Source of the DNA: Mytilus edulis | Lineage: Eukaryota | Assembly: GCF_963676685.1 (NCBI RefSeq) | Contig: NC_092357.1 | Span: 61,566,001 to 61,630,000 of the forward strand | Direction of reading: 5' to 3' | DNA: 64,000 bases | Shown: piece after piece, positions 1 through 64,000 of the stretch | Position numbering within the stretch: the first letter of the stretch is position 1 | Layout of the letters: every line of letters starts with the position of its first letter | Notes under the pieces: generated by a model | The model's database searches: none | The model's input: the letters and a program-made list of their open reading frames with translations, nothing else | Told to the model about the DNA's origin: nothing | Position numbers and translations under genes: made by a program

Positions 1-489
1 TGATATATCTTTCTTCAGATGTAAGGCATAACTTATCTGATATTAGGTTACATTCGCAGGATTTAAAAGGTGATAACATATTAAACTTATCATCATTAAA
101 GACTTGTAACCTACAAGATAAAATAATCTTACAATATTGATCTGCAATAAGTTTTGTGATAACAGGTAATAGCTTTTTCCAGCTCTCAATTTGTTGTTGG
201 TTAGCAACAAAATTTCCACAAACATCATCTATAACAAAAACAGTATGTTTATCTGGTTGATAAGTATGTCTGAAATCGTCTGGTTTTTTCAAAGGTATTA
301 TTTGGTATCCTTCCTTCTGTAATATAAGTGCTGTGTGTCTTGCGATAAATGTTTTTCCAACTCCTGATGGACCAGTTAAAGTCAAACAACTTTTGTTCTG
401 TAAACATTTCATGACGTAATCACTAGCTCTTGTAGACACAAACATCTTATCTTTCGTTTCCCAATCTTTTAATTGCTTTTTAATATGAT
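1..489 (-). CDS. Exon encoding a STAND-class P-loop NTPase (nSTAND3-like), running off the left edge
   Basis: Acceptor atttcag| at 491-490, phase 1. Stop-free translation DHIKKQLKDWETKDKMFVSTRASDYVMKCLQNKSCLTLTGPSGVGKTFIARHTALILQKEGYQIIPLKKPDDFRHTYQPDKHTVFVIDDVCGNFVANQQQIESWKKLLPVITKLIADQYCKIILSCRLQVFNDDKFNMLSPFKSCECNLISDKLCLTSEERYI. Walker A GPSGVGKT, Walker B VFVIDD, sensor-1-like IILSCR. Absent from the ORF track because it has no stop inside the window. Confidence 0.92.
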
Positions 490-1729
490 CTGAAATATAT
501 TCAATTGTTAGTCTTAAAAAAAGAATGACTACTTATATTAATGATGTATTATCTATGTTATCATATAAAACATAAAACCATTGATGTTGTCTGTGGTGTC
601 GTTTGATTCCACATTTTGTTATTTCATGACCTTTTTACTTTAATTTAGGACTCTTTTTCTTGTTAAAGTCTGCACGGTGGCCTGTAATTATTTATGTTTT
701 TGTTCTAATTGGATAGTTTTTAAATTGGCATCTTGTACTACATCTTCTAAACAAAAAATTGTTCAATTAAGAATACCACCGTAATACATATAATTAATAG
801 CAAAATAATAACAGATTGTCTTGGGTAACGATTGAACATTTCTATTAAATCATTAGTTATTGAAAATCACTAAAACAAGACTTGAAATACCCAATTTTGT
901 AATTCCTAACATTAATTGCTTGGCCTTAATATGAACCAGCAAAAGTCACATGATATGCAGCATACTATCCAGGAGTTGAACCGATAAATTTATTATTTAA
1001 AGCCGGACAAATGAATACCACTCAAAGCAACTACTAGTAATTTGATCCGTTGACCTAAGATCAAGGTCACATACAGATCATGACAATATACGATACACCG
1101 TTATGAAAGTATCATAAAGAAAACAAGTTTTGGCTTTGACAAGGTTGTATCATTGTCTACTCTTTGTTTGCATGTGTATGCGGAGGGTACAGGTACCCAA
1201 ATAGTTCTTTCTAAACTTTCTAAGACTAAATAAATTGTCTTTAACTTTAAAAGTAAGCTTATTAGTTGTCTATGTTATGTCTTCTGTACTATTATTTGTC
1301 TTTTTGTCTTTTTATGTTTAGCAATGGTGTTTTCAGTTTATTTTTAACCTACGAGTTTGACTGTCTGTTTTGTATCTTTCGTTCCTGTTTTATTAAGGCG
1401 GTATGGGTGTCTAAATTAAAAATGATAGAATATGTCCATACTTTGCCAAAACATAGTGTATCTTGATATGTGATCAAAAATATAATAAAAATGATAGGAA
1501 CAAAACCAGGTTCAACCCACCATTTGTTTTTATTAAAATGTCCTGTAAGAAGTCAGGCAAATGGCCATTGTTATATTATAGTTCTTTCTGTGTGTGCTAC
1601 ATTTAAAAGATTTGTTTCTGTTGTGTCGTAGTTCTCCCTTGATATTTGATGTGTTTCCCTCATGTTTTTAAGTTTGTAACCTGGATTTTTTTTTCAATCG
1701 ATCTATGATTTTCGAAAAGCGGTATACTA

Positions 1730-3580
1730 CTAAATTGTCTATTCTTTTTACCAGTACATTTGGTAGAATCATAAACCTGATAATAAATTGTTCAAATAAG
1801 GCCTTCGAAAATAGTGGAATTAATTACTTTTGGAGTGTCAAGAACTCGTTAGAAGTACTTGATAAATTGCATGCTTATATTGGTAATTTCGAATCTGTTC
1901 AAAGTTTTTTTTTTATTTTTCTACCCTATATACCACATTGCCTCACATTCTCATTAAGAAAAAAATCACACACCTAATTAAATGGGCATTTAAAAAGTCA
2001 GAATGTGAATATATATGTTCAAACTCTTTTAGGTAATTTTTTAGTAGCAGTAAACAAAAAAACTATGTCAATTGGACATATTTTGATACTATATCTGCCC
2101 TTGAATTTTTACTAGATAACATTTTTGTTCGCTTTGGAGATTCCGTATATCGTCAGGTTATCGGAAATCAAATGAGGACTAACTGTGCACCACTTATTGC
2201 GGACCTGTTTTTGTATTGCTATGAGTTACAATTTATGACAAAAATCAGCAAAGACCCATCAAAACAACATCTAATAAACAAATTTAATAATACTTTTATC
2301 TATTTGGATGATGTTTTGGCTCTCAATAATGACGACTTCAGTATGTATTCTAAAGAAATTTATACTGTTGAGCTTACTTTAAATAAAGCTAATACTAACA
2401 ATGACCACTGCCCTTTCCTCTATCTTCATATCTATATCAGTAACGGAAAGCTTATACTAAAATTTATGATAAAAGAGATGATTTTTCATTTCCTATAGTT
2501 AGTTATCCATTTTTAGATGGTGACGTTCCCTTGTCACCATCTTACGGTGTTTATATATCTCAACTTGTACGATTCGCTCGTGTCTGTAACAATGTTTTAG
2601 ATTTTAACGAGAGAAATTTATGTACTACTGAAAAATTATTACACCTGGGTTTTCGATATGACAAACTAGTCAAAACATTTACTAAATTTTATCATCGGTA
2701 TAAAGACATCATTCGTAAATATAGCTCAACATGCAGACTTCTTATACGTTCAGGTATTTCACATCGATTTTTTTATGGAAATATTCTTTATAAAGCACAA
2801 AAATGTTAGTATTCACCTCAGAAACTTACAAAACCTTTAAATATTAAGAAGGGATATAGTTACGATACTGTTGTCAGGTCATTAAAGATTGCATATTTTG
2901 GCATTAATATTGATTCACTTATAGGGTCTTTGCATCGGAACTTAACACATTCATATATAAAAAAACAGTTCTTGGCATGACACGGGTTATGTTTTACTCA
3001 TATATGTTATGATGGTATGATACTAAACCCCTAACGGGAAGGATTTTGCCTGATATTCATATGATGAAATCATAATTTTTTAAACAGTTTAATTGAAGTC
3101 TGGAGCTGGCATGTCAGTTAACTGCAGTAGTCTGTTGTTATTTATGTATTATGTCATTTTATTTATTTTCTTTGGTTACATCTTCTGACATCAGACTCGG
3201 ACTTCTCTTGAACTGAATTTTAATGTGCGTTTTGTTATGCGTTTATTTTTCTACATTAGCTAGAGGTATAGGGGAGGGTTGAGATCTCATAAACATGTTA
3301 AACCCCGCCGTATTTTTGCGCCTGTCCAAAGTCAGGAGCCTCTGGCCTTTGTTAGTCTTGTATTATTTTGATTTTAGTTTCTTGTGTACAATTTGGAGTT
3401 TAGTATGGCGTTCATTATCACTTAACTAGTATATATTTGTTTAGGGGCCAGCTGAAGGACGCTCCGGGTGCGGGAATTTCTCGCTATATTGAAGACCTGT
3501 TAGTGACCTTCTGCTGTTGTTTTTTTCTATGGTCGGGTTGGTGTCTCTTTGACACATTCCCCATTTCCATTCTCAATTTT
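1730..3580 (+). mobile_element. Degenerate Penelope-like retroelement (probably Naiad/Chlamys type): RT plus 3' non-coding tail
   Basis: Frameshifted ORFs 1705-1977, 2172-2498 and 2531-2809 carry FWSVKNSLEVLDKL, TNCAPLIADLFLYCYE, YLDD and YGVYISQLVRFARVC. The tail 2920-3580 recurs at 49948-50601. Confidence 0.85.
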
Positions 3581-5158
3581 ACTGTTACCTTTATAAGTCT
3601 CCGTATATTTTCTCAAGCTACAGATTATGACAAAATGACACATTTTATATGGACTATACAGGGGAAAAATCATTATACTAAACTAAATGATAGAAATAAA
3701 AAATAACATATCAGAAGATAGCTTAAAGAAAATGCTTTGAGAAAATCAAAAGAAACGATAGGGTTACCGAACTTTTTTCCTGGCTAAAATACAAAATAGC
3801 AAAATTCCATACAGATTCCTTCAGAAAATGAACTAATTCAGAATTACTTCACCTTAAAATGCCAATTTAAAAACATTTAAAATCAAGAAATAAAAAAATG
3901 CACGTGTGAAAAAGTTAATATTCATAAGTTATAATCTTATAAGTGTGTTCCTCAAAATGCAAATTTACATTAGTTATCAATATTTGCTAACTTGACTGAA
4001 AATCTGGACCTTAGGTTCCCTGTTTTTTACAATTCAAGATGGCAAAAGACAGCCGATCCCAGCTTAACCAAGGGTTCGAGATGGTAAAGATGATATTATC
4101 CTTTTTTTAAGTTTGCTGATGCTATTACGAGATGGTTTACCGTTATGGAATATCTGTTTCACAATGACGACGGAAATGATTCCTTTCCCTTTTTCCCGAA
4201 TATTGTACCGATTACGACTTAACCCCGGACTTTGCGAATATAAAAGCAACACAGAGGTGCCATATGTAGTGCAGTATCTGCTTACCATTCTCATCTCCAG
4301 TTTTTGTGGGAACTTGTTGCTTAGTCCTAAGTTTCATATTTTGTGTTTATTTTATAAGATGTTTACTTGTTTTAGTTCCCATGGTGTTGCTAGGTTATTT
4401 TTCGACTTATGAGTTTGACTGTCCCTTATTTTAGCTTTCGCCTCACTTTTACATGAACAAAATGAAATATATTCAAAGTCATTAGACCGTGTACGACAAG
4501 GCGTAACAAAGGTATATACCATTAATATTAGGATTTGGTTTAAAAAATATCTGCGCCGAACTCCAATGAAGAGACAGCAATGGTCGAAATTCACATCTGA
4601 TGTTATAAAATTGGCATTGTAAATGTTATGATATTTCATTTTCAAAGTTTGCCACACGGAGTCGTTTCTATCGAAAGAGTTATTATATTTATGATATAAA
4701 TGGTTTTTGATAATATTTTGTGGATTTTGTGCATAATTCATATAGAATATGTGTAAACATACGAAATACATACGGATACGAAAACATACACATAGATTTG
4801 CTCATAATGCAATAACTAATCAATCAGGGTTACATGGGTTATGAATATGTTTGACCAAAGTTGACGCTACAGAAGCGTTGTAGTCAATTTCAAACATTGT
4901 TTGATTGAAACGATGTGATTGTGTCTCAATTCACAAGAAATATATAAAATGTGGTCATGGAAAACCAAAAATGTGTATGATATGTTTTGAATAAAACGTC
5001 AGCATCCGTTCCATATTCATGATATTGTGAAATGTAAATTTGGTGGGGAAGTTGAAAACTGTATAGTATATATGCGATCACAATCCAATTTTGAATTCAT
5101 CCGATTCCTTAAAGCTCTGTTTTATATAGATTTGTATATATATATATATATATATATA

Positions 5159-5335
5159 CAACTCGTCTAAACATCAACCCAACAATGTTAGATCTGTAAA
5201 TTTGCTTTCGCAAATTTTTGGTTCTTCCCTCGCCGGGATTCGAACCCATGCTACTGTGATATCGTGACACCAAATCGCCTGCACTGCAGCCGTCCCGCTA
5301 GACCACACGACCACCTGGGCTCTCAAAAAAGAGCT
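5159..5335 (-). mobile_element. tRNA-derived SINE-like element embedded in a (TA)n tract
   Basis: Minus strand gagcccaggTGGTCGTGTGGtctagc...atgGGTTCGAATCCcggcgag contains A-box- and B-box-like motifs, followed by a non-tRNA tail. TA repeats on both sides. Confidence 0.7.
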
Positions 5336-5591
5336 TTATATATATAATTGATTAACGTCATGTGGACATAGGTTAACTACTTTTGCGTCCGATCATCTCA
5401 ATAAAAGGGGCACCAAGATTTCACGTAAACAAATGGAATCAATAGATTTGTAGGATTTCACATCAACGTAGGATATTTTAACAATAATTTTCTGCAAATT
5501 TGTTTCGTAATCTTCCTTCATGCTTGACCATATCTGTTGTACCATATATAGATAACGTTACTTGACAGACAAACATTTAAATGAATAATAC

Positions 5592-5684
5592 CTGCGATTA
5601 TTATACTATCTTCTGCAACTTCTATAGATTTATCTATTGGACTCTTATGACAAGTTTGTATATGAAGTGTTTTTTCTGTTTTAT
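5592..5684 (-). CDS. Linker exon 3 (93 nt, phase 1-1)
   Basis: ttttgtag|...|gtatta. Encodes (D)KTEKTLHIQTCHKSPIDKSIEVAEDSIIIA. Paralogous to the exons at 8946 and 11248. Confidence 0.75.
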
Positions 5685-5904
5685 CTACAAAATATACGAA
5701 TACGTCTTGTTTGTTTAATTCTTAATGAATATTATCAAACTTTGTAAGGCTGTCAAGATAGTTTTCAACTGCAACACATATTTGTCATGATACATAAGAC
5801 ATACATATGGTATTAATTCAATATGTTCGTGTTGCTACAATGAACATATGACTATTTTGTTTTAAAAACGACACTTAAATATTAATCAAAACTAAGCTCA
5901 GGAA

Positions 5905-6360
5905 TATGGTATCTACTAAAAGACACAAGCTTCATATGCAGGCTCTGCTGGAATAATGCAACATACAAATTGAAAGTTGAGAATTTGGATTGTGATTGGA
6001 GAGATACGTTCAAAATAGCCACCAAACTTTAAAATATCTGAATTATTTGAACGTCAAAAACGGGTACATACGAAAATGATTCGAAAAAATATTCCTATGA
6101 ATCTCAATTGTAGTAAATTAATACTAAATTTCATTGCAGTAAAACAAATCTGAGTCATAAACATATGTTTTATCGGTGTTCCTAAAGACTATTTTGGGAA
6201 CATGAACATTGATTCGGTAACTTATTATCTTGTAATGAAATGTTACCCATATTCTTTTTTACTTCCAAGATGTACGCCAACACATAAGAAAGACTTGCAT
6301 TTATCTGTCTTATGCTTTATTTCAAATTTGATAAGATAAATGCATTCAACAAAGTCCTCG
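5905..6360 (-). mobile_element. Highly decayed Penelope-like RT 3' remnant
   Basis: Homologous to 7940-8400, which translates as ...PAYEAYISQ, the PLE RT C-terminal motif. Confidence 0.5.
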
Positions 6361-7379
6361 AATTATGAAGAATTCTTTTCCAACCGACGCAAATGACAGT
6401 CACTATCGTTCTATGTGATCTGAGATTGTGGAAATGATCATAAAATTTAGAATGGAAATGGAGAATGTGTCAAAGAAACAACAATCCGATCAAAGAGCGG
6501 CGGTGTGCTTCAGCTTGTCCCTAAACAAAAATATAAACTAGTTCGGGAATAATGGACGTCGTACTAAACTCCGAAATATACACAAGAACCTAAAATTAAA
6601 AATCATACAAGTCTAACAGAGGCTCCTTACATGGGACATGCACAAATATGCGGCTGGTTGAAACATGTTTTTTGAGATCTCAATCACCCCCTATACATCT
6701 AGCCTATGTAGAAAAAAACTAAACACAGAAAAATTAGACTGTTGGTTTTTGTTTTTCGTTATTTTTTTTGTACACAAATTAGGCCGTCAGTTTTCTCCTT
6801 TGAATTGTTTAACATTTGTTATTTCGAACCTTTTATAGCTGACTATGCGGTATTGGCTTTGCTCATTGTTGAAGGCCGTATAATGACCTATAGTTTTTTT
6901 TTATTTCTGTGACAATCGGTTACTTGTGATGAGCTCTCTGATTGGCACATCTGCTTTTTTTTTTTAACAAGATGTCTAACTGTTGTTTTAAGATTGAGAA
7001 CTTCGATACTTGCTCCGTTGGTTTTGTCATGCTTGTGCTTGTTAAAAAAAAGACGAAATTCATGGTAGGAAATGTAATCTCACAAATATCGCATCAAGTT
7101 AAAGATAATATCCTTTATGCAAACGCCATTGCAATTTTACTGCGAAGAATTGGCAAGCTGCAATTGGGAAACTGGAATTGACTCTTTAATAGCTAAGTTA
7201 TGATCTAAACCTACACATATTGACAATAATTTGATGTAAGTCAAGGTATGAGGTTGACTTAATTTTATCTGTTCTATACTTTATTTTCAGTTCGATGGAA
7301 TAGTTCCGTTCAACATAGTCTTAAACTTATTATAATTAGGTGAGAGGACATCGTCCTTATGGCGGTAGTTTAAGTTTAA

Positions 7380-8400
7380 TAATAATAATAGCTTCGTTTG
7401 ATTTTTATTGACAGGCTCTTGTAAGAAGTCAGTTTACTTCAAGACGGTGCGCTTTGATATTCCAATTGTCTGTTGAAAAAAATCCGTCTTCCTAAGGTAA
7501 CAAAAATATTGTCAATCAAGAAATGAATAATCTCGATATTGTCAGTTTCAGAGAGCTTTTTGTTTGAAGAAGAGTAATTTTCCACAAAGTGCGATTTTTC
7601 CTCTCTAACACAAGAGATACGTATATATTTACTTTGGTCATTGATTTCTATCAAACAAACGACCAATTGTTTCAATTTGTTTTTCAGGTTTGTATGAATA
7701 ATACTTTGGTAATGTGTAGAACGGTCAAATGTTTGATACTTATGGAAAATATTGTAAGGGGAAATGCATTTTCATGTTTGTGGTTGCTACAATGTATATA
7801 TGGCCTTTGGTTCAAATAAAACTGAATATTAATTTAAAATAACCCTAACAAAAATCGTAGATCATACCAGGTGCCCCGGAATGGTGAGTAGACCCTCTAT
7901 AAAGGCTTTCAAAATATGAAATATAAGCTCTAGCGTATCGTATCTACTGGGAGATATAAGCTTCATATGCAGGCTCTGATGGTTGGAACAATGCAACATA
8001 CAAATTGAAAGTTAAGAATTGGTAGTTCGATTGGAGAGATGCGTTCAAAATAGCCACCAAACTTTGAAATATCTTTGTAACGAAACTCGTAAGTTTATTA
8101 GAAATGCTAGCTACTTTGTATGCTAAGAAACTCATGCATGAAGTCAGCATCTTTTGAATAAGGGAAAAAGGTGGAATGAAAAGGAGCACGGAGGGTTCCC
8201 ATTGAAATGCAAATTGCTTGTTGAAAGAGTCTTTCTCAAAAGGTAATTAATAAGTCGAATGTTATCGTTGAAGTATATTTTAGTTTATTTCATTGCAGTT
8301 AAAAAAAAATGTGAGTCATAAACACGTACCTTGGGTGTTATTAAGCCACATTCTTGTTTTATCATGTGTTTCTATAAAACATTTAGGAAACTTGAGGTTG
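7380..8400 (-). mobile_element. Decayed Penelope-like RT remnants flanking a duplicated intronic segment
   Basis: ORF 7439-7675 contains FLIDNIFVTLG. ORF 7944-8189 contains PSEPAYEAYISQ. Confidence 0.55.
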
Positions 8401-8945
8401 AATGGTTATTAAGGCATGTAAACAGAATAGAAAGGATCGGAAACCTGATTGATTAACTTCCAGTGATGGCTATTATCTTATGCTAATTCGTAATGAAATA
8501 GTATATGAAATTTGTCTGTAGTACTGGATATTATATGAACGTTACTCCTGCCAAGTATTTTTTCATTTGAAACAAAGACAAATACTTCACAATATTACAA
8601 AGAAAAATAGGTGTAAACAATGGTGGTAGTACATGTAAGGGGTAAACAAGTCAAATGTAATGATTCAACTGCTAGAGGAAAAAAACAAACGCCTGGAATT
8701 AATTAGAATCCTCATCTGATTTTGTCAACCCTAAAGTCTTTAGTTACATAATTACTTTATAGTAAGCGTGTGATTGGTGATATCATTGACAAGTTCTTTA
8801 TAATTTAGACAGAGTTGTGTTTGATATCTAATAAAACGTAGACTGCTTTTTAAATAAAATGCTGACAATCGTTTACTGATAATCTTCCTCTGTGCTTTAA
8901 CATATGTTTTTATAACGTAGCATGTATCATATTTGTCAAATGTAC

Positions 8946-9023
8946 CTGATACTATTGTACTCTCATCTTCGATTTCATCAGATGTAGCCAATTCACGGAT
9001 ATAAATAGTTTCTTCTGTTTTGT
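8946..9023 (-). CDS. Linker exon 2 (78 nt, phase 1-1)
   Basis: ttttgaag|...|gtacat. Encodes (D)KTEETIYIRELATSDEIEDESTIVS. Differs from its paralogs by an in-frame 15-nt length difference. Confidence 0.75.
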
Positions 9024-9199
9024 CTTCAAAATATATGAAAAAAAATTACACGTATTAGTCTTAATGAATTATCAAACATAGTAATGTATACATTTTATTC
9101 AACTGCGACGAACATTTTTCCTGAAATATAAGAGATATCTCAAATAAAATTATTAATCTTTTTTGGCTACATCTTTTATTTCTAAGTAGCCTCACGAAC

Positions 9200-10850
9200 T
9201 GATGATTTACGAGAAGAAGTTGAACCGTACAGTTTGTCAGAATAGGTCAAAACTCTCAGGTCTCTGATAAAACGTCGCATTCATAAGTTGAAAAAACTGT
9301 GTGAAAGATCGGATAAAGTCCGTTTTAAGAGACAAAGAGGCCGGGAAATATCTAGCATCTCTTCATGATAAGTGTTTGTTGTTGTTCCTGCGGACAAAGT
9401 TTCAAATAATATTGTCTTTGTATGTAAATCGTATTACTACGAATGTCTTGTAAAATAATTCGGTATGAATGAGCACTCAGGTAACCATCCCTCAAACAAA
9501 AATATATCAATTGACAAGGATGAGATTTTACCAAATCATAAGCTCATCATGGCTTCAATGGGCATTACATTGAACACAAAATTGGAGGACTTACCTTGTT
9601 TGTATTTGATACCTAAACTTCATAAAGTTCCGTACAAACAACGATATATTGCTGGCTCATCTTCATGTTCCTGTGAAGAATTGTCCAATAGATTGACTAG
9701 AATTCTATCCGCAGTGAAAGAGGGTCTTCCGACATACTGTGAAACTGTTTACTCGCGTATGGTATTAACCATATGTGGATTCTTAAAAATTCTAAAGAAC
9801 TTCTAGATAATTTTAAATCTCGGTCTTTTTCATTTTGTTTTTCTGAAATTAGTTCTATCAAAACTTTTTATTTTTTAACCCTGTATACCACAATTCCCCA
9901 TATGAAATTGAAAAATCGACTGAAAGAAATAATCCACAATGCCTTTCAACATAAAAATGGTAGCATACGCTATAAATTTATTACTTTGGGATATCATAAG
10001 GCGTATTTTGTTTATAGTGAAAAACAAAGAGGTAAAACTATACAGAAAAACAAGTGATCAGTATGCTGGAGTTCATTATCGACAACATATTTTTTGAGTT
10101 TGGAGGTAGACTTTTTCAACAAATTGTCGGCATCCCTATGGCAACAAACTGTGCGCCTCTCCTTGCCGACCTTTTCTTATTTTCATATGAATCGGAGTTC
10201 CTTCAGGTACTAGTCAAAAACAAGAGGATCAAAGAAGCCAGATTATTTAATTTCACTTTCAGATATTGATGATGATGATGTTCTTTCCATAAATAATCCG
10301 AACTTTTTTGATTGGGTTCTATTAATATATCCCCCAGAACTAGAAATTAAAGAAACAACAGACACGGCTTCCTCCGCCTCATATTTAGACTTATATCTCG
10401 AATTTGACTTACACAGTCATCTCAATACCAGAATCTATGACAAACGAGACGATTTTAATTTTGAAATCATAAATTTCCCCCACCTTATTAGCAATAGACC
10501 AACTTCACCTGCATATGGGATATACATTTCCCAACTTATTCGATATTCAAGAACTTGCAGCTCCTACTCAAACTTTGTAAAACGTTATCAGTGTCTGATA
10601 AGAAAGTTGTTGAACTAATGGCATATCAAAGAACGTCTCGTCTTTTTTCTAAAAAAGTTCATCGGAAGGTACTAAGAGCTTGTTGATAAATATTCCATAT
10701 CAACTTCACAGATAATTCATGATGGTCTTGATGTATTATATTCTGCGTAGTGACGTTGATTATCATCTTAACAACATGTTATATAGTTTTTTCCATTCGT
10801 CTTTGTTCTAATATTAATATTACTTTTACTATTGGAATGTTTTCTGTGTA
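9200..10850 (+). mobile_element. Degenerate Penelope-like retroelement RT (second subfamily)
   Basis: Frameshifted ORFs 9465-10269 with LPCLYLIPKLHKVPYKQRYIAGS, MWILKNSKELL, TLYTTIPH and GIPMATNCAPLLADLFLFSYE. Downstream sequence reads YDKRDDFNF and AYGIYISQLIRY. Confidence 0.88.
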
Positions 10851-11247
10851 GAAAGGTCAAATGTGTAATACTTATGGAACATGTTGAAAGGGGAAATGCA
10901 TTTAATCGTTTTCTGTAAATGATATTTGGAATTCACCACCACCCAAACCTGATTCACGGTATCTGTGATGAGTTAATTCCCTAAATGGATAGTTTCACAA
11001 TGCATTACACCCGGACTTCCGTGCTGATATAATTGATTCTTATTATTTCGAAAGAGGTATGTATGGTCTGTGTTTGAATGCTATTTGTAGGATTCATATC
11101 TGTCAATAAATTATTGATAATCTACATTAGTCTCTGAATATATATATATTACTACACAAAGGCAAATAGTTTTCATTAATTAGCAGGTAAATATTTAACT
11201 GAATAATACCTTACAGTGTAATTTACATTCAAGTTCGTCAAATGTAC

Positions 11248-11340
11248 CTGAAACAACTGTACTGTCTTCTTCACCTTCAACAAATTTATCTGTTGGACTC
11301 ATATGACAAGTGTCCATATGAAGTGTTTCTTCTGTTTTGT
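11248..11340 (-). CDS. Linker exon 1 (93 nt, phase 1-1)
   Basis: atttgtag|...|gtacat. Encodes (D)KTEETLHMDTCHMSPTDKFVEGEEDSTVVS. Confidence 0.78.
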
Positions 11341-12153
11341 CTACAAATATATGATTACTTCTTGTTTGAATAATTCTCAATGGATATTATAAGATTTGTA
11401 AGGCTGTGTACATTATTTTTAACTGCAACACATATTCGTTATGATACATTAGATATGTCTCAGGTATTGTTTTAAATATGTTTGTGGTTGCTACAATGTA
11501 TATATGGTCTTTTGGTTCAAATAAAACTGAATATTAATAAAAAATAACTCTAACAAAAATCGTAGATCATACCTGGCCCCGGAATGGTGAGTAGACCCTC
11601 TATAAAGGCTTTCACCATATGAAATATAAGCTCTGGCGTTACGTATCTACTGTGAGATATAAGCTGCCATGGAAGAGACACTAATTTAAATCAGTGCCAA
11701 CCATTCATATATTTTATTTAGTTAGACAGTGTTTTTGATATCAAATATACATATTGGCCAACATGCTTTGAGTGCATCGTGAATATATAGGTATGTATGT
11801 TCCAGTAATATTGTGCGTGTGCAACGTTCAATTTGGGGTTTCCTTTCAACATTTTAACTTTGGAATAACTTCTTTTTGACTATACTCATAATTTTAAAAA
11901 CTGATCCGTTAATGGAGCACAGCTAGCTGAGTGTGCTCCATCTCTGTTGAGAATTACTTGAAGGAGCAGAAGATTGCAAATATTTCCGAATGATTCCGAT
12001 AAAATATGTTCCACAATTTTGAATTTGGATAGCAGCAAAAACTCATGTAAGAGGAGAATCACATAAGGTGTCTTTCTGCATAATGTGATTCTAATATGCA
12101 AGATCGTATCCAAGGACCTGCAAGCATGCAGTATTTTTATAGTTCTATTTATG

Positions 12154-12299
12154 CATAGGCGGATTTAAAGGAGGCCTGGCCCCCCTTTTCTGGGAAAAAC
12201 CTGGTTGATTATAGAGATTCACTGAAACGTGACTAGAGCGGGCCCCATCTTTGGCAGTCATTGGGCCCCCACTCATAAAAAATTCTAGATCCGCCACTG
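12154..12299. mobile_element. MITE with imperfect TIRs and a 5-bp TSD (hAT5-like)
   Basis: Ends cataggcggatt ... gatccgccactg, flanked by ttatg on both sides (12149-12153, 12300-12304). Confidence 0.65.
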
Positions 12300-13339
12300 T
12301 TATGTTCCTTTGAGGTGTTAATTTCTTTTTAGGGTTTGTCCACTTAAAATTGTTTACTTGTTAAGGATCTTCATGGTATCGTTAGTAAAAGATTTTCGCA
12401 ATTGTTCCTATGAAGACCTATTATTGTTCTAAGTAGCAATAATATATGAATTATGTCAGATACCAATACATATGCACAAAACTCCTACAAACTGATAAAA
12501 AACTTCTAGATACGATCAGGACTAACGGACAAAAGGTTAAAAAATATACTTGCTTACATTATCAGTAGTTATGTATAAGCGAATTATCATTTAAACTCAG
12601 GACTCATTAGTAGACATCACATTTTGTCTATGATTTTAAAAAGTATTAAGCAACCACCTAACGTTATAGTGCTAGTAGCATGACCATTGTTTGGTTATTT
12701 GTGCTTTACTTTATTTGGCTTCGGGACAAAAAAATGTTTAGTTAAGTTGTTAATAAAATGCTTTTATCTCTCCTTAAATACTTACATCGAATTGATGCTA
12801 CTTCAACAACTCATTGTGCTGACAGTTTTGACCATCTTACAGCCGATAATGTGCAATTGTGAGTTGTGTGTGAAATTTTTTTTCACAAATAAAATTGAGA
12901 AAGGAAATAGGGAATGTGTCAAAGAATGTATTTGCATAGCAATTTAATAATACACTTATACAAAAAGCTCAATCGGATAATTATCCAGTGATATCTTTTG
13001 TTATAGAGGCCTATCATGAACATTTACCCATCATAACCACCTCTGATCACCGATGATATTACAATCATGCCAAACTACATTGATCAGAAGTCTTGAAGAA
13101 GACACATTTCTTTTTTTTTATATCATATATACGTTTTCTAATTAAAACATATTTAGTTGTGGTAAAAACATTCAGTTTCTAGCAAGTTGTTGTCCCTTCA
13201 TGCACACATTAGTTATATATGCTGAGTGTCCCTCTTTTGAAATAAGAAAATTGATGTCTATTTTACAGACTAGACACAATGAACATGATGAAGTCTAAGT
13301 TTTATAAAATGTTAGGATGAACCATATAATTTTAAAAAG

Positions 13340-14262
13340 TTGAGAACAGTTAAAATACTTAACGGCTTCGCTTAGTGCAGCTGGATACACCCGCAGAGGT
13401 CCAACCATGAATATTGTGTCAAAAATTGACACAATATTCAAGCTTAATACAGGTCTGAATTTAGATTGTGATTAAATATTTGACAAATTACAGGTGTCTG
13501 AATAAATGTAGTCAAAGAAGTTGAAATTGGTCATATGAATTGAATTTATATATTCAATTAAATATATCTTACTGTTGCGCAATACTTAGTAAATTTGTTG
13601 TCAGACTATAAACAAAAAAAAAATCAATTTCTTCTCAATGTAATATTTGAAATTTATGAAAATCAATAGGGAGATTACATCAATAGCTATACATAATTCA
13701 CCAAAGTTTCACGAGAACTGCTGAAAGCATTTTTGAGTTATTGTCCAAAAACTGGAAAATGGCCCCTCTTTTACTGAATAAAACCCCCAGAACTCATAAA
13801 TGTACTATCTATAATTTATAAAAGTCTATACGGAGCTTACATTAATAGATATAAACCATTCAACAAAGTTTCACGAGAACTACTGAAAGCATTTTTAGTA
13901 ATTGTCATAAAAGTGGAAAATTCACCCATTTTTATGAATAAAACCCTGTAACTCTGAAACGTAAAATTTCAAATTAAAAAAAATCAATATATATAAACAA
14001 TTAACCAAAATTTCTTGCAAATTGGTGAAATAATTACTTGAGTTATTGTCGGAAAACTGGAAACTCTCCCTTCTTGAACGAAAAACACCCGAAATCTCGG
14101 AAACGTTAAAGCTGAAATTAATAAAAAAAACCCGAAAGGGAGCTCATGTCAAAAGTTTCATGTATATTTTAGTGCTTTTGAGTTAATGTCCGACATGTTG
14201 ACGACGAACGGACAGACGATCTATAATAAACCATAACACGTCCGTAAACGGCGTATAAAAAT
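13340..14262. mobile_element. Non-autonomous Helentron/HINE-like element with central ~165-bp tandem repeats
   Basis: About 3 diverged copies of caaagtttcacgagaactgctgaaagcatttttgagttattgtc, then a gacggacag-type microsatellite and a short hairpin before ggcgtataaaa. Boundaries approximate. Confidence 0.5.
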
Positions 14263-14264
14263 TT

Positions 14265-14850
14265 GCCGTGGGGAATTTTTGATGAATTATAGAAGAGGGA
14301 TGGTAGGGTCACCCTATCCCAACTTTGGACCTCAATCGACAATATTTCGTAACTTTACCTACCTGGGTCTGTTGGTCCAGGCCACCTTAACCAATTGCCT
14401 ATATTTTGTACCTAGTGTGGATAAAAGCTTTGCCATAGGGACTTTTTTATGATTTGAAGTTTGGAGGTGATGGGGTCACCCTACCCCAACTTTGGATTTC
14501 AATTAAAAAATCTCCGTTACTCTACCCACCTGAGTCTTTAGGTCCAGGCAATCTAAGGCAATTGCCTTTCATGTGTTTCTCGTGTGGACATAAACTTTGC
14601 CGTAGGGACTTTTAGAACCCCAACTTTAAGCTTCAATTAAAAAATTTCCGTAACTTTCGTCCAGGCAAACTAAGACAACTGCCTATCAATTGTACCTAGT
14701 GTGTACAAAAGCCACTTTGTCGTAGGGACTTTTTTTATGAATTAAAGTTAGAAGGTGGTGGGGTCACCCTATTCCAGCTTTGGACGTCAATTAAAAAAAT
14801 CCGTTACCTTACCCACGTGGGCCGTTGGTTCCAAGCAACCTTAGGCGTTA
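14265..14850. repeat. Satellite-like tandem array, ~165-170 bp unit, ~3.5 diverged copies
   Basis: ggggtcaccctaccccaactttgga recurs at ~14306, ~14472 and ~14760, with a partial copy at ~14617. Confidence 0.75.
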
Positions 14851-16932
14851 CGATTAATCAAAAGCTTTAAATCAATTCATATTTCGTTCCATTTGTGTGT
14901 CACCCTTACATAAATCCCTATTCCTATCGAAATTTATTTAAAAGATTTACCGGTTTCTAGACATAATTTGGAATAAAAAATAAAAAGTAGTTTATAGTCA
15001 GAAAGCTGCGTGTAGTTATTAGCTTTTACTTCAATTTGATATATTATATGACAACAAAATGCTGTATTTGTCGTTCCTTGACTAATCTGTTTTATTTTAT
15101 TTTATTTTTAAACTAATATATAAAGCTTGATAATTTAATTGTATAAAATATGAACTATCATGTATATTAATTGTTTCATTATTATAGAGACTACAAACCC
15201 ATCTTTGATAAAAAAATAACACTTAAAAGAGAAGGGATTAGCTAAAGGGAACTTTTAAAATCGTATAAGAGATACCCGGCTGTCAATTTTTTTTCTAGAT
15301 AAATGAATTACTAATCAAATTTGTATTTGAGAGAATAAATTACATTTCGTCTTCCTTCTGAAAACGAGTGTCGATTGATAGATTTCAAAGAACGTTTCTG
15401 TTTAATGTAAGTCTTTATTTTTAGGCATTGTTCGCTGGCTTATTGTTCACTAACTTGAGTCTGATATTATGTATCATAACGAAATCGGAGATCCAAAACG
15501 ATAGACAACGGTATACCATAATTCGTTCAGTCTAAAACAGAGTAGTATAAAAAAGATAAAGCGGAAATCTTGAACCATTATTTTTTCTGATGTTTAGTTG
15601 AGAGTAATAAAGTGGTACTTTTCAACGAAACTGTTAATCTGACAGAGGTAAAGTAATTGCAGGAAATCTAAAAAAGAATTCTTCAATTATAACAGGGACC
15701 CCTGTAATTGAGGGGGTGAACATGGGATGACTCCCACTTCCCTCCTCATGCCTATTTTGTGGTGAGGCATGAATCATTCCCTTTTCACTACCCTCGTCAT
15801 CTGGGTCCCGTCCGAATCTCCATTCCCTCCAACATACCTCCAACTCATTCCCATGCATGCTTCGATTCCAGAATTGTGTCCACCAAGTGGCAGATCTAGA
15901 TCTGGGGGGGGGGGGGGGGGGGGGGTTAGGGGTTAAAATTCCCCTTTTTTAGACGACAAATCATTTGGATGAAACATATATTTGGAACTCCTCCCCTTTA
16001 CTCCTGCCCCTGCACCCGTTCATATTTGTATCATATACTGCACTGTCATATATCTTATAGTATCTGTATGTATCATAAGAAATACTGCGACTTTTTTTAA
16101 GCAAAATGCCAAAAATAATAAAATGAATGAAATGGATACAACCTCGAGGGTACAACATAATCTAAATGAAACCATATAAGGGAAATCTTGATTATTAATT
16201 AAAGACATTTTCATATTTATTAATAACCACTTATAAAGCTAGTATTTAGGTAGACTGAACTAACGTGTAACAAACCTTCGATCGGCCAGATTGTCTCAAA
16301 ATATACAGACTGGTGTAATCAATGGTGAAGTGGTAATTAGAAAAATGTAAATATCATAATTATGATAAATTAAATGACATGATAATTATAAAATTTAAGA
16401 GTTCATTTCTTTCTAATCAAAATTTTGTAAACGTTGTGTGGCGTTTGTTGCTGTTTTCTAAACGCTACAAAATTAGAAACAAATACATCGTTTAATATGT
16501 GTTTACTGACCCTGTGTGAACTTCCAATAATGCATGCACATGTTGTTGGTAAACAGACTTTTTACAAACGTAGAAACAAATACATCGTTTAATCAAGGTA
16601 GAATTAGAAACAAATGTAGTGTTTGTTCTAACAAACGACGAACGACAAACTATAGTTCTCCTCTTATATTTAATGCGTTTCCCTCGGTTTTAGTTTGTTA
16701 TCCCGATTTTGTTTTTTGTCCATGGATTTATGAGTTTTGAACAGCGGTATACTACTGTTGCTTTTATAGACGCATTTTTAGCGAGTGCACTATAGTTTTT
16801 CGTCGGCATACAGTTCTGGAGATTCATTCTAAAACCATTGAATTGCAATTGACCTTAATTATATAATTTTTTAATATAAATTCCCTGATTGATAATTAAT
16901 GATTGAATACTTAATGATTTAATATAGATAAC

Positions 16933-17025
16933 CTGATGGAGAACTTAGTCGATTCTCAGATAGGGGTGTTTGGAATCGTCTGCTGCAGGTATCGGAAATT
17001 TAGGAAATTTGACCTACTTGGTCAA
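16933..17025 (-). other. Candidate 93-nt phase 1-1 exon carrying an in-frame TAA
   Basis: atattcag|...CAG|gttatc. Same length and phase as the linker exons. Reads (V)DQVGQIS*ISDTCSRRFQTPLSENRLSSPS. Confidence 0.3.
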
Positions 17026-17270
17026 CTGAATATTTCGTTTCTTTATATTGTTGTTAAAAGAAAGGAAAAAAGGAATACCTATTATAGCCTTTAGTCACTT
17101 ATAATTTCGTTATACATTTGATGTCCATTTAAATGCGCTTTTGTTTAAATAAAGCAATGAATTGTGTCTTTTGGACACCATCCAAATTTTATCACATGAC
17201 CCTTTTGCTTTACACTATAAAAGATATTTTTGCAATATACATATGCATTGTGTGTAAAGTTTTTAAACTA

Positions 17271-17420
17271 GAGGGACGAAAGATACCAAAGGGACAGTTA
17301 AACACATAAATCGAAAATAAACTGACAACGACATGGCTAAAAATGAAAAAGACAAACAGACAAACAATAGTACACATGACACAACATAGAAAAACTAAGA
17401 ATAAACAACACTTTCACCAA
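17271..17420 (+). repeat. Dispersed repeat (agagggacgaaagataccaaagggacag family), truncated copy
   Basis: Near-identical to 40021-40150. Further copies at ~42270 and, inverted, at ~1280-1390, ~4240-4450 and ~50915-51025. Confidence 0.75.
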
Positions 17421-18239
17421 AAATATAAGATTTTAAATTAACTGGTTTTAAAAAAAAAGTAGTAAAATAACAAATATAACAAATTTCGAGGAATATTACA
17501 AAAAACCACATCAAACGTACGGACAACAATTGTCATATTCCTAACTTAGGACGAGCATTTTTTTTTATGTAGAAATGGTGGATTAAACCTAGTGTTATGG
17601 CTAACTAAACTTCTCATATGTATTAAGTCGAAAGAAATGCCATTATTTTGACAACGATGTGTGAACAAAACAAACAGACATATTAGGTAGAATTGTCAAA
17701 AGTAGGAGAATAACAATCAACTTTATCATATAATCTTAATCACTTTAAAACAAACAAATATGTGAAAAAGAAACACAAAAAGACATATAGATTAAGCACA
17801 TTAGTAAAAATAAAGACAGAATGACAAAACAAAAACAACAAAATATAGCACAATAACAAAATGACGGGATGTATAAACACATATCTACGTTATATGTAAC
17901 AAAGACACACAAATCGCTCAGAGACAAAGCACATAAGCAAAAATGAAAGACAAGAAAAAAAAATACTCACATTTTCATGTTCAGTGAACAATTTTTAAAA
18001 AGGAATGAATACCATAATTTGAAATAAAACTGAAAAGGTTCATATCCTTATGATATGCCTTTGTAATTTGATGTTACTATAACTTCATGATAAACTGGCG
18101 CAAAGACCAACAAACTATTTTCTATAGGGATAAAACGTGCATTTCAGTCATTGTTTGAAATAATACATCGCATACTACGGTTTTTATGTTATACAAATTA
18201 ATTCCATATTAAAGATTTTTTTTATCGAAAAAGACTTAC

Positions 18240-18521
18240 CTTTGATGTCACGCCACACGTCTGTACTTGGTAAGCTTCGTACTGATTTCTTTATCACGGT
18301 ACAAATTGTTAAATGGATGAATTTATCTGCAGAATTTAATGATATGCTGCAATTTTGATATTCTGGAGAAACCAACTTTTCTTTAGGAGCTTTACCGTCG
18401 CTTGTAGAATATTGAATCATAAAATTCTCTGTTCGAAAAAAGGTCTGCGGTGGAATTGACCATGTTACCTGAACACTTCTCCCATTTGTGACTGCATTGA
18501 TATGCTGGGGAGGCATTGGTC
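18240..18521 (-). CDS. FN3 exon following SEA (282 nt, phase 1-1)
   Basis: tttttatag|...|gtaagt. Encodes PMPPQHINAVTNGRSVQVTWSIPPQTFFRTENFMIQYSTSDGKAPKEKLVSPEYQNCSISLNSADKFIHLTICTVIKKSVRSLPSTDVWRDIK, with the FN3 PP..V.W..P..Y pattern. Confidence 0.85.
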
Positions 18522-18651
18522 CTATAAAAAAACATAACTGTGTTTTAACATAGTAAATTGGAGAAATAGAAACATTCTTTCGAAAATATCTTCTACACCT
18601 AATTGTGGCCTGATAAGGCAATAAGAACTTATTCAAAATATTCATACTCAC

Positions 18652-18803
18652 TGTTTAATGTTACGAATTCAAATCCTTTGGTTGATGTCTTAAACTTTCC
18701 GAAGACACCTCTCTTCAGGCGTTTTTCAAATGCTTCCCGTAATGCAGTTTCTTCATCATAACCCTCAGACGCAATGATGATTACAACATACACCGACCCA
18801 GGT
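18652..18803 (-). CDS. SEA domain, C-terminal half (152 nt, phase 2-1)
   Basis: tttttttaag|...|gtgagt. Encodes PGSVYVVIIIASEGYDEETALREAFEKRLKRGVFGKFKTSTKGFEFVTLN, resembling the perlecan SEA C-half (VFVELDVGSEG...TSPQGFQF). Not in the ORF track. Confidence 0.85.
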
Positions 18804-21516
18804 CTTAAAAAAATTTAATATGTTATGATTTATCTGTTGTTTTATCATTATACTGTACAGCAATAGTTTACTTTTCCCCTGGGATATTGCTTTTTTTATC
18901 TGCATTGTCGCATTTGTTGACAGTAACCATGTTAACATTGAGAACTTACCATGGTTGAAGCTAAATAGAGTATAAACAGATGTAGTATAAGTGGCAATGA
19001 AAATTATTCAAGTAGGCAAACCAAAGGTAAAATTTATATAGAATCGAGAAACGAGAAACACTTATGAACTAATCAACAAACGACAGTCACTCATCAACCA
19101 TAATTATGTAAACAAATGCAGTAGGTTCAAACGTTTAACAGGCGCCAACCTTCGCTCTAACATAAAGTAGTAGCACGGTGGGTAAGGTTGTCCTGTAAGA
19201 GAACGTTATGTGCTGATGGTTCGGTTCCCACTGGTGCTTGTGGGTCCTGATTCTGTGCTGTTGGGTTTGTTTACATTGTATCAGAATGGTGATAAAACAA
19301 CAGTTACGTGCTTAATTTTTCTCTGATACGTAAGTACCATGCAAATAATTAATACTACAACAATTTTTTATTGCAAATGTCGTGTAACTTCGCCATACAA
19401 AAACATTGTCCTGATGACGTGCTGGTAATTAGGAAAACGGTCCTGGGTCTGTACTCCTATGTCCTGGTACTGTGCCTTTACAATTTAGTTAAAAGTGGTA
19501 AATATTCAATATCATTGATGCTTAACTGTTATTGACTAATTAGCTGTTATCTGTTTTCTTAAAATTGACATTGTTGTGAATCTGTTTACGGTTATTGGAA
19601 AAAAAATAACCCCTAATTTTGTAATTTACTGTTTTCTCATTCATGATGATTAAAAACGCTGTTATCGGTTATCAATATTTGAAATTATTTGTAATCTTAT
19701 CTATTGACCTGTTAATGGAACATCTCTTTCCTCTTTGTAAAATAAAAAAAAATGTGTTTACGATTTTCGGGATTTCGATCCTTTTGCATGATCACCAAAA
19801 TACGTTGTAAAAAATACAATACCTATATAAAAAAATGATGTGGTATGTTTGTCAATGGACAAATTTCCAATTAGAAACCAAAGGCTGTATGTGTTAACAA
19901 CCATATGTCATTGTATGACCTTCTACAATGACCCGAAAAATCAAAATGTAAAACGTTTTGCATAAAAATCGAGAGCATAAATATAGAACAAAGGACTTTT
20001 TTCTAATAAAATAAAAAAATGGAAACGGAGATGTGTCAGAGACAACAACATGGCAAAACAACAGACAACAGTCGAAGGCCACCAATGACTTTTCAACACA
20101 GATAAAAAACATTGCCGCACCTGAGGCGGGCTTCAGTCGCCCCTCAAACATGTAATCAAGTTCACAGAAAATGGACGTCCTACTCAACTTTACAACATAT
20201 ACAGACATTTATTCAAATAGAAAACTCTCTAAAATCAGTTTTTCTCACATTACTACTCATTTATCAGAATCATAGTCTTAAAGAAATCACTCTAATGTTT
20301 TCTTTACTATACATTTTATACCCCCTCCCCTGATTCAATTTTTTAAATAATTTGAAAACAAGACTTTAATTATTGCCAGCCTACCCTATTTGCATATTTT
20401 CGGATATAAAATGCCTAGAACCTGTTTTAAACTGTTTTGATAACACATTGAAAGCATATCAGAATACTATAAAATTTATGTAATGTTTAGCAGTCAATCA
20501 TTACAACATTCAAGATTATATAAAGTATCCAATCCAGCCTCTGTCTCCAGTCCACATCTTACTGTATGCCTATTTGTCAATTAAAGAACACATTTTCTGC
20601 CTCAAATGGTCAATTTAGAATTCTTGTCACAACAGTATCATCTGTAACTATATTTCTGGCACAATTTAGCTAATATATATACTAGAAGTGTTCAAACAAA
20701 GCCATATTTGCAATAGTTGTATGTATGCAGATACCAGTCTGAGATATAAATTCACTTAAAATGTTGTAGAGATGACTGCTAACATCAAATTTTTGCATAA
20801 CTTTCAATCATAGTTATTGTTTTCTATATCAAGAACTTTAAAATCATAAAACCATAGCATTTACAAGTTAAATTATTTGTTTTATGACCCAAGGGGTAGG
20901 CTATTGTCTATGTTTTTTCCCCTGGGGCCTAAAATTTCCTAAATCATTCTGCTGTTTCTAGCAATTTGGAATATTTAGTACATATTCAGGAAAGAACACA
21001 CTATTGTAAGTTTTTCTTGAGATATTTTTGTTTTTCTACATTTGTAGCTTGTATTTATTATGCCGTGGTGACAAAAAAGCAGATTTAGGTGTTGCGGCTA
21101 ACTTTTTGGTTATCGAAAGGACACAAATACCCCATAAATAATATTCAGAAAGGATCTATGAGTTTCAATGACTGCGAAGAGTAAATATAAGCACTTTATA
21201 ACAATTTAACTTACAAATATGCAAATATTATGAATTAATTTTGTATCCAGGACTTTAAGTAAACTATGCATACTGTAAACTGTGAATTTATGCTGAGTCA
21301 TCATATTTAAGGCCCAGGATTCTAAAATTTTATATTTGATTTAATTTCTTTAAAATCTGTGAAATAAAGCAAATTCGGTTAATTTCTGAATGTTCCCCTG
21401 TTTCACCCTATATAGGTTGCATTTCTGTAAATATTGACAATGCAATTTCCCATTGAAACTCTTTTTACGGCTAAAACTGTACCACTTTTACTATGAAGTT
21501 TTGAAAAAAATCTTAT

Positions 21517-21897
21517 CTGGGTCGATGCCACTGCTGGTGGACGTTTCGTCCCCGAGGGTAACACCAGCCCAGTAGTCAACACTTCGGGTAACACCAGCCC
21601 AGTAGTCAACACTTCGGTGTTGACATGAATATCAATAATGTGGTCATTTTTTTTTTATAAATTTCCTGTTAACAAAAGTTTAAATTTTTCGAAAAACTAA
21701 GGATTTTCTTATTCCAGTCATAGATTTCCTTAGCCGTATTTGGCACAACTTATTGGAATTTTGGATCCTCAATGCTCTTCAACTTTGTTATTGTTTGGCT
21801 TTATAAATATTTTGATATGAGCGTCACTGATGAGTCTTATGTAGACGAAACGCGTGTCTGGCGTACTAAATTATAATCCTGGTACCTTTGATAACTA
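21517..21897 (+). mobile_element. Retrozyme-like (~380 bp) non-autonomous retroelement monomer containing a hammerhead ribozyme
   Basis: Contains a type I HHR core and an internal 30-bp tandem duplication (21557-21616). Imperfect aat(c)ttatc direct repeat at the flanks. A second partial copy lies at 24408-24537. Confidence 0.75.
21821..21864 (+). ncRNA. Minimal type I hammerhead ribozyme
   Basis: gcgtca-CTGATGA-gtc ttatgta gac-GAAA-c gcgt g-TC-tggcgt. Stem I gcgtca/tggcgt, stem II gtc/gac, minimal stem III, GUC cleavage site after 21858. Confidence 0.85.
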
Positions 21898-22039
21898 ATT
21901 ATCCTAGAATTGAAAGTTCATATGCACAACAATTTTTTTCAAAGGTGAAAATATAGGGCTGTGCGGCATATTTTCAACGTTTATATGTCCTGAACTTCTC
22001 AGAGTTTAAACTAACACTAATATTCTTAACTACCCCTAT

Positions 22040-23740
22040 CTTTAGTCTAAGCCCTCCGTAGATATCGAAGATGACATTATTCCCGGAAATCCTTTTGATG
22101 CAATCTTTATATATACAGAGTCTATGAATTTGTCAAGTTTTATGTACATTGAAATAACAGGGGAGTCTGTCCAAAGAAGAAGACAGGAAGTGTACCCAAA
22201 TTCCTTTTAGTCACGTTTGTATCTACCTTATAACTAACTGTCTGCTTATTATTATGCAGATTGAGAGATCAGTGGGCTATCACCATTGTTCTGTGCCATT
22301 TTTCCTGAAATTTTGACAATTTTTAGCTGAAAAGTGACAAACCAAGCCTTTCGTAGATATCGAAGATGACATTATTCTCGCAAATCCTTTTGATACAATC
22401 TTTATATATACTAAGTCTATGAGTTCGTCCAGTTTTTTGTACATCGAAAGACCCTCATTTAAGAGGTCTCAGATAGGTTTTCACTATATATTTTGAATAT
22501 CAAACTGGCACTTTGGATGCTCCGTAAACTTGAAAGACAGGAAGTGTACCAAAATTCCTTTTAGTCACGTTTGTATCTTCCTATTGACTGAATGTCTGCT
22601 TAGTATTAGGCAGATTGAGAGATCATGTGGCTATCACGATTGCCCTGCGCTCTTTGTCCTAAAATTTTAGCTGAAAAGTGACAATATAAGCACTCCATAG
22701 ATATCGAATCTGACATTATTCTGGGAAATCCTTCTAATACAACCTTTATATATACAGAGTCTATGATTTGCTTCAACTCTATGGACATTGAAAGACCAGG
22801 GGATTCTGACCCGCATTTAAACGGTCTCAGGTAGGTTTTCACTATATATTTTGAATATCCAAGTGGCACTTTGGGCGCTCCGTAAACTTGAAAGACAGGA
22901 AGTGTACCCAAATTCCTTTTAGTCACGTCTGTATCTACATATTGACTAAATGTCTTATTAATATTAGGCAGATTGAGAGATCATGAGGCTACCATTGCCC
23001 TGTGCCCTTTGTCCTAAAATTTTGATAATTTAGCTGAAAAGTGACAATATAAGCCCTCCATAGATATCGAATATGACAATACTCATTGAAATCCTTCTAA
23101 TACAATCTTTATATATACAGAGTCTATGATTTGCTTTAATTCTATGGACATTGAAAGACCAGGGGGGTCTAACCCTTAGAGCGGTCTCAGGTAGGTTTTT
23201 ATTATATATTTTGAATATCCAACTGGCACTTTGGGCGCTCCGTAAACTTAAAAGACAGGAAGTGTACCCAAATTCCTTAAAGTCACAGTTGTATCTACCT
23301 ATTGACCTAATGTCTGCCTAATATTAGGCAGATTGAAAGATCATGGGGCTATTACCATTGCCCTGTGCCCTTTGTCCTAAAATTTTGATAATTTAGCTGA
23401 AAAGTGACAATATAAGCCCTCCATAGATATCGAATATGACATTATTCTGAGAAATCCTTCTAATACAACCCTTATATATATAGAGTCTATGATTTACATA
23501 AATTTTATGAACATTAAAAAAACCAGGGGGGTCTCACCCTCATTAAAGCGGTCTCATGTAGGTTTTCACTACATATTTTGAATATCCAACTATCATTTTG
23601 GGCGCTCCGTAAACTTGAAAGACAGAAAGTGTACCCAAATTCGTTTTAGTCACGTGTGTATCTACCTATTGACTAAATGTCTGCTTAATATAAGGCAGAT
23701 TGAGAGATCATGGGGCTATCACCATTGCCCTGTGCCCTTT
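22040..23740. repeat. Tandem array, ~360-bp unit, ~5 copies
   Basis: aagccctcc(a/g)tagatatcgaa recurs at ~22049, 22343, 22688, 23051 and 23414. gacaggaagtgtacccaaattcc recurs with the same period. Confidence 0.9.
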
Positions 23741-23744
23741 TTGC

Positions 23745-24010
23745 AACTTGTATCAATCCACTTTGCGGGAAAGAGTGCTGCCTTTTAGCGGCGTTAGCTT
23801 GCTCTTTCCCGAAATCAACAATTTAGGGTGTCTTTTACCTGTAAAAGAAATATCTCTCTCTTAACACGGTTCAGCCATTTATCGTTCCCATCCGACGGAC
23901 TATCATCGTTTTCTCAAGACCATACTAGCAAATTGTGTTAAGGGAGAGCCCAAAATTCAGTTCCTGAAATTTTCATCCCGGATCGGGAATCGAACCAGGA
24001 ACCTTTGTGA
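23745..24010 (-). mobile_element. tRNA-derived SINE, 5'-truncated (possibly Meta-domain type)
   Basis: Minus-strand B-box GGTTCGATTCC near 23990, then a gatagtccgtcggatggg central block. The family assignment is from memory and uncertain. Confidence 0.5.
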
Positions 24011-24407
24011 TGCCTTGCAATGAGGATGCCCGCACTATATAAAAATAAAATAATAACGGACTACAGCAGTTGTTCGTTCAAATTAAATCCCTGACACAAA
24101 TGTTTGACTTAATTAAGTTAATTTAAGAACCTAACAAAATAGGGACATAGTCGCATTTGTTATCCTCGCTTATGATTATTCTGTTTCGATTGTTTTTGGA
24201 GAAAAACGAAAATAAAAGCGTACTGATATTGCTTGGGTCATAGGACGGACTTTTAAGTCATATACAAGACTTCCATTTACGACTGACTCAAAATACAAAT
24301 ATTCTAGTAAATTAAAAAAAAACAACCTTTAATTCCTAACTTGGTGAAAGTCAATTTTTTGGGTACCTGGGCTACACGAAATCCGGTATTAAACATATCT
24401 TCGGTTT

Positions 24408-24537
24408 CATAATGCTCTTCAACTTTGTACTTGTTTGGCTTTATAAATATTTTGATATGAGCATCACTGATAAGACTTATGAAGACGAAACGCGCGTCTG
24501 GCGTACTAAATTATAATCCTCGTACCTTTGATAACTA
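24408..24537 (+). mobile_element. Partial retrozyme copy with a degenerate hammerhead
   Basis: Aligns to 21768-21897. The core reads CTGATAA instead of CTGATGA, and stem II is gac/gac. Confidence 0.75.
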
Positions 24538-26059
24538 TCTGTAAGCGTTAAAAATACGATTTCTTTTAGACGCATGGATTTGGTACATAATTATGTTTAT
24601 TCATACAATATAACTCATGCAAGCCATATATTATTACAAGTTTCAAGTGGCCTTGGTCGGTATATTGGAATTTGAATTTTATTTGGTATCTGAGCTACAG
24701 GAACCAATATCAAACATTCCTTCCGTCTCTGAAAGTGATAAAAACTTAATTACTTGGGACCCCTGCAACAATTATATTATCATTTTTTTATTTAAAAAAT
24801 AATTCATGTAAGCTTAGGATTTGTTGAAACGTTCACATTCCTGCCGTGGGTCGTTATATTGGAATTTTACCCTGAACGTAAGCAAGGGATACAATTCCAA
24901 TATAATGACCATGTGAAAATTAAAATAAATCTATGGAATGAATTACTAGTATTTTGATTCTTATATGGTTCATATACTACAAATATACATCCTCTTGATT
25001 TGCATCCAATATTTTGAACTTGAAAAATTCAAAATAATATATTGACGTCAGTTTATTTTTAAGATACATTTGATACATTTACTGAAATCCTGTCGTACAA
25101 TATTTTTTAAATCATCTTTTAGCAGTTAATATATTTTCAACCACGCTCTTAATAGAGGTTTCTCAACATCTTAAGAACGGACGAAACTTTACAAATGTAT
25201 CGTTAAGGAGCAGTTATACATGTATTGTTATTATAAAATCCACGATAAATGTTTACCGATATTGCAGTGTTAAATGTGTTTAAATACAACAGTTAACAAT
25301 TGCATAGTCTTTTTGCAACCTTGCATTTTATATTTGTTAAACATCGGTGTTCCAATTTATTTTCTGTCGTTGAATGTTGCGTATTCTATGTTGCGTTTTG
25401 TTTGTTTACATGTTCGACTTATCCATTTAAAAAGAACATTGTCAGTTCGTAATGTAGTTAAAACAATCATCGCGTCTGGTTTACATTTCATGTGACTGAT
25501 TGTTGGATGTTTAACGTTCTGTTGTAAGTAGTTCATGCTTGTAACGACGACAATAGCGTTTGTAAAAGTCATAGAGTTTTGTGTATTCTTGTTGAAAGTA
25601 AGAGTGCTACAGAAACAACAAAACTGATAAATACATAGTTTTTAAAAGGAAAATTCTCTTTAAACTCCATTCCCAAAGTATACAGAAAAAAGTAGAAAAA
25701 TAAAAACCGAAGAAGGCATATACATTCCATCAAAACTCCACGAAAAAAAAAAACAAAAAAAAAACACAAAATAGTTATATATATATATTTCTCTAATTCT
25801 TCGTCAATATATCCCTTTCTGCACCCATTGTATAAAAAAATTTAATCAACGTGTGGTTCGTTTGATCTCAGTACTTCATTGGTAAAATCCGATTATGACG
25901 TCGAATGTTCTTGCTTTCCTCTGAAATTCTTATTGTGACGGTATGAAAAAAGGCGACCATGCCCAATGACGTCACATAGAAAGAACACATCTTTTTGCAG
26001 ATCATTGGAAAAGAAAGAATAAGTTTGCCTGCATAATGTTAGAAAATCATTAGAGAAAC

Positions 26060-26180
26060 AGATTCTACCACCAAATCTCGTGTAATATGATATTTATCCA
26101 CTCTCGACAGTTAAATTTTAAATATATAACCGTCGAGAGTGGATAAATATCGTATTTCACGAGATGCAGTGGTAGAATCT
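26060..26180. repeat. ~120-bp imperfect palindrome
   Basis: agattctaccacc...tatttatccactctcgac(agtta...taacc)gtcgagagtggataaata...gtggtagaatct. Confidence 0.85.
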
Positions 26181-27566
26181 ATATATAAATACTTCCATGA
26201 AAAAAACAAACAAACCCCCCCCCCCCCTAAATATATTACAGACAAATTTTAAAGTGTTAACTGTTTTTGACTTTTTTCAAATATTTATTTCAATGTTTCA
26301 TTTAAGGTCAAAAAGTGATCATTTGGATTTTAGAGTTGGGGCAATGAAGTCACCCCGGATCCTAGGATGTTTTTTTTTCAAATTAAAAACTACTGACGTT
26401 CACGCTTAGATTAGTTTTACCTCACGGTTGTGAAAAACCTTTTCCATTGATCTGATCCTTGATAAAAGTTAATCAGATTGCCTCTTCAATTCGAAAGTTC
26501 TATATTTACCCTTTTTCATATATGTACCAAAAAAATCGAAATCATGTTGTCATGTTTATCAAAATCTTTTGTATGATTGCTGATTCACTTAATAAGAAAT
26601 TACCATACATTTTGAGAGCATTTCAGGTTTATGATTGCATTTTTACTGTTTTAAACTTGTGTACAAGTATTACTCATGATCTAAATAGTATTATTCTAAA
26701 ATACATGAAATGTCAAATACACAAAGTCACATTGCCCTCGAAATTTACAAAATACTTTACCATACTCTTCGGAAATATTGTGTACAAATAATTAAAAACA
26801 AAACAGGTTTTCACGGGAATAAATCTTGTCAGTAAGAGGAGATTTATATCAAACGATACTTGGTAGAAGTTTAAGGCTCAAATAATTACAAACCTGCGTT
26901 GTAGAGTATTGATTCAAGCACTCAACCACTGTTGTACATAAACACTTATCAAAGATTCGCGACTCTACACAAGCTTTAAGAGTTACTAACACAGTTTGCG
27001 CATGTGCAATAAAGGCAACAGTAGTATACAGCTGTTCGAAATTCATCAATCGATTGAGAAAAAAACAAAAGCCGGTTACAAACTTAAACTGAGGGAAACT
27101 CATTAAATATAAGTATGAAGAGAAGAAATTGAAATGGGGAATGTATCAAAGAGACAACAACCTAACCAAAGAGCAGATAACAGCCTTAGACCAACAATTG
27201 GTTTGCAATACAGCGAGAAACTCCCGCACCCGGAGTCGTGCTTCAGCTGGTTCCCAAAAAATTAAACTAGTTCAGTGATAATAGACGTCATACTCCGAAA
27301 TATATACAAGAAACTAAGATTAAAAATCCTACAAGACTAACAAAGACCAGAGAATCCTGACTTGGGACAGGCGCAAAAAAATATGACGGGATGAAACATG
27401 TTTTTTTAAGATCTCAACCCGCCCTCTTTACCTCTAGCTAACATAGGAAAAACAAACCCACAATAATACGCACAGTAAAACTCAGTTTAAAAAAAGTCCG
27501 AGTCCGATTTCAGAATAGATAACAAAATAAACTAAACACACTGACATTGATACATTAATTAAGCTC

Positions 27567-28874
27567 TAGTGTTGTCAACGGTTTAACGGTTAACCGTTTG
27601 AACGACCGAATAACGAATACCAAAAATCAATAACCGATAAAACGATAAACTGCATGTGCTTGCGTGTTTAAGGGTTGCAGTTTTCTTTTCTTGATTAAAA
27701 GCCGAAGATTTTACAATTGATAATAATCGGCGGGGGTCTGATTTTTAAAAAGAAAGATTTTTTAATTGAAAATAATCGGCAGCCATTTGATAAAAAGCCG
27801 AATATTTTATAATTGGTGGTGAATTTTTAAAAGCCGAAGATGTTGAAAAGCCGTAGATGTTGAAAAGCCGAAGATTTTGAAAAGTCGAAGATTTTGAAAA
27901 GCCGTAGATTTTGAACAGCCGAGGATTTTGAAAAGCTGTAGATTTTGAAAAGCCGTAGATTTTGAACAGCCGAAGATTTTGAAAAGCCGTAGATTTTGAA
28001 AAGCCGAAGATTTGGAAGAGCAGAAGATTTTGATAAGCCGAAGATTTTGAAAAACTGAAGATTTTAGAACTTATAATAATCGGAAGGATTTTAATAGCCG
28101 AAGATTTATTTGTCGTGTGTATCCATGTATTTTAAAAGGAAAAATAATAATAATCGGGGGGTTCACTGTGGCTTTCCAAAGAAATCATTAAATAGTTATG
28201 TTTTCTGTAAAAATTGTCGTCGTGCTAATTGATTTCACAGATCAATTGTCCTGTATACTGATTGCTATTGTTAATCCAAACATATATATTTAATTAGAAC
28301 TGGTCTCTCAGCTCGGGGCAAGATCTTAAGTAAACATAATTAAACAGGCTATTATTTGAACTTGGAATTATTTTTAATTATTGAATTTGCATAATTTCTT
28401 GTACTTGATTTTTTTTTTATAAATTCCATGTTTATTCTGTACTACATGTATACTATTCTGTTTTGCACACAACACTTTCTATACAAAATATTTTGTATGG
28501 AAAGTGTTATGAACTGCTCAAAACATTATAATAACAAATAAACCTGAAATTTATTAAAAAATTCAAGAACAAGAAATTATGCAATTCCATTATTAAAAAT
28601 AATTCCATATTAAAAAAATAGCCAGGAATCTACACAGACAAGCCTTATAATGCCAAAGTACAAACTTCAATACATCGTATTATAAAAGCGTAAACGAATA
28701 ACTTGTATGGAAAGTTGTCATATTGACACAAACATCATATCTTGTTACACCTATGTATAGGGTACTATAGAAAAGGCCTTCAACCATCATCTAAAACTAC
28801 TGGTTAACCGGTTAATCGGTCGAACGATTATCCGAGTAACCGGTTAGTCAAAAGTGTACGATTTGACAACACTA
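27567..28874. mobile_element. Non-autonomous TIR element (hAT-like termini) with an internal minisatellite
   Basis: Perfect 12-bp TIR TAGTGTTGTCAA / TTGACAACACTA, subterminal aaccg/cggtt repeats, and taattaa on both sides (offset by 4 bp on the left). Confidence 0.75.
27828..28066. repeat. 17-bp minisatellite (aaaagccgaagattttg) x ~14
   Basis: Directly visible head-to-tail array with no spacers. Confidence 0.95.
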
Positions 28875-28980
28875 TAATTAACAAAGGACTCCTATCAGTT
28901 ACTGAAATGCCAGCTCCAGACCTCAATTAAACTGATTGAAAGACTATCTCTTCATCATATGAATGTATATATACACTTAC

Positions 28981-29140
28981 TTCAGATCAATGTCTTTAAT
29001 AACCAAATTTGGGTTTACATCTTTGATGATTTCTTTTACGGCATTACATGTATCAGTTTTGATGCCCTTGTGTGATGGGTGTCTTGAATCCGCACACTCC
29101 TTTTTAATGTTTGTTAAATGAACTTTAACTTTGTATGCAA
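28981..29140 (-). CDS. SEA domain, N-terminal half (160 nt, phase 1-2)
   Basis: ttttttcttctttag|...AA|gtaagt. Encodes AYKVKVHLTNIKKECADSRHPSHKGIKTDTCNAVKEIIKDVNPNLVIKDIDL(K). Its phase-2 end matches the phase-2 start at 18803, giving DIDLKPGSVYVV. Confidence 0.85.
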
Positions 29141-30570
29141 CTAAAGAAGAAAAAAGAGAACAAGCACCAGAATAATGTATTTTTGCAAACTGTTCAAATA
29201 TTTTTTGCGATTTAAATTTTATCATATTAAAGGGAAATTTTACAATTGTTATGAAAGCAATGATTTTCTATTTTTTTTTGTTTACTAATAGACGTGTTTG
29301 CTACTACCATTTGTCAGAACGGCATTCCTTTCGGAAAAATTCAATATCAACAAAAGAAATTTTGAAAATTATGAAAATCAAGTAGACAACTTCAAAACTG
29401 CATAATATTATCAGCTTACTCCGGAAATTATGTTTTCATTCATCAAGCACCTTACACTTAGAAATACAAGCCATAAGTGTTTCGAACGGCTTGTTCCAGC
29501 AAATATTTATGACCGACCAAGTCGTTGATTCATACGATTTATTTTTCTTGAAGGAGACTTTGCTGTTATATCTTAAGTAACTATGACATTGAGGATTATA
29601 AATTTTAAATTTCTGTTGTTTACGCTTGTCGTCTTGTTTAAAACAAAAGTGACACACAATGGAGATTTTAACAAGAAACGATTAATGCAAACTGACAAGC
29701 ACCAGTACAATTGTACATTTATTGTTACCATACGTTTGTTTGAAAATAACAAGATTCAATTTCCTGATTTCTACATTTCATGGCACCAACTGAAAAGTTT
29801 CGCTTGATTCAGGTTTATATACATTTTCGATAAGTATCTCAATCCATAAAATATAAGAATGTAAGTAAAATCAGTTTCTGTTTTATTTGATTCTTTTCTT
29901 GTTGAAAAGGAAAATATTGTTTAACTGTTAACCATCAATCTAGACCAAATGACAAGATTGCCACCATTAACATGTTTAATGAAAGCTCTCAACAAGGAAA
30001 CATCCTAATGCGTAACCGTCAAAAGTCCAAATATGACAAACTGTTGATCCAATGAAGAACGGTATCTACTGCATAGATTATCATTATTGAACACAATTGT
30101 TTTCAGAAATGCAATCCATGGCAATCGTAGGATTACATGTTAAAAGATCTTTGTGGAAAGAACATAAAAAATTTGACAGAAATCTAAGATGTTGTGCACG
30201 TTTAAAAATTCTCTATAAAAGCTCATTGGTATGCCTGGACATCAGAATAAACACATTAAAAAGAATAGTAAGAATCTTGGGAAAGCGTTTGACTCACGGT
30301 ACAGTAGTGTACATGTACTTAACTGAAATAAAAACTTATCATGTTCATAGATATCTTTCAAACATATATGAATTAAAGATTCGTTTGTGCTTATTCTGGG
30401 TCGGCGACCTCCTTTCATATCCTTAAATGTATTAAAGATATGTGCTTAATGTCTTGACAACATGAGAGACTACACGAAAAGAGTTTAGAATAGAAGCTGT
30501 ACTAATTAATTTGAGAACATTTCTTAAAGTTCTATAATCGTTAACTCTATTTCTTTCAAATCATACTTAC

Positions 30571-30849
30571 TATCACCATAAAACAATTGTTCGTTCGGTT
30601 TACTGCGACATCCTTTACTATAAGAATAGATTCTAACTCTGTACAACTCTTTTGGATCAATTTTGGTAATAGTGTAATTTGAATGTTCACTTGATATATC
30701 CTCGTTATGTATGACAGTTTGCCAATCATCAGTCGAAACTTGAATATTGTATTTTTCTGTTTTAAACAGACAATGATCTGCTTTTGTCCAATGTAACTCA
30801 ACTGTGCCATTTATTCCACGTTCTTTGAACCTCTTAGGACGTAATACAT
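30571..30849 (-). CDS. FN3 exon, divergent type C (279 nt, phase 1-1)
   Basis: ttaatgccag|...|gtaagt. Encodes VLRPKRFKERGINGTVELHWTKADHCLFKTEKYNIQVSTDDWQTVIHNEDISSEHSNYTITKIDPKELYRVRIYSYSKGCRSKPNEQLFYGD. Confidence 0.9.
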
Positions 30850-31423
30850 CTGGCATTAAAAAAAACAAAGAAGAAAGTTGTGCTACAAGCCTAGAGGTAT
30901 ATTTTGAAGTGTCTAAGTAACAGTTGTTTACAAGAAAATTCCCCCTTAACACCTACTTTATTTTTACTTAAGGAATGACTGTCTACAAAAAAATAACATA
31001 AAAATATGTGGTGCACACCGAATTATCCGCGTAAAAAAAATATTACAGTCATTCCTTATAATTTTATTCAATCTTATTTAAGCCAGCATAAATCATGAAA
31101 AAACTGTCACGACGTTACGGTCACATGACAAAATATGTCAATAAGCTGATAGACAAAACACTTTCAGCCAATCATAAGACGCGTTACCTTCAAAATTAGA
31201 TTATTGCATTTATCTTCATAATATCTTCGCAAGCTAAGTATTACAATACGGACCCATTCTCATAAGACGAAAAATGTGAATACAGCGCTGCACAATCTAG
31301 TAACATATGATAAACACCATTGCAATAACCAACAGTAAATAATGAATATGCCAAAACGATCTTTTTCTGTCGACAATTCTTGATTTAAAAGATTGATAAA
31401 TCTAAGTTTGATACTTAACTTAC

Positions 31424-31717
31424 CTCCTATCACAGATTTTGCTTCTTCACTTAGTTTGCTTTCTACTAAATTATCAAAATATGTAGATATTTTAAATCTA
31501 TACGTTGTTGATGGAAAGATATCAGCTTCTGTCCAATCATAGTATAGTTGGTCTGCTTTAACAGGAAATAACTCAGCGTTTTGCCAATCGTAAGATGATG
31601 AATCATCAGTTGTAAAATAAATTTTGTAATTTTTTATGTGCTCTGATCCTATTTTCGGTTTCGACCACGTAAATTTTAAGCTGTTTACTGTAACGACGTC
31701 GAAATTATATGGAGGGT
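31424..31717 (-). CDS. FN3 exon type B (294 nt, phase 1-1)
   Basis: attttag|...|gtaagt. Encodes DPPYNFDVVTVNSLKFTWSKPKIGSEHIKNYKIYFTTDDSSSYDWQNAELFPVKADQLYYDWTEADIFPSTTYRFKISTYFDNLVESKLSEEAKSVIG. Missed by the ORF track. Confidence 0.92.
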
Positions 31718-31973
31718 CTAAAATATAAGATTAAACAGATTTGAATTCAATCGATTCTCGAAAAAGTAACACAATTTTGCGTGAGTTGAAGATTCAACAG
31801 TAATTGATCTGTAATTATAGAGAGTTACACGACAAATGTAATTCATGAAATATTATCATAGATTTCAAATCTTACTCTCATGGCCTCAATCATGTAAACA
31901 TATAATGTGCAAGTTAGAGTAAACTAATGTTTAAATTATACATTGTTAATGTAATTTAAAAGTTTATACTCAC

Positions 31974-32267
31974 CCCCAGGTATACATATATTTATTTCTT
32001 CACTTTGTCGACTTTCTTCTGAATTGTCAACACATGTTGATATACTAAATCGATAATTTGTTGAAGGTAAAATATCAGAACATGACTTTGAAAAGTACAA
32101 TTTGTCTGGTTCAACTTGCCAGAAATCTACATCTTCCAAATTATTATTACTATTTACAGTAAAATGAATTCTATATTCCTTTATTATCATTGGTAAATTA
32201 TCAGGTTTTGACCATGTAAACTTCAGAGAATCCGCTTCCTTCGTAACTGTAAAGTTATTTGGTGGGC
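31974..32267 (-). CDS. FN3 exon type A (294 nt, phase 1-1)
   Basis: atttacag|...|gtgagt. Encodes GPPNNFTVTKEADSLKFTWSKPDNLPMIIKEYRIHF...ILPSTNYRFSISTCVDNSEESRQSEEINICIPG. Confidence 0.92.
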
Positions 32268-32852
32268 CTGTAAATACAAGAGATAAAACAAACAATACAG
32301 ACACAAGACATACATTATTTAATTTTTTAGCATAAAAATCGCTTTGTCGTTGAACATACCTAAATAAATATGATTTTGTATTTTATTATATATAACAAAT
32401 GAAAACAGAATATCATTTTTGCTCTTAAATAGCTCACATCAGAAAATAATTACGAACGGAGAAGATCACATAGATATATATATATATACTTTTTTAAGTT
32501 TTAAAAAAAGCACCAAAGGGAAGTAAATTGAATTGTGACAAGTATTTTTGTTGATTTTGTTTCTCCCGATTAGTATGGTTGTGAATAGATCTGTTCTTTT
32601 CATTCAAAATAATTATTGACAAACGCGACAAAATACGAACTTCCAACACATCTCAAAAAGTGAAAAACACTAGGTTTTTTGTAAATGTATTTTTAAGGAT
32701 ACTGGAAATTATGTATACTGTAGTGTTATTAACTGGCATTTCCCGTATTGGCCTTGCTTTAGATACGACGTAGATGTGTTGGTCAGTTAGACTCGAAGAG
32801 TCGAGGGCCAAAACTTTTGAAAGGTAATTAAGAAATAATTCATTGGGGCTTA

Positions 32853-32968
32853 TATATATCGTAATTCAACCACGGCTTGGCCCTTTATGACATATATTTT
32901 ACCCTGAGCGATAGCGAGGGGTAAAATATCGGCATAAAGAGACAACCCGTGGTAAAATTACGATATAT
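32853..32968. repeat. Imperfect palindrome with a gagcgatagcga loop, inside a probable non-autonomous element
   Basis: atatcgtaatt..accacgg..ctttatg..atattttaccc [tgagcgatagcga] ggggtaaaatat..cataaag..ccgtggt..aattacgatat. Confidence 0.7.
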
Positions 32969-33555
32969 TCAAGATCCCATCAAATATTTCGATCCTAATA
33001 GGACAAAAACGGCAACTGTTTTGGATCGAAGCACTCTAGGTGAAGTCATAACTTGCCGTTCCTATAAATAAACGAACAATTAAATTGACGTAAAAGAAAG
33101 GATCAAACTGAATAAGTGACATGCTTAAACTATTTACAATGACATATTTAGATAGGTTTTGGTGGATCTAAATGATGATTGGACTTATATGTCTTATATG
33201 TATACAAACAATGGCTTATCTAACACAGTTGAGCATCGTTTGTTTACGTTTCCTTGTTGTGATGATTTTCGGTTTCAAAGTTGTGTATTTTCCCGTCAAA
33301 TGCTTATATTCTGATGTCATCGTTCTATGACGTCGGGTAGCTCATTCATCAAAAAGCATAAAACGTGGCAGTACGATCGGAACAGCCCAAATAATATATT
33401 TTCATATTTGTACTCAAAGCGTTTGAAGGACGTCATGTTAAAATCTAGAATATACAATACGAAGTCGATTAAACTAAGAAACAGACCGTAAAGCAGGTAC
33501 AGGAGTTTATATTATAACTTGCCTTTATGCAGTCAGACATTGTAAACATTCTTAC

Positions 33556-33698
33556 TTTTAAAATCATCTGCGTTTTTACGATTGGTCGACGGAAAAGAAA
33601 CAGTGAAACAACTACCTCGTACCGATCATTTGAGGTTAAGCGATTGCTACTGAAATTTAAAGTCTGCTCTTGATATGTTATGATGTTGCACCAGTGTC
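33556..33698 (-). other. Orphan exon-like segment (143 nt, phase 1-0), weakly REJ/PKD-like
   Basis: Strong acceptor ccctctcctttttttcaag| and donor |gtaaga. Open frame HWCNIITYQEQTLNFSSNRLTSNDRYEVVVSLFLFRRPIVKTQMILK. Confidence 0.35.
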
Positions 33699-34879
33699 CT
33701 TGAAAAAAAGGAGAGGGAAGAGTGCCGTGCAACATTGTTAACATTTTTGATGTACCTGTCCCAAATCAAGAGCCTATAGTTCAGTGCATGTTGTTAGTTC
33801 ATGTATAGCATATTTCCCCCCGTAAACTGTTATAAAACGGGTCGTTGGTTTTTCTCGTTTTGATTGTTTCACATTTTTCATATAGAGGCCTATCAAAGCG
33901 ACTGTATGTTATGGCCTATTCCCATGGTTGCAGGCTGTATTTTGATTATATTTGCTTACATTTAATTCATTTGAACTTTGCAAGATACTTATTCCATTTG
34001 CAATCATCTCTTTGATTTTAGATAATAATCGTATTTGTTCTCGGGAAATTCATTTTATGAAAAAAACATAAACCAAAATGGAAAAATATGACTAAACAAT
34101 CTCTAGTTTTGATCACATATATAGAGATTACAATGTACTTTTAGGAAACCTATTCTATCAGATCCAATTGAATACAACGTGTAAGGTTATACTATCAAAG
34201 AGCAAAGCCAAGCGTAGAAGAGAATAATTTTATAACAGCTGGTTATTTTTGGAATTTGGCTATCAGTATCTGCGGTGGTCATACATTTATCAGTTCATTG
34301 ATTACAGTTTTATTATTTTTAAAGGTTCAAAATATACTAAGACAAATAAAAAGAACATTTTAACACGTTATTTTAATAATAAACAACACCAGAACCTCAA
34401 ATCTATACTCCAAAACCAACATGTTCAATTTGTGATGTTGATCTGGGATATTCATAAACAAGCACATGGTATTTTCCGATGTTTGTTTTAGAAAACGGAC
34501 GAGACGTATATATGACATCTTTACATTTACAACTTAACTAAAATAAAAGCTATAACTGTAACTATTGGCGCCCTGATTTTGTTGCACTTCAAATCTAAGC
34601 TAACATTACATTCATGACATTCTAATTATATTAATGTCGATTTCTGTCTTGCAAATACACTATGAAATTAATGTGATCTTTTTTTATTACGCATGTGATT
34701 TGAAACCATTTCAGGCTTTACATTTTTACATTTTACAAGTAAATTAATTAGGGAAGATTGTAAGTGGCACAAGAGCTAAGGCGGTTTTGTTACAACTCAT
34801 ACAAAAAGTTGATTTATTTTGTGTAGAATGGCGTTAGACTATTGAATTTTGCTGAGATGAAGTTTTATGTGAATTTTAA

Positions 34880-35330
34880 AGAGTGTTGAACAGTTGAAGA
34901 AGTAAGTTATGAATATAATTCAAAAGAAAACGTAGAAGAAAACAAGGGCAAATCCAATATGACGGACGCCAGTGAACAGGGTGAGACATATTCGTCTATT
35001 TTAATTTTAAAAACACATAACACCAAAAACTATTACGATATTGAAGAGGTTAAACCAGTCTTTATACTAGATAGTGCTTGTTTAGCAGCAATAAGCCGAT
35101 CAGAGATAAATTTTTAACCCACTTAGATTTGTACAGAATAACTAATGCTACAGTTTGCCCAGGAAGCCATTTGAGAGGGCTGCAGAGAGTGATAGGATAT
35201 GGAGGATTTATATAGATTCAGAGACAGATAGAGAATCGCTGATAATATCTGGTATTTCTATTCGCAATAAATTTATCCAAGTGTACAAACGAAACACCAG
35301 TAAATTAATACACAAGCAAAGTAATTTCCT
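34880..35330 (+). mobile_element. 5' fragment of an L1/Tx1-like LINE ORF1 (frameshifted)
   Basis: Reads EEVKPVFIL..., HLRGLQRV / IWRIYIDSETDRESLIISGISIRNKFIQVYKRN, which resembles an RRM-like ORF1 N-terminus. Confidence 0.5.
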
Positions 35331-37203
35331 ACGTGCAATCTGAATTCATTTTTATATACATGTACAATGTGCGTAAGATATACTGGCTTAATTGATTGAA
35401 TTTATTGATCGATTACATAAAAAATATTCAGTCATGTACTTTCTGGAAAATGCTAACATAATCGTGTAAAAAGCAGAACAGTCTTCAAAATATATCTAAG
35501 ACGACCTTTAATAACTTTGTTTTGGATTTGTAGTTTTAAACTGGTCTGCAATCATGGTTTTATGTAAAATCTTCTTGACTGCTCAAATTAAATACAAGTT
35601 TATTTGCAAGTGGTCAAATGTCTGCTTAGAATCAAATATAGTTTAATTAAATTACGACATAAAACAGTTTCTGATGGCAAAATTGAAATCTGATCTTTTG
35701 TCGTACATTTTAATGTAAATTTTGTAATAATGTTATTACTTATGTCTAAAAAAAAAACCAATATTGACTGTAATTAGCTTCATGAAGCGGGTGACTCTGC
35801 GGATAACCACATTTATACATATAAAAGGATGTGATATAATTTCGAATAAGAATATTCCCCAAAAGAGACACAACGACACAAAAATTAACAATTATATGTC
35901 CTTTAACAATGAACAAAGCCCATACAGTACAATCAGCAATAAAAGCCCAGAAAAGACACATAAAACAAGTCAAGCGCGAAAAAGTTAACGGCCTTGTTGC
36001 TATACAAAATAAAGAAATAAAAAACAGATTTGTTACAAAGCAACAAACGACAACCACTGAATTAGAGACTCCTGACTTAAGACAGAAACAAACATAATGT
36101 GACGGGGTTAAACTATTTTGAAGGCGCCAACTCTCCCCTTACCTATGACAGTGGTGTAACAGTTTTACATAAGGACAAGCTATAAAATCAGATGATCTTG
36201 GCTTAACTTATCAGATGGGAAAATAAAAATATCATCTAACAAAAATCAGAGTGAACGGTGACGGGTACTTATACAGCTAGTTCAGGGCCAATAACAACCA
36301 GTAAAAAAATCACGCATCTGAGCTTAACATATTATTCAGTACACATGACGTCGGAATAAGTCAAAGAAAACATGACCTTTTGCAATGCCAAGATACAGGT
36401 ATTGACCGATTGCAGAGCTATGAATATATGTTAAAAATTAAAAACACAATTACTGAACTCAAAATCAAAAATTAAATTAAGAAGTAAAATCAGAAAAATA
36501 CTGAAATCAGAGAAAAATTCAAAACGGACAGTCCCTTATCAAATGGGAAATTCAAAAGACCAAACACATCAAACAAATAGGTAACAACTGCCATATTCCT
36601 GACTTGGTACAGACATTTTCTTATGTAAAAATGGTAGATTTAATCTTGTTTTAAAGCTAGCTGCACCTGATTTGAATTTCCTGATAACAAACTCAATATT
36701 AATTCCAATTATAAAAACATTATTCAAAGGTATAATTACGTGTTGAATATGTAGACGTTTAGAATAAGTTTATTTTAAGGATCGACAAGTTTACATTCAT
36801 TTCTAAATTTACCATGTTTAATACAATCGTGATGATTGACAATAAATAATCCCAACAGCAAGGTATTAGTTTTTTTCTCAATGGTTGATATGTCAATTTT
36901 TATTTTTTTCCTGTAAATTCTTAATTTAAAAGGTTGATTACGACTAAAAAAAGTCTACAAGAACTCGGTGGTTATATCCCATAGGTATTCCAATTATATG
37001 ATAATGTCAATTGTGTCTACTGAAAAATCGTCACGAAGTAAGAAAATACAAAAAAGTAAGGTTACATTCTTTAAACGAATTGGAAGAAAATGACATATAA
37101 GTTTAAAAATATACTCACGTCTATAGTTCCTGAACGTGCAAAAAGATCAGTATTGAAATCGTGCTATTTATATTTCTTTGTTTTAATCTAATACTTTACA
37201 TAC

Positions 37204-37497
37204 CTCCAATCACAAAAGATTTTTCTTCGCTTTGTTTGCTTTCTACTGAATTATCAAAAAATGTCGATATTCTGAATCTGTATGTTGTTGATGGAAAGAT
37301 ATTAGCTTCCGTCCAATCATGGCATAATTGGTCTGCTTGAACAGGAAAGAACTTTGCGTTTTTCCAATTGTAAGATTGTGAAACATCAGTTGTAAAATAG
37401 ATATTGTACTGTTTTATGTATTCTGATCCTATATGCGGTTTCGACCACGTAAATGTCAAGCACTTACGTACTGTTATGTTGAAATCGGATGGCGGGT
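37204..37497 (-). CDS. FN3 exon type B (294 nt, phase 1-1)
   Basis: attttag|...|gtatgt. Encodes DPPSDFNITVRKCLTFTWSKPHIGSEYIKQYNIYFTTDVSQSYNWKNAKFFPVQADQLCHDWTEANIFPSTTYRFRISTFFDNSVESKQSEEKSFVIG. Confidence 0.92.
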
Positions 37498-38647
37498 CTA
37501 AAATATGAGAAATATATCATAGAAAGAACACATTTGGCAATCCAATAGTAATTCAGCAACATGTGTTTTAATATTTATTAAACCTTGGTACAAAAGTGCT
37601 CTTTATTTAAAGAGGTCAAAGACACAAATGGTATTTATAGAATATGTATAAAGATTTATAAACTTACTCTTATGATAATATATAATTGAAAAAACACAGT
37701 GTATACATGAACATGTTGAAGTAAAACATTGTTACAACTATCGGAGTCCCATAATATAAGACTTGGTATGTCTTTTTTTCTGGTTTTTATCGGATATTGT
37801 CTTTTACTATCAATGCTGAACCACGAAGTATAATTAGTAGTAGCTATTTTCTCGCAGCAAATTTTAAATTAGTAACCACGTCAAAAACTAATAAAACTAA
37901 CAGAAACACCTTTCAAATGAAAGAAAATAATCTTATATAGTATTCATATTGCAAAGTTATGTTCCTAGTTCATCCTATGTGTACCTGAAGCTAACAAAAC
38001 ATTTTTCATTCTGCCATTTTACTTCAAACATGTACCGATTCTATATTTTGAAGAATGCGCGAAGAAAACGAATTTGATGGTTATATTTAAAATAAGTTTT
38101 GTTAAAGAAAGGATATATAATAATTGGTAGCTTAGCATCCATTGGAAAATAGTGATAGGGATAGAACAGATTAACAGTGCATATTGATGATACAATGGGT
38201 AGGTTCTGTTATAATGGACAAGTGGGATGCAGGTCGGGGAAATTTGGACTGACGCTGGAAAATGAGGGTACATTGAATGGGGACCACCATTTTGCCTTGC
38301 AAACGTCCACATTCGGGCCCCTCAATAAGTTGTTGTATTTGTTTTTAATGATTAGATAACGTGGCATTCTCTATTATTTATACACCCCGCACAGCAAAAC
38401 TTACACCCGTTTGCTGCCGTCTCAAAGAAGACCAATGTGATCATATTTAAATTCCCCTTGCAATAACCCTTAGGGATAACAACATATAAAACAAGAATCC
38501 AATATTGAAAAATACATATATAATAAAATGGTAAATGAAATATTTTCCAAATAATTTTAGTTTATTCTTATCCACAAAACTAATTGCTACTTCAGGTTTT
38601 ACAATTTTTTTTTCAAGTGAGTTAAAATTTACTGTCCGTCCCATTAT

Positions 38648-40814
38648 CACTGGGGTTAAGCTGATGACCGTAACTGCATTCACGGTCATCCCAAGATGTC
38701 AGATGAGAAATTAGGTCAATATCTGTTAAAGTGTTTCTATATCATTTTCTTTACAAAACATACATTGATACGATGTAAATTTATAAAAGATTCACACATA
38801 AATTACTAATTACTACCGAGACATGTGCATGCAACAGGAATTTCGATTTGAAAAAATTGCTCATATGACCGTAAATCACAATCGAGATGACCGTAACAGA
38901 ATCGGCGATTCATAACAAGGGTGACCGTAATTGGTTTTAAAATGACCGTAATTTGTAAATGATGACCGTAACTTTTAAAGGATGACCATCAATTCTAAGA
39001 AATATCCGTATTTATATAACTACTGTTTGTATCAAATGATTAATCGTGTTGGTATAAACGTATTTATATGAAATTATTATCCTCCTATAGGAAGAAGACA
39101 ATAAAACTTGCTTCAAATACATAGGGCACCATACGTATCTTTTTAACAGAAGCGGGCTAATTTTTTTAAATGAATTTGCAACAAGACATGCACATGAACA
39201 AGTGGGAAAAACACGCAACAAAACAGCAATAAAATGACACCTAACAAGTAAAATGAAAAAATGCGGTGTACAGCCTCCAACAACAAGTCGATTTTTTTGA
39301 AATTTCTGGGATTCCTTTTAATGACATATAATACATACACCTTTTTTAAAATGCCAATGCATGTCCACCCATTGATATTATATCGTCTTTGATTGGTCTT
39401 CCATTTTTTCTTGCAAATACAATAACGGAAAATGATTTTTTTTAAATAAAACAACCACACGAGTGAAAGTGAGCTCTAGCAAAATAGATCATTAAAATAA
39501 TTTTGTAAGAATAGCGTGTCACAAGGGAGAATATATACAGAAATGTCATTCATATATCTCGATAAATTAAGATTTTAATCTGCTTCCTCTGGAACCATAC
39601 ATGTGGGCTCGATTACCGGATTTTTTATATGTTTAATTAATGTTTTTTTATGCTCTGTTTACGGACACTATGTTTTCTGGTATGTGCGTTCGTTCGTCCG
39701 TTCGTCTGTTCGTTTCTCGTCTGTCCAGCTTCAGGTTAAAGTTGTCGGTCGAGGAAGTTTTTGATAACGTTGAAATCCAATCAACTTGAAACTTAGTAAA
39801 CATTTTCCCTATGATAGAATATTTCTAATTATAATGCCAAATTACAGTTTTATCCCATCTTCACGGTACACTGAACATAGACAACGATAGTGTAGATGAG
39901 GCATCCGTATATTAGGGACACATCCTCGTTTCTTCAACTTTTCGTCGTATCGCTGACAATTTGTATTAAAATTTCACATCATTTTAATAAATATTTCATT
40001 GTTTACGAGATATATGCAAAAGAGGGACGAAAGATACCAAAGGGACAGTCAAACTCATAAATCTAAAACAAACTGACAACGCCATGGCTAAAAATGAAAA
40101 AGACAAACAGAAAAACAATAGTACACATGACACAACATAGAAAACTAAAGAATAAACAACACGAACCCCACCAAAAACTAGGGGTGATCTCAGGTGCTCC
40201 GGAAGGGTAAGCAGATCCTGCTCCACATGCGGCACCCGTCGTGTTGCTTATGTGATTACAAATCCGGTAACTTACTATCATTGTCGTGAACTCAAATTAC
40301 GGCAAATAGTTCAAAAAATGATTATGAAACATGTTTATATCCGCTAACTAAGCCCCTATTGAGACAAACTCATAACAAAGCTATGAATACAAATACAGAT
40401 ATTTCTTAGAATTGACCGTCGTCCTTTAAAAGTTACTATCATTCTTTATAAATTACAGTCAACCCTTTACAGATTACTGTCATCCTTTACAAGTTACGGT
40501 CAGCTGTTAACCAATCACGGTCATCCTTGTTATATGTTACGGTCATCTTGAAAATATGTTGATGATGATTTACGGTCATCTTACCGATTTTTTCAAATCG
40601 AATTTCTAGTTTCATGCACATTTCTCGGAAGTAATTAGTGACTTCCGTGTGAATCTTTTATTAATTTACATCGTATCAATGTACATAAATGTATGCTTTA
40701 TAAGATCAATGATATAAAAACACTTTAACAGACAATACAGATACTGACCTAATTTTTATCCGACATCTTGAGATGACCGTGAATGCAGTTACGGTCATCA
40801 GCCTTACCCCACTG
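38648..40814. mobile_element. Non-autonomous DNA transposon with ~300-bp imperfect TIRs, 5-bp TSD (ATTAT) and nested repeats
   Basis: Left end cactggggttaagctgatgaccgtaactgcattcacggtcatc. Right end gatgaccgtgaatgcagttacggtcatcagccttaccccactg. attat at 38643-38647 and 40815-40819. Reiterated atgaccgtaa motifs. Confidence 0.8.
40019..40270 (+). repeat. Dispersed repeat (agagggacgaaagatacc family) nested in the TIR element
   Basis: Longest and least decayed copy of the family in this window. Confidence 0.75.
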
Positions 40815-41631
40815 ATTATACAACAAAATGATTTAGTTTTTCAATTACTATTTGTTATATCCGAAAATCAGAAATATAAAACAAATGAAGTTTACGTTCA
40901 CATCAAAAACAAACCATCAAATTCATGACAAAGTATACAAAACAACATCAAGACAAATTTAACGAGCACCAATTGTATAGTTTTATTGTTTATATGCACC
41001 CAACATATCCCAAGTTTTAGATTAATTTTATTTTCAAATAAGAAATTCTAGGTAATCCTAAACGTAATATTATATAGGCAGAAGTAAAACTATACTTAAC
41101 AATAAAACTATTTTCATTTACCTGAGTATTATATGACGTATTATTTTTTCTTCAAATTTGATGTTTTTCTAAAATGGTTTACATTTCACAGTAGTTTTAG
41201 CTTAATAGTTCATCCCTTATCTTTATTAACTCTGTATTTTCATTGTATCACAGATCAAATTTATTCATTTGTTAATTTCGTTTTGATTTGGGATGATCTT
41301 ATGATTGCAATATTTTTCACTTACAAATTTTTTGTTGTTGGATGAATACTTAATTGAAGATATTCCACATTTAATATTTGAATTTCTTTTCGTCGATTTA
41401 AACGTGCTCTTCTTATTATCTCGACGGTTCAACAATGCCAATATTTTTCAGGCGATGTCAGTAGAAAATAAGAGAGGGTGGACTTTAAATACTGATATTG
41501 TTGGATCTTAATTAATAAAACAGGAAAATATATGTAGAGGCGTTATACGTTAAGTCTATACATATATTAGATATCAAATATAAAACAAGGGGATATTTTC
41601 TGTAGTCATGTGGGATTATTAATTAATGGTA

Positions 41632-43824
41632 AGCTATGTTCACACTGCCGATCAGATCAACTCGATCAAGCCCGATCAAGACAAATTACTTGATCGGGAG
41701 ACTGAACTGACTCAATCGACAAGAATGTTCGGGATAGTCTACCTTGCTCGTCATCGATCTGATTTTCTACTCAAGAGTTTTTGACGTCAAAAACATTCGA
41801 GTAAGGATCGAGAAGCAAGTCACTCGAGAAGAGATCGATAATTCGTCGAGTAGCGGTCGAATTGATCTTGAAAGGAACGTATAGAGATCGAGTTGGGTCG
41901 GATTACAAAAAAAATACCAATCAGTACTCGATCATTTCGACCTTTGCTCGACTAATGTCTGATCATTTCAAGATTAACTCGACCAATGCCCGATCGCTTC
42001 AAGATCACTGCGACTTCTATATTTATATTATCCCAGACCAACTCGACCAATACCCGATATCTTCAAGACCACATTCGACCACTCTTCGATCCTTACCCGG
42101 CCTTACACGAGAAAACATGACTGCTATATACGATTCTTGTGCAGATCTGATTAACTCTCATAACTCTGCTTCCGTATAAATACATTGGCAACATTATTTT
42201 TAACTGTACAAAAATGCCTTCATGAACAGTACGCGACTTTACTTTTGCAAGGAGGGGATAACATTTTAAAAGAGAGACAAAAGACACCAAAGGAACAATC
42301 AAACCTAAAGGTAAAAAACAAACCAACACGGCCATAGCGAAAAAAGGAAACCGACGAGAAGACAAACAGCAGTCCATATAACATAGAAAACTTAAAACTT
42401 AGCAACACGTAACCCAACAAAATATTGTATAATCTCAGATGTTCCGGAAGGGAAGAAAATCCTGCAATTTTGGCACTGGCGGATTTTTCAAATATTAAAG
42501 TAATTGTGCAATAATAATCATTGTTAGACTGCTGATGAATAAGTTATCTTTCAAAGTTGGTTTATAATAACATCAAGATTATAATTCACCTGTTTTATGG
42601 GCTATTTTCTGTTTTGTCTGTCCGTATTTTCCGTTTGTTCAGAAATGTTTGTAGCATAAAAAAAATGAAGATGTGATACAATTTCCAATGAGACAGCTGT
42701 TCGCAGAATACCAAATGACACAGAAATCATCGAAAACAACTATAGGTCACCATACAGTCAATGTTTCTTTCATTCGAACTTTTTTACGTAATTTCACACA
42801 AAAATAAGACGAAAGACAAATATTTTTATTTGGTGCGAATTTCTTTCTAACAGTAACTATACAAACTGTTCAGTGAGCACAAGTTTTAATCATTTGTTTC
42901 TAACATACTTTTACAAGTTTGCATAAACTTTGGCAAACTATACACTCGCTGCAAATGCGTCTACAGTTTGTCATTCGTCGTTTGTTAGTTCAAACGATGC
43001 ATTTCTTTCTAACTTTAACATTAAATCAATTATCTAAACGTGTTCTTGCTTGCCATTACTTAAGATATTGTCTACAATTACTCAAAATTGCAATCTCCTC
43101 TAACCAAACGATGCATTTTTTTCTACTTCTGTTACGTTTAACAAACTATAACAAACGGCACACAAAGTTTATCAATCTCTCGTTAGAAAGAAATGCACTC
43201 TTGATCTCTTGATAGACATATGTAAAGCTGTAAACTGTTTTAGAAAAGGTATCCCTCCAGAGGATTGAAATTCTACATTGGGTCAAATTTTAGGGAAATT
43301 TGTGACATCTATGCCCTCTTTTGCTATATTTTTTGGCTAATACATACAGGTTGTTGCCATACAGCAAAAAGAAAAAAAATTAACCATTCAACTAATGGAT
43401 ATCAAATCTATGAAAAAAACTGGTTACATACTTATGCACATATATTTGACAAACAGTACGCTTTTATTTGTAAGAAAGCAAGGAAATGGGGATGATAAAA
43501 TTTATGTATATTGCTATCTAACATAAGTACTAATCCAGTGGCAAATCTCATTTTGTGGTGTCATTTCTGAAAAAGAGCAATACAACTACCATTACATATC
43601 AGTGTCCACTATGAGGAAGTTTTTATAAGAATTTGGTTCCTATTTATTGAGTTAGTGCAAGTCTCTCAAACTGCCCACACAGTAGTCGTCGTGTCAGCCA
43701 CTGTCGGATGGCGGTCGGATAGAAGTCGTTAACAGGCCCGATCAAGAACTTGGTTGAGCTTGGTTGTGGAAACTTGGACAATCGGGATCATCGAGTTGAT
43801 CTGATCGACAGTGTGGACATAGCT
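41632..43824. mobile_element. Non-autonomous TIR element (PIF/Harbinger-like termini)
   Basis: agctatgttcacactgccgatcagatcaactcgat ... atcgagttgatctgatcgacagtgtggacatagct, with TA immediately outside both ends. Superfamily uncertain. Confidence 0.7.
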
Positions 43825-45030
43825 TAAGGGGCCAGCTGAAGCATACCTTCGGATTCGGGATTTTGCTGTACTGAAGACCCGTTGTTGGTCTTGAGCTGTT
43901 TTCTGCTTTTTTCGTCCTTTTCTTGGTCTCTATGAAATATTTCTTATTTCTATTTTCAATTTTGGATTGATAATGGTTTGTGTAATGTAATAGTATCCTA
44001 ACGAGAAATAATTATTTCATGATTTGTAATAATGAAGTAAAAACAGTTAATGTTGTATAGATCGAATCTATAACAGTTTATTGATTTACATGTACATTTG
44101 ACTGGAGTACAGTGATTTTAAAAAAAGATGTTGTTGAATGATTGCCAAAGAGAAAATCTCCACAAGAGACCAAATGACACATACATTAACTAATATAGGT
44201 CACCGTACGACCTTGAACTAAACCCATACTGCATAGTCAGCTACAAAAAGCCCCGAAATAACCAATGTTATGCAATTCGAACGAGAAAACTAACGGCCTA
44301 ATTTATGTACAAAAAATAAACGAAAAACGAATATGTAACACACCAACTAACGACAACAAATGAATTACAGGCTCCCGACTTGACACTGGCACAACCATGC
44401 AGAAGATGGCGGGATTAAACATGTTAGCGGGATCCCAAACTTTAAATCTAACCTTGGACAATACAACATAAGAACGAACTAGACAAATCAGCTGAAAAAG
44501 AATTAGCTCATCAGATGGATACAATTAAAAAAACATCTAACAAACCACAGAGTTGACGTGGCGGGGTACTTGTATATCCCAACAACAAAAAGACACTAAG
44601 TACTCGCAGTTACCAACAGCTTGTTCAAAGCCACTAACGACTAATGCCAAACAAAAAAAATCAAGCATGTAAAACTAAATCATCAATCAGTTCACATCTA
44701 TCATCAAATGGATTAAGTGTAAAAATGTCACAAACAGTCAGAGAAAAGCATGACCTTGTTCAATGCCAACATACAGGTATCGACAGACTGTAGATCCATG
44801 AATGTGTATATGTTTATAAAAATAATATTTAAATTGCTTTTAATAAATTGATAACATAACCAGTATCAAAACCAATAAAAACAATATTCAATAATCTAAT
44901 AACACTGTTGAATTGGTTACCGCTTTATTTTAACTGCATAATTACAAATCAAAGAGGTATTTTTTGCTGGCTCAACTGTAGAGGGCTTTAATTTTTACAC
45001 GTGTCCGTCTTTATGTCCGTACGTACGTCC

Positions 45031-45329
45031 AGATCTCACAAACATGTTTAACCCCGCCGCATTTTTGCGCCTGTCCCAAGTCAGGAGCCTCTGGCCTTTG
45101 TTAGTCTTGTATTATTTTAACTTTAGTTTCTTGTGTACAATTTGGAAATTAGTATGGCGTTCATTATCACTGAACTAGTATATATTTGTTTAGGGGCCAG
45201 CTGAAGGACGCCTCCGGGTGCGGGAATTTCTCGCTACATTGAAGACCTGTTGGTGACCTTCTGCTGTTGTTTTTTATTTGGTCGGGTTGTTGTCTCTTTG
45301 ACACATTCCCCATTTCCATTCTCAATTTT
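45031..45329 (+). repeat. Penelope 3'-tail-derived repeat, short young copy
   Basis: Near-identical to 3282-3580 and 50311-50601. Confidence 0.85.
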
Positions 45330-46489
45330 ATGTTCCGTATATAGGACAAAAACACAACGTACATTCGGTTTTACAGACCCGACATGACACATTTAGAAAA
45401 CCAACAGCCATATAATTTCTGAAATTCATGTCATCAATTATTTCCCTATAATTCTTCTTCATTTACCATCGATTTTTGTATTATCAGGATGAATAATCAT
45501 CATATGCCCTTTTTATGAATACTCTATGTTCGCTTCGAATTCATTAGTTAAAGAAAATTTTGATGGTTCGCTTGTTTACTTAATAACAAATAAATCATTT
45601 TTAAGCAAAAACCATTACACTATTTTTTATCTTCCAAAACTCAAAGCGAAACTCGTTTACAGACAGGTATTGTGGGATATCACAAAAAATGATTACTCCG
45701 AAGAAAATTGAAAACGGAAAGTCCCTAATCAAATGGGGAAATCAAAAGCTCAAATACCAAACAAAATTTAAATAACTGTCATATTCCTGACTTGGTACAG
45801 CCATGATCTTAGGTAGAAAATGATGGATTAAACCTGGTATTATAGCTAGCTAAACCTCACACTAGTATGACAGTAGTATCACATTCCATTGTATTGACAA
45901 CGATGTGCGAACAAAACAAACAGACATAATAGGTGAAAATACGGGTACAGCAGTACACTTTTGTTAGTATCTTAATCACAATTAAAGCAAAAAAATGTGT
46001 CACAAAGAAGCACAAAAAGGCATATCGTATATCGTTTTTTTTCCGCGTCGGTTTGTTTTCGCGATTCCATGACTAAATTGGTATGTTAAATTTTCACTGT
46101 GTATAATTTACGCTGAACGAGAAAATTCACGCGAAAATAAAACTGTATCGTATTGTTTAAGATGAAAGTAACACAAACCGGATCGACTGACAGGTAATCG
46201 ATCACAAACAGAAACCAATAAAACAAACCAAAGTACACAATTTAGAACTTTTAAGGATGCATATTGGGGCATGCTAAAAGTTGAAGGTTTTGATCAATAC
46301 AGATATACAAATATATGTATAAGAGTGATTTAATTTAATTATATTTTTACATTAAATGCCTATTGTTGGATTATGACACCTATATAAATGAAAGACAAAA
46401 ATACAAAAATATTCATAGAACAATGACAAGATGGCGGAATGTATAAGTACAGAATCGCTTCAAATAAATATCACCAAAAAAACGATATC

Positions 46490-47702
46490 TAGATGATAAG
46501 AACGTCAGTACTCATAATATATATTTCAAGACCAACTCGTATTATTTGTGAAGTTGATACGGGTATTTATCAACACGGTATTGGTACCTTCCGGTACACT
46601 TTTTAAAAGAAATGGCGAGACGTTATTCAGGTTTTTGTTCAGACACTGGTGACGTTCTATAAAGTCTGAGTAAGATCTACAAGCTCATACATACCGATAA
46701 AACTGGGAAAATGCATATTTCATATGCAGGTGAAGTTAGTATATTGCTACTAAGGTTTGGGAAATAATTATAATAGTGATTATTTCAAAATTCAAGTCGT
46801 CTCGTTTGTCATATTTTCCAGTACTAAGATGACTGTGTATGTCAAATTCGATGGTATATGTCTGAAAATGAGGCAGAGGTAGCCGTGCCTGTGGTCTTCC
46901 TTTAAGTGTTAGTTCTGTAGGATATATTAATGTAACCCAATCAGAAAAATTCTAATGGGAAAGGACAGCAGCAATATATCTGAATGTGAACATAAAACAT
47001 TTCCTTGATATTCTTGATTTTGACAAGTGTCTGAACAAACGCCGTTTCATTTGAAAATAAGGAAAGGTATGCAAAGAGAGGTGCATAGTTCGTTCCCATA
47101 CGAATGCCGTCAATTTGTTGAAAAAATATACCACCAAGTTCAACAAATATGTTGTCAAAAAATACTTCAGCATACTGATCACGTGTTCCCCAGTGTAGCA
47201 TGTTTGTTTTACTTTTTTATTCACTTTAAATAAAATACGCCGTATTATTTCCCTTAGTAATAGACTTATAGCGCATGCTACAATTTTTATATAGAAAAGC
47301 ATTGTGAATTATTTCTTTTAGACTATTTTTCAATTTCACATTGGGAATTGTGGTGCACAATGTTGAAAAATCAAAATTTTTGATAGTACTATTTTGTTAT
47401 TTAAAATCATTCAAAAGTTCTTTAATTTTTTTTAGAATCCGTATATGATTAATGTTTTCTGGCGTTTGTTAATACCACTACGCCTGTAAACAGTTTCACA
47501 GAATTTTGAAAGACCCCCTTACCTTGCGGACAGATAATTTGTCAATCTAATAGATAATTCTTTAGGCGAACATGCAGATAAGCCGGCAATGTTCCGTTGT
47601 TTGTACGGAACTTTGTCAAGCTTATATACACAATTCAAACAAGGAACGTCCTCCGATTTGTTGTTCAATGTAATGTTCATTGGTGCCGTAAAGGACTTGT
47701 GA
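46490..47702 (-). mobile_element. Degenerate Penelope-like RT (same subfamily as 9200-10850)
   Basis: Reads DNIFVELGGIFFQQIDGIRMGTNYAPLFAYL and FTFRYI. Reverse-complement similarity to 9530-10760. Confidence 0.85.
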
Positions 47703-50700
47703 TCTGAAATGGCCTCGACCGGTCTTGACCTATCTCAACTAGTCTTGTCCTTCAAATTACTCTCGACTGGTCAGAATCAAACCATATAACTAAATTTAAT
47801 ATAATTGATCTTACAAAATTCCAGGTAATTTGGGAGTTTGGTTTGTTGCTGTGAAATTACAGAATTCATTCAATGGACTGAGACTATAATTATTAATATA
47901 ATCAGTTTTATACAGTTGTAATGGTTATACAATATACATACATGTACATATAATAAACAATTTTTATTGTCATTTTTTGTCGGGAATATACATACTGATT
48001 CCCGTATTAAATTGCTTATCCCCGAGGGCTTATTTCATGCGGCTAGGTCAATAATTAATTCATTTGATTAATTCAAATGTCTAATGTGGGACCACATTTA
48101 ATTTATTACAAAACTATAAATTAATACCATATTCATTCTTCATTTATCTGTACATAAATAGAAAAGAAAAAACACAATGACAAATTATACTTTATGCATC
48201 AGGTAAGTATTTAATCACGCATTTGGACATTTTATTTGAAGTCGACAAATACACAAATTATTCACAATTTTAAAAAGCTGTTTTATTACGTGGTTTTTAT
48301 TGTGAGAAACATTTTCAATATATCTCAAATATAACAAAATACACCAAAAAATGTAGTTTTGATACATAAGATAGTATTTACTTGAGTATTTGACAAATAT
48401 ATTGGACATTGTATGAAAAAAGTAGTTTTTCAGTGTCTTACTATGCAGAAACGGGTGGAGACTTAAAGAGAACTTTTATGTGTTAAGTTGTATGAATAAT
48501 CTAAAAGACTGTTATGAATTTCAATGACTTTTACTGGCGAACTAATAGAATATTGAGCTTTAGCCTAGTAATTTTTAGGCATGGAATAAAATTCTCGCAA
48601 TAACGGAATACAATTTGCCAGAAAAAGGTAAACAATTCAATAATTCTTTTATGTAAATATGATTTCTCATCATCAATAAATATTTCCTTGTGAAAACTTG
48701 TTATAACCTACATAGATGCAATAGAGTTTTAATTTAGAACAAGTATACATCGATCTTTCACAAAATTTGAAATTGCCAAACGGGAGCTAAAATTGAACCA
48801 CTTGACATGAAAGTTTTGCACACCACACCCTGACAACTGTTTCTCCTCTAAGCTATCTCCATTATGTATTTGTCTCACAAAATACCAGGTTATTTGGTAA
48901 TTCGGTTCATCGCTGTCAAATTTAAATATTTAAAGTATAGGTATCTATTTGAATTTAGTCAACACTGATTTCTTTACCTATCAAGTCCATGACTTTGATA
49001 GCAAAACACCAAAATACAAAACAACCTAGGATTTTTTGTGATAAATATATATTAAAGATAGCTGACAAGTTTGGTGAAAATCCAAGCCGATTTGAAAAAG
49101 TTATACAATTTTGAAAATTACACCTTTGTTTTGTTTAAACAAGAATTTAATATGATCATGATAGAGTTTGCATAGCAATCATTGATAACCTTTTAAAAAA
49201 AATGTTTTCGAAAGTTGCAGTTACAATTGATTTCAATCAAATTTAAATACTTTTTGCCAAATCAAAGACAGGACATACAAGAAGTGCTTTAATGAGGTTT
49301 AACAACATCAGAACATGTATGTTTCACAGGTAAAAAGAATGACCTATGTATTACTAGTGAATTCAAAAGTCCTTGCGATTTAAATTTAACAGGATGATGC
49401 AATTTTGAATGCTATTTAGGATTTAATACCCTCTGAGCAGGTGTGATCTTTTTAATGAATTTGACCCAAGCAGGAGGTTTTCGAGGTTCTTGCGAAAAAT
49501 ATCAGTTAAGAGTTTTGAGATTTCACAAGCCGCTAGGCGAAGATATATTATACCAATACTGGCATTTTTCGCAAAATACCCTTCATAAAATGATATATCT
49601 GTTTAATTACACCTAATTCATTTTGATTGAAACTGTCTGTATAGGTGGAAGGAAATCGTAGTACCGCGGGAATTACACATGTACTTACACGCGGAATTCC
49701 TGTATTTTTGAAACGTCATGGTAACTATGTTAAATGTTATTGTCATTCCATCATTAAAACGTTCATTAACCATGTTATCTTAATTATCGGGATTAAACGA
49801 GAAAGGTTCCGAATAATTTTGGCGGGAAGAGGCTATCGAGGATCTAAAATTGCAAATACCACAACAGAGAGGTGAATTTGAGGATAATTTGAATTGAAAT
49901 TTGGATAAAAAAATAGACAAATTCGTTTGAAATGAGGAAACAATGCATATAGGGTCTTTGCATCGGAACTAAACACATTTATTCAAAAACCAGTTGTTGG
50001 CATGACACGGGTTATGTTCTTCTCATATATGTTATGATGGTATGATACTAAACCCCTAACGAGAAGGATTGTGCCTGATATTCATATGGTGAAATCATAA
50101 TCTTTCAATCACTTTAATTAAAGTCTGGAGCTGGCATGTCAGTTAACTGCTAGTAGTCTGTTGTTATCTATGTATTATTGTCATTTTGTTTATTTTCTTT
50201 GGTTACATCTTCTGACATCAGACTCGGACTTCTCTTGAATTGAATTTTAAATGTGCTTATTGTTATGCATTTACTTTTCTACATTGGCTAGAGGTATAGG
50301 GGGAGGGTTGAGATCTCGTAAACATGTTTAACCCCGCCGCATTTTCCCCAAGTCAGGAGCTTCTGGCCTTTGTTAGTCTTGTATTTTTTTAATTTTAGTT
50401 TCTTGTGTACAATTTGGAAATTAGTATGGCGTTCATTATCACTGAACTAGTATATATTTGTTTAGGGGCCAGCTGAAGGACGCCTCCGGGTGCGGGAATT
50501 TTTCGTTGCATTGAAGACCTGTTGGTGACCTTCTGCTGGTTTTTTTTCTATGGTCGGGTTGTTGTCTCTTTGACACATTCCCCATTTCCATTCTCAATTT
50601 TATTCTTATATAAGGTGTTACTATACTTTTTACTTCACAACTATATTACTTTATTTAATTTTTGTCCCTTTTTTGATACATGTTATATATACTTATCCCA

Positions 50701-51595
50701 AATTATAAAAAATGATATATTTCTAATGTAAGGTTGAACAATTTCAGTGATTTTGTTGGCTGTTGTTACCTCATTAAACTATTGTATGTAACCATGAAAC
50801 CTAGGTATTTAAATTTTGTATTTTACAAAATTAAGTTTAAAAAATCACATACCAAATAAAAGGCTAAATAACCCTCAGTATAGGTGTGGTTTTTTAGGTA
50901 AAAGAAAATCGTTTTATTATTTGTCTATGTGTCTATTTGTCTTTTCCTTTTTAGCCAAGGTGTTGTCAGTATATTTTAGATCTATGAGTTTGACTGTTCC
51001 TCTTGTATCACTCGCCCCTCTTTTGATAAAAATCCAAGTTGAAAAGGTAATAATGTTTTTAAAGATGACTATCTGAACATGGTGAATTTAGTCCGAATTG
51101 CGAATAGTAACTTTTTTTTTACCTATATTAATTAAATCCTTAAATGTGACAACAATACACTAAACTACATAACTGAGATAACTGTCTCGTTTTTTGAAAA
51201 TCCAAGTTAATTTGAAAAAGAAATAAAGGAAATTTAAAATCGACTACCTGAATTCAGTCCGACTGAAAATTCCATTTTTTTTTACGTCAAATTTTGCAGT
51301 AATAAATCAAACTACTAACCAATCTGGCATAATCATGTTGGTTTGAAAAAATACAGAAAAATAAAAGATATAACTATCTTAATTTTATCAAAACTGAAAA
51401 TGTTTGCTCCTTTTTACCTGATAATTAAATTCTTTATTTCACAGCAATCCACCAAACTGCCAAAAAAACTTTTCTGACCAGTCAAGACTAAATTTAAAGG
51501 TCAAGACTAGTCGAGACAAGTTGAAACTGGTCGAGACTGGCCAAGACTGAGTCGAGACTGCGAGACAGGTGGAGACCGGTCGAGATCATTTCAGA
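47703..51595. mobile_element. Putative large TIR-bounded element with nested repeats
   Basis: tctgaaatggcctcgaccggtct at 47703 is inverted relative to agaccggtcgagatcatttcaga ending at 51595. Subterminal gtcgagac repeats. No TSD seen. Confidence 0.45.
49948..50601 (+). repeat. Penelope 3'-tail-derived repeat (~650 bp)
   Basis: Closely matches 2920-3580. Confidence 0.88.
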
Positions 51596-52508
51596 CTACA
51601 CCAAGATCATAGAGTACTGAATCAGACCTATTAGGTAAAGTTGGAACCAAAGTCGACATAATAAAGCGACATATGTTATTTATAGAAAATTTATATATTT
51701 TTTTAAATCTCGAAAGTTTGGCCTAAATCATTTTAAACATAGTGTGTGCATGGAGTATAACAATGTTATTACAAATATTCAAAATCAAATAAATGGAGCA
51801 ACTGACAAAGTTTTTCTTGAACGTCATGTTCTTTTGATACCTGATAAAGATACAAAACACGAAAAATTTATTCAATTAAAACATAATATTGACAAGATAG
51901 ATGAAAATGTAAAAAAAAATTGGTTAAAATTGTCATTGGTTTTGATCTTAAATATATTTAGATAAAAACACATTTCAAACACAGTTTATAAAACAATTTT
52001 TGTTCATGAACAGAAAAACTATCCGGACGCTCGGCTTCGTGTAGATTTCGTAGCAGCTGGTTAATTTTTTGAAACTTGATTTTTGAGTTTCTGCGGTGAT
52101 TATACATTGAGCATATTAGTTATAAGCAAAGATTGTGTGCTGTGTTTTTATTTTTGCGTCAAATAAAGGAAAACATTGCATAGATACTTTTGCAATTTTT
52201 TTACCACAATCATTTCATGAGGTAGGACATTTTATTTAATATGTTAGATGTTTATTTATAAGAATAATAATATAAGAATACTAAAAGAATATCAAATTAC
52301 CATTCATGTTCCCACAATAATTCGTTGGGAACATGCTACGATAAAATAGATACTACCGATAAGACTTCTTGGTACATCATTGATAGTAAAAAAATTGTCA
52401 GACACAGAAACGTTTTGGGCAAACATATCAATATGGGACTACGAAGTCTTATATATCAAAGGAATAATAACTCTCCAGGCTCAACATAATATGAAATTAA
52501 AAACTAAC

Positions 52509-52802
52509 CTCCAGGTACACAAATGCTTGTTTCGTCACTTTGTTTACTTTCGTAGGAGTTATTTACGTATGTTGATATTCTAAACCGGTTAATAGTTGAG
52601 GGTAAAATATTAGAGCATGGCTTTGAACAGTACAGTGTGTCTGGTTCAACTGCCCAGAAATCGTCATTCTTCCATTTATCAGTACTGGTTTCAGTTATAT
52701 AAATTCTATATTCCGTTATTTTCATTGGTAAATTGGCAGGTTTTGACCATCTAAACTTCAGAGAATCCGCTTCCTTCGTAACTGTAAAGTCACTTGGTGG
52801 GC
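52509..52802 (-). CDS. FN3 exon type A (294 nt, phase 1-1)
   Basis: ttttacag|...|gttagt. Encodes GPPSDFTVTKEADSLKFRWSKPANLPMKITEYRIYITETSTDKWKNDDFWAVEPDTLYCSKPCSNILPSTINRFRISTYVNNSYESKQSDETSICVPG. Confidence 0.92.
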
Positions 52803-54287
52803 CTGTAAAAAACAAAAGATAAAACCTACAAATCAGACACAAGGACCAACCTTCGAAAATTTAAATGCATAATTTAAATGTGTTCACGCTTTTATCTTAG
52901 CTAAATATTTTGAACCATTTAATCAAAAGAACACAAAACGAAAAGAGCAGCTCCTTTTAATAAAATTATTTTTTGTAATACATATGAACCAAAAACGCCA
53001 TTAAAATATACCACTCTGTCATTCACAACACAGACGTATTAAAAGGAAAGATAAGGTCAGCTATTAAATAAGGTATGAATCGTCTACAAGGAGTTAACTC
53101 TCCCAAAGAGATCAAATGACACAAAAATGAATAATTAAAGGTGCTTCAGCAATGAACGAAACCCGTACTGCATTGGCAGCTAAAAATTCATCGAAATGGC
53201 AAATGTAGTACAAATCAACAGCGACAACTACCAGCCTAATTTACGTCAAAAAATATGTAACACAGTAACTGACGACAACCGACTTACAGACTTAGGACAG
53301 ACACAGACATGTGGCTGGTTTAAACTTGTTAGAAAGCGCCAACACCCCTAACCTGGTACAGTGGTGTAACAATACAATATCAGAAGAAACTATATACAGT
53401 TGAAAAAGGCTGAACTCATAAGATGAAAACAAGTATAAATACATCTCATAAAAACACAGTGGACGTAAACGTGTACTTATACACCGTCACAGCAATGAGA
53501 CAAAAGAACAGAACTGAGAGTACTTACATTTACTGACAGCTAGTGCAAAGCTTATAACAACTAATAAACAAACATCATGCATCTAAGACTAAAATATCAA
53601 TCAGTACACATCGAACATCAAATGAATTTCGTGTAAAGACGTCATATATAGTCAGAAAAAACATGTACTTATGCAATGTCAAGAAACAGGTATCGACAGA
53701 TGGTAGAGTCGTTAATGTAAAAATGTATATTCAAATAGAGTTTAGTTTGAACTTAATTTTCTGATAACAACTCAATATAAATACCAATAAAAACAATATT
53801 CAAAGATCTGTTTACGTGTTTAGTTGTTAGACTTTAATCATAAGTTTATTTAAACAATCTATAAGATTACACGGATCATTTCTTAATTGATCATGTTAAA
53901 TACAGACTGAATAATCGGCAGTAAATGATGACACCAGCAAGGTTTTCATTTTTTCCCTCACAATTTTTAATGTTAAATATGTCAAATATTTAATTTTCTT
54001 TCTGATAACTCTTGATTGAATAGATTGATTAACAATAAGAAAAAGTTTACACCAAGAAGCGGATAGTTATTCCGATTTTATGATAATGTATAATTGTAAC
54101 TGCGAAAAGTCTCCAAGACGTAAGAAAATATAAGAGAGTAAGCTGCGACTCTTTAAACAAATTTGGGGAAAATGACGTATTATTTAAACGTATTCACACG
54201 TCTATAGTTCCTATATAGACATTTAAATCAGTAGCATAGACATCTTGTCTTTTATCTTGTTTTGAACTAAACTCATAATTGACTTAC

Positions 54288-54581
54288 CTCCGACCACATA
54301 GGTTTGTTCGTCGCTTTGTTTGCTTTCTGGTAACTTATCAAAACAAGTAGATATTCTGAATCTGTATGTTGTTGATGGAAAGATATTAGCTTCCGTCCAA
54401 TCATGACATAATTGGTCTGCATTAACAACAAAGAAATCAGCATTTTCCCAATTGAAAGATGATGAAACATCAATTGTAAAATAAATTTTGTACTGATTTA
54501 TGTGCGCTGATCCTGTATTCGGTTTTGACCACGTAAATTTTAAGCACTCGTGTCCTGTTACGTTGAAATTGGATGGGGGGT
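54288..54581 (-). CDS. FN3 exon type B (294 nt, phase 1-1)
   Basis: attttag|...|gtaagt. Encodes DPPSNFNVTGHECLKFTWSKPNTGSAHINQYKIYFTIDVSSSFNWENADFFVVNADQLCHDWTEANIFPSTTYRFRISTCFDKLPESKQSDEQTYVVG. Confidence 0.92.
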
Positions 54582-55575
54582 CTAAAATATAAGAATTAAC
54601 AGAATTGAAAATCAATCAATTATCGTAAAAAGAACAAAGTTGGCATGATTTCGAGATTCAATAGTAATTGTGCAGTTAATGTTTTAACATGTAGTAAAAT
54701 CTTGGTAAAATTCAAACTCCATTTTGAAAGAATAAAGCGACATATGTTATTTATAGAAAATTTATATATTTTTTTAAATCTCGAAAGTTTGGACTAAATC
54801 ATTTTAAACATAGTGTGTGCATGGAGTATAACAATGTTATTACAAATATCCAAAATCAAATAAATGGAGCAACTGACAAAGTTTTCTTGAACATCATGTT
54901 CTTTTGATACCTGATAACGATACAAAACACGAAAGATTTATTCAATTAAAACATAATATTGACAAGATAGATGAAAATGTAAAAAAAAAATGGTTAAAAT
55001 TGTCATTGGTTTTGATCATAAATATATTTAGATCAAAACACATTTCAAACACAGTTTATAAGGCAATCTTTGTTCTTGAACAGAAAAACTATTTGGACGC
55101 TCGGCTTCGTGTAGATTTCGTAGCAGCTGGTAAATTTTTTGAAACTTGATTTTTGAGTTTCTGCGGTGATTATACATTGAGCATGTTAGTTATAAGCAAT
55201 GATTGTGTGCTGTGTTTTTATTTTTGCGTCAAATAAAGGAAAACATTGCATAGATACTTTTGCACTTTTTTAACCTCAATCATTTCATGAGGTAGGACAT
55301 TTTATTTAATATTTTAGATGTTTATTTATAAGAATAATAATATAAGAATACTAAAAAAATAAATGACTATTCATGATCCCACAATAATTCGTTGGGAACA
55401 TGCTACGATAAAATAGATACTACCGATAAGACTTCTTGGTACATCATTGATAGTAAAAAAATTGTCAGACACAGAAACGTTTTTGGCAAACATATCAATA
55501 TGGGACTACAAAGTTTTATATATCAAAGGAATAATAACTCTCCAGGCTCAACATTATATGAAATTAAAAACTAAC

Positions 55576-55869
55576 CTCCAGGTACACAAATGCTTGTTTC
55601 GTCACTTTGTTTACTTTCGTAGGAATTATTTACGTATGTTGATATTCTAAACCGGTTAATAGTTGAGGGTAAAATATCAGAGCATGGCTTTGAACAGTAC
55701 AGTGTGTCTGGTTCAACTGCCCAGAAATCGACATTCTTCCATTTATCAGTACTGGTTTCAGTAATATAAATTCTATATTCTGTTATTTTCATTGGTAAAT
55801 TGGCAGGTTTTGACCATCTAAACTTCAGAGAATCCGCTTCCTTCGTAACTATAAAGTCACTTGGTGGGC
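55576..55869 (-). CDS. FN3 exon type A (294 nt, phase 1-1)
   Basis: ttttatag|...|gttagt. Three amino-acid differences from the 52509 copy. Confidence 0.92.
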
Positions 55870-57360
55870 CTATAAAATACAAAAGATAAAACCTACAAAT
55901 CAGACACAAGGACCAACCTTCGAAAATTTAAATGCATAATTTAAATGTGTTCACGCTTTTATCTTAGCTAAATATTTTGAACCATTTAATCAAAAGAACA
56001 CAAAACGAAAAGAGCAGCTACTTTTAATAAAATTATTTTTTGTAATACATATGAACCAAAAACGCCATTAAAATATACCACTCTGTCATTTACATCACAG
56101 ACGTATTAAAAGGAAAGATAAGGTCAGCTATGACATAAGGTATGAATCGTCGTCAAGGAGTCAACTCTCCCAAAGAGATCAAATGACACAAAAATTAACA
56201 ATTAAAGTTGCTTCAGCAATGAACAAAGCCCGTACCGCATTGGCAGCTAAAAATGCCCCGAAATGTCAAATGTAGTTCAAATCAACAGAGACAACTATCA
56301 GCCTTATTTACGTCAAAAAAATATGTAACACAATAACTGACGACAACCACTGACTTACAGACTTAGGACAGACACAGGCATGTGGCCGGTTTAAACTTGT
56401 TAGAAAACGCCAACCCCTCCTAACCTGGTACAGTTGTGTAACAATACAATATCAGAACAAACTATATATAGTTGAAAAAGGCTGAAGTCATAAGATGAAA
56501 ACAAGTATAAATACATCTCATAAAAACACAGTGGACGTAAACGTGTACTTACACATCGTCACAACAATGAGACAAAAGAACAGAACTGAGAGTACTTACA
56601 TTTACTGACAGCTAGTGCAAAGCTTATAACAACTAATAAACAAGCATCATGCATCTAAGACTAAAATGTCAATCAGTACACATCGAACATCAAATGAATT
56701 TAGTGTAAAGACGTCATATATAGTCAGAAAAAACATGTACTTATGCAATGTCAAGAAAACAGGTATCGACAGATGGTAGAGCCGTTAATGTAAAAATGTA
56801 TATTAAAATAGAGTTTAGTTTGAACTTAATTTTCTTATAACAACTCAATATAAATACCAATAAAAACAATATTCAAAGATCTGTTTACGTGTTTAGTTGT
56901 TAGACTTTAATCATAAGTTTATTTAAACAATCTATAAGATTACACGGATCATTTCTTAATTGATCATGTTAAATACAGACTGAATAATCGGCAGTAAATG
57001 ATGACACCAGCAAGGTTTTCATTTTTTCCCTCACAATTTTTAATGTTAAATATGTCAAATATTTAATTTTCTTTCTGATAACTCTTGATTTAATAGATTG
57101 ATTAACAATAAGAAAAAGTTTACACCAAGAAGCGGATAGTTATTCCGATTTTATGATAATGTATAATTGTTGCTGCGAAAAGTCTCCAAGACGTAAGAAA
57201 ATATAAGAGAGTAAGCTGCGACTCTTTAAACAAATTTGGGGAAAATGACGTATTATTTAAACGTATTCACACGTCTATAGTTCCTATATAGACATTAAAA
57301 TCAGTAGCATAGACATCTTGTCTTTTATCTTGTTTTAAACTAAACTCATAATTGACTTAC

Positions 57361-57657
57361 CTCCGACCACATAGGTTTGTTCGTCGCTTTGTTTGCTTTC
57401 TGGTAACTTATCAAAACAAGTAGATATTCTGAATCTGTATGTTGTTGATGGAAAGATATTAGCTTCCGTCCAATCATGACATAATTGGTCTGCATTAACA
57501 ACAAAGAAATCAGCATTTTCCCAATTGAAAAATGATGAAACATCAATAATTGTAAAATAAATTTTGTACTGATTTATGTGCGCTGATCCTGTATTCGGTT
57601 TTGACCACGTAAACTTTAAGCACTCGTGTCCTGTTACGTTGAAATTGGATGGGGGGT
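57361..57657 (-). CDS. FN3 exon type B (297 nt, phase 1-1)
   Basis: attttag|...|gtaagt. Carries an in-frame +3 insertion (FTIID) and an S>F change relative to the 54288 copy. Confidence 0.92.
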
Positions 57658-57762
57658 CTAAAATATAAGAATTAACAGAATTGAAAATCAATCAATTATC
57701 GTAAAAAGAACGAAGTTGGCATGATTTCGAGATTCAATAGTAATTGTGCAGTTAATGTTTTA

Positions 57763-59913
57763 CAGTGAGATGCTTGTAGGTGTTACTGTAAAATTTTACC
57801 TATAGCTCAACCTGTTTTTAAAATTGTCAACACAATAGGGACATTTAAATTGACCAGTTGGTATTGTTAGATTTAAATCTACCTTGATGCTACCTGTACA
57901 ATTTTTTATTCACCTAACCAAAAGTTTCAGCATGCTTTTTTCCTGAACGTTTTTTTACCTAGGATTATTCTGTTGAGAGATTTTTATTTTACTGTCATTC
58001 AAAATCTTATGAGTGATCAAGCCAAACAAGAATGACTATATCATATATTTTATTTTCTTGCAGTTGTAATTTAAAATTGCATGACCTAAAATGCACTACA
58101 TTTCATCTAAATGTTTGCATAGCCACTACTAGCAGTGTTTAATACCCTAAATAATCCAGTTGTAATATTTCACTCACTTTAATGAAACCTCAAAATCATA
58201 TTTGAATAAACAATTTCATTTATTTTTTTACACTAATATTTGACATCTCAACCAGAATTCCAAAGACTTTAAATAATTCCCAATTTCATTCATTTTTCAC
58301 TACTTCACTAGATTTTTTTCTAAATCCATAGTATAAATTCTGATTAACTTCCAATGATATACATCCTAATTTAACAGGTGCAGAATTTATGCATAATTCA
58401 GAATCATTTCCATTACTATATTCCAAATAGTTATCCTCACTTATATTTTGTAATATTTTATTTATATTTTTACTATATATCACCTGATTTTAATATATTC
58501 ACAGTAAACATTGTATTTCATTTCCTATAATAAATTTCCAAATCAAACAATATTTGATTCAGAATTTTATAATGACTATTTCCAATTTCACATTCACTGA
58601 AAACATTTCCTCATGTTAGGAATATTTTAGAATATTTTACTTTCATTTTTCACTTTATCACTAGATTAGACTATATCCGCTGCATTACTCCAACATTTTA
58701 TTTCATTTCCTATAATAATTTCCAAATCAAACACTATTTGATTCAGAATTTTATAATGACTATTTCCAATTTCACATTCACTTTTAAAAAACATTTCCTC
58801 ACGTAAGGAATATTTTAGAAAATTTTACTTTTATTTTTCACTTTATCACTAGATTAGACTATATCCACTGCACTACTTCAACATTTTATTTCATTTCCAA
58901 GATCCCATTTAAATAGGGAATCATCTTAAATTTGTAATAGATCCAAAAATTAATAATGAATATTTCAAAAATCACATTTAAAGCCACAGAAACATGTTGG
59001 ATGAACACACACTATATCTCCTACTTGAATTCCAGTTTTGAAATTTTTAAATCTTTAACATAATTAATAAATCCCATCATATGGAAAATTGAATTTCCTT
59101 TAGTGAACACAGCATTTTATGCACAAAACTCCCACTAATATTATAATAGATTTCAAATAAAAAACACATCAAGGTATACTCCAAAATTATTTCTAGTTTT
59201 ATATGTACAACATCATATGTAAGCCCCACAAAACGGTTAGAATGAATTATTTCCTCCTTGATGTCCGTCATGACAATAAAATCTTGAAAGAAACACATCA
59301 CATTTTAAGAAGCAAAATTGCTAGTGAATTCAAATAAAATAAATCCAATATTGTATGCACAATGACACCAAAAGATTTAAAACATTGCAAATAATAATCC
59401 AAAATGAAAATCTTGAAGGGTCATGTGAAGAAAAGAACAACATATCCCTCTGAAAATTTAAACTGTAAACACCTGAGCAGCTATTTCTTGTTTCACTGGC
59501 AGCTGGACAATACTTTATATAAGGGTTAGAATTTTAAAGAAGCATTTTGGTGTAAAAACAGTTTAAATTTTCAAAAATAGTAATACATATTTATTTTAAT
59601 CTTTTACTGATTTAGAATTTTAGGTAAAAAATAGATAAATCATATATATCAGGGATTTAAAACAATGAAAACCAAAACTTTTTTCTTCCCTATCAATTTT
59701 TAATAGAATAATCCTAGGTAAGAAAATCTTCAGGAAAAAAGCATGCTGAAACTTTGGGTTAGGTGAATAAAAATCTGTACAGGTAGAATCAAGGTATATC
59801 TAAATCTAACAATACCAACTGGTCAATTTAAATGTCCCTATTGTGTTGACAATTTTAAAAACAGGTTGAGCTATAGGTAAAATTTTACAGTAACACCTAT
59901 AAGCATCTCACTG
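57763..59913. mobile_element. Non-autonomous Tc1/mariner-type element, 2151 bp, ~210-bp TIRs, TA TSD
   Basis: gtttTA[cagtgagatgc...gcatctcactg]TAacatg, against the empty site gtttTAacatg in sibling units (~54681, ~62986). Internal ~185-bp tandem duplication at ~58515-58900. No transposase ORF. Confidence 0.92.
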
Positions 59914-60808
59914 TAACATGTAGTAAAATCTTGGTAAAATTCAAACTCCATTTTGAAAGAATAAAGCGACATATGTTATTTATAGAAAATTTATATATTT
60001 TTTTAAATCTCGAAAGTTTGGCCTAAATAATTTTAAACATAGTGTGTGCATGGAGTATAACAATGTTATTACAAATATCCAAAATCAAATAAATGGAGCA
60101 ACTGACAAAGTTTTCTTGAACATCATGTTCTTTTGATACCTGATAACGATACAAAACACGAAAGATTTATTCAATTAAAACATAATATTGACAAGATAGA
60201 TGAAAATGTAAAAAAAAAAATGGTTAAAATTGTCATTGGTTTTGATCATAAATATATTTAGATTAAAACACATTTCAAACACAGTTTATAAGGCAATCTT
60301 TGTTCTTGAACAGAAAAACTATTTGGACGCTCGGCTTCGTGTAGATTTCGTAGAGGCTGGTTAATTTTTTGAAACTTGATTTTTGAGTTTCTGCGGTGAT
60401 TATACATTGAGCATATTAGTTATAAGCAATGATTGTGCGCTGTGGTTTTATTTTTGCGTCAAATAAAGGAAAACATTGCATAGATACTTTTGCACTTTTT
60501 TAACCTCAATCATTTCATGAGGTAGGACATTTTATTTAATATTTTAGATGTTTATTTATAAGAATAATAATATAAGAATACTAAACAAATATCAAATGAC
60601 TATTCATGATCCCACAATAATTCGTTGGGAACATGCTACGATAAAATAGATACTACCGATAAGACTTCTTGGTACATCATTGATAGTAAAAAAATTGTCA
60701 GACACAGAAACGTTTTGGGCAAACATATCAATATGGGACTACGAAGTTTTATATATCAAAGGAATAATAACTCTCCAGGCTCAACATAATATGAAATTAA
60801 AAACTAAC

Positions 60809-61102
60809 CTCCAGGTACACAAATGCTTGTTTCGTCACTTTGTTTACTTTCGTAGGAATTATTTACGTATGTTGATATTCTAAACCGGTTAATAGTTGAG
60901 GGTAAAATATCAGAGCATGGCTTTGAACAGTACAGTGTGTCTGGTTCAACTGTCCAGAAATCGACATTCTTCCATTTATCAGTACTGGTTTCAGTAATAT
61001 AAATTCTATATTCCGTTATTTTCATTGGTAAATTGGCAGGTTTTGACCATCTAAACTTCAGAGAATCCGCTTCCTTCGTAACTGTAAAGTCACTTGGTGG
61101 GC
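60809..61102 (-). CDS. FN3 exon type A (294 nt, phase 1-1)
   Basis: ttttatag|...|gttagt. Near-identical to the other recent A copies (FWTVE variant). Confidence 0.92.
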
Positions 61103-62592
61103 CTATAAAATATAAAAGATAAAACCTACAAATCAGGCACAAGGACCAACCTTCGAAAATTGAAATGCATAATTTAAATGTGTTCACGCTTTTATCTTAG
61201 CTAAATATTTTGAACCATTTAATCAAAAGAACACAAAACGAAAAGAGCAGCTACTTTTAATAAAATTATTTTTTGTAATACATATGAACCAAAAACGCCA
61301 TTAAAATATACCACGCTGTCATTTACATCACAGACGTATTAAAAAGAAAGATAAGGTCAGCTATGACATAAGGTATGAATCGTCGTCAAGGAGTCAACTC
61401 TCCCAAAGAGATCAAATGACACAAAAATTAACAATTAAAGGTGCTTCAGCAATGAACAAAGCCCGTACCGCATTGACAGCTAAAAATGCCCCGAAATGGC
61501 AATTGTAGTTCAAATCAACAGAGACAACTATCAGCCTTATTTACGTCAAAAAAATATGTAACACAATAACTGACGACAACCACTGACTTACAGACTTAGG
61601 ACAGACACAGGCATGTGGCCGGTTTAAACTTGTTAGAAAACGCCAACCCCTCCTAACCTGGTACAGTGGTGTAACAATACAATATCAGAACAAACTATAT
61701 ATAGTTGAAAAAGGCTGAACTCATAAGATGAAAACAAGTATAAATACATCTCATAAAAACACAGTGGACGTAAACGTGTACTTATACATCGTCACAACAA
61801 TGAGACTAAAGAACAGAACTGAAAGTACTTACATTTACTGACAGCTAGTGCAAAGCTTATAACAACTAATAAACAAACATCATGCATCTAAGACTAAAAT
61901 GTCAATCAGTACACATCGAACATCAAATGAATTTTGTGTAAAGACGTCATATATAGTAAGAAAAAACATGTACTTATGCAATGTCAAGAAACAGGTATCG
62001 ACAGATGGTAGAGCCGTTAATGTAAAAATGTATATTCAAATAGAGTTTAGTTTGAACTTAATTTTCTGATAACAACTCAATATAAATACCAATAAAAACA
62101 ATATTCAAAGATCTGTTTACGTGTTTAGTTGTTAGACTTTAATCATAAGTTTATTTAAACAATCTATAAGATTACATGGATCATTTCTTAATTGATCATG
62201 TTAAATACAGACTGAATAATCGGCAGTAAATGATGACACCAGCAAGGTTTTCATTTTTTCCCTCACAATTTTTAATGTTAAATATGTCAAATATTTAATT
62301 TTCTTTCTGATAACTCTTGATTGAATAGATTGATTAACAATAAGAAAAAGTTTACACCAAGAAGCGGATAGTTATTCCGATTTTATGATAATGTATAATT
62401 GTTGCTGCGAAAAGTCTCCAAGACGTAAGAAAATATAAGAGAGTAAGCTGCGACTCTTTAAACAAATTTGGGGAAAATGACGTATTATTTAAACGTATTC
62501 ACACGTCTATAGTTCCTATATAGACATTAAAATCAGTAGCATAGACATCTTGTCTTTTATCTTGTTTTGAACTAAACTCATAATTGACTTAC

Positions 62593-62886
62593 CTCCGACA
62601 ACATAGGTTTGTTCGTCGCTTTGTTTGCTTTCTGGTAACTTATCAAAACAAGTAGATATTCTGAATCTGTATGTTGTTGATGGAAAGATATTAGCTTCCG
62701 TCCAATCATGACATAATTGGTCTGCATTAACAACAAAGAAATCAGCATTTTCCCAATTGAAAGATGATGAAACATCAATTGTAAAATAAATTTTGTACTG
62801 ATTTATGTGCGCTGATCCTGTATTCGGTTTTGACCACGTAAATTTTAAGCACTCGTGTCCTGTTACGTTGAAATTGGATGGGGGGT
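62593..62886 (-). CDS. FN3 exon type B (294 nt, phase 1-1); most 5' exon visible
   Basis: attttag|...|gtaagt. Protein identical to the 54288 copy. Confidence 0.92.
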
Positions 62887-64000
62887 CTAAAATATAAGAA
62901 TTAAAAGACTTGAAAATCAATCAATTATCGTAAAAAGAACAAATTTGGCATGATTTGGAGATTAAATAGTTCTTATGCAATTAATGTTTTAACATGTAGT
63001 AAATCTTGATAAAATTCAAACTCAATTTTGAAAGAATAAAGCGACAAATGTTATTTATAGAAAGTTTATATATTTTTTTCAATCTCGAAAGTTTGGCCTA
63101 AATCATTTTAAACATAGTGTGTGCGTGGAGTATAACAATGTTATTACAAATATCCAAAATCAAATAAATGGAGCAACTGACAAAGTTTTCTTGAACGTCA
63201 TGTTCTTTTGATACCTGATAACGATACAAAACACGAAAAAATTTATTCAATTAAAACATAATATTGACAAGATAGATGAAAATGTAAAAAAAAAATGGTT
63301 AAAATTGTCATTGGTTTTGATCTTAAATATATTTAGACAAAAACACATTTCAAACACAGTTAATAAGGCAATCTTTGTTCATGAACAGAAAAACTATCCG
63401 GAAGCTCGGGTTCATGTAGATTTCGTAGCAGCTGGTTAATTTTTTGAATCTTGATTTTTGAGTTTCTGCGGTGATTATACATTGGGAATATTAGTTATAA
63501 GCAATGATTGTGTGCCGTGTTTTTATTTTTGCGTCAAATAAGGGAAAACATTGCATAGATACTTTTGCAATTTTTTAACCACAAATTAAGAAGATTTTGC
63601 GAAGAAAATCCATATACTAAACTCGTTTATGTACCAAAAAAAAAAACTATCTGAACAATAGGTTGTTCTTTGTTTTTTCTTTTCCGGCTTTAAATGATGT
63701 TTTCTACTTTGATTAGATAATGAATGATCATCTAACATAATTTTGTTTTTACTTACTAGTAATGCTGTATAAGCAGGTGAAAAAACTGCCAAAGATCAAA
63801 CCCACTACTAAAACCCCTGAAAGCATAACAATTATTAGAAAAGCAGTAGATGAAAACCATTTATAATTTGAGTGTGAATTCACATTACTATAAGACGTGT
63901 CACGGTACTTTTCTATCCCAAATTCATGTATTTGGTTTTTGATAATATATTTGTTATTCTCATCGGATTGTGTCTAATACTAAGTCCGTTTCTGTGTGTT

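Follow-up and report, generated by a model that had tools for sequence, protein, structure and literature searches.

A candidate membrane-anchored, receptor-like STAND gene with a recently expanded FN3 array in Mytilus edulis

The 64,000-nt stretch of Mytilus edulis DNA analysed here (the window) covers most of a gene model of ~86 kb and ~4,050 codons (C14:61.5588-61.6451 Mb) and, as far as the sequence can be read, the balance leans towards one gene encoding a membrane-anchored, receptor-like STAND protein. Inspection of the window located 17 exons on the minus strand, each with an AG acceptor and a GT donor, which chain in frame in the order ten FN3 exons, two exons of a small alpha/beta domain, one FN3 exon, three acidic linkers and an nSTAND3 exon; all of them lie where the first-pass annotation, which had proposed such a same-strand chain, had placed them. 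Since domain exons that have been shuffled are most commonly of phase 1-1, the fact that these symmetric exons chain in frame is weaker evidence than it appears, a chance in-frame join between unrelated exons being expected roughly 1 time in 3 per junction. None of the proteins of 1,406-4,473 aa in a collection of 5.8 billion sequences contains the NTPase exon, thus the locus seems to be unannotated, whether fused or as a separate long gene, and the FN3 exon had no match among proteins of 86-273 aa.

The FN3 exons, all minus-strand and phase 1-1, begin with an alternation of two types: A1 (62593-62886, 294 nt), B1 (60809-61102, 294 nt), A2 (57361-57657, 297 nt, 98% identical to A1), B2 (55576-55869, 99% identical to B1), A3 (54288-54581, 99.7% identical to A1) and B3 (52509-52802, 98% identical to B1). 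They are followed by A4 (37204-37497, 84% identical to A1, Pfam fn3 E 2e-4), B4 (31974-32267, E 8e-8, above the cut-off), A5 (31424-31717, E 4e-6, above the cut-off) and the divergent C (30571-30849, 279 nt, E 3e-7). Pfam fn3 exceeded its cut-off in three exons and was weaker in the remaining ones. The DNA identity of 98-99.7% in three FN3 pairs points to a recent expansion of the array. The last FN3 exon (18240-18521, 282 nt), separated from the others by the alpha/beta domain, carries the consensus donor AAG|GTAAGT and so does not have the make-up of a terminal exon.

At the other end of the chain, the portion of a giant last exon that lies in the window (1-489, minus strand) opens with a phase-1 acceptor, and the exon continues to C14:61558820, 7,181 bases beyond the window start, as a single open frame of 2,556 codons encoding the nSTAND3 NTPase, a helical region and ~37 ankyrin repeats. 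The NTPase had been recognised by its Walker A and B motifs, which read GPSGVGKT and VFVIDDV, and it matches Pfam nSTAND3 at E 2.5e-28 (score 99 bits, cut-off 27). The C-terminal ankyrin repeats, which the first-pass annotation had proposed to seek in the flanking sequence, are present. The acceptor position of the giant exon is conserved across all the paralogues, each of which has a coding exon ahead of it, and this counts for one gene. Also in favour of one gene, there is no ATG in the open frame upstream of the giant exon, and a tblastn search of 490-18239 (E up to 1) returned neither a CARD or HEPN remnant nor any other start-bearing NLR exon. This copy carries no effector domain itself, be it a HEPN, a CARD or another. 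The intervening minus-strand, phase 1-1 linkers are L1 (11248-11340, 31 codons, acidic, with in-frame Met codons inside), L2 (8946-9023, 26 codons) and L3 (5592-5684, 31 codons, 97% identical to a linker of the M. edulis gene model P0077). They diverge at the pace of their flanking introns (79% vs 82% identity), with 12 non-synonymous and 1 synonymous changes and no sign of coding constraint.

The flanking sequence had also been proposed as the place to seek a start or signal exon, and upstream of the array we found a hydrophobic exon, two Cys-rich ectodomain exons and a candidate signal exon. The hydrophobic exon (63757-63912, minus strand) encodes a run of 25 hydrophobic residues, transmembrane or signal-anchor, and ends in a phase-1 donor (ACTA|GTAAGT); its acceptor at 63913-63914 is weak, and with an in-frame ATG at 63826 it could alternatively be the first coding exon. 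Three relatives described below have a hydrophobic stretch at the corresponding place, namely a TM helix in P0099 and P0100 and an N-terminal segment in P0083. The candidate signal exon lies outside the window, as do the Cys-rich exons, which are 11-14 kb beyond it and, together with the TM exon, are colinear with P0099 and P0100. In a paralogue on C7 the TM helix is part of the second Cys-rich exon which, along with the weak acceptor, leaves the join to the ectodomain exons uncertain here. The order in the TM-bearing relatives is signal, Cys-rich, TM, FN3-FN3-'SEA'-FN3 and, since the FN3 array follows the TM helix, it is probably cytosolic. The FN3 and alpha/beta part is thus probably no extracellular or matrix module, contrary to the receptor- or matrix-like array first suggested, and an array on the cytosolic side removes the topological paradox of that suggestion.

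The small alpha/beta domain is split between a first half (28981-29140, minus strand, beta1-alpha1-beta2, phase 1 in and 2 out), homologous to P0099, and a second half (18652-18803, minus strand, beta3-alpha2-beta4, phase 2 in and 1 out), which contains the GS turn in the motif PGSVYVV and is 76% identical to P0076; neither half matches a Pfam family. It had been named SEA, but the name could not be upheld, as Pfam SEA did not match the exon pieces or three whole-domain homologues even at E up to 5. In mucins and perlecan, SEA (Pfam PF01390) is likewise a beta-alpha-beta-beta-alpha-beta sandwich whose beta2-beta3 turn bears G|S, although here the domain follows the TM helix instead of lying in the ectodomain. 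TRADD-N shares the same fold and has a conserved small-residue-Ser motif in its beta2-beta3 turn, and the fold and GS turn fit TRADD-N as well as SEA. We regard the domain most likely as a candidate TRADD-N-type adaptor and less likely as a true SEA.

Two groups of Mytilus proteins resemble the two ends of the model. The Cys-rich/TM/FN3-FN3-'SEA'-FN3 family comprises P0100 (an open frame of 694 aa on a Logan contig of 2,670 nt whose simplest reading is a cDNA), P0099 (M. galloprovincialis VDI61359) and the RefSeq protein P0083 (M. californianus XP_052065563). Its domain order is identical to ours until the last FN3, which in P0099 and P0083 is ~30% identical to that of the C14 locus, and its Cys-rich exon is 46-51% identical; however, two or three FN3 precede the alpha/beta domain where ten do here, and there is no STAND NTPase, P0100 ending in a short tail and P0083 in a further FN3 and a beta-propeller. 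The CARD/HEPN-nSTAND3-ankyrin proteins, e.g. P0001 (M. trossulus LOC134718119), P0018 (M. edulis), P0002 and P0012, are 55-66% identical to the model across the NTPase and helical region and have in common with it the giant last exon, its acceptor position and the ankyrin type. They differ in their size (1,400-1,800 aa), in their cytosolic N-terminus (CARD, HEPN_DZIP3 or HEPN-like), in lacking FN3, TM and Cys-rich parts, and in the coiled-coil exon ending '...IIPKNIR' that precedes their giant exon. Among the relatives listed for the NTPase or for the HEPN-like N-terminus (69 + 57, with P0008 and P0012 in both lists), none has fn3 or SEA.

Only three gene models, all fragmentary and from other assemblies, contain the closest FN3 relatives (51-70% identical) joined directly to linker repeats and NLR parts: P0077 (FN3, L2-like, L3-like, ankyrin), P0072 (FN3, five linkers, HEPN-like) and P0076 ('SEA' half, FN3, HEPN-like). 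These models are short, begin mid-domain and come from older, possibly ab initio annotations, and the sole match of their 'SEA' and FN3 parts in the M. edulis genome is the C14 locus. Two further loci of this genome, C7:64.60-64.66 Mb and contig C608, have the same module as C14 and, after it on that strand, HEPN_DZIP3-like exons whose acceptors are phase 1, and the C7 exon lacks the ATG found at that point in free-standing genes; both loci count for one gene. At C11:39.38-39.42 Mb, the same module precedes a same-strand Mab-21-like open frame with its own possible ATG, and adjacency to immune genes could thus arise without fusion.

The combination had been thought undescribed, a claim that did not hold against the published architectures. 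In oysters, Kaur, Iyer, Burroughs and Aravind (2021, eLife, PMC8195603) described an expansion that combines a Cys-rich ectodomain and a TM helix with an intracellular TRADD-N and a variable tail; their Figure 4 source data list 'TRADDN-NCOA6+nSTAND3+Ankyrin' (XP_022297444.1, 2,660 aa), with no HEPN between TRADD-N and nSTAND3. The authors also list 'Death+FN3+FN3+TRADDN-DEDD2' proteins of amphioxus. Compared by published architecture, the oyster proteins share with our model the upstream Cys-rich ectodomain and TM helix, a GS-type turn in a small alpha/beta domain ahead of the NTPase, nSTAND3, a long C-terminal ankyrin array and a bivalve lineage-specific expansion. They differ in having an alpha-rich/DED spacer where ten FN3 stand here, in lacking the one FN3 and three acidic linkers between alpha/beta domain and NTPase, and in a shorter ankyrin array (~2,650 vs ~4,050 aa in all). 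The amphioxus proteins, intracellular and linked to apoptosis and immunity, likewise have FN3 directly N-terminal to a TRADD-N-type domain, but belong to another TRADD-N clade and another phylum and have no TM, ectodomain or nSTAND3. Given these arrangements the architecture is neither an unprecedented fusion nor a decoy, and the C14 gene is probably the mussel version of the receptor-like family described in oysters.

It is possible, if rather unlikely, that two adjacent genes lie here on the same strand, a Cys-rich/TM/FN3/'SEA'/FN3 receptor-like gene and an nSTAND3-ankyrin gene without an effector. The first would end past 18521-18240, by read-through (18 codons, then a stop) or in an unrecognised terminal exon, and the second transcript would begin in or before L1, with its in-frame Met codons, or alternatively inside the last intron, the Met at codon 15 of the giant exon then serving as the start. 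The termination of P0100 (with transcript support) and P0083 (with RefSeq support) without an NLR would agree with this, as would the own CARD, HEPN or HEPN-like N-terminus, without FN3, of all annotated nSTAND3 relatives found, the in-frame chaining that is the default for phase 1-1 exons, and the C11 case of adjacency. However, the donor of the last FN3 exon has to join a further exon and no candidate for a terminal one turned up, the conserved acceptor of the giant exon requires an upstream coding exon, and an NLR made of 88 acidic linker residues, NTPase and ankyrin with no N-terminal effector would differ from all relatives seen. FN3-linker-NLR joins recur in P0077, P0072 and P0076, and this, together with the published oyster fusion, also favours one gene.

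A frame of 2,556 codons and 16 more open exons whose splice sites are intact would probably not last for long without selection, and we find it improbable that the locus is a recent haplotype-specific rearrangement expressing no functional product, in which a deletion, too recent for the frames to have closed, took the HEPN-like and coiled-coil exons still present between linkers and NTPase in P0072 and P0076. Presence/absence variation is known in Mytilus and counts for such an event, as do the lack of an annotated protein in the collection, the intron-like pace of the linker exons and the HEPN-like domains that follow the closest FN3 relatives in other assemblies and are absent at C14, although the HEPN is also missing at that point in the oyster proteins (PMC8195603). 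Least credible, and in our view very improbable, is the first-pass proposal itself, in which exon shuffling joined an extracellular or matrix-type FN3+SEA array to a cytosolic STAND NTPase to give an integrated decoy or sensor, in a previously undescribed combination. The in-frame chain is real, and a language-model look-up placed the alpha/beta domain nearest to SEA clusters (scores 0.75-0.76, rated as a lead only), but the TM and Cys-rich exons upstream of the array, the failure of Pfam SEA to match, and the already published FN3+TRADD-N and TM+Cys-rich+TRADD-N+nSTAND3+ankyrin proteins, which are intracellular or receptor-like, stand against it, and the decoy idea is left without support.

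If the locus is one gene, its product would comprise a candidate signal exon and the two Cys-rich ectodomain exons, a TM helix and, presumably all cytosolic, ten FN3, the alpha/beta domain with its GS turn, one FN3, three acidic linkers, nSTAND3 and ~37 ankyrin repeats. In the oyster its counterpart would be the 'TM + Cys-rich + TM + alpha-rich region + TRADD-N(NCOA6) + nSTAND3 + ankyrin' arrangement; in the mussel, the recently expanding FN3 array would occupy the place of the alpha-rich/DED spacer. A stimulus at the ectodomain or the ankyrin array may cause the STAND module to exchange nucleotide and oligomerise at the membrane, and the TRADD-N-like/FN3 scaffold could then recruit downstream adaptors of TRAF or death-fold type. 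The alpha/beta domain also recalls the FIIND of NLRP1 and CARD8, in that an NLR might contain or follow a module that cleaves itself, cleavage being hypothetical here, although FIIND has a ZU5-UPA fold unrelated to that of the mussel domain.

The sequence observation made by the first-pass annotation is sound and reaches further than that annotation saw. All of the features of the chain discussed here lie on the minus strand of the window contig, and direct reading of frames, splice sites and phases recovered all 17 of the same-strand exons described as chaining in phase, each with an AG acceptor and a GT donor. They comprise ten FN3 exons (the array; 62886 to 30571), two exons (29140-28981 and 18803-18652) that encode the halves of an alpha/beta domain with a GS turn, which had been named 'SEA' and is called the GS-turn domain here, a last FN3 exon (18521-18240), three linker exons (L1 to L3; 11340-11248, 9023-8946 and 5684-5592) and the NTPase exon, which starts at 489, all in stop-free frames. 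Three of the FN3 exons exceed the Pfam fn3 cut-off (PF00041), and the others match more weakly; both the profile match and the seven-strand beta-sandwich fold of a fibronectin type III domain were found. The proposed expansion of the array was borne out at the DNA level, where three pairs of the FN3 exon types A and B are 98-99.7% identical and three older copies 82-84% identical. Judging from these identities, a unit of two exons, about 3.07 kb long, has recently been duplicated in tandem and has thereby enlarged the array. Within the introns, retroelement reverse transcriptase-like open frames (46739-47308, minus strand) occur in the 15-kb intron between B3 and A4, with no Pfam match for the one frame tested, a minisatellite-like stretch (27748-28131, minus strand) that is open in all three frames and repeats '...SKSSAFQNLRLFKIFGF...' sits in the 10-kb intron dividing the GS-turn domain, and the last intron holds an interspersed repeat (1726-3000) with more than 40 copies of 90-95% identity on many chromosomes.

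At the other end of the chain, the assignment of the NTPase to nSTAND3 (PF20720) was upheld, with an E value of 2.5e-28 and 99.2 bits against a cut-off of 27.2 for positions 1-489, and 93.4 bits when the whole exon was scanned. The Walker A (GPSGVGKT) and Walker B (VFVIDDV) motifs are both visible in the translation of 1-489, using GxxGxGKT/S and hhhhDD as the respective patterns. With the flanking sequence included, this giant exon is one open frame of 2,556 codons, and the C-terminal ankyrin repeats that the first-pass annotation proposed to look for in the flank were present as 37 Ank stretches within the same open exon as nSTAND3, that is, the C-terminal superstructure-forming repeats (ankyrin in bivalves) that accompany nSTAND3. 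The relatives of the giant exon found in the homologue search are of the CARD/HEPN-nSTAND3-ankyrin type only, none of them at 100% identity and none with fn3.

A phmmer search against 1.84 billion representatives found bivalve relatives of the last FN3 exon. Among the Mytilus relatives, P0099 (M. galloprovincialis) and P0100 (a 694-aa frame on a Logan contig of 2,670 nt) share the order signal peptide, Cys-rich region, transmembrane (TM) helix, FN3, FN3, GS-turn domain and FN3, and P0083, a RefSeq protein of M. californianus, begins at the hydrophobic segment and ends with an extra FN3 and a beta-propeller. Two Cys-rich exons were found upstream of the array (78215-78035 and 75200-74895 in window-extended coordinates, minus strand), with 44-51% identity to P0099 and 40-46% to P0100; their phases are compatible with the chain, and their order and strand match the two relatives. 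They are followed by a hydrophobic (TM) exon at 63912-63757 (minus strand), which has a phase-1 donor (GTAAGT) and lies 870 bases ahead of the first FN3 exon; its acceptor is weak, and an in-frame ATG at 63826 also permits a start like that of P0083. The start or signal exon sought upstream has a candidate at about 79074. The Cys-rich and TM exons may be part of the array gene, to which they are linked by colinearity only. Since they lie upstream and are colinear with the relatives, the array comes after the TM helix, and if a signal peptide is cleaved off ahead of it, the array would probably be cytosolic, as far as the deduced topology goes. The initial description of an extracellular or matrix FN3+SEA module is therefore not retained, given that the domain is C-terminal to the single TM helix in P0099 and P0100 and, by the same deduced topology, in the colinear exons here. 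For the same reason the hydrophobic exon was rejected as a simple proof of a secreted FN3 protein, the relatives showing a possible TM helix behind an ectodomain. The Cys-rich ectodomain exon belongs to a very large family in the mussel's own genome (75 scored matches of 307 first-look candidates), with matches clustered on chromosomes 8, 14, 7, 11 and 12.

The name 'SEA' (PF01390) found no backing in Pfam, either in the two exon halves, each scanned separately, or in the whole-domain homologues P0093, P0099 and P0100 at E up to 5, and no TRADD-N-type family was reported by Pfam for the same exon halves and proteins. The domain carries the motif PGSVYVV; the SEA pattern at the beta2-beta3 turn is G|SVVV. 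In the AlphaFold model of P0099, residues 377-473 have the order beta-alpha-beta-beta-alpha-beta at a pLDDT of 48-69 (means of 10-residue blocks), and a language-model look-up placed SEA as the nearest named clusters (0.75-0.76), to be taken as a lead only. The structure search of the P0099 model against all PDB and the PDB profile search returned FN3 only, which bears on neither SEA nor TRADD-N. TRADD-N is a two-layer alpha+beta sandwich of the RRM-like kind, whose beta2-beta3 turn bears a conserved small-residue-Ser motif (PMC8195603), a description that is the same as the 'SEA with intact G|S' of the first-pass annotation; the 'SEA' is possibly TRADD-N. The element order and GS turn are compatible with TRADD-N (NCOA6/DEDD2 clades), as read from the low-confidence P0099 model. 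The exon order places the domain in a TRADD-N context, before nSTAND3 and ankyrin, behind the Cys-rich and TM exons and with FN3 ahead, and because of this context we consider, by analogy, that a TRADD-N-type domain is somewhat more likely than SEA.

The combination, which the first-pass annotation did not know to be described, belongs to an architecture class already published for oysters. In C. virginica, an expansion of about 50 proteins combines a Cys-rich extracellular region and a TM helix with an intracellular DED and an NCOA6-clade TRADD-N, followed by a variable C-terminal part in which STAND NTPases, HEPN, AIG GTPases, ankyrins or beta-propellers are possible (Kaur, Iyer, Burroughs, Aravind, eLife 2021, PMC8195603), and the same study reports 'FN3+FN3+TRADDN-DEDD2' beside Death or CARD domains in amphioxus. 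The Cys-rich ectodomain and TM helix of the oyster receptor-like TRADD-N/STAND proteins have counterpart exons here, tied to the array by colinearity only. Unlike the oyster class, in which an intracellular DED or alpha-rich region precedes TRADD-N, the mussel locus has ten FN3 exons in that place, and searches of the region gave no death-fold match. We found no paper that names TRADD-N together with Mytilus. The new part, pending transcript proof, is a mussel version in which a long, actively expanding FN3 array replaces the DED/alpha-rich spacer.

As to whether the chain is one gene or two, we lean slightly towards a single gene that would run from the FN3 array through STAND-ankyrin. Several observations count for one gene: a consensus donor ends the last FN3 exon, the giant exon uses an acceptor whose position is shared by all paralogues, always with a coding exon ahead of it, no ATG occurs upstream of the giant exon in its frame, and no remnants of CARD, HEPN or coiled-coil exons were detected between the last FN3 and NTPase exons (tblastn, E up to 1). 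In three gene models from other assemblies (P0077, P0072 and P0076), the closest FN3 relatives are fused with linker repeats and NLR parts, and the window locus is the sole match in the mussel's own genome for their FN3 and GS-domain parts. Also in favour of one gene, the same module is followed at C7:64.60-64.66 Mb and on contig C608 by HEPN_DZIP3-like exons on the same strand with phase-1 acceptors, and the exon at C7 lacks the start codon that free-standing genes carry there. The oyster proteins provide a precedent. Two adjacent genes, which we regard as rather unlikely, would fit the facts that the three joining models are short, fragmentary and drawn from older annotations and that the better-supported relatives end without an NLR. 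Neither the NTPase exon nor the FN3 exon was found in annotated proteins within the length ranges searched, and neither fn3 nor SEA occurs among the 69 and 57 relatives listed (two in both lists). The linker exons and introns, moreover, were duplicated together and are diverging equally fast, with 12 non-synonymous versus 1 synonymous changes. That the arrangement is instead a young, non-functional rearrangement we hold to be improbable.

The homologue searches, run exon by exon or with database proteins as queries, cover limited length ranges and word-sharing candidates, so that a blank is weak evidence; this applies to the last FN3 exon, for which no relatives were found among proteins of 86-273 aa, and to the HEPN-like N-terminus of P0012, an NLR-type relative, none of whose 57 relatives has fn3 or SEA. 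The own-genome search found the linker exons at the window locus only, and their likeness to the N-terminal repeats of P0018 (also NLR-type) and to the penultimate exon of the paralogues was too weak to call. In P0077, from an older M. edulis assembly, the linkers are 97% identical to L3 and the FN3 only 51%, and the window's assembly lacks a counterpart to the locus of P0072, which has an FN3 of 70% identity, five linkers and a HEPN-like part; these mismatches suggest haplotype or presence/absence variation at the window locus. P0167 (M. californianus LOC127726006), a RefSeq model in which a HEPN-like N-terminus and NB-ARC are joined to four cadherin repeats and, at the C-terminus, a TM helix, has the look of a merged model and was not used in support of one gene; it is either that or another STAND protein with surface-type domains.

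If the chain does encode one protein, it would be a membrane-anchored STAND/NLR-like receptor of about 4,000 residues. Mussels would then join oysters in having the 'receptor-like TRADD-N-nSTAND3-ankyrin' class, and the membrane-to-switch spacer would be a swappable part (DED/alpha-rich to FN3 array), expandable by very recent exon-pair duplication. Should there be two genes, the locus is nothing unusual, with two expanded immune families side by side. A much more speculative reading, to which we give very little credence, is that the GS-turn domain is a self-cleaving, SEA-type cytosolic module through which an FN3 stalk anchored in the membrane would keep hold of STAND-ankyrin by non-covalent contacts. 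Stalk degradation, a pathogen protease or force could then free the NTPase to oligomerise, and the recently duplicating FN3 pairs could tune the stalk length or bait surface. Such a system would be a membrane-tethered analogue of the 'functional degradation' switch of NLRP1/CARD8, built from unrelated parts. To our knowledge, there is no bench study of any member of the oyster-type receptor-like TRADD-N-nSTAND3-ankyrin class, and this well-mapped locus, its junctions being defined, lends itself to cDNA, topology and cleavage work.

Elsewhere in Mytilus, the FN3/GS-domain/FN3 module is found upstream of HEPN-like and beta-propeller parts and, at one locus, beside a Mab-21-like frame; given these varied parts, it may serve bivalve immune effectors in general as a cytosolic scaffold. 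A paralogue with Cys-rich, TM, FN3, GS-domain and FN3 parts lies at C11:39379771-39421753 (plus strand; L019-L021), and the same strand carries, some 11-12 kb further downstream, an open frame of 682 codons that includes a Mab-21 C-terminal domain (Pfam E 7e-13) and is a candidate cGAS-like receptor. Another, at C7:64609176-64652879 (plus strand; L022-L029), comprises Cys-rich exons, TM, FN3 domains, the second half of the GS-turn domain and two near-identical FN3 exons; it continues into HEPN_DZIP3-like exons without an ATG, with no nSTAND3 exon in the next 27 kb. On the 29,125-bp unplaced contig C608 (L011-L013), three FN3 exons, a split GS-turn domain and one FN3 are followed by a weak HEPN_DZIP3-like frame; at its start the contig has a '...NEVIPKNVR' exon, the kind found ahead of nSTAND3 giant exons. 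Finally, the opposite strand downstream of the gene carries, within C14:61550099-61552883, a fragment of a C-type lectin domain (L005:4099-4344, plus strand; Pfam E 2.4e-5) and a Ser/Lys-rich low-complexity frame of 209 codons (L005:6257-6883, plus strand).

Follow-up and report, generated by a model that had tools for sequence, protein, structure and literature searches.

A SEA domain split between distant exons of a Mytilus edulis FN3 gene, and its possible link to an nSTAND3-ankyrin NTPase

Two exons lying about 10 kb apart on the minus strand of Mytilus edulis DNA are predicted to encode the two halves of a single, genuine SEA domain belonging to the perlecan-like subfamily. They lie in a 64,000-nucleotide stretch that was analysed as a whole (hereafter, the window), among FN3 exons and upstream of an exon for a STAND-type NTPase with ankyrin repeats. 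SEA domains are textbook extracellular modules, self-cleaving and force-responsive; intracellular immune sensors have STAND NTPases as their engines. That the SEA domain and the nSTAND3-ankyrin NTPase belong to one protein is plausible but unproven. Our best explanation, to which we assign a probability of roughly 0.45, is an FN3x10-SEA-FN3-nSTAND3-ANK(~60) protein in which a self-cleaving SEA domain would act as a breakable joint.

Results

The N-terminal half of the domain, comprising the first strand, the helix and the second strand, would be encoded by exon A (28981..29140, minus strand), which is entered in phase 1 and left in phase 2. Read on the minus strand, its acceptor is a 95% pyrimidine tract followed by AG and its donor is GAA/GTAAGT (the slash marks the exon boundary); the first two bases finish a codon and two bases are left over at the end. 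Exon B (18652..18803, minus strand), entered in phase 2 and left in phase 1, would supply the P-G-S-V-Y-V-V hairpin, the third strand, the helix and the fourth strand. It runs, in minus-strand reading, from the acceptor tttttttaag to the donor ACA/GTGAGT, with one base at its start and one left over at its end. The splice sites are strong, the phases agree (1>2, 2>1) and the codon split across the two exons, aa/a, encodes K. The joined reading is ...DIDL-K-PGSVYVVIIIASEG... or, with a longer lead, ...VIKDIDL-K-PGSVYVVIIIASEGYDEETALREAFEKRLKRGVFGKFKTSTKGFEFVTLN. This reading is exactly that of the original prediction, made from the sequence alone, in which two exons 10 kb apart join in phase (1-2, 2-1).

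In the interval that separates exon B from the FN3 exon ahead of the domain there were 80 open, phase-compatible candidate exons, among which exon A alone had strong splice signals and also had the best family-profile score. It is the only credible candidate for the N-terminal half, though only weakly similar to SEA: against the family HMM it scored 5.1 bits over positions 8-46, with an E-value of 0.67 among the open frames of the window. A language-model search with exon A placed SEA clusters at ranks 2-3 (0.85 and 0.84), which is a lead only, and no paralog of exon A was found in the genome.

Exon B scored 39.2 bits against the same HMM, over positions 64-113 in the C-terminal half. A profile built from seven paralogous exon-B copies retrieved 46 proteins, Pfam-positive SEA proteins included; P0034, P0035, P0047 and P0073 reached 49.3, 38.5, 35.2 and 38.8 bits against Pfam SEA, for which the cut-off is 26.4. 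Exon B is tied to Pfam SEA transitively, in that the region matched in the retrieved proteins runs on into their above-cut-off SEA match. P0047 is an annotated perlecan of the sea spider Nymphon (E = 2.6e-10 with the exon-B profile) and P0073 is a snail protein with SEA and four LDLa modules (SEA-LDLa x4). These two hits, together with a family-member model that matches solved SEA domains, support the earlier assignment of the domain to the perlecan type. The AlphaFold model of P0047 had a pLDDT of 82-96 across the SEA domain, and its six best Foldseek matches were solved structures with SEA domains (TM-scores up to 0.67); the Patella protein P0059 likewise matched SEA structures. The beta-alpha-beta-beta-alpha-beta sandwich fold is a property seen in models of relatives (P0047).

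Neither exon half, searched singly, matched Pfam SEA. Sequence searches of the PDB with the halves, and with profiles built from pieces resembling exon A or exon B, gave nothing significant, the sole suggestive row being a 57-residue ADGRF1 chain (E = 1.2), and an Atlas search with the SEA region of a mussel relative, P0058, gave no usable match. Prediction of exons A and B as a complex of two separate chains scored 0.02, which is not evidence either way.

Gene structure also links the predicted domain to its subfamily. In at least five paralogous SEA domains of the genome an intron separates the SEA halves at this same point, N-half and C-half lying on separate exons that meet at HMM positions 59-63 (at least five loci), and on contig C608 the position and phase of the SEA intron are identical to those in the window gene. 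This conserved intron is a feature of the subfamily that the window gene shares, its predicted SEA intron being the family-typical phase-2 intron, two codons ahead of the canonical G-S-V-Y-V hairpin.

Upstream of exon A, a splice-site and phase scan predicted an array of ten FN3 exons (30571..62886, minus strand), all of phase 1-1. Exons 1-5 lie at 62886-62593, 61102-60809, 57657-57361, 55869-55576 and 54581-54288, and exons 6-10 at 52802-52509, 37497-37204, 32267-31974, 31717-31424 and 30849-30571. Pfam fn3 matched all four of the exon reading frames tested, three of the matches exceeding the curated cut-off. One further FN3 exon of phase 1-1 would follow the SEA domain (18240..18521, minus strand). 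It has a weak Pfam fn3 match, shares 61% identity with the FN3 portion of P0045, a model from M. galloprovincialis, and ends not in a stop but in a perfect phase-1 donor, AAG/GTAAGT (9/9 consensus).

The gap from this exon (18240) to the NTPase exon (489) is 17.7 kb. The start of that giant last exon occupies 1..489 on the minus strand, in phase 1, with the acceptor AG at 491-490 and ACTAAC upstream at 512-507. Its intact open frame of 2571 codons runs past the window start and encodes an nSTAND3 P-loop NTPase, with Walker A (GPSGVGKT) and Walker B (VFVIDD) present and a PF20720 profile match of 99.2 bits (E = 2.5e-28), followed by about 60 ankyrin repeats. In the paralog P0014 the acceptor of the NTPase exon lies at the identical position and in the identical phase (phase 1). 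As the window exon keeps this family acceptor, it requires a coding exon upstream. Hidden N-terminal exons (CARD, HEPN, linker) were sought in 533-18240 and none was found. Most likely, the last FN3 exon would be spliced from its phase-1 donor across the 17.7 kb to the conserved nSTAND3-ankyrin acceptor.

Independently of the window gene, one SEA subfamily recurs beside HEPN, nSTAND3 and CARD modules in the predicted proteins of mussels and limpets. Four to five SEA copies accompany HEPN and nSTAND3 in M. galloprovincialis, in M. coruscus and in this genome, and CARD-SEA proteins are present in limpets. On contig C608, HEPN exons are preceded by FN3-SEA-FN3, and in P0045 SEA-FN3 is joined to a module that in the paralog P0010 stands ahead of nSTAND3. 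A literature search found no paper on SEA recurring beside HEPN, nSTAND3 or CARD modules.

The 5' end of the FN3 gene points in another direction. An open frame at 63757..63973 (minus strand), a candidate exon with the phase-1 donor CTA/GTAAGT and 63757 as its last base, is assigned to the gene by position and phase only. It contains a 26-residue uncharged hydrophobic segment at 63767-63844 and may encode a membrane anchor or a signal sequence; such an in-phase 5' exon suggests that the FN3-SEA part enters the secretory pathway, whereas fusion with the NTPase would require the SEA domain to be cytosolic. The exon was not significantly similar to the P0058 N-terminus, and neither its start codon nor its 5' limit was found. 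A quite possible alternative is that there are two genes, an anchored or secreted FN3x10-SEA-FN3 surface protein with its SEA domain in the usual extracellular role, and a same-strand neighbour that is an nSTAND3-ankyrin gene or a 5'-truncated copy of one, the adjacency deriving from an old gene pair duplicated as a unit. The closest annotated full relative, M. californianus LOC127699802 (RefSeq models P0058/P0080), fits this alternative, having an N-terminal membrane helix and FN3-SEA-FN3 and ending without an NTPase, as does the canonical, extracellular type of the SEA hairpin. In further favour of two genes, the HEPN N-terminal frame on C608 has a methionine at the start position of stand-alone HEPN-nSTAND3 proteins, and P0045 has one two residues past its FN3/linker junction, as expected of a merged model. 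Two separate genes are harder to reconcile with the phase-1 acceptor of the NTPase exon, for which the FN3 exon is the sole upstream coding exon found in 17.7 kb, with the donor that closes that FN3 exon in place of a stop, and with the intact frame of the NTPase exon. The original claim that the SEA domain lies upstream of the NTPase in one protein fits the exon phases and the conserved acceptor, but RNA and annotation lend it no support, and the hydrophobic exon and the NTPase-less relative point otherwise.

The Gly-Ser codons GGG TCG lie at 18795..18800 (minus strand), the position of the G/S scissile bond in self-cleaving SEA domains. In alignment, the window motif L-K-P-G-S-V-Y-V-V has the spacing of the canonical P0073 (E-G-S-V-V-V) and P0047 (P-G-S-V-I-A). 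Self-cleaving SEA domains carry, in a short hairpin, a G-S (or G-T/C) ahead of hydrophobic or beta-branched residues. The window domain has such a G-S, and with G-S-V-Y-V present and the hairpin of canonical length, the motif is intact, as had been claimed. By itself it is no proof of cleavage, because the reaction is driven by conformational strain of the hairpin, not by the motif alone (PMC10556640). In MUC16 the site actually used differed from the predicted one (PMC4456727), and a G-S motif is no guarantee of cleavage (PMC10556640, PMC4456727). Cleaved SEA halves remain together and can be separated by force (PMC10556640).

The dependence of cleavage on hairpin strain and the MUC16 case would also suit a fused gene whose SEA domain stays uncut and works, like the degenerate SEA domains in other mussel STAND proteins, as a binding module or a folded spacer. 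In HEPN-nSTAND3 proteins the nested SEA copies show either loss of G-S or a longer loop, and P0058, the closest FN3-SEA-FN3 relative, has no G-S at the site. One copy inside HEPN (C2 locus or P0062) reads P-G-S-L-V-V-V, and Patella copies carry G-C-V. We nevertheless think an uncleaved domain less likely than not, as the window SEA retains G-S-V-Y-V with canonical spacing and so does its closest relative, P0045 (76% identity).

Transcript evidence was sought for the junction 28981>18803, but depth was zero on the exon-B side in three RNA-seq runs, each sampled at 19-25% (18125-18920, exon B and the following FN3 exon), so that the splice was neither seen nor refuted; over 13150-19100 the same runs had high depth on repeats only. 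Among the listed sequencing runs containing the stretch, none was recorded as RNA. No annotated or transcript-derived protein at least 90% identical was found for any part of the gene, and word searches with the last exon, an FN3 exon frame and the NTPase start did not find the gene's own protein. It could be that exon A is not real, or that the locus is unexpressed or decaying and the SEA half on exon B a remnant, as the zero RNA depth, the lack of annotation, the uniqueness of exon A in the genome at 5.1 bits and a two-chain prediction without verdict would allow, but this is improbable given that 14/14 exons have open frames, good sites and phases in agreement, that the length, position and phases of exon A are right and its feature profile is SEA-like, and that the exon structure is the same as in paralogs.

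Discussion

In the fused-protein reading that we prefer, a minus-strand gene would comprise ten FN3 exons, the SEA domain, one further FN3 exon and the nSTAND3-ankyrin exon. The SEA domain would cut itself at G/S while folding, its halves would remain joined through their shared beta-sheet, and the domain would form a breakable joint linking the FN3 array with the NTPase module.

The window SEA shares with perlecan and perlecan-like SEA-LDLa proteins (PF01390) the C-terminal pattern S-x-G...G-x-x-G...GF-x-F. In perlecan, however, LDLa, Ig and laminin modules follow SEA, whereas the window gene has none of these and is flanked by FN3 only, with FN3 exons on both sides of SEA and a STAND NTPase exon downstream. 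The predicted gene has the SEA subfamily of perlecan and not its architecture. Human perlecan is not known to have G-S at the cleavage site. The SEA domains of MUC1, of matriptase/enteropeptidase/HAT and of adhesion GPCRs do resemble the window domain in this respect, in that the hairpin joining their second and third strands holds G-S with beta-branched or hydrophobic residues after it, at the same spacing. Unlike those of MUC1, the membrane serine proteases and the adhesion GPCRs, which are extracellular and near the membrane, the window SEA may be cytosolic if fused to the NTPase.

Among Mytilus nSTAND3-ankyrin proteins, those with CARD, Death or HEPN N-termini (such as P0014 and P0007) are 57-72% identical to the window protein in the NTPase region and have the same giant exon with its phase-1 acceptor. 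The window gene differs from them in carrying an FN3 array and SEA in place of the N-terminal adaptor or effector domain, and in an unusually long ankyrin region within the 2571-codon last-exon frame. The SEA-array HEPN-nSTAND3 proteins (XP_076105769.1, CAC5426437.1) share with the window the SEA subfamily, its split exons and a position N-terminal to nSTAND3, but have four to five SEA copies inside a loop of the HEPN_DZIP3 domain, most of them without G-S, and no FN3 exons.

The likeness to the FIIND (ZU5-UPA) of NLRP1/CARD8 is one of logic only: in each case an immune protein of STAND type would contain an autoproteolytic module able to release an active fragment. The folds are unrelated, and SEA lies N-terminal to the NTPase where FIIND lies C-terminal. 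Pfam searches of the exon frames and of the 2560-residue last exon found no ZU5/UPA match, and no effector domain was identified in the part that would be released from the window protein. A broader proposal, that molluscs recruited a normally extracellular self-cleaving SEA domain into cytosolic immune-type STAND, HEPN and CARD proteins and that it serves here as a FIIND-like tripwire on the NTPase, we regard as improbable. Under it, a cleavage-competent SEA domain would hold an FN3 stalk, possibly membrane-tethered, to the nSTAND3-ankyrin module through a non-covalent, breakable joint. The NTPase would be released and activated by force or once the N-terminal part is lost, and the domain would be a convergent counterpart of the NLRP1/CARD8 FIIND. 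If the SEA domain and the NTPase are truly parts of one protein, mussels would have a second, independent route to a pre-cut immune sensor besides the FIIND of NLRP1/CARD8.

Two minus-strand exons that probably encode a SEA domain

The window has the AT-rich composition of animal DNA. The two exons of the original prediction, and their joined reading, were confirmed in sequence, splice sites and phases. Exon A (29140-28981, minus strand) follows a 95% pyrimidine tract and AG, ends in GAA before the donor GTAAGT, and runs from phase 1 to phase 2; exon B (18803-18652, minus strand) follows tttttttaag, ends in ACA before GTGAGT, and runs from phase 2 to phase 1. A lysine codon split as aa-a joins them, giving ...VIKDIDL-K-PGSVYVVIIIASEG...GFEFVTLN. 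We enumerated all candidate exons (open, phase-compatible AG...GT segments of 100-240 bases) in the interval from the last FN3 exon of the upstream array to exon B; exon A alone among the 80 had strong signals, and it also had the best family-profile score. The intervening 10.2-kb intron contains a minisatellite (27748-28131) in which all three minus-strand frames are open and whose repeat unit resembles SKSSAFQNLRLFKI.

Searched as separate queries, neither exon singly matched Pfam SEA, and neither matched any sequence in the PDB. Exon B has paralogs on contigs C608, C13, C2 and C6 of the M. edulis genome, and a profile of seven exon-B copies retrieved 46 proteins from 1.84 billion representative proteins. 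These included a sea spider (Nymphon) protein annotated as perlecan, with SEA and two LDLa domains (P0047), a snail protein with SEA and four LDLa domains (P0073), and two mussel proteins with four to five SEA copies (P0034 and P0035), which score 35.2, 38.8, 49.3 and 38.5 bits, respectively, against Pfam SEA (cut-off 26.4). Because the profile-matched region is continuous with the Pfam match in all four, overlapping its end in P0047 and P0073, "perlecan-type" is a fair label for the subfamily. The AlphaFold model of P0047 has the order strand-helix-strand-strand-helix-strand (pLDDT 82-96, residues 25-135), and its best six Foldseek matches in the PDB all contain SEA domains (MUC16, TMPRSS6, 1IVZ; TM-score ≤0.67).

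Against a family HMM of 15 full SEA domains from database proteins, exon B scored 39 bits (positions 64-113) and exon A 5 bits (positions 8-46), the latter non-significant alone (E 0.67 among 1,092 window open frames). Exon A is favoured by its correct length and phases, and a protein-language-model search placed SEA clusters second and third (scores 0.85 and 0.84), which we treat as a lead. Its gene structure also matches the paralogs: the intron in the C608 SEA domain has the same codon position and phase as here, and the C2 copy and three C6 copies have the N-half (HMM 5-60) and C-half (HMM 58-116) on separate exons. We put the probability that exons A and B together form a SEA domain at about 0.85. 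The perlecan-type SEA reading is thus supported by the exon-B matches to Pfam-positive proteins and by the modelled fold of P0047.

An intact cleavage motif

The predicted G-S motif was also borne out: the window hairpin reads L-K-P-G-S-V-Y-V-V, with spacing identical to the canonical P0073 (E-G-S-V-V-V) and P0047 (P-G-S-V-I-A). G-S-V-Y-V-V is also conserved in the closest relative, the M. galloprovincialis model P0045, with which exon B shares 76% identity. In contrast, where SEA copies sit inside HEPN-nSTAND3 proteins, G-S is lost or the loop is longer by two to four residues. According to published work, strain in this short hairpin drives SEA cleavage; the halves are then held together by their shared sheet and need force to separate (PMC10556640). 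As MUC16 illustrates, a site resembling the motif need not be the one that is cut (PMC4456727). We therefore regard self-cleavage of the window domain at G-S, as judged from its sequence, as plausible. We infer that the domain might act as a tripwire, as originally proposed by likeness to the FIIND of NLRP1 and CARD8.

Possible linkage of the FN3-SEA array to the NTPase

Ten FN3 exons (62886 to 30571, minus strand) precede the SEA exons and one follows (18521-18240, minus strand); all are phase 1-1 with good splice sites, and the last has a donor matching the consensus at 9/9 positions. Three near-identical pairs between 52509 and 62886 (62886/61102, 57657/55869 and 54581/52802) suggest that a two-exon unit was recently duplicated in tandem.

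The NTPase exon is a single giant exon with a 2571-codon open frame, encoding nSTAND3 (99 bits) and then about 60 ankyrin repeats. It starts at 489 in phase 1, after an acceptor AG at 491-490 with ACTAAC upstream at 512-507; neither the position nor the phase of the acceptor differs in the nSTAND3 paralog P0014, whose intron end is similar. As the acceptor is phase 1, an upstream coding exon ending in phase 1 is required. The FN3 donor at 18240 is compatible, forming aspartate from g and at (...VWRDIK-D-HIKKQLKDWE...), and a search of 533-18240 detected no exon for a CARD, a HEPN domain or a linker. The nSTAND3 paralogs differ in having CARD, Death or HEPN domains where the window gene has its FN3-SEA array. 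Repeats lie within the 17.7 kb that precede the NTPase exon, at 16533-17527 and also at 2037-2806 and 9459-10615 (plus strand). For one of these repeat families, RNA-seq depth is very high on both strands and reads continue into unlike sequence; plus-strand frames in the gap resemble reverse-transcriptase fragments.

The phases and conserved acceptor therefore fit the predicted SEA domain within a STAND protein, but RNA and annotation gave this claim no support: exon B and the FN3 exon after it were without reads in three RNA-seq runs, and no protein of the window gene was on record. Several observations count against a single gene. The closest annotated full-length relative, M. californianus LOC127699802 (P0058/P0080), has an N-terminal membrane helix followed by FN3-SEA-FN3 and ends without an NTPase. 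P0045 does join SEA-FN3 to a further module, but a methionine lies two residues past the junction, as expected of a merged gene model. Lastly, an exon-like open frame (63757-63973, minus strand) lies 870 bases ahead of the FN3 array, in phase with its first exon through a phase-1 donor, and encodes a 26-residue uncharged hydrophobic segment that may be a membrane anchor or signal sequence; no ATG precedes the segment in frame, and there is just one inside it. If the gene is fused and includes this exon, the protein would have to be cytosolic from the anchor onwards. On balance, we consider the odds of fusion in one gene to be about even.

The same SEA subfamily beside immune-type modules

The SEA subfamily of the window gene also occurs in clearly intracellular contexts. 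Our literature searches turned up no description of SEA domains in STAND or NLR-like proteins. In P0034 and P0035, four to five SEA copies, most without G-S, are nested in a HEPN_DZIP3 loop; a coiled coil and nSTAND3 come next. Such arrays occur in M. galloprovincialis (XP_076105769.1), M. coruscus (CAC5426437.1) and M. edulis (C6:36.60-36.63 Mb; locus G000:C6:36,597,606-36,627,605, L040-L042). On contig C608 (L043, L006, L044), three FN3 exons are followed, in the same orientation, by a split SEA domain (R-G-S-F-Y-A-V), a further FN3 exon and HEPN_DZIP3-like exons (a weak match, 18.8 bits); no NTPase is reached before the end of the contig. In three Patella vulgata proteins (P0056, P0059 and P0061), a coiled coil and a CARD precede a domain of the same SEA family, and SEA structures were the top Foldseek matches of the P0059 model. 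All three have G-C-V at the cleavage position, where the cysteine could be the nucleophile.

The protein P0062 has a single SEA copy with an intact P-G-S-L-V-V-V after the N-terminal part of HEPN_DZIP3. A related C2 locus (50% identical; G000:C2:28,967,934-28,977,933, L011 and L039) has S-G-S-L-I-A-V; there the SEA exon is followed, after 1.1 kb, by the C-terminal part of HEPN_DZIP3. If SEA domains of this type cleave, the SEA sheet would be the only bond holding the HEPN domain together.
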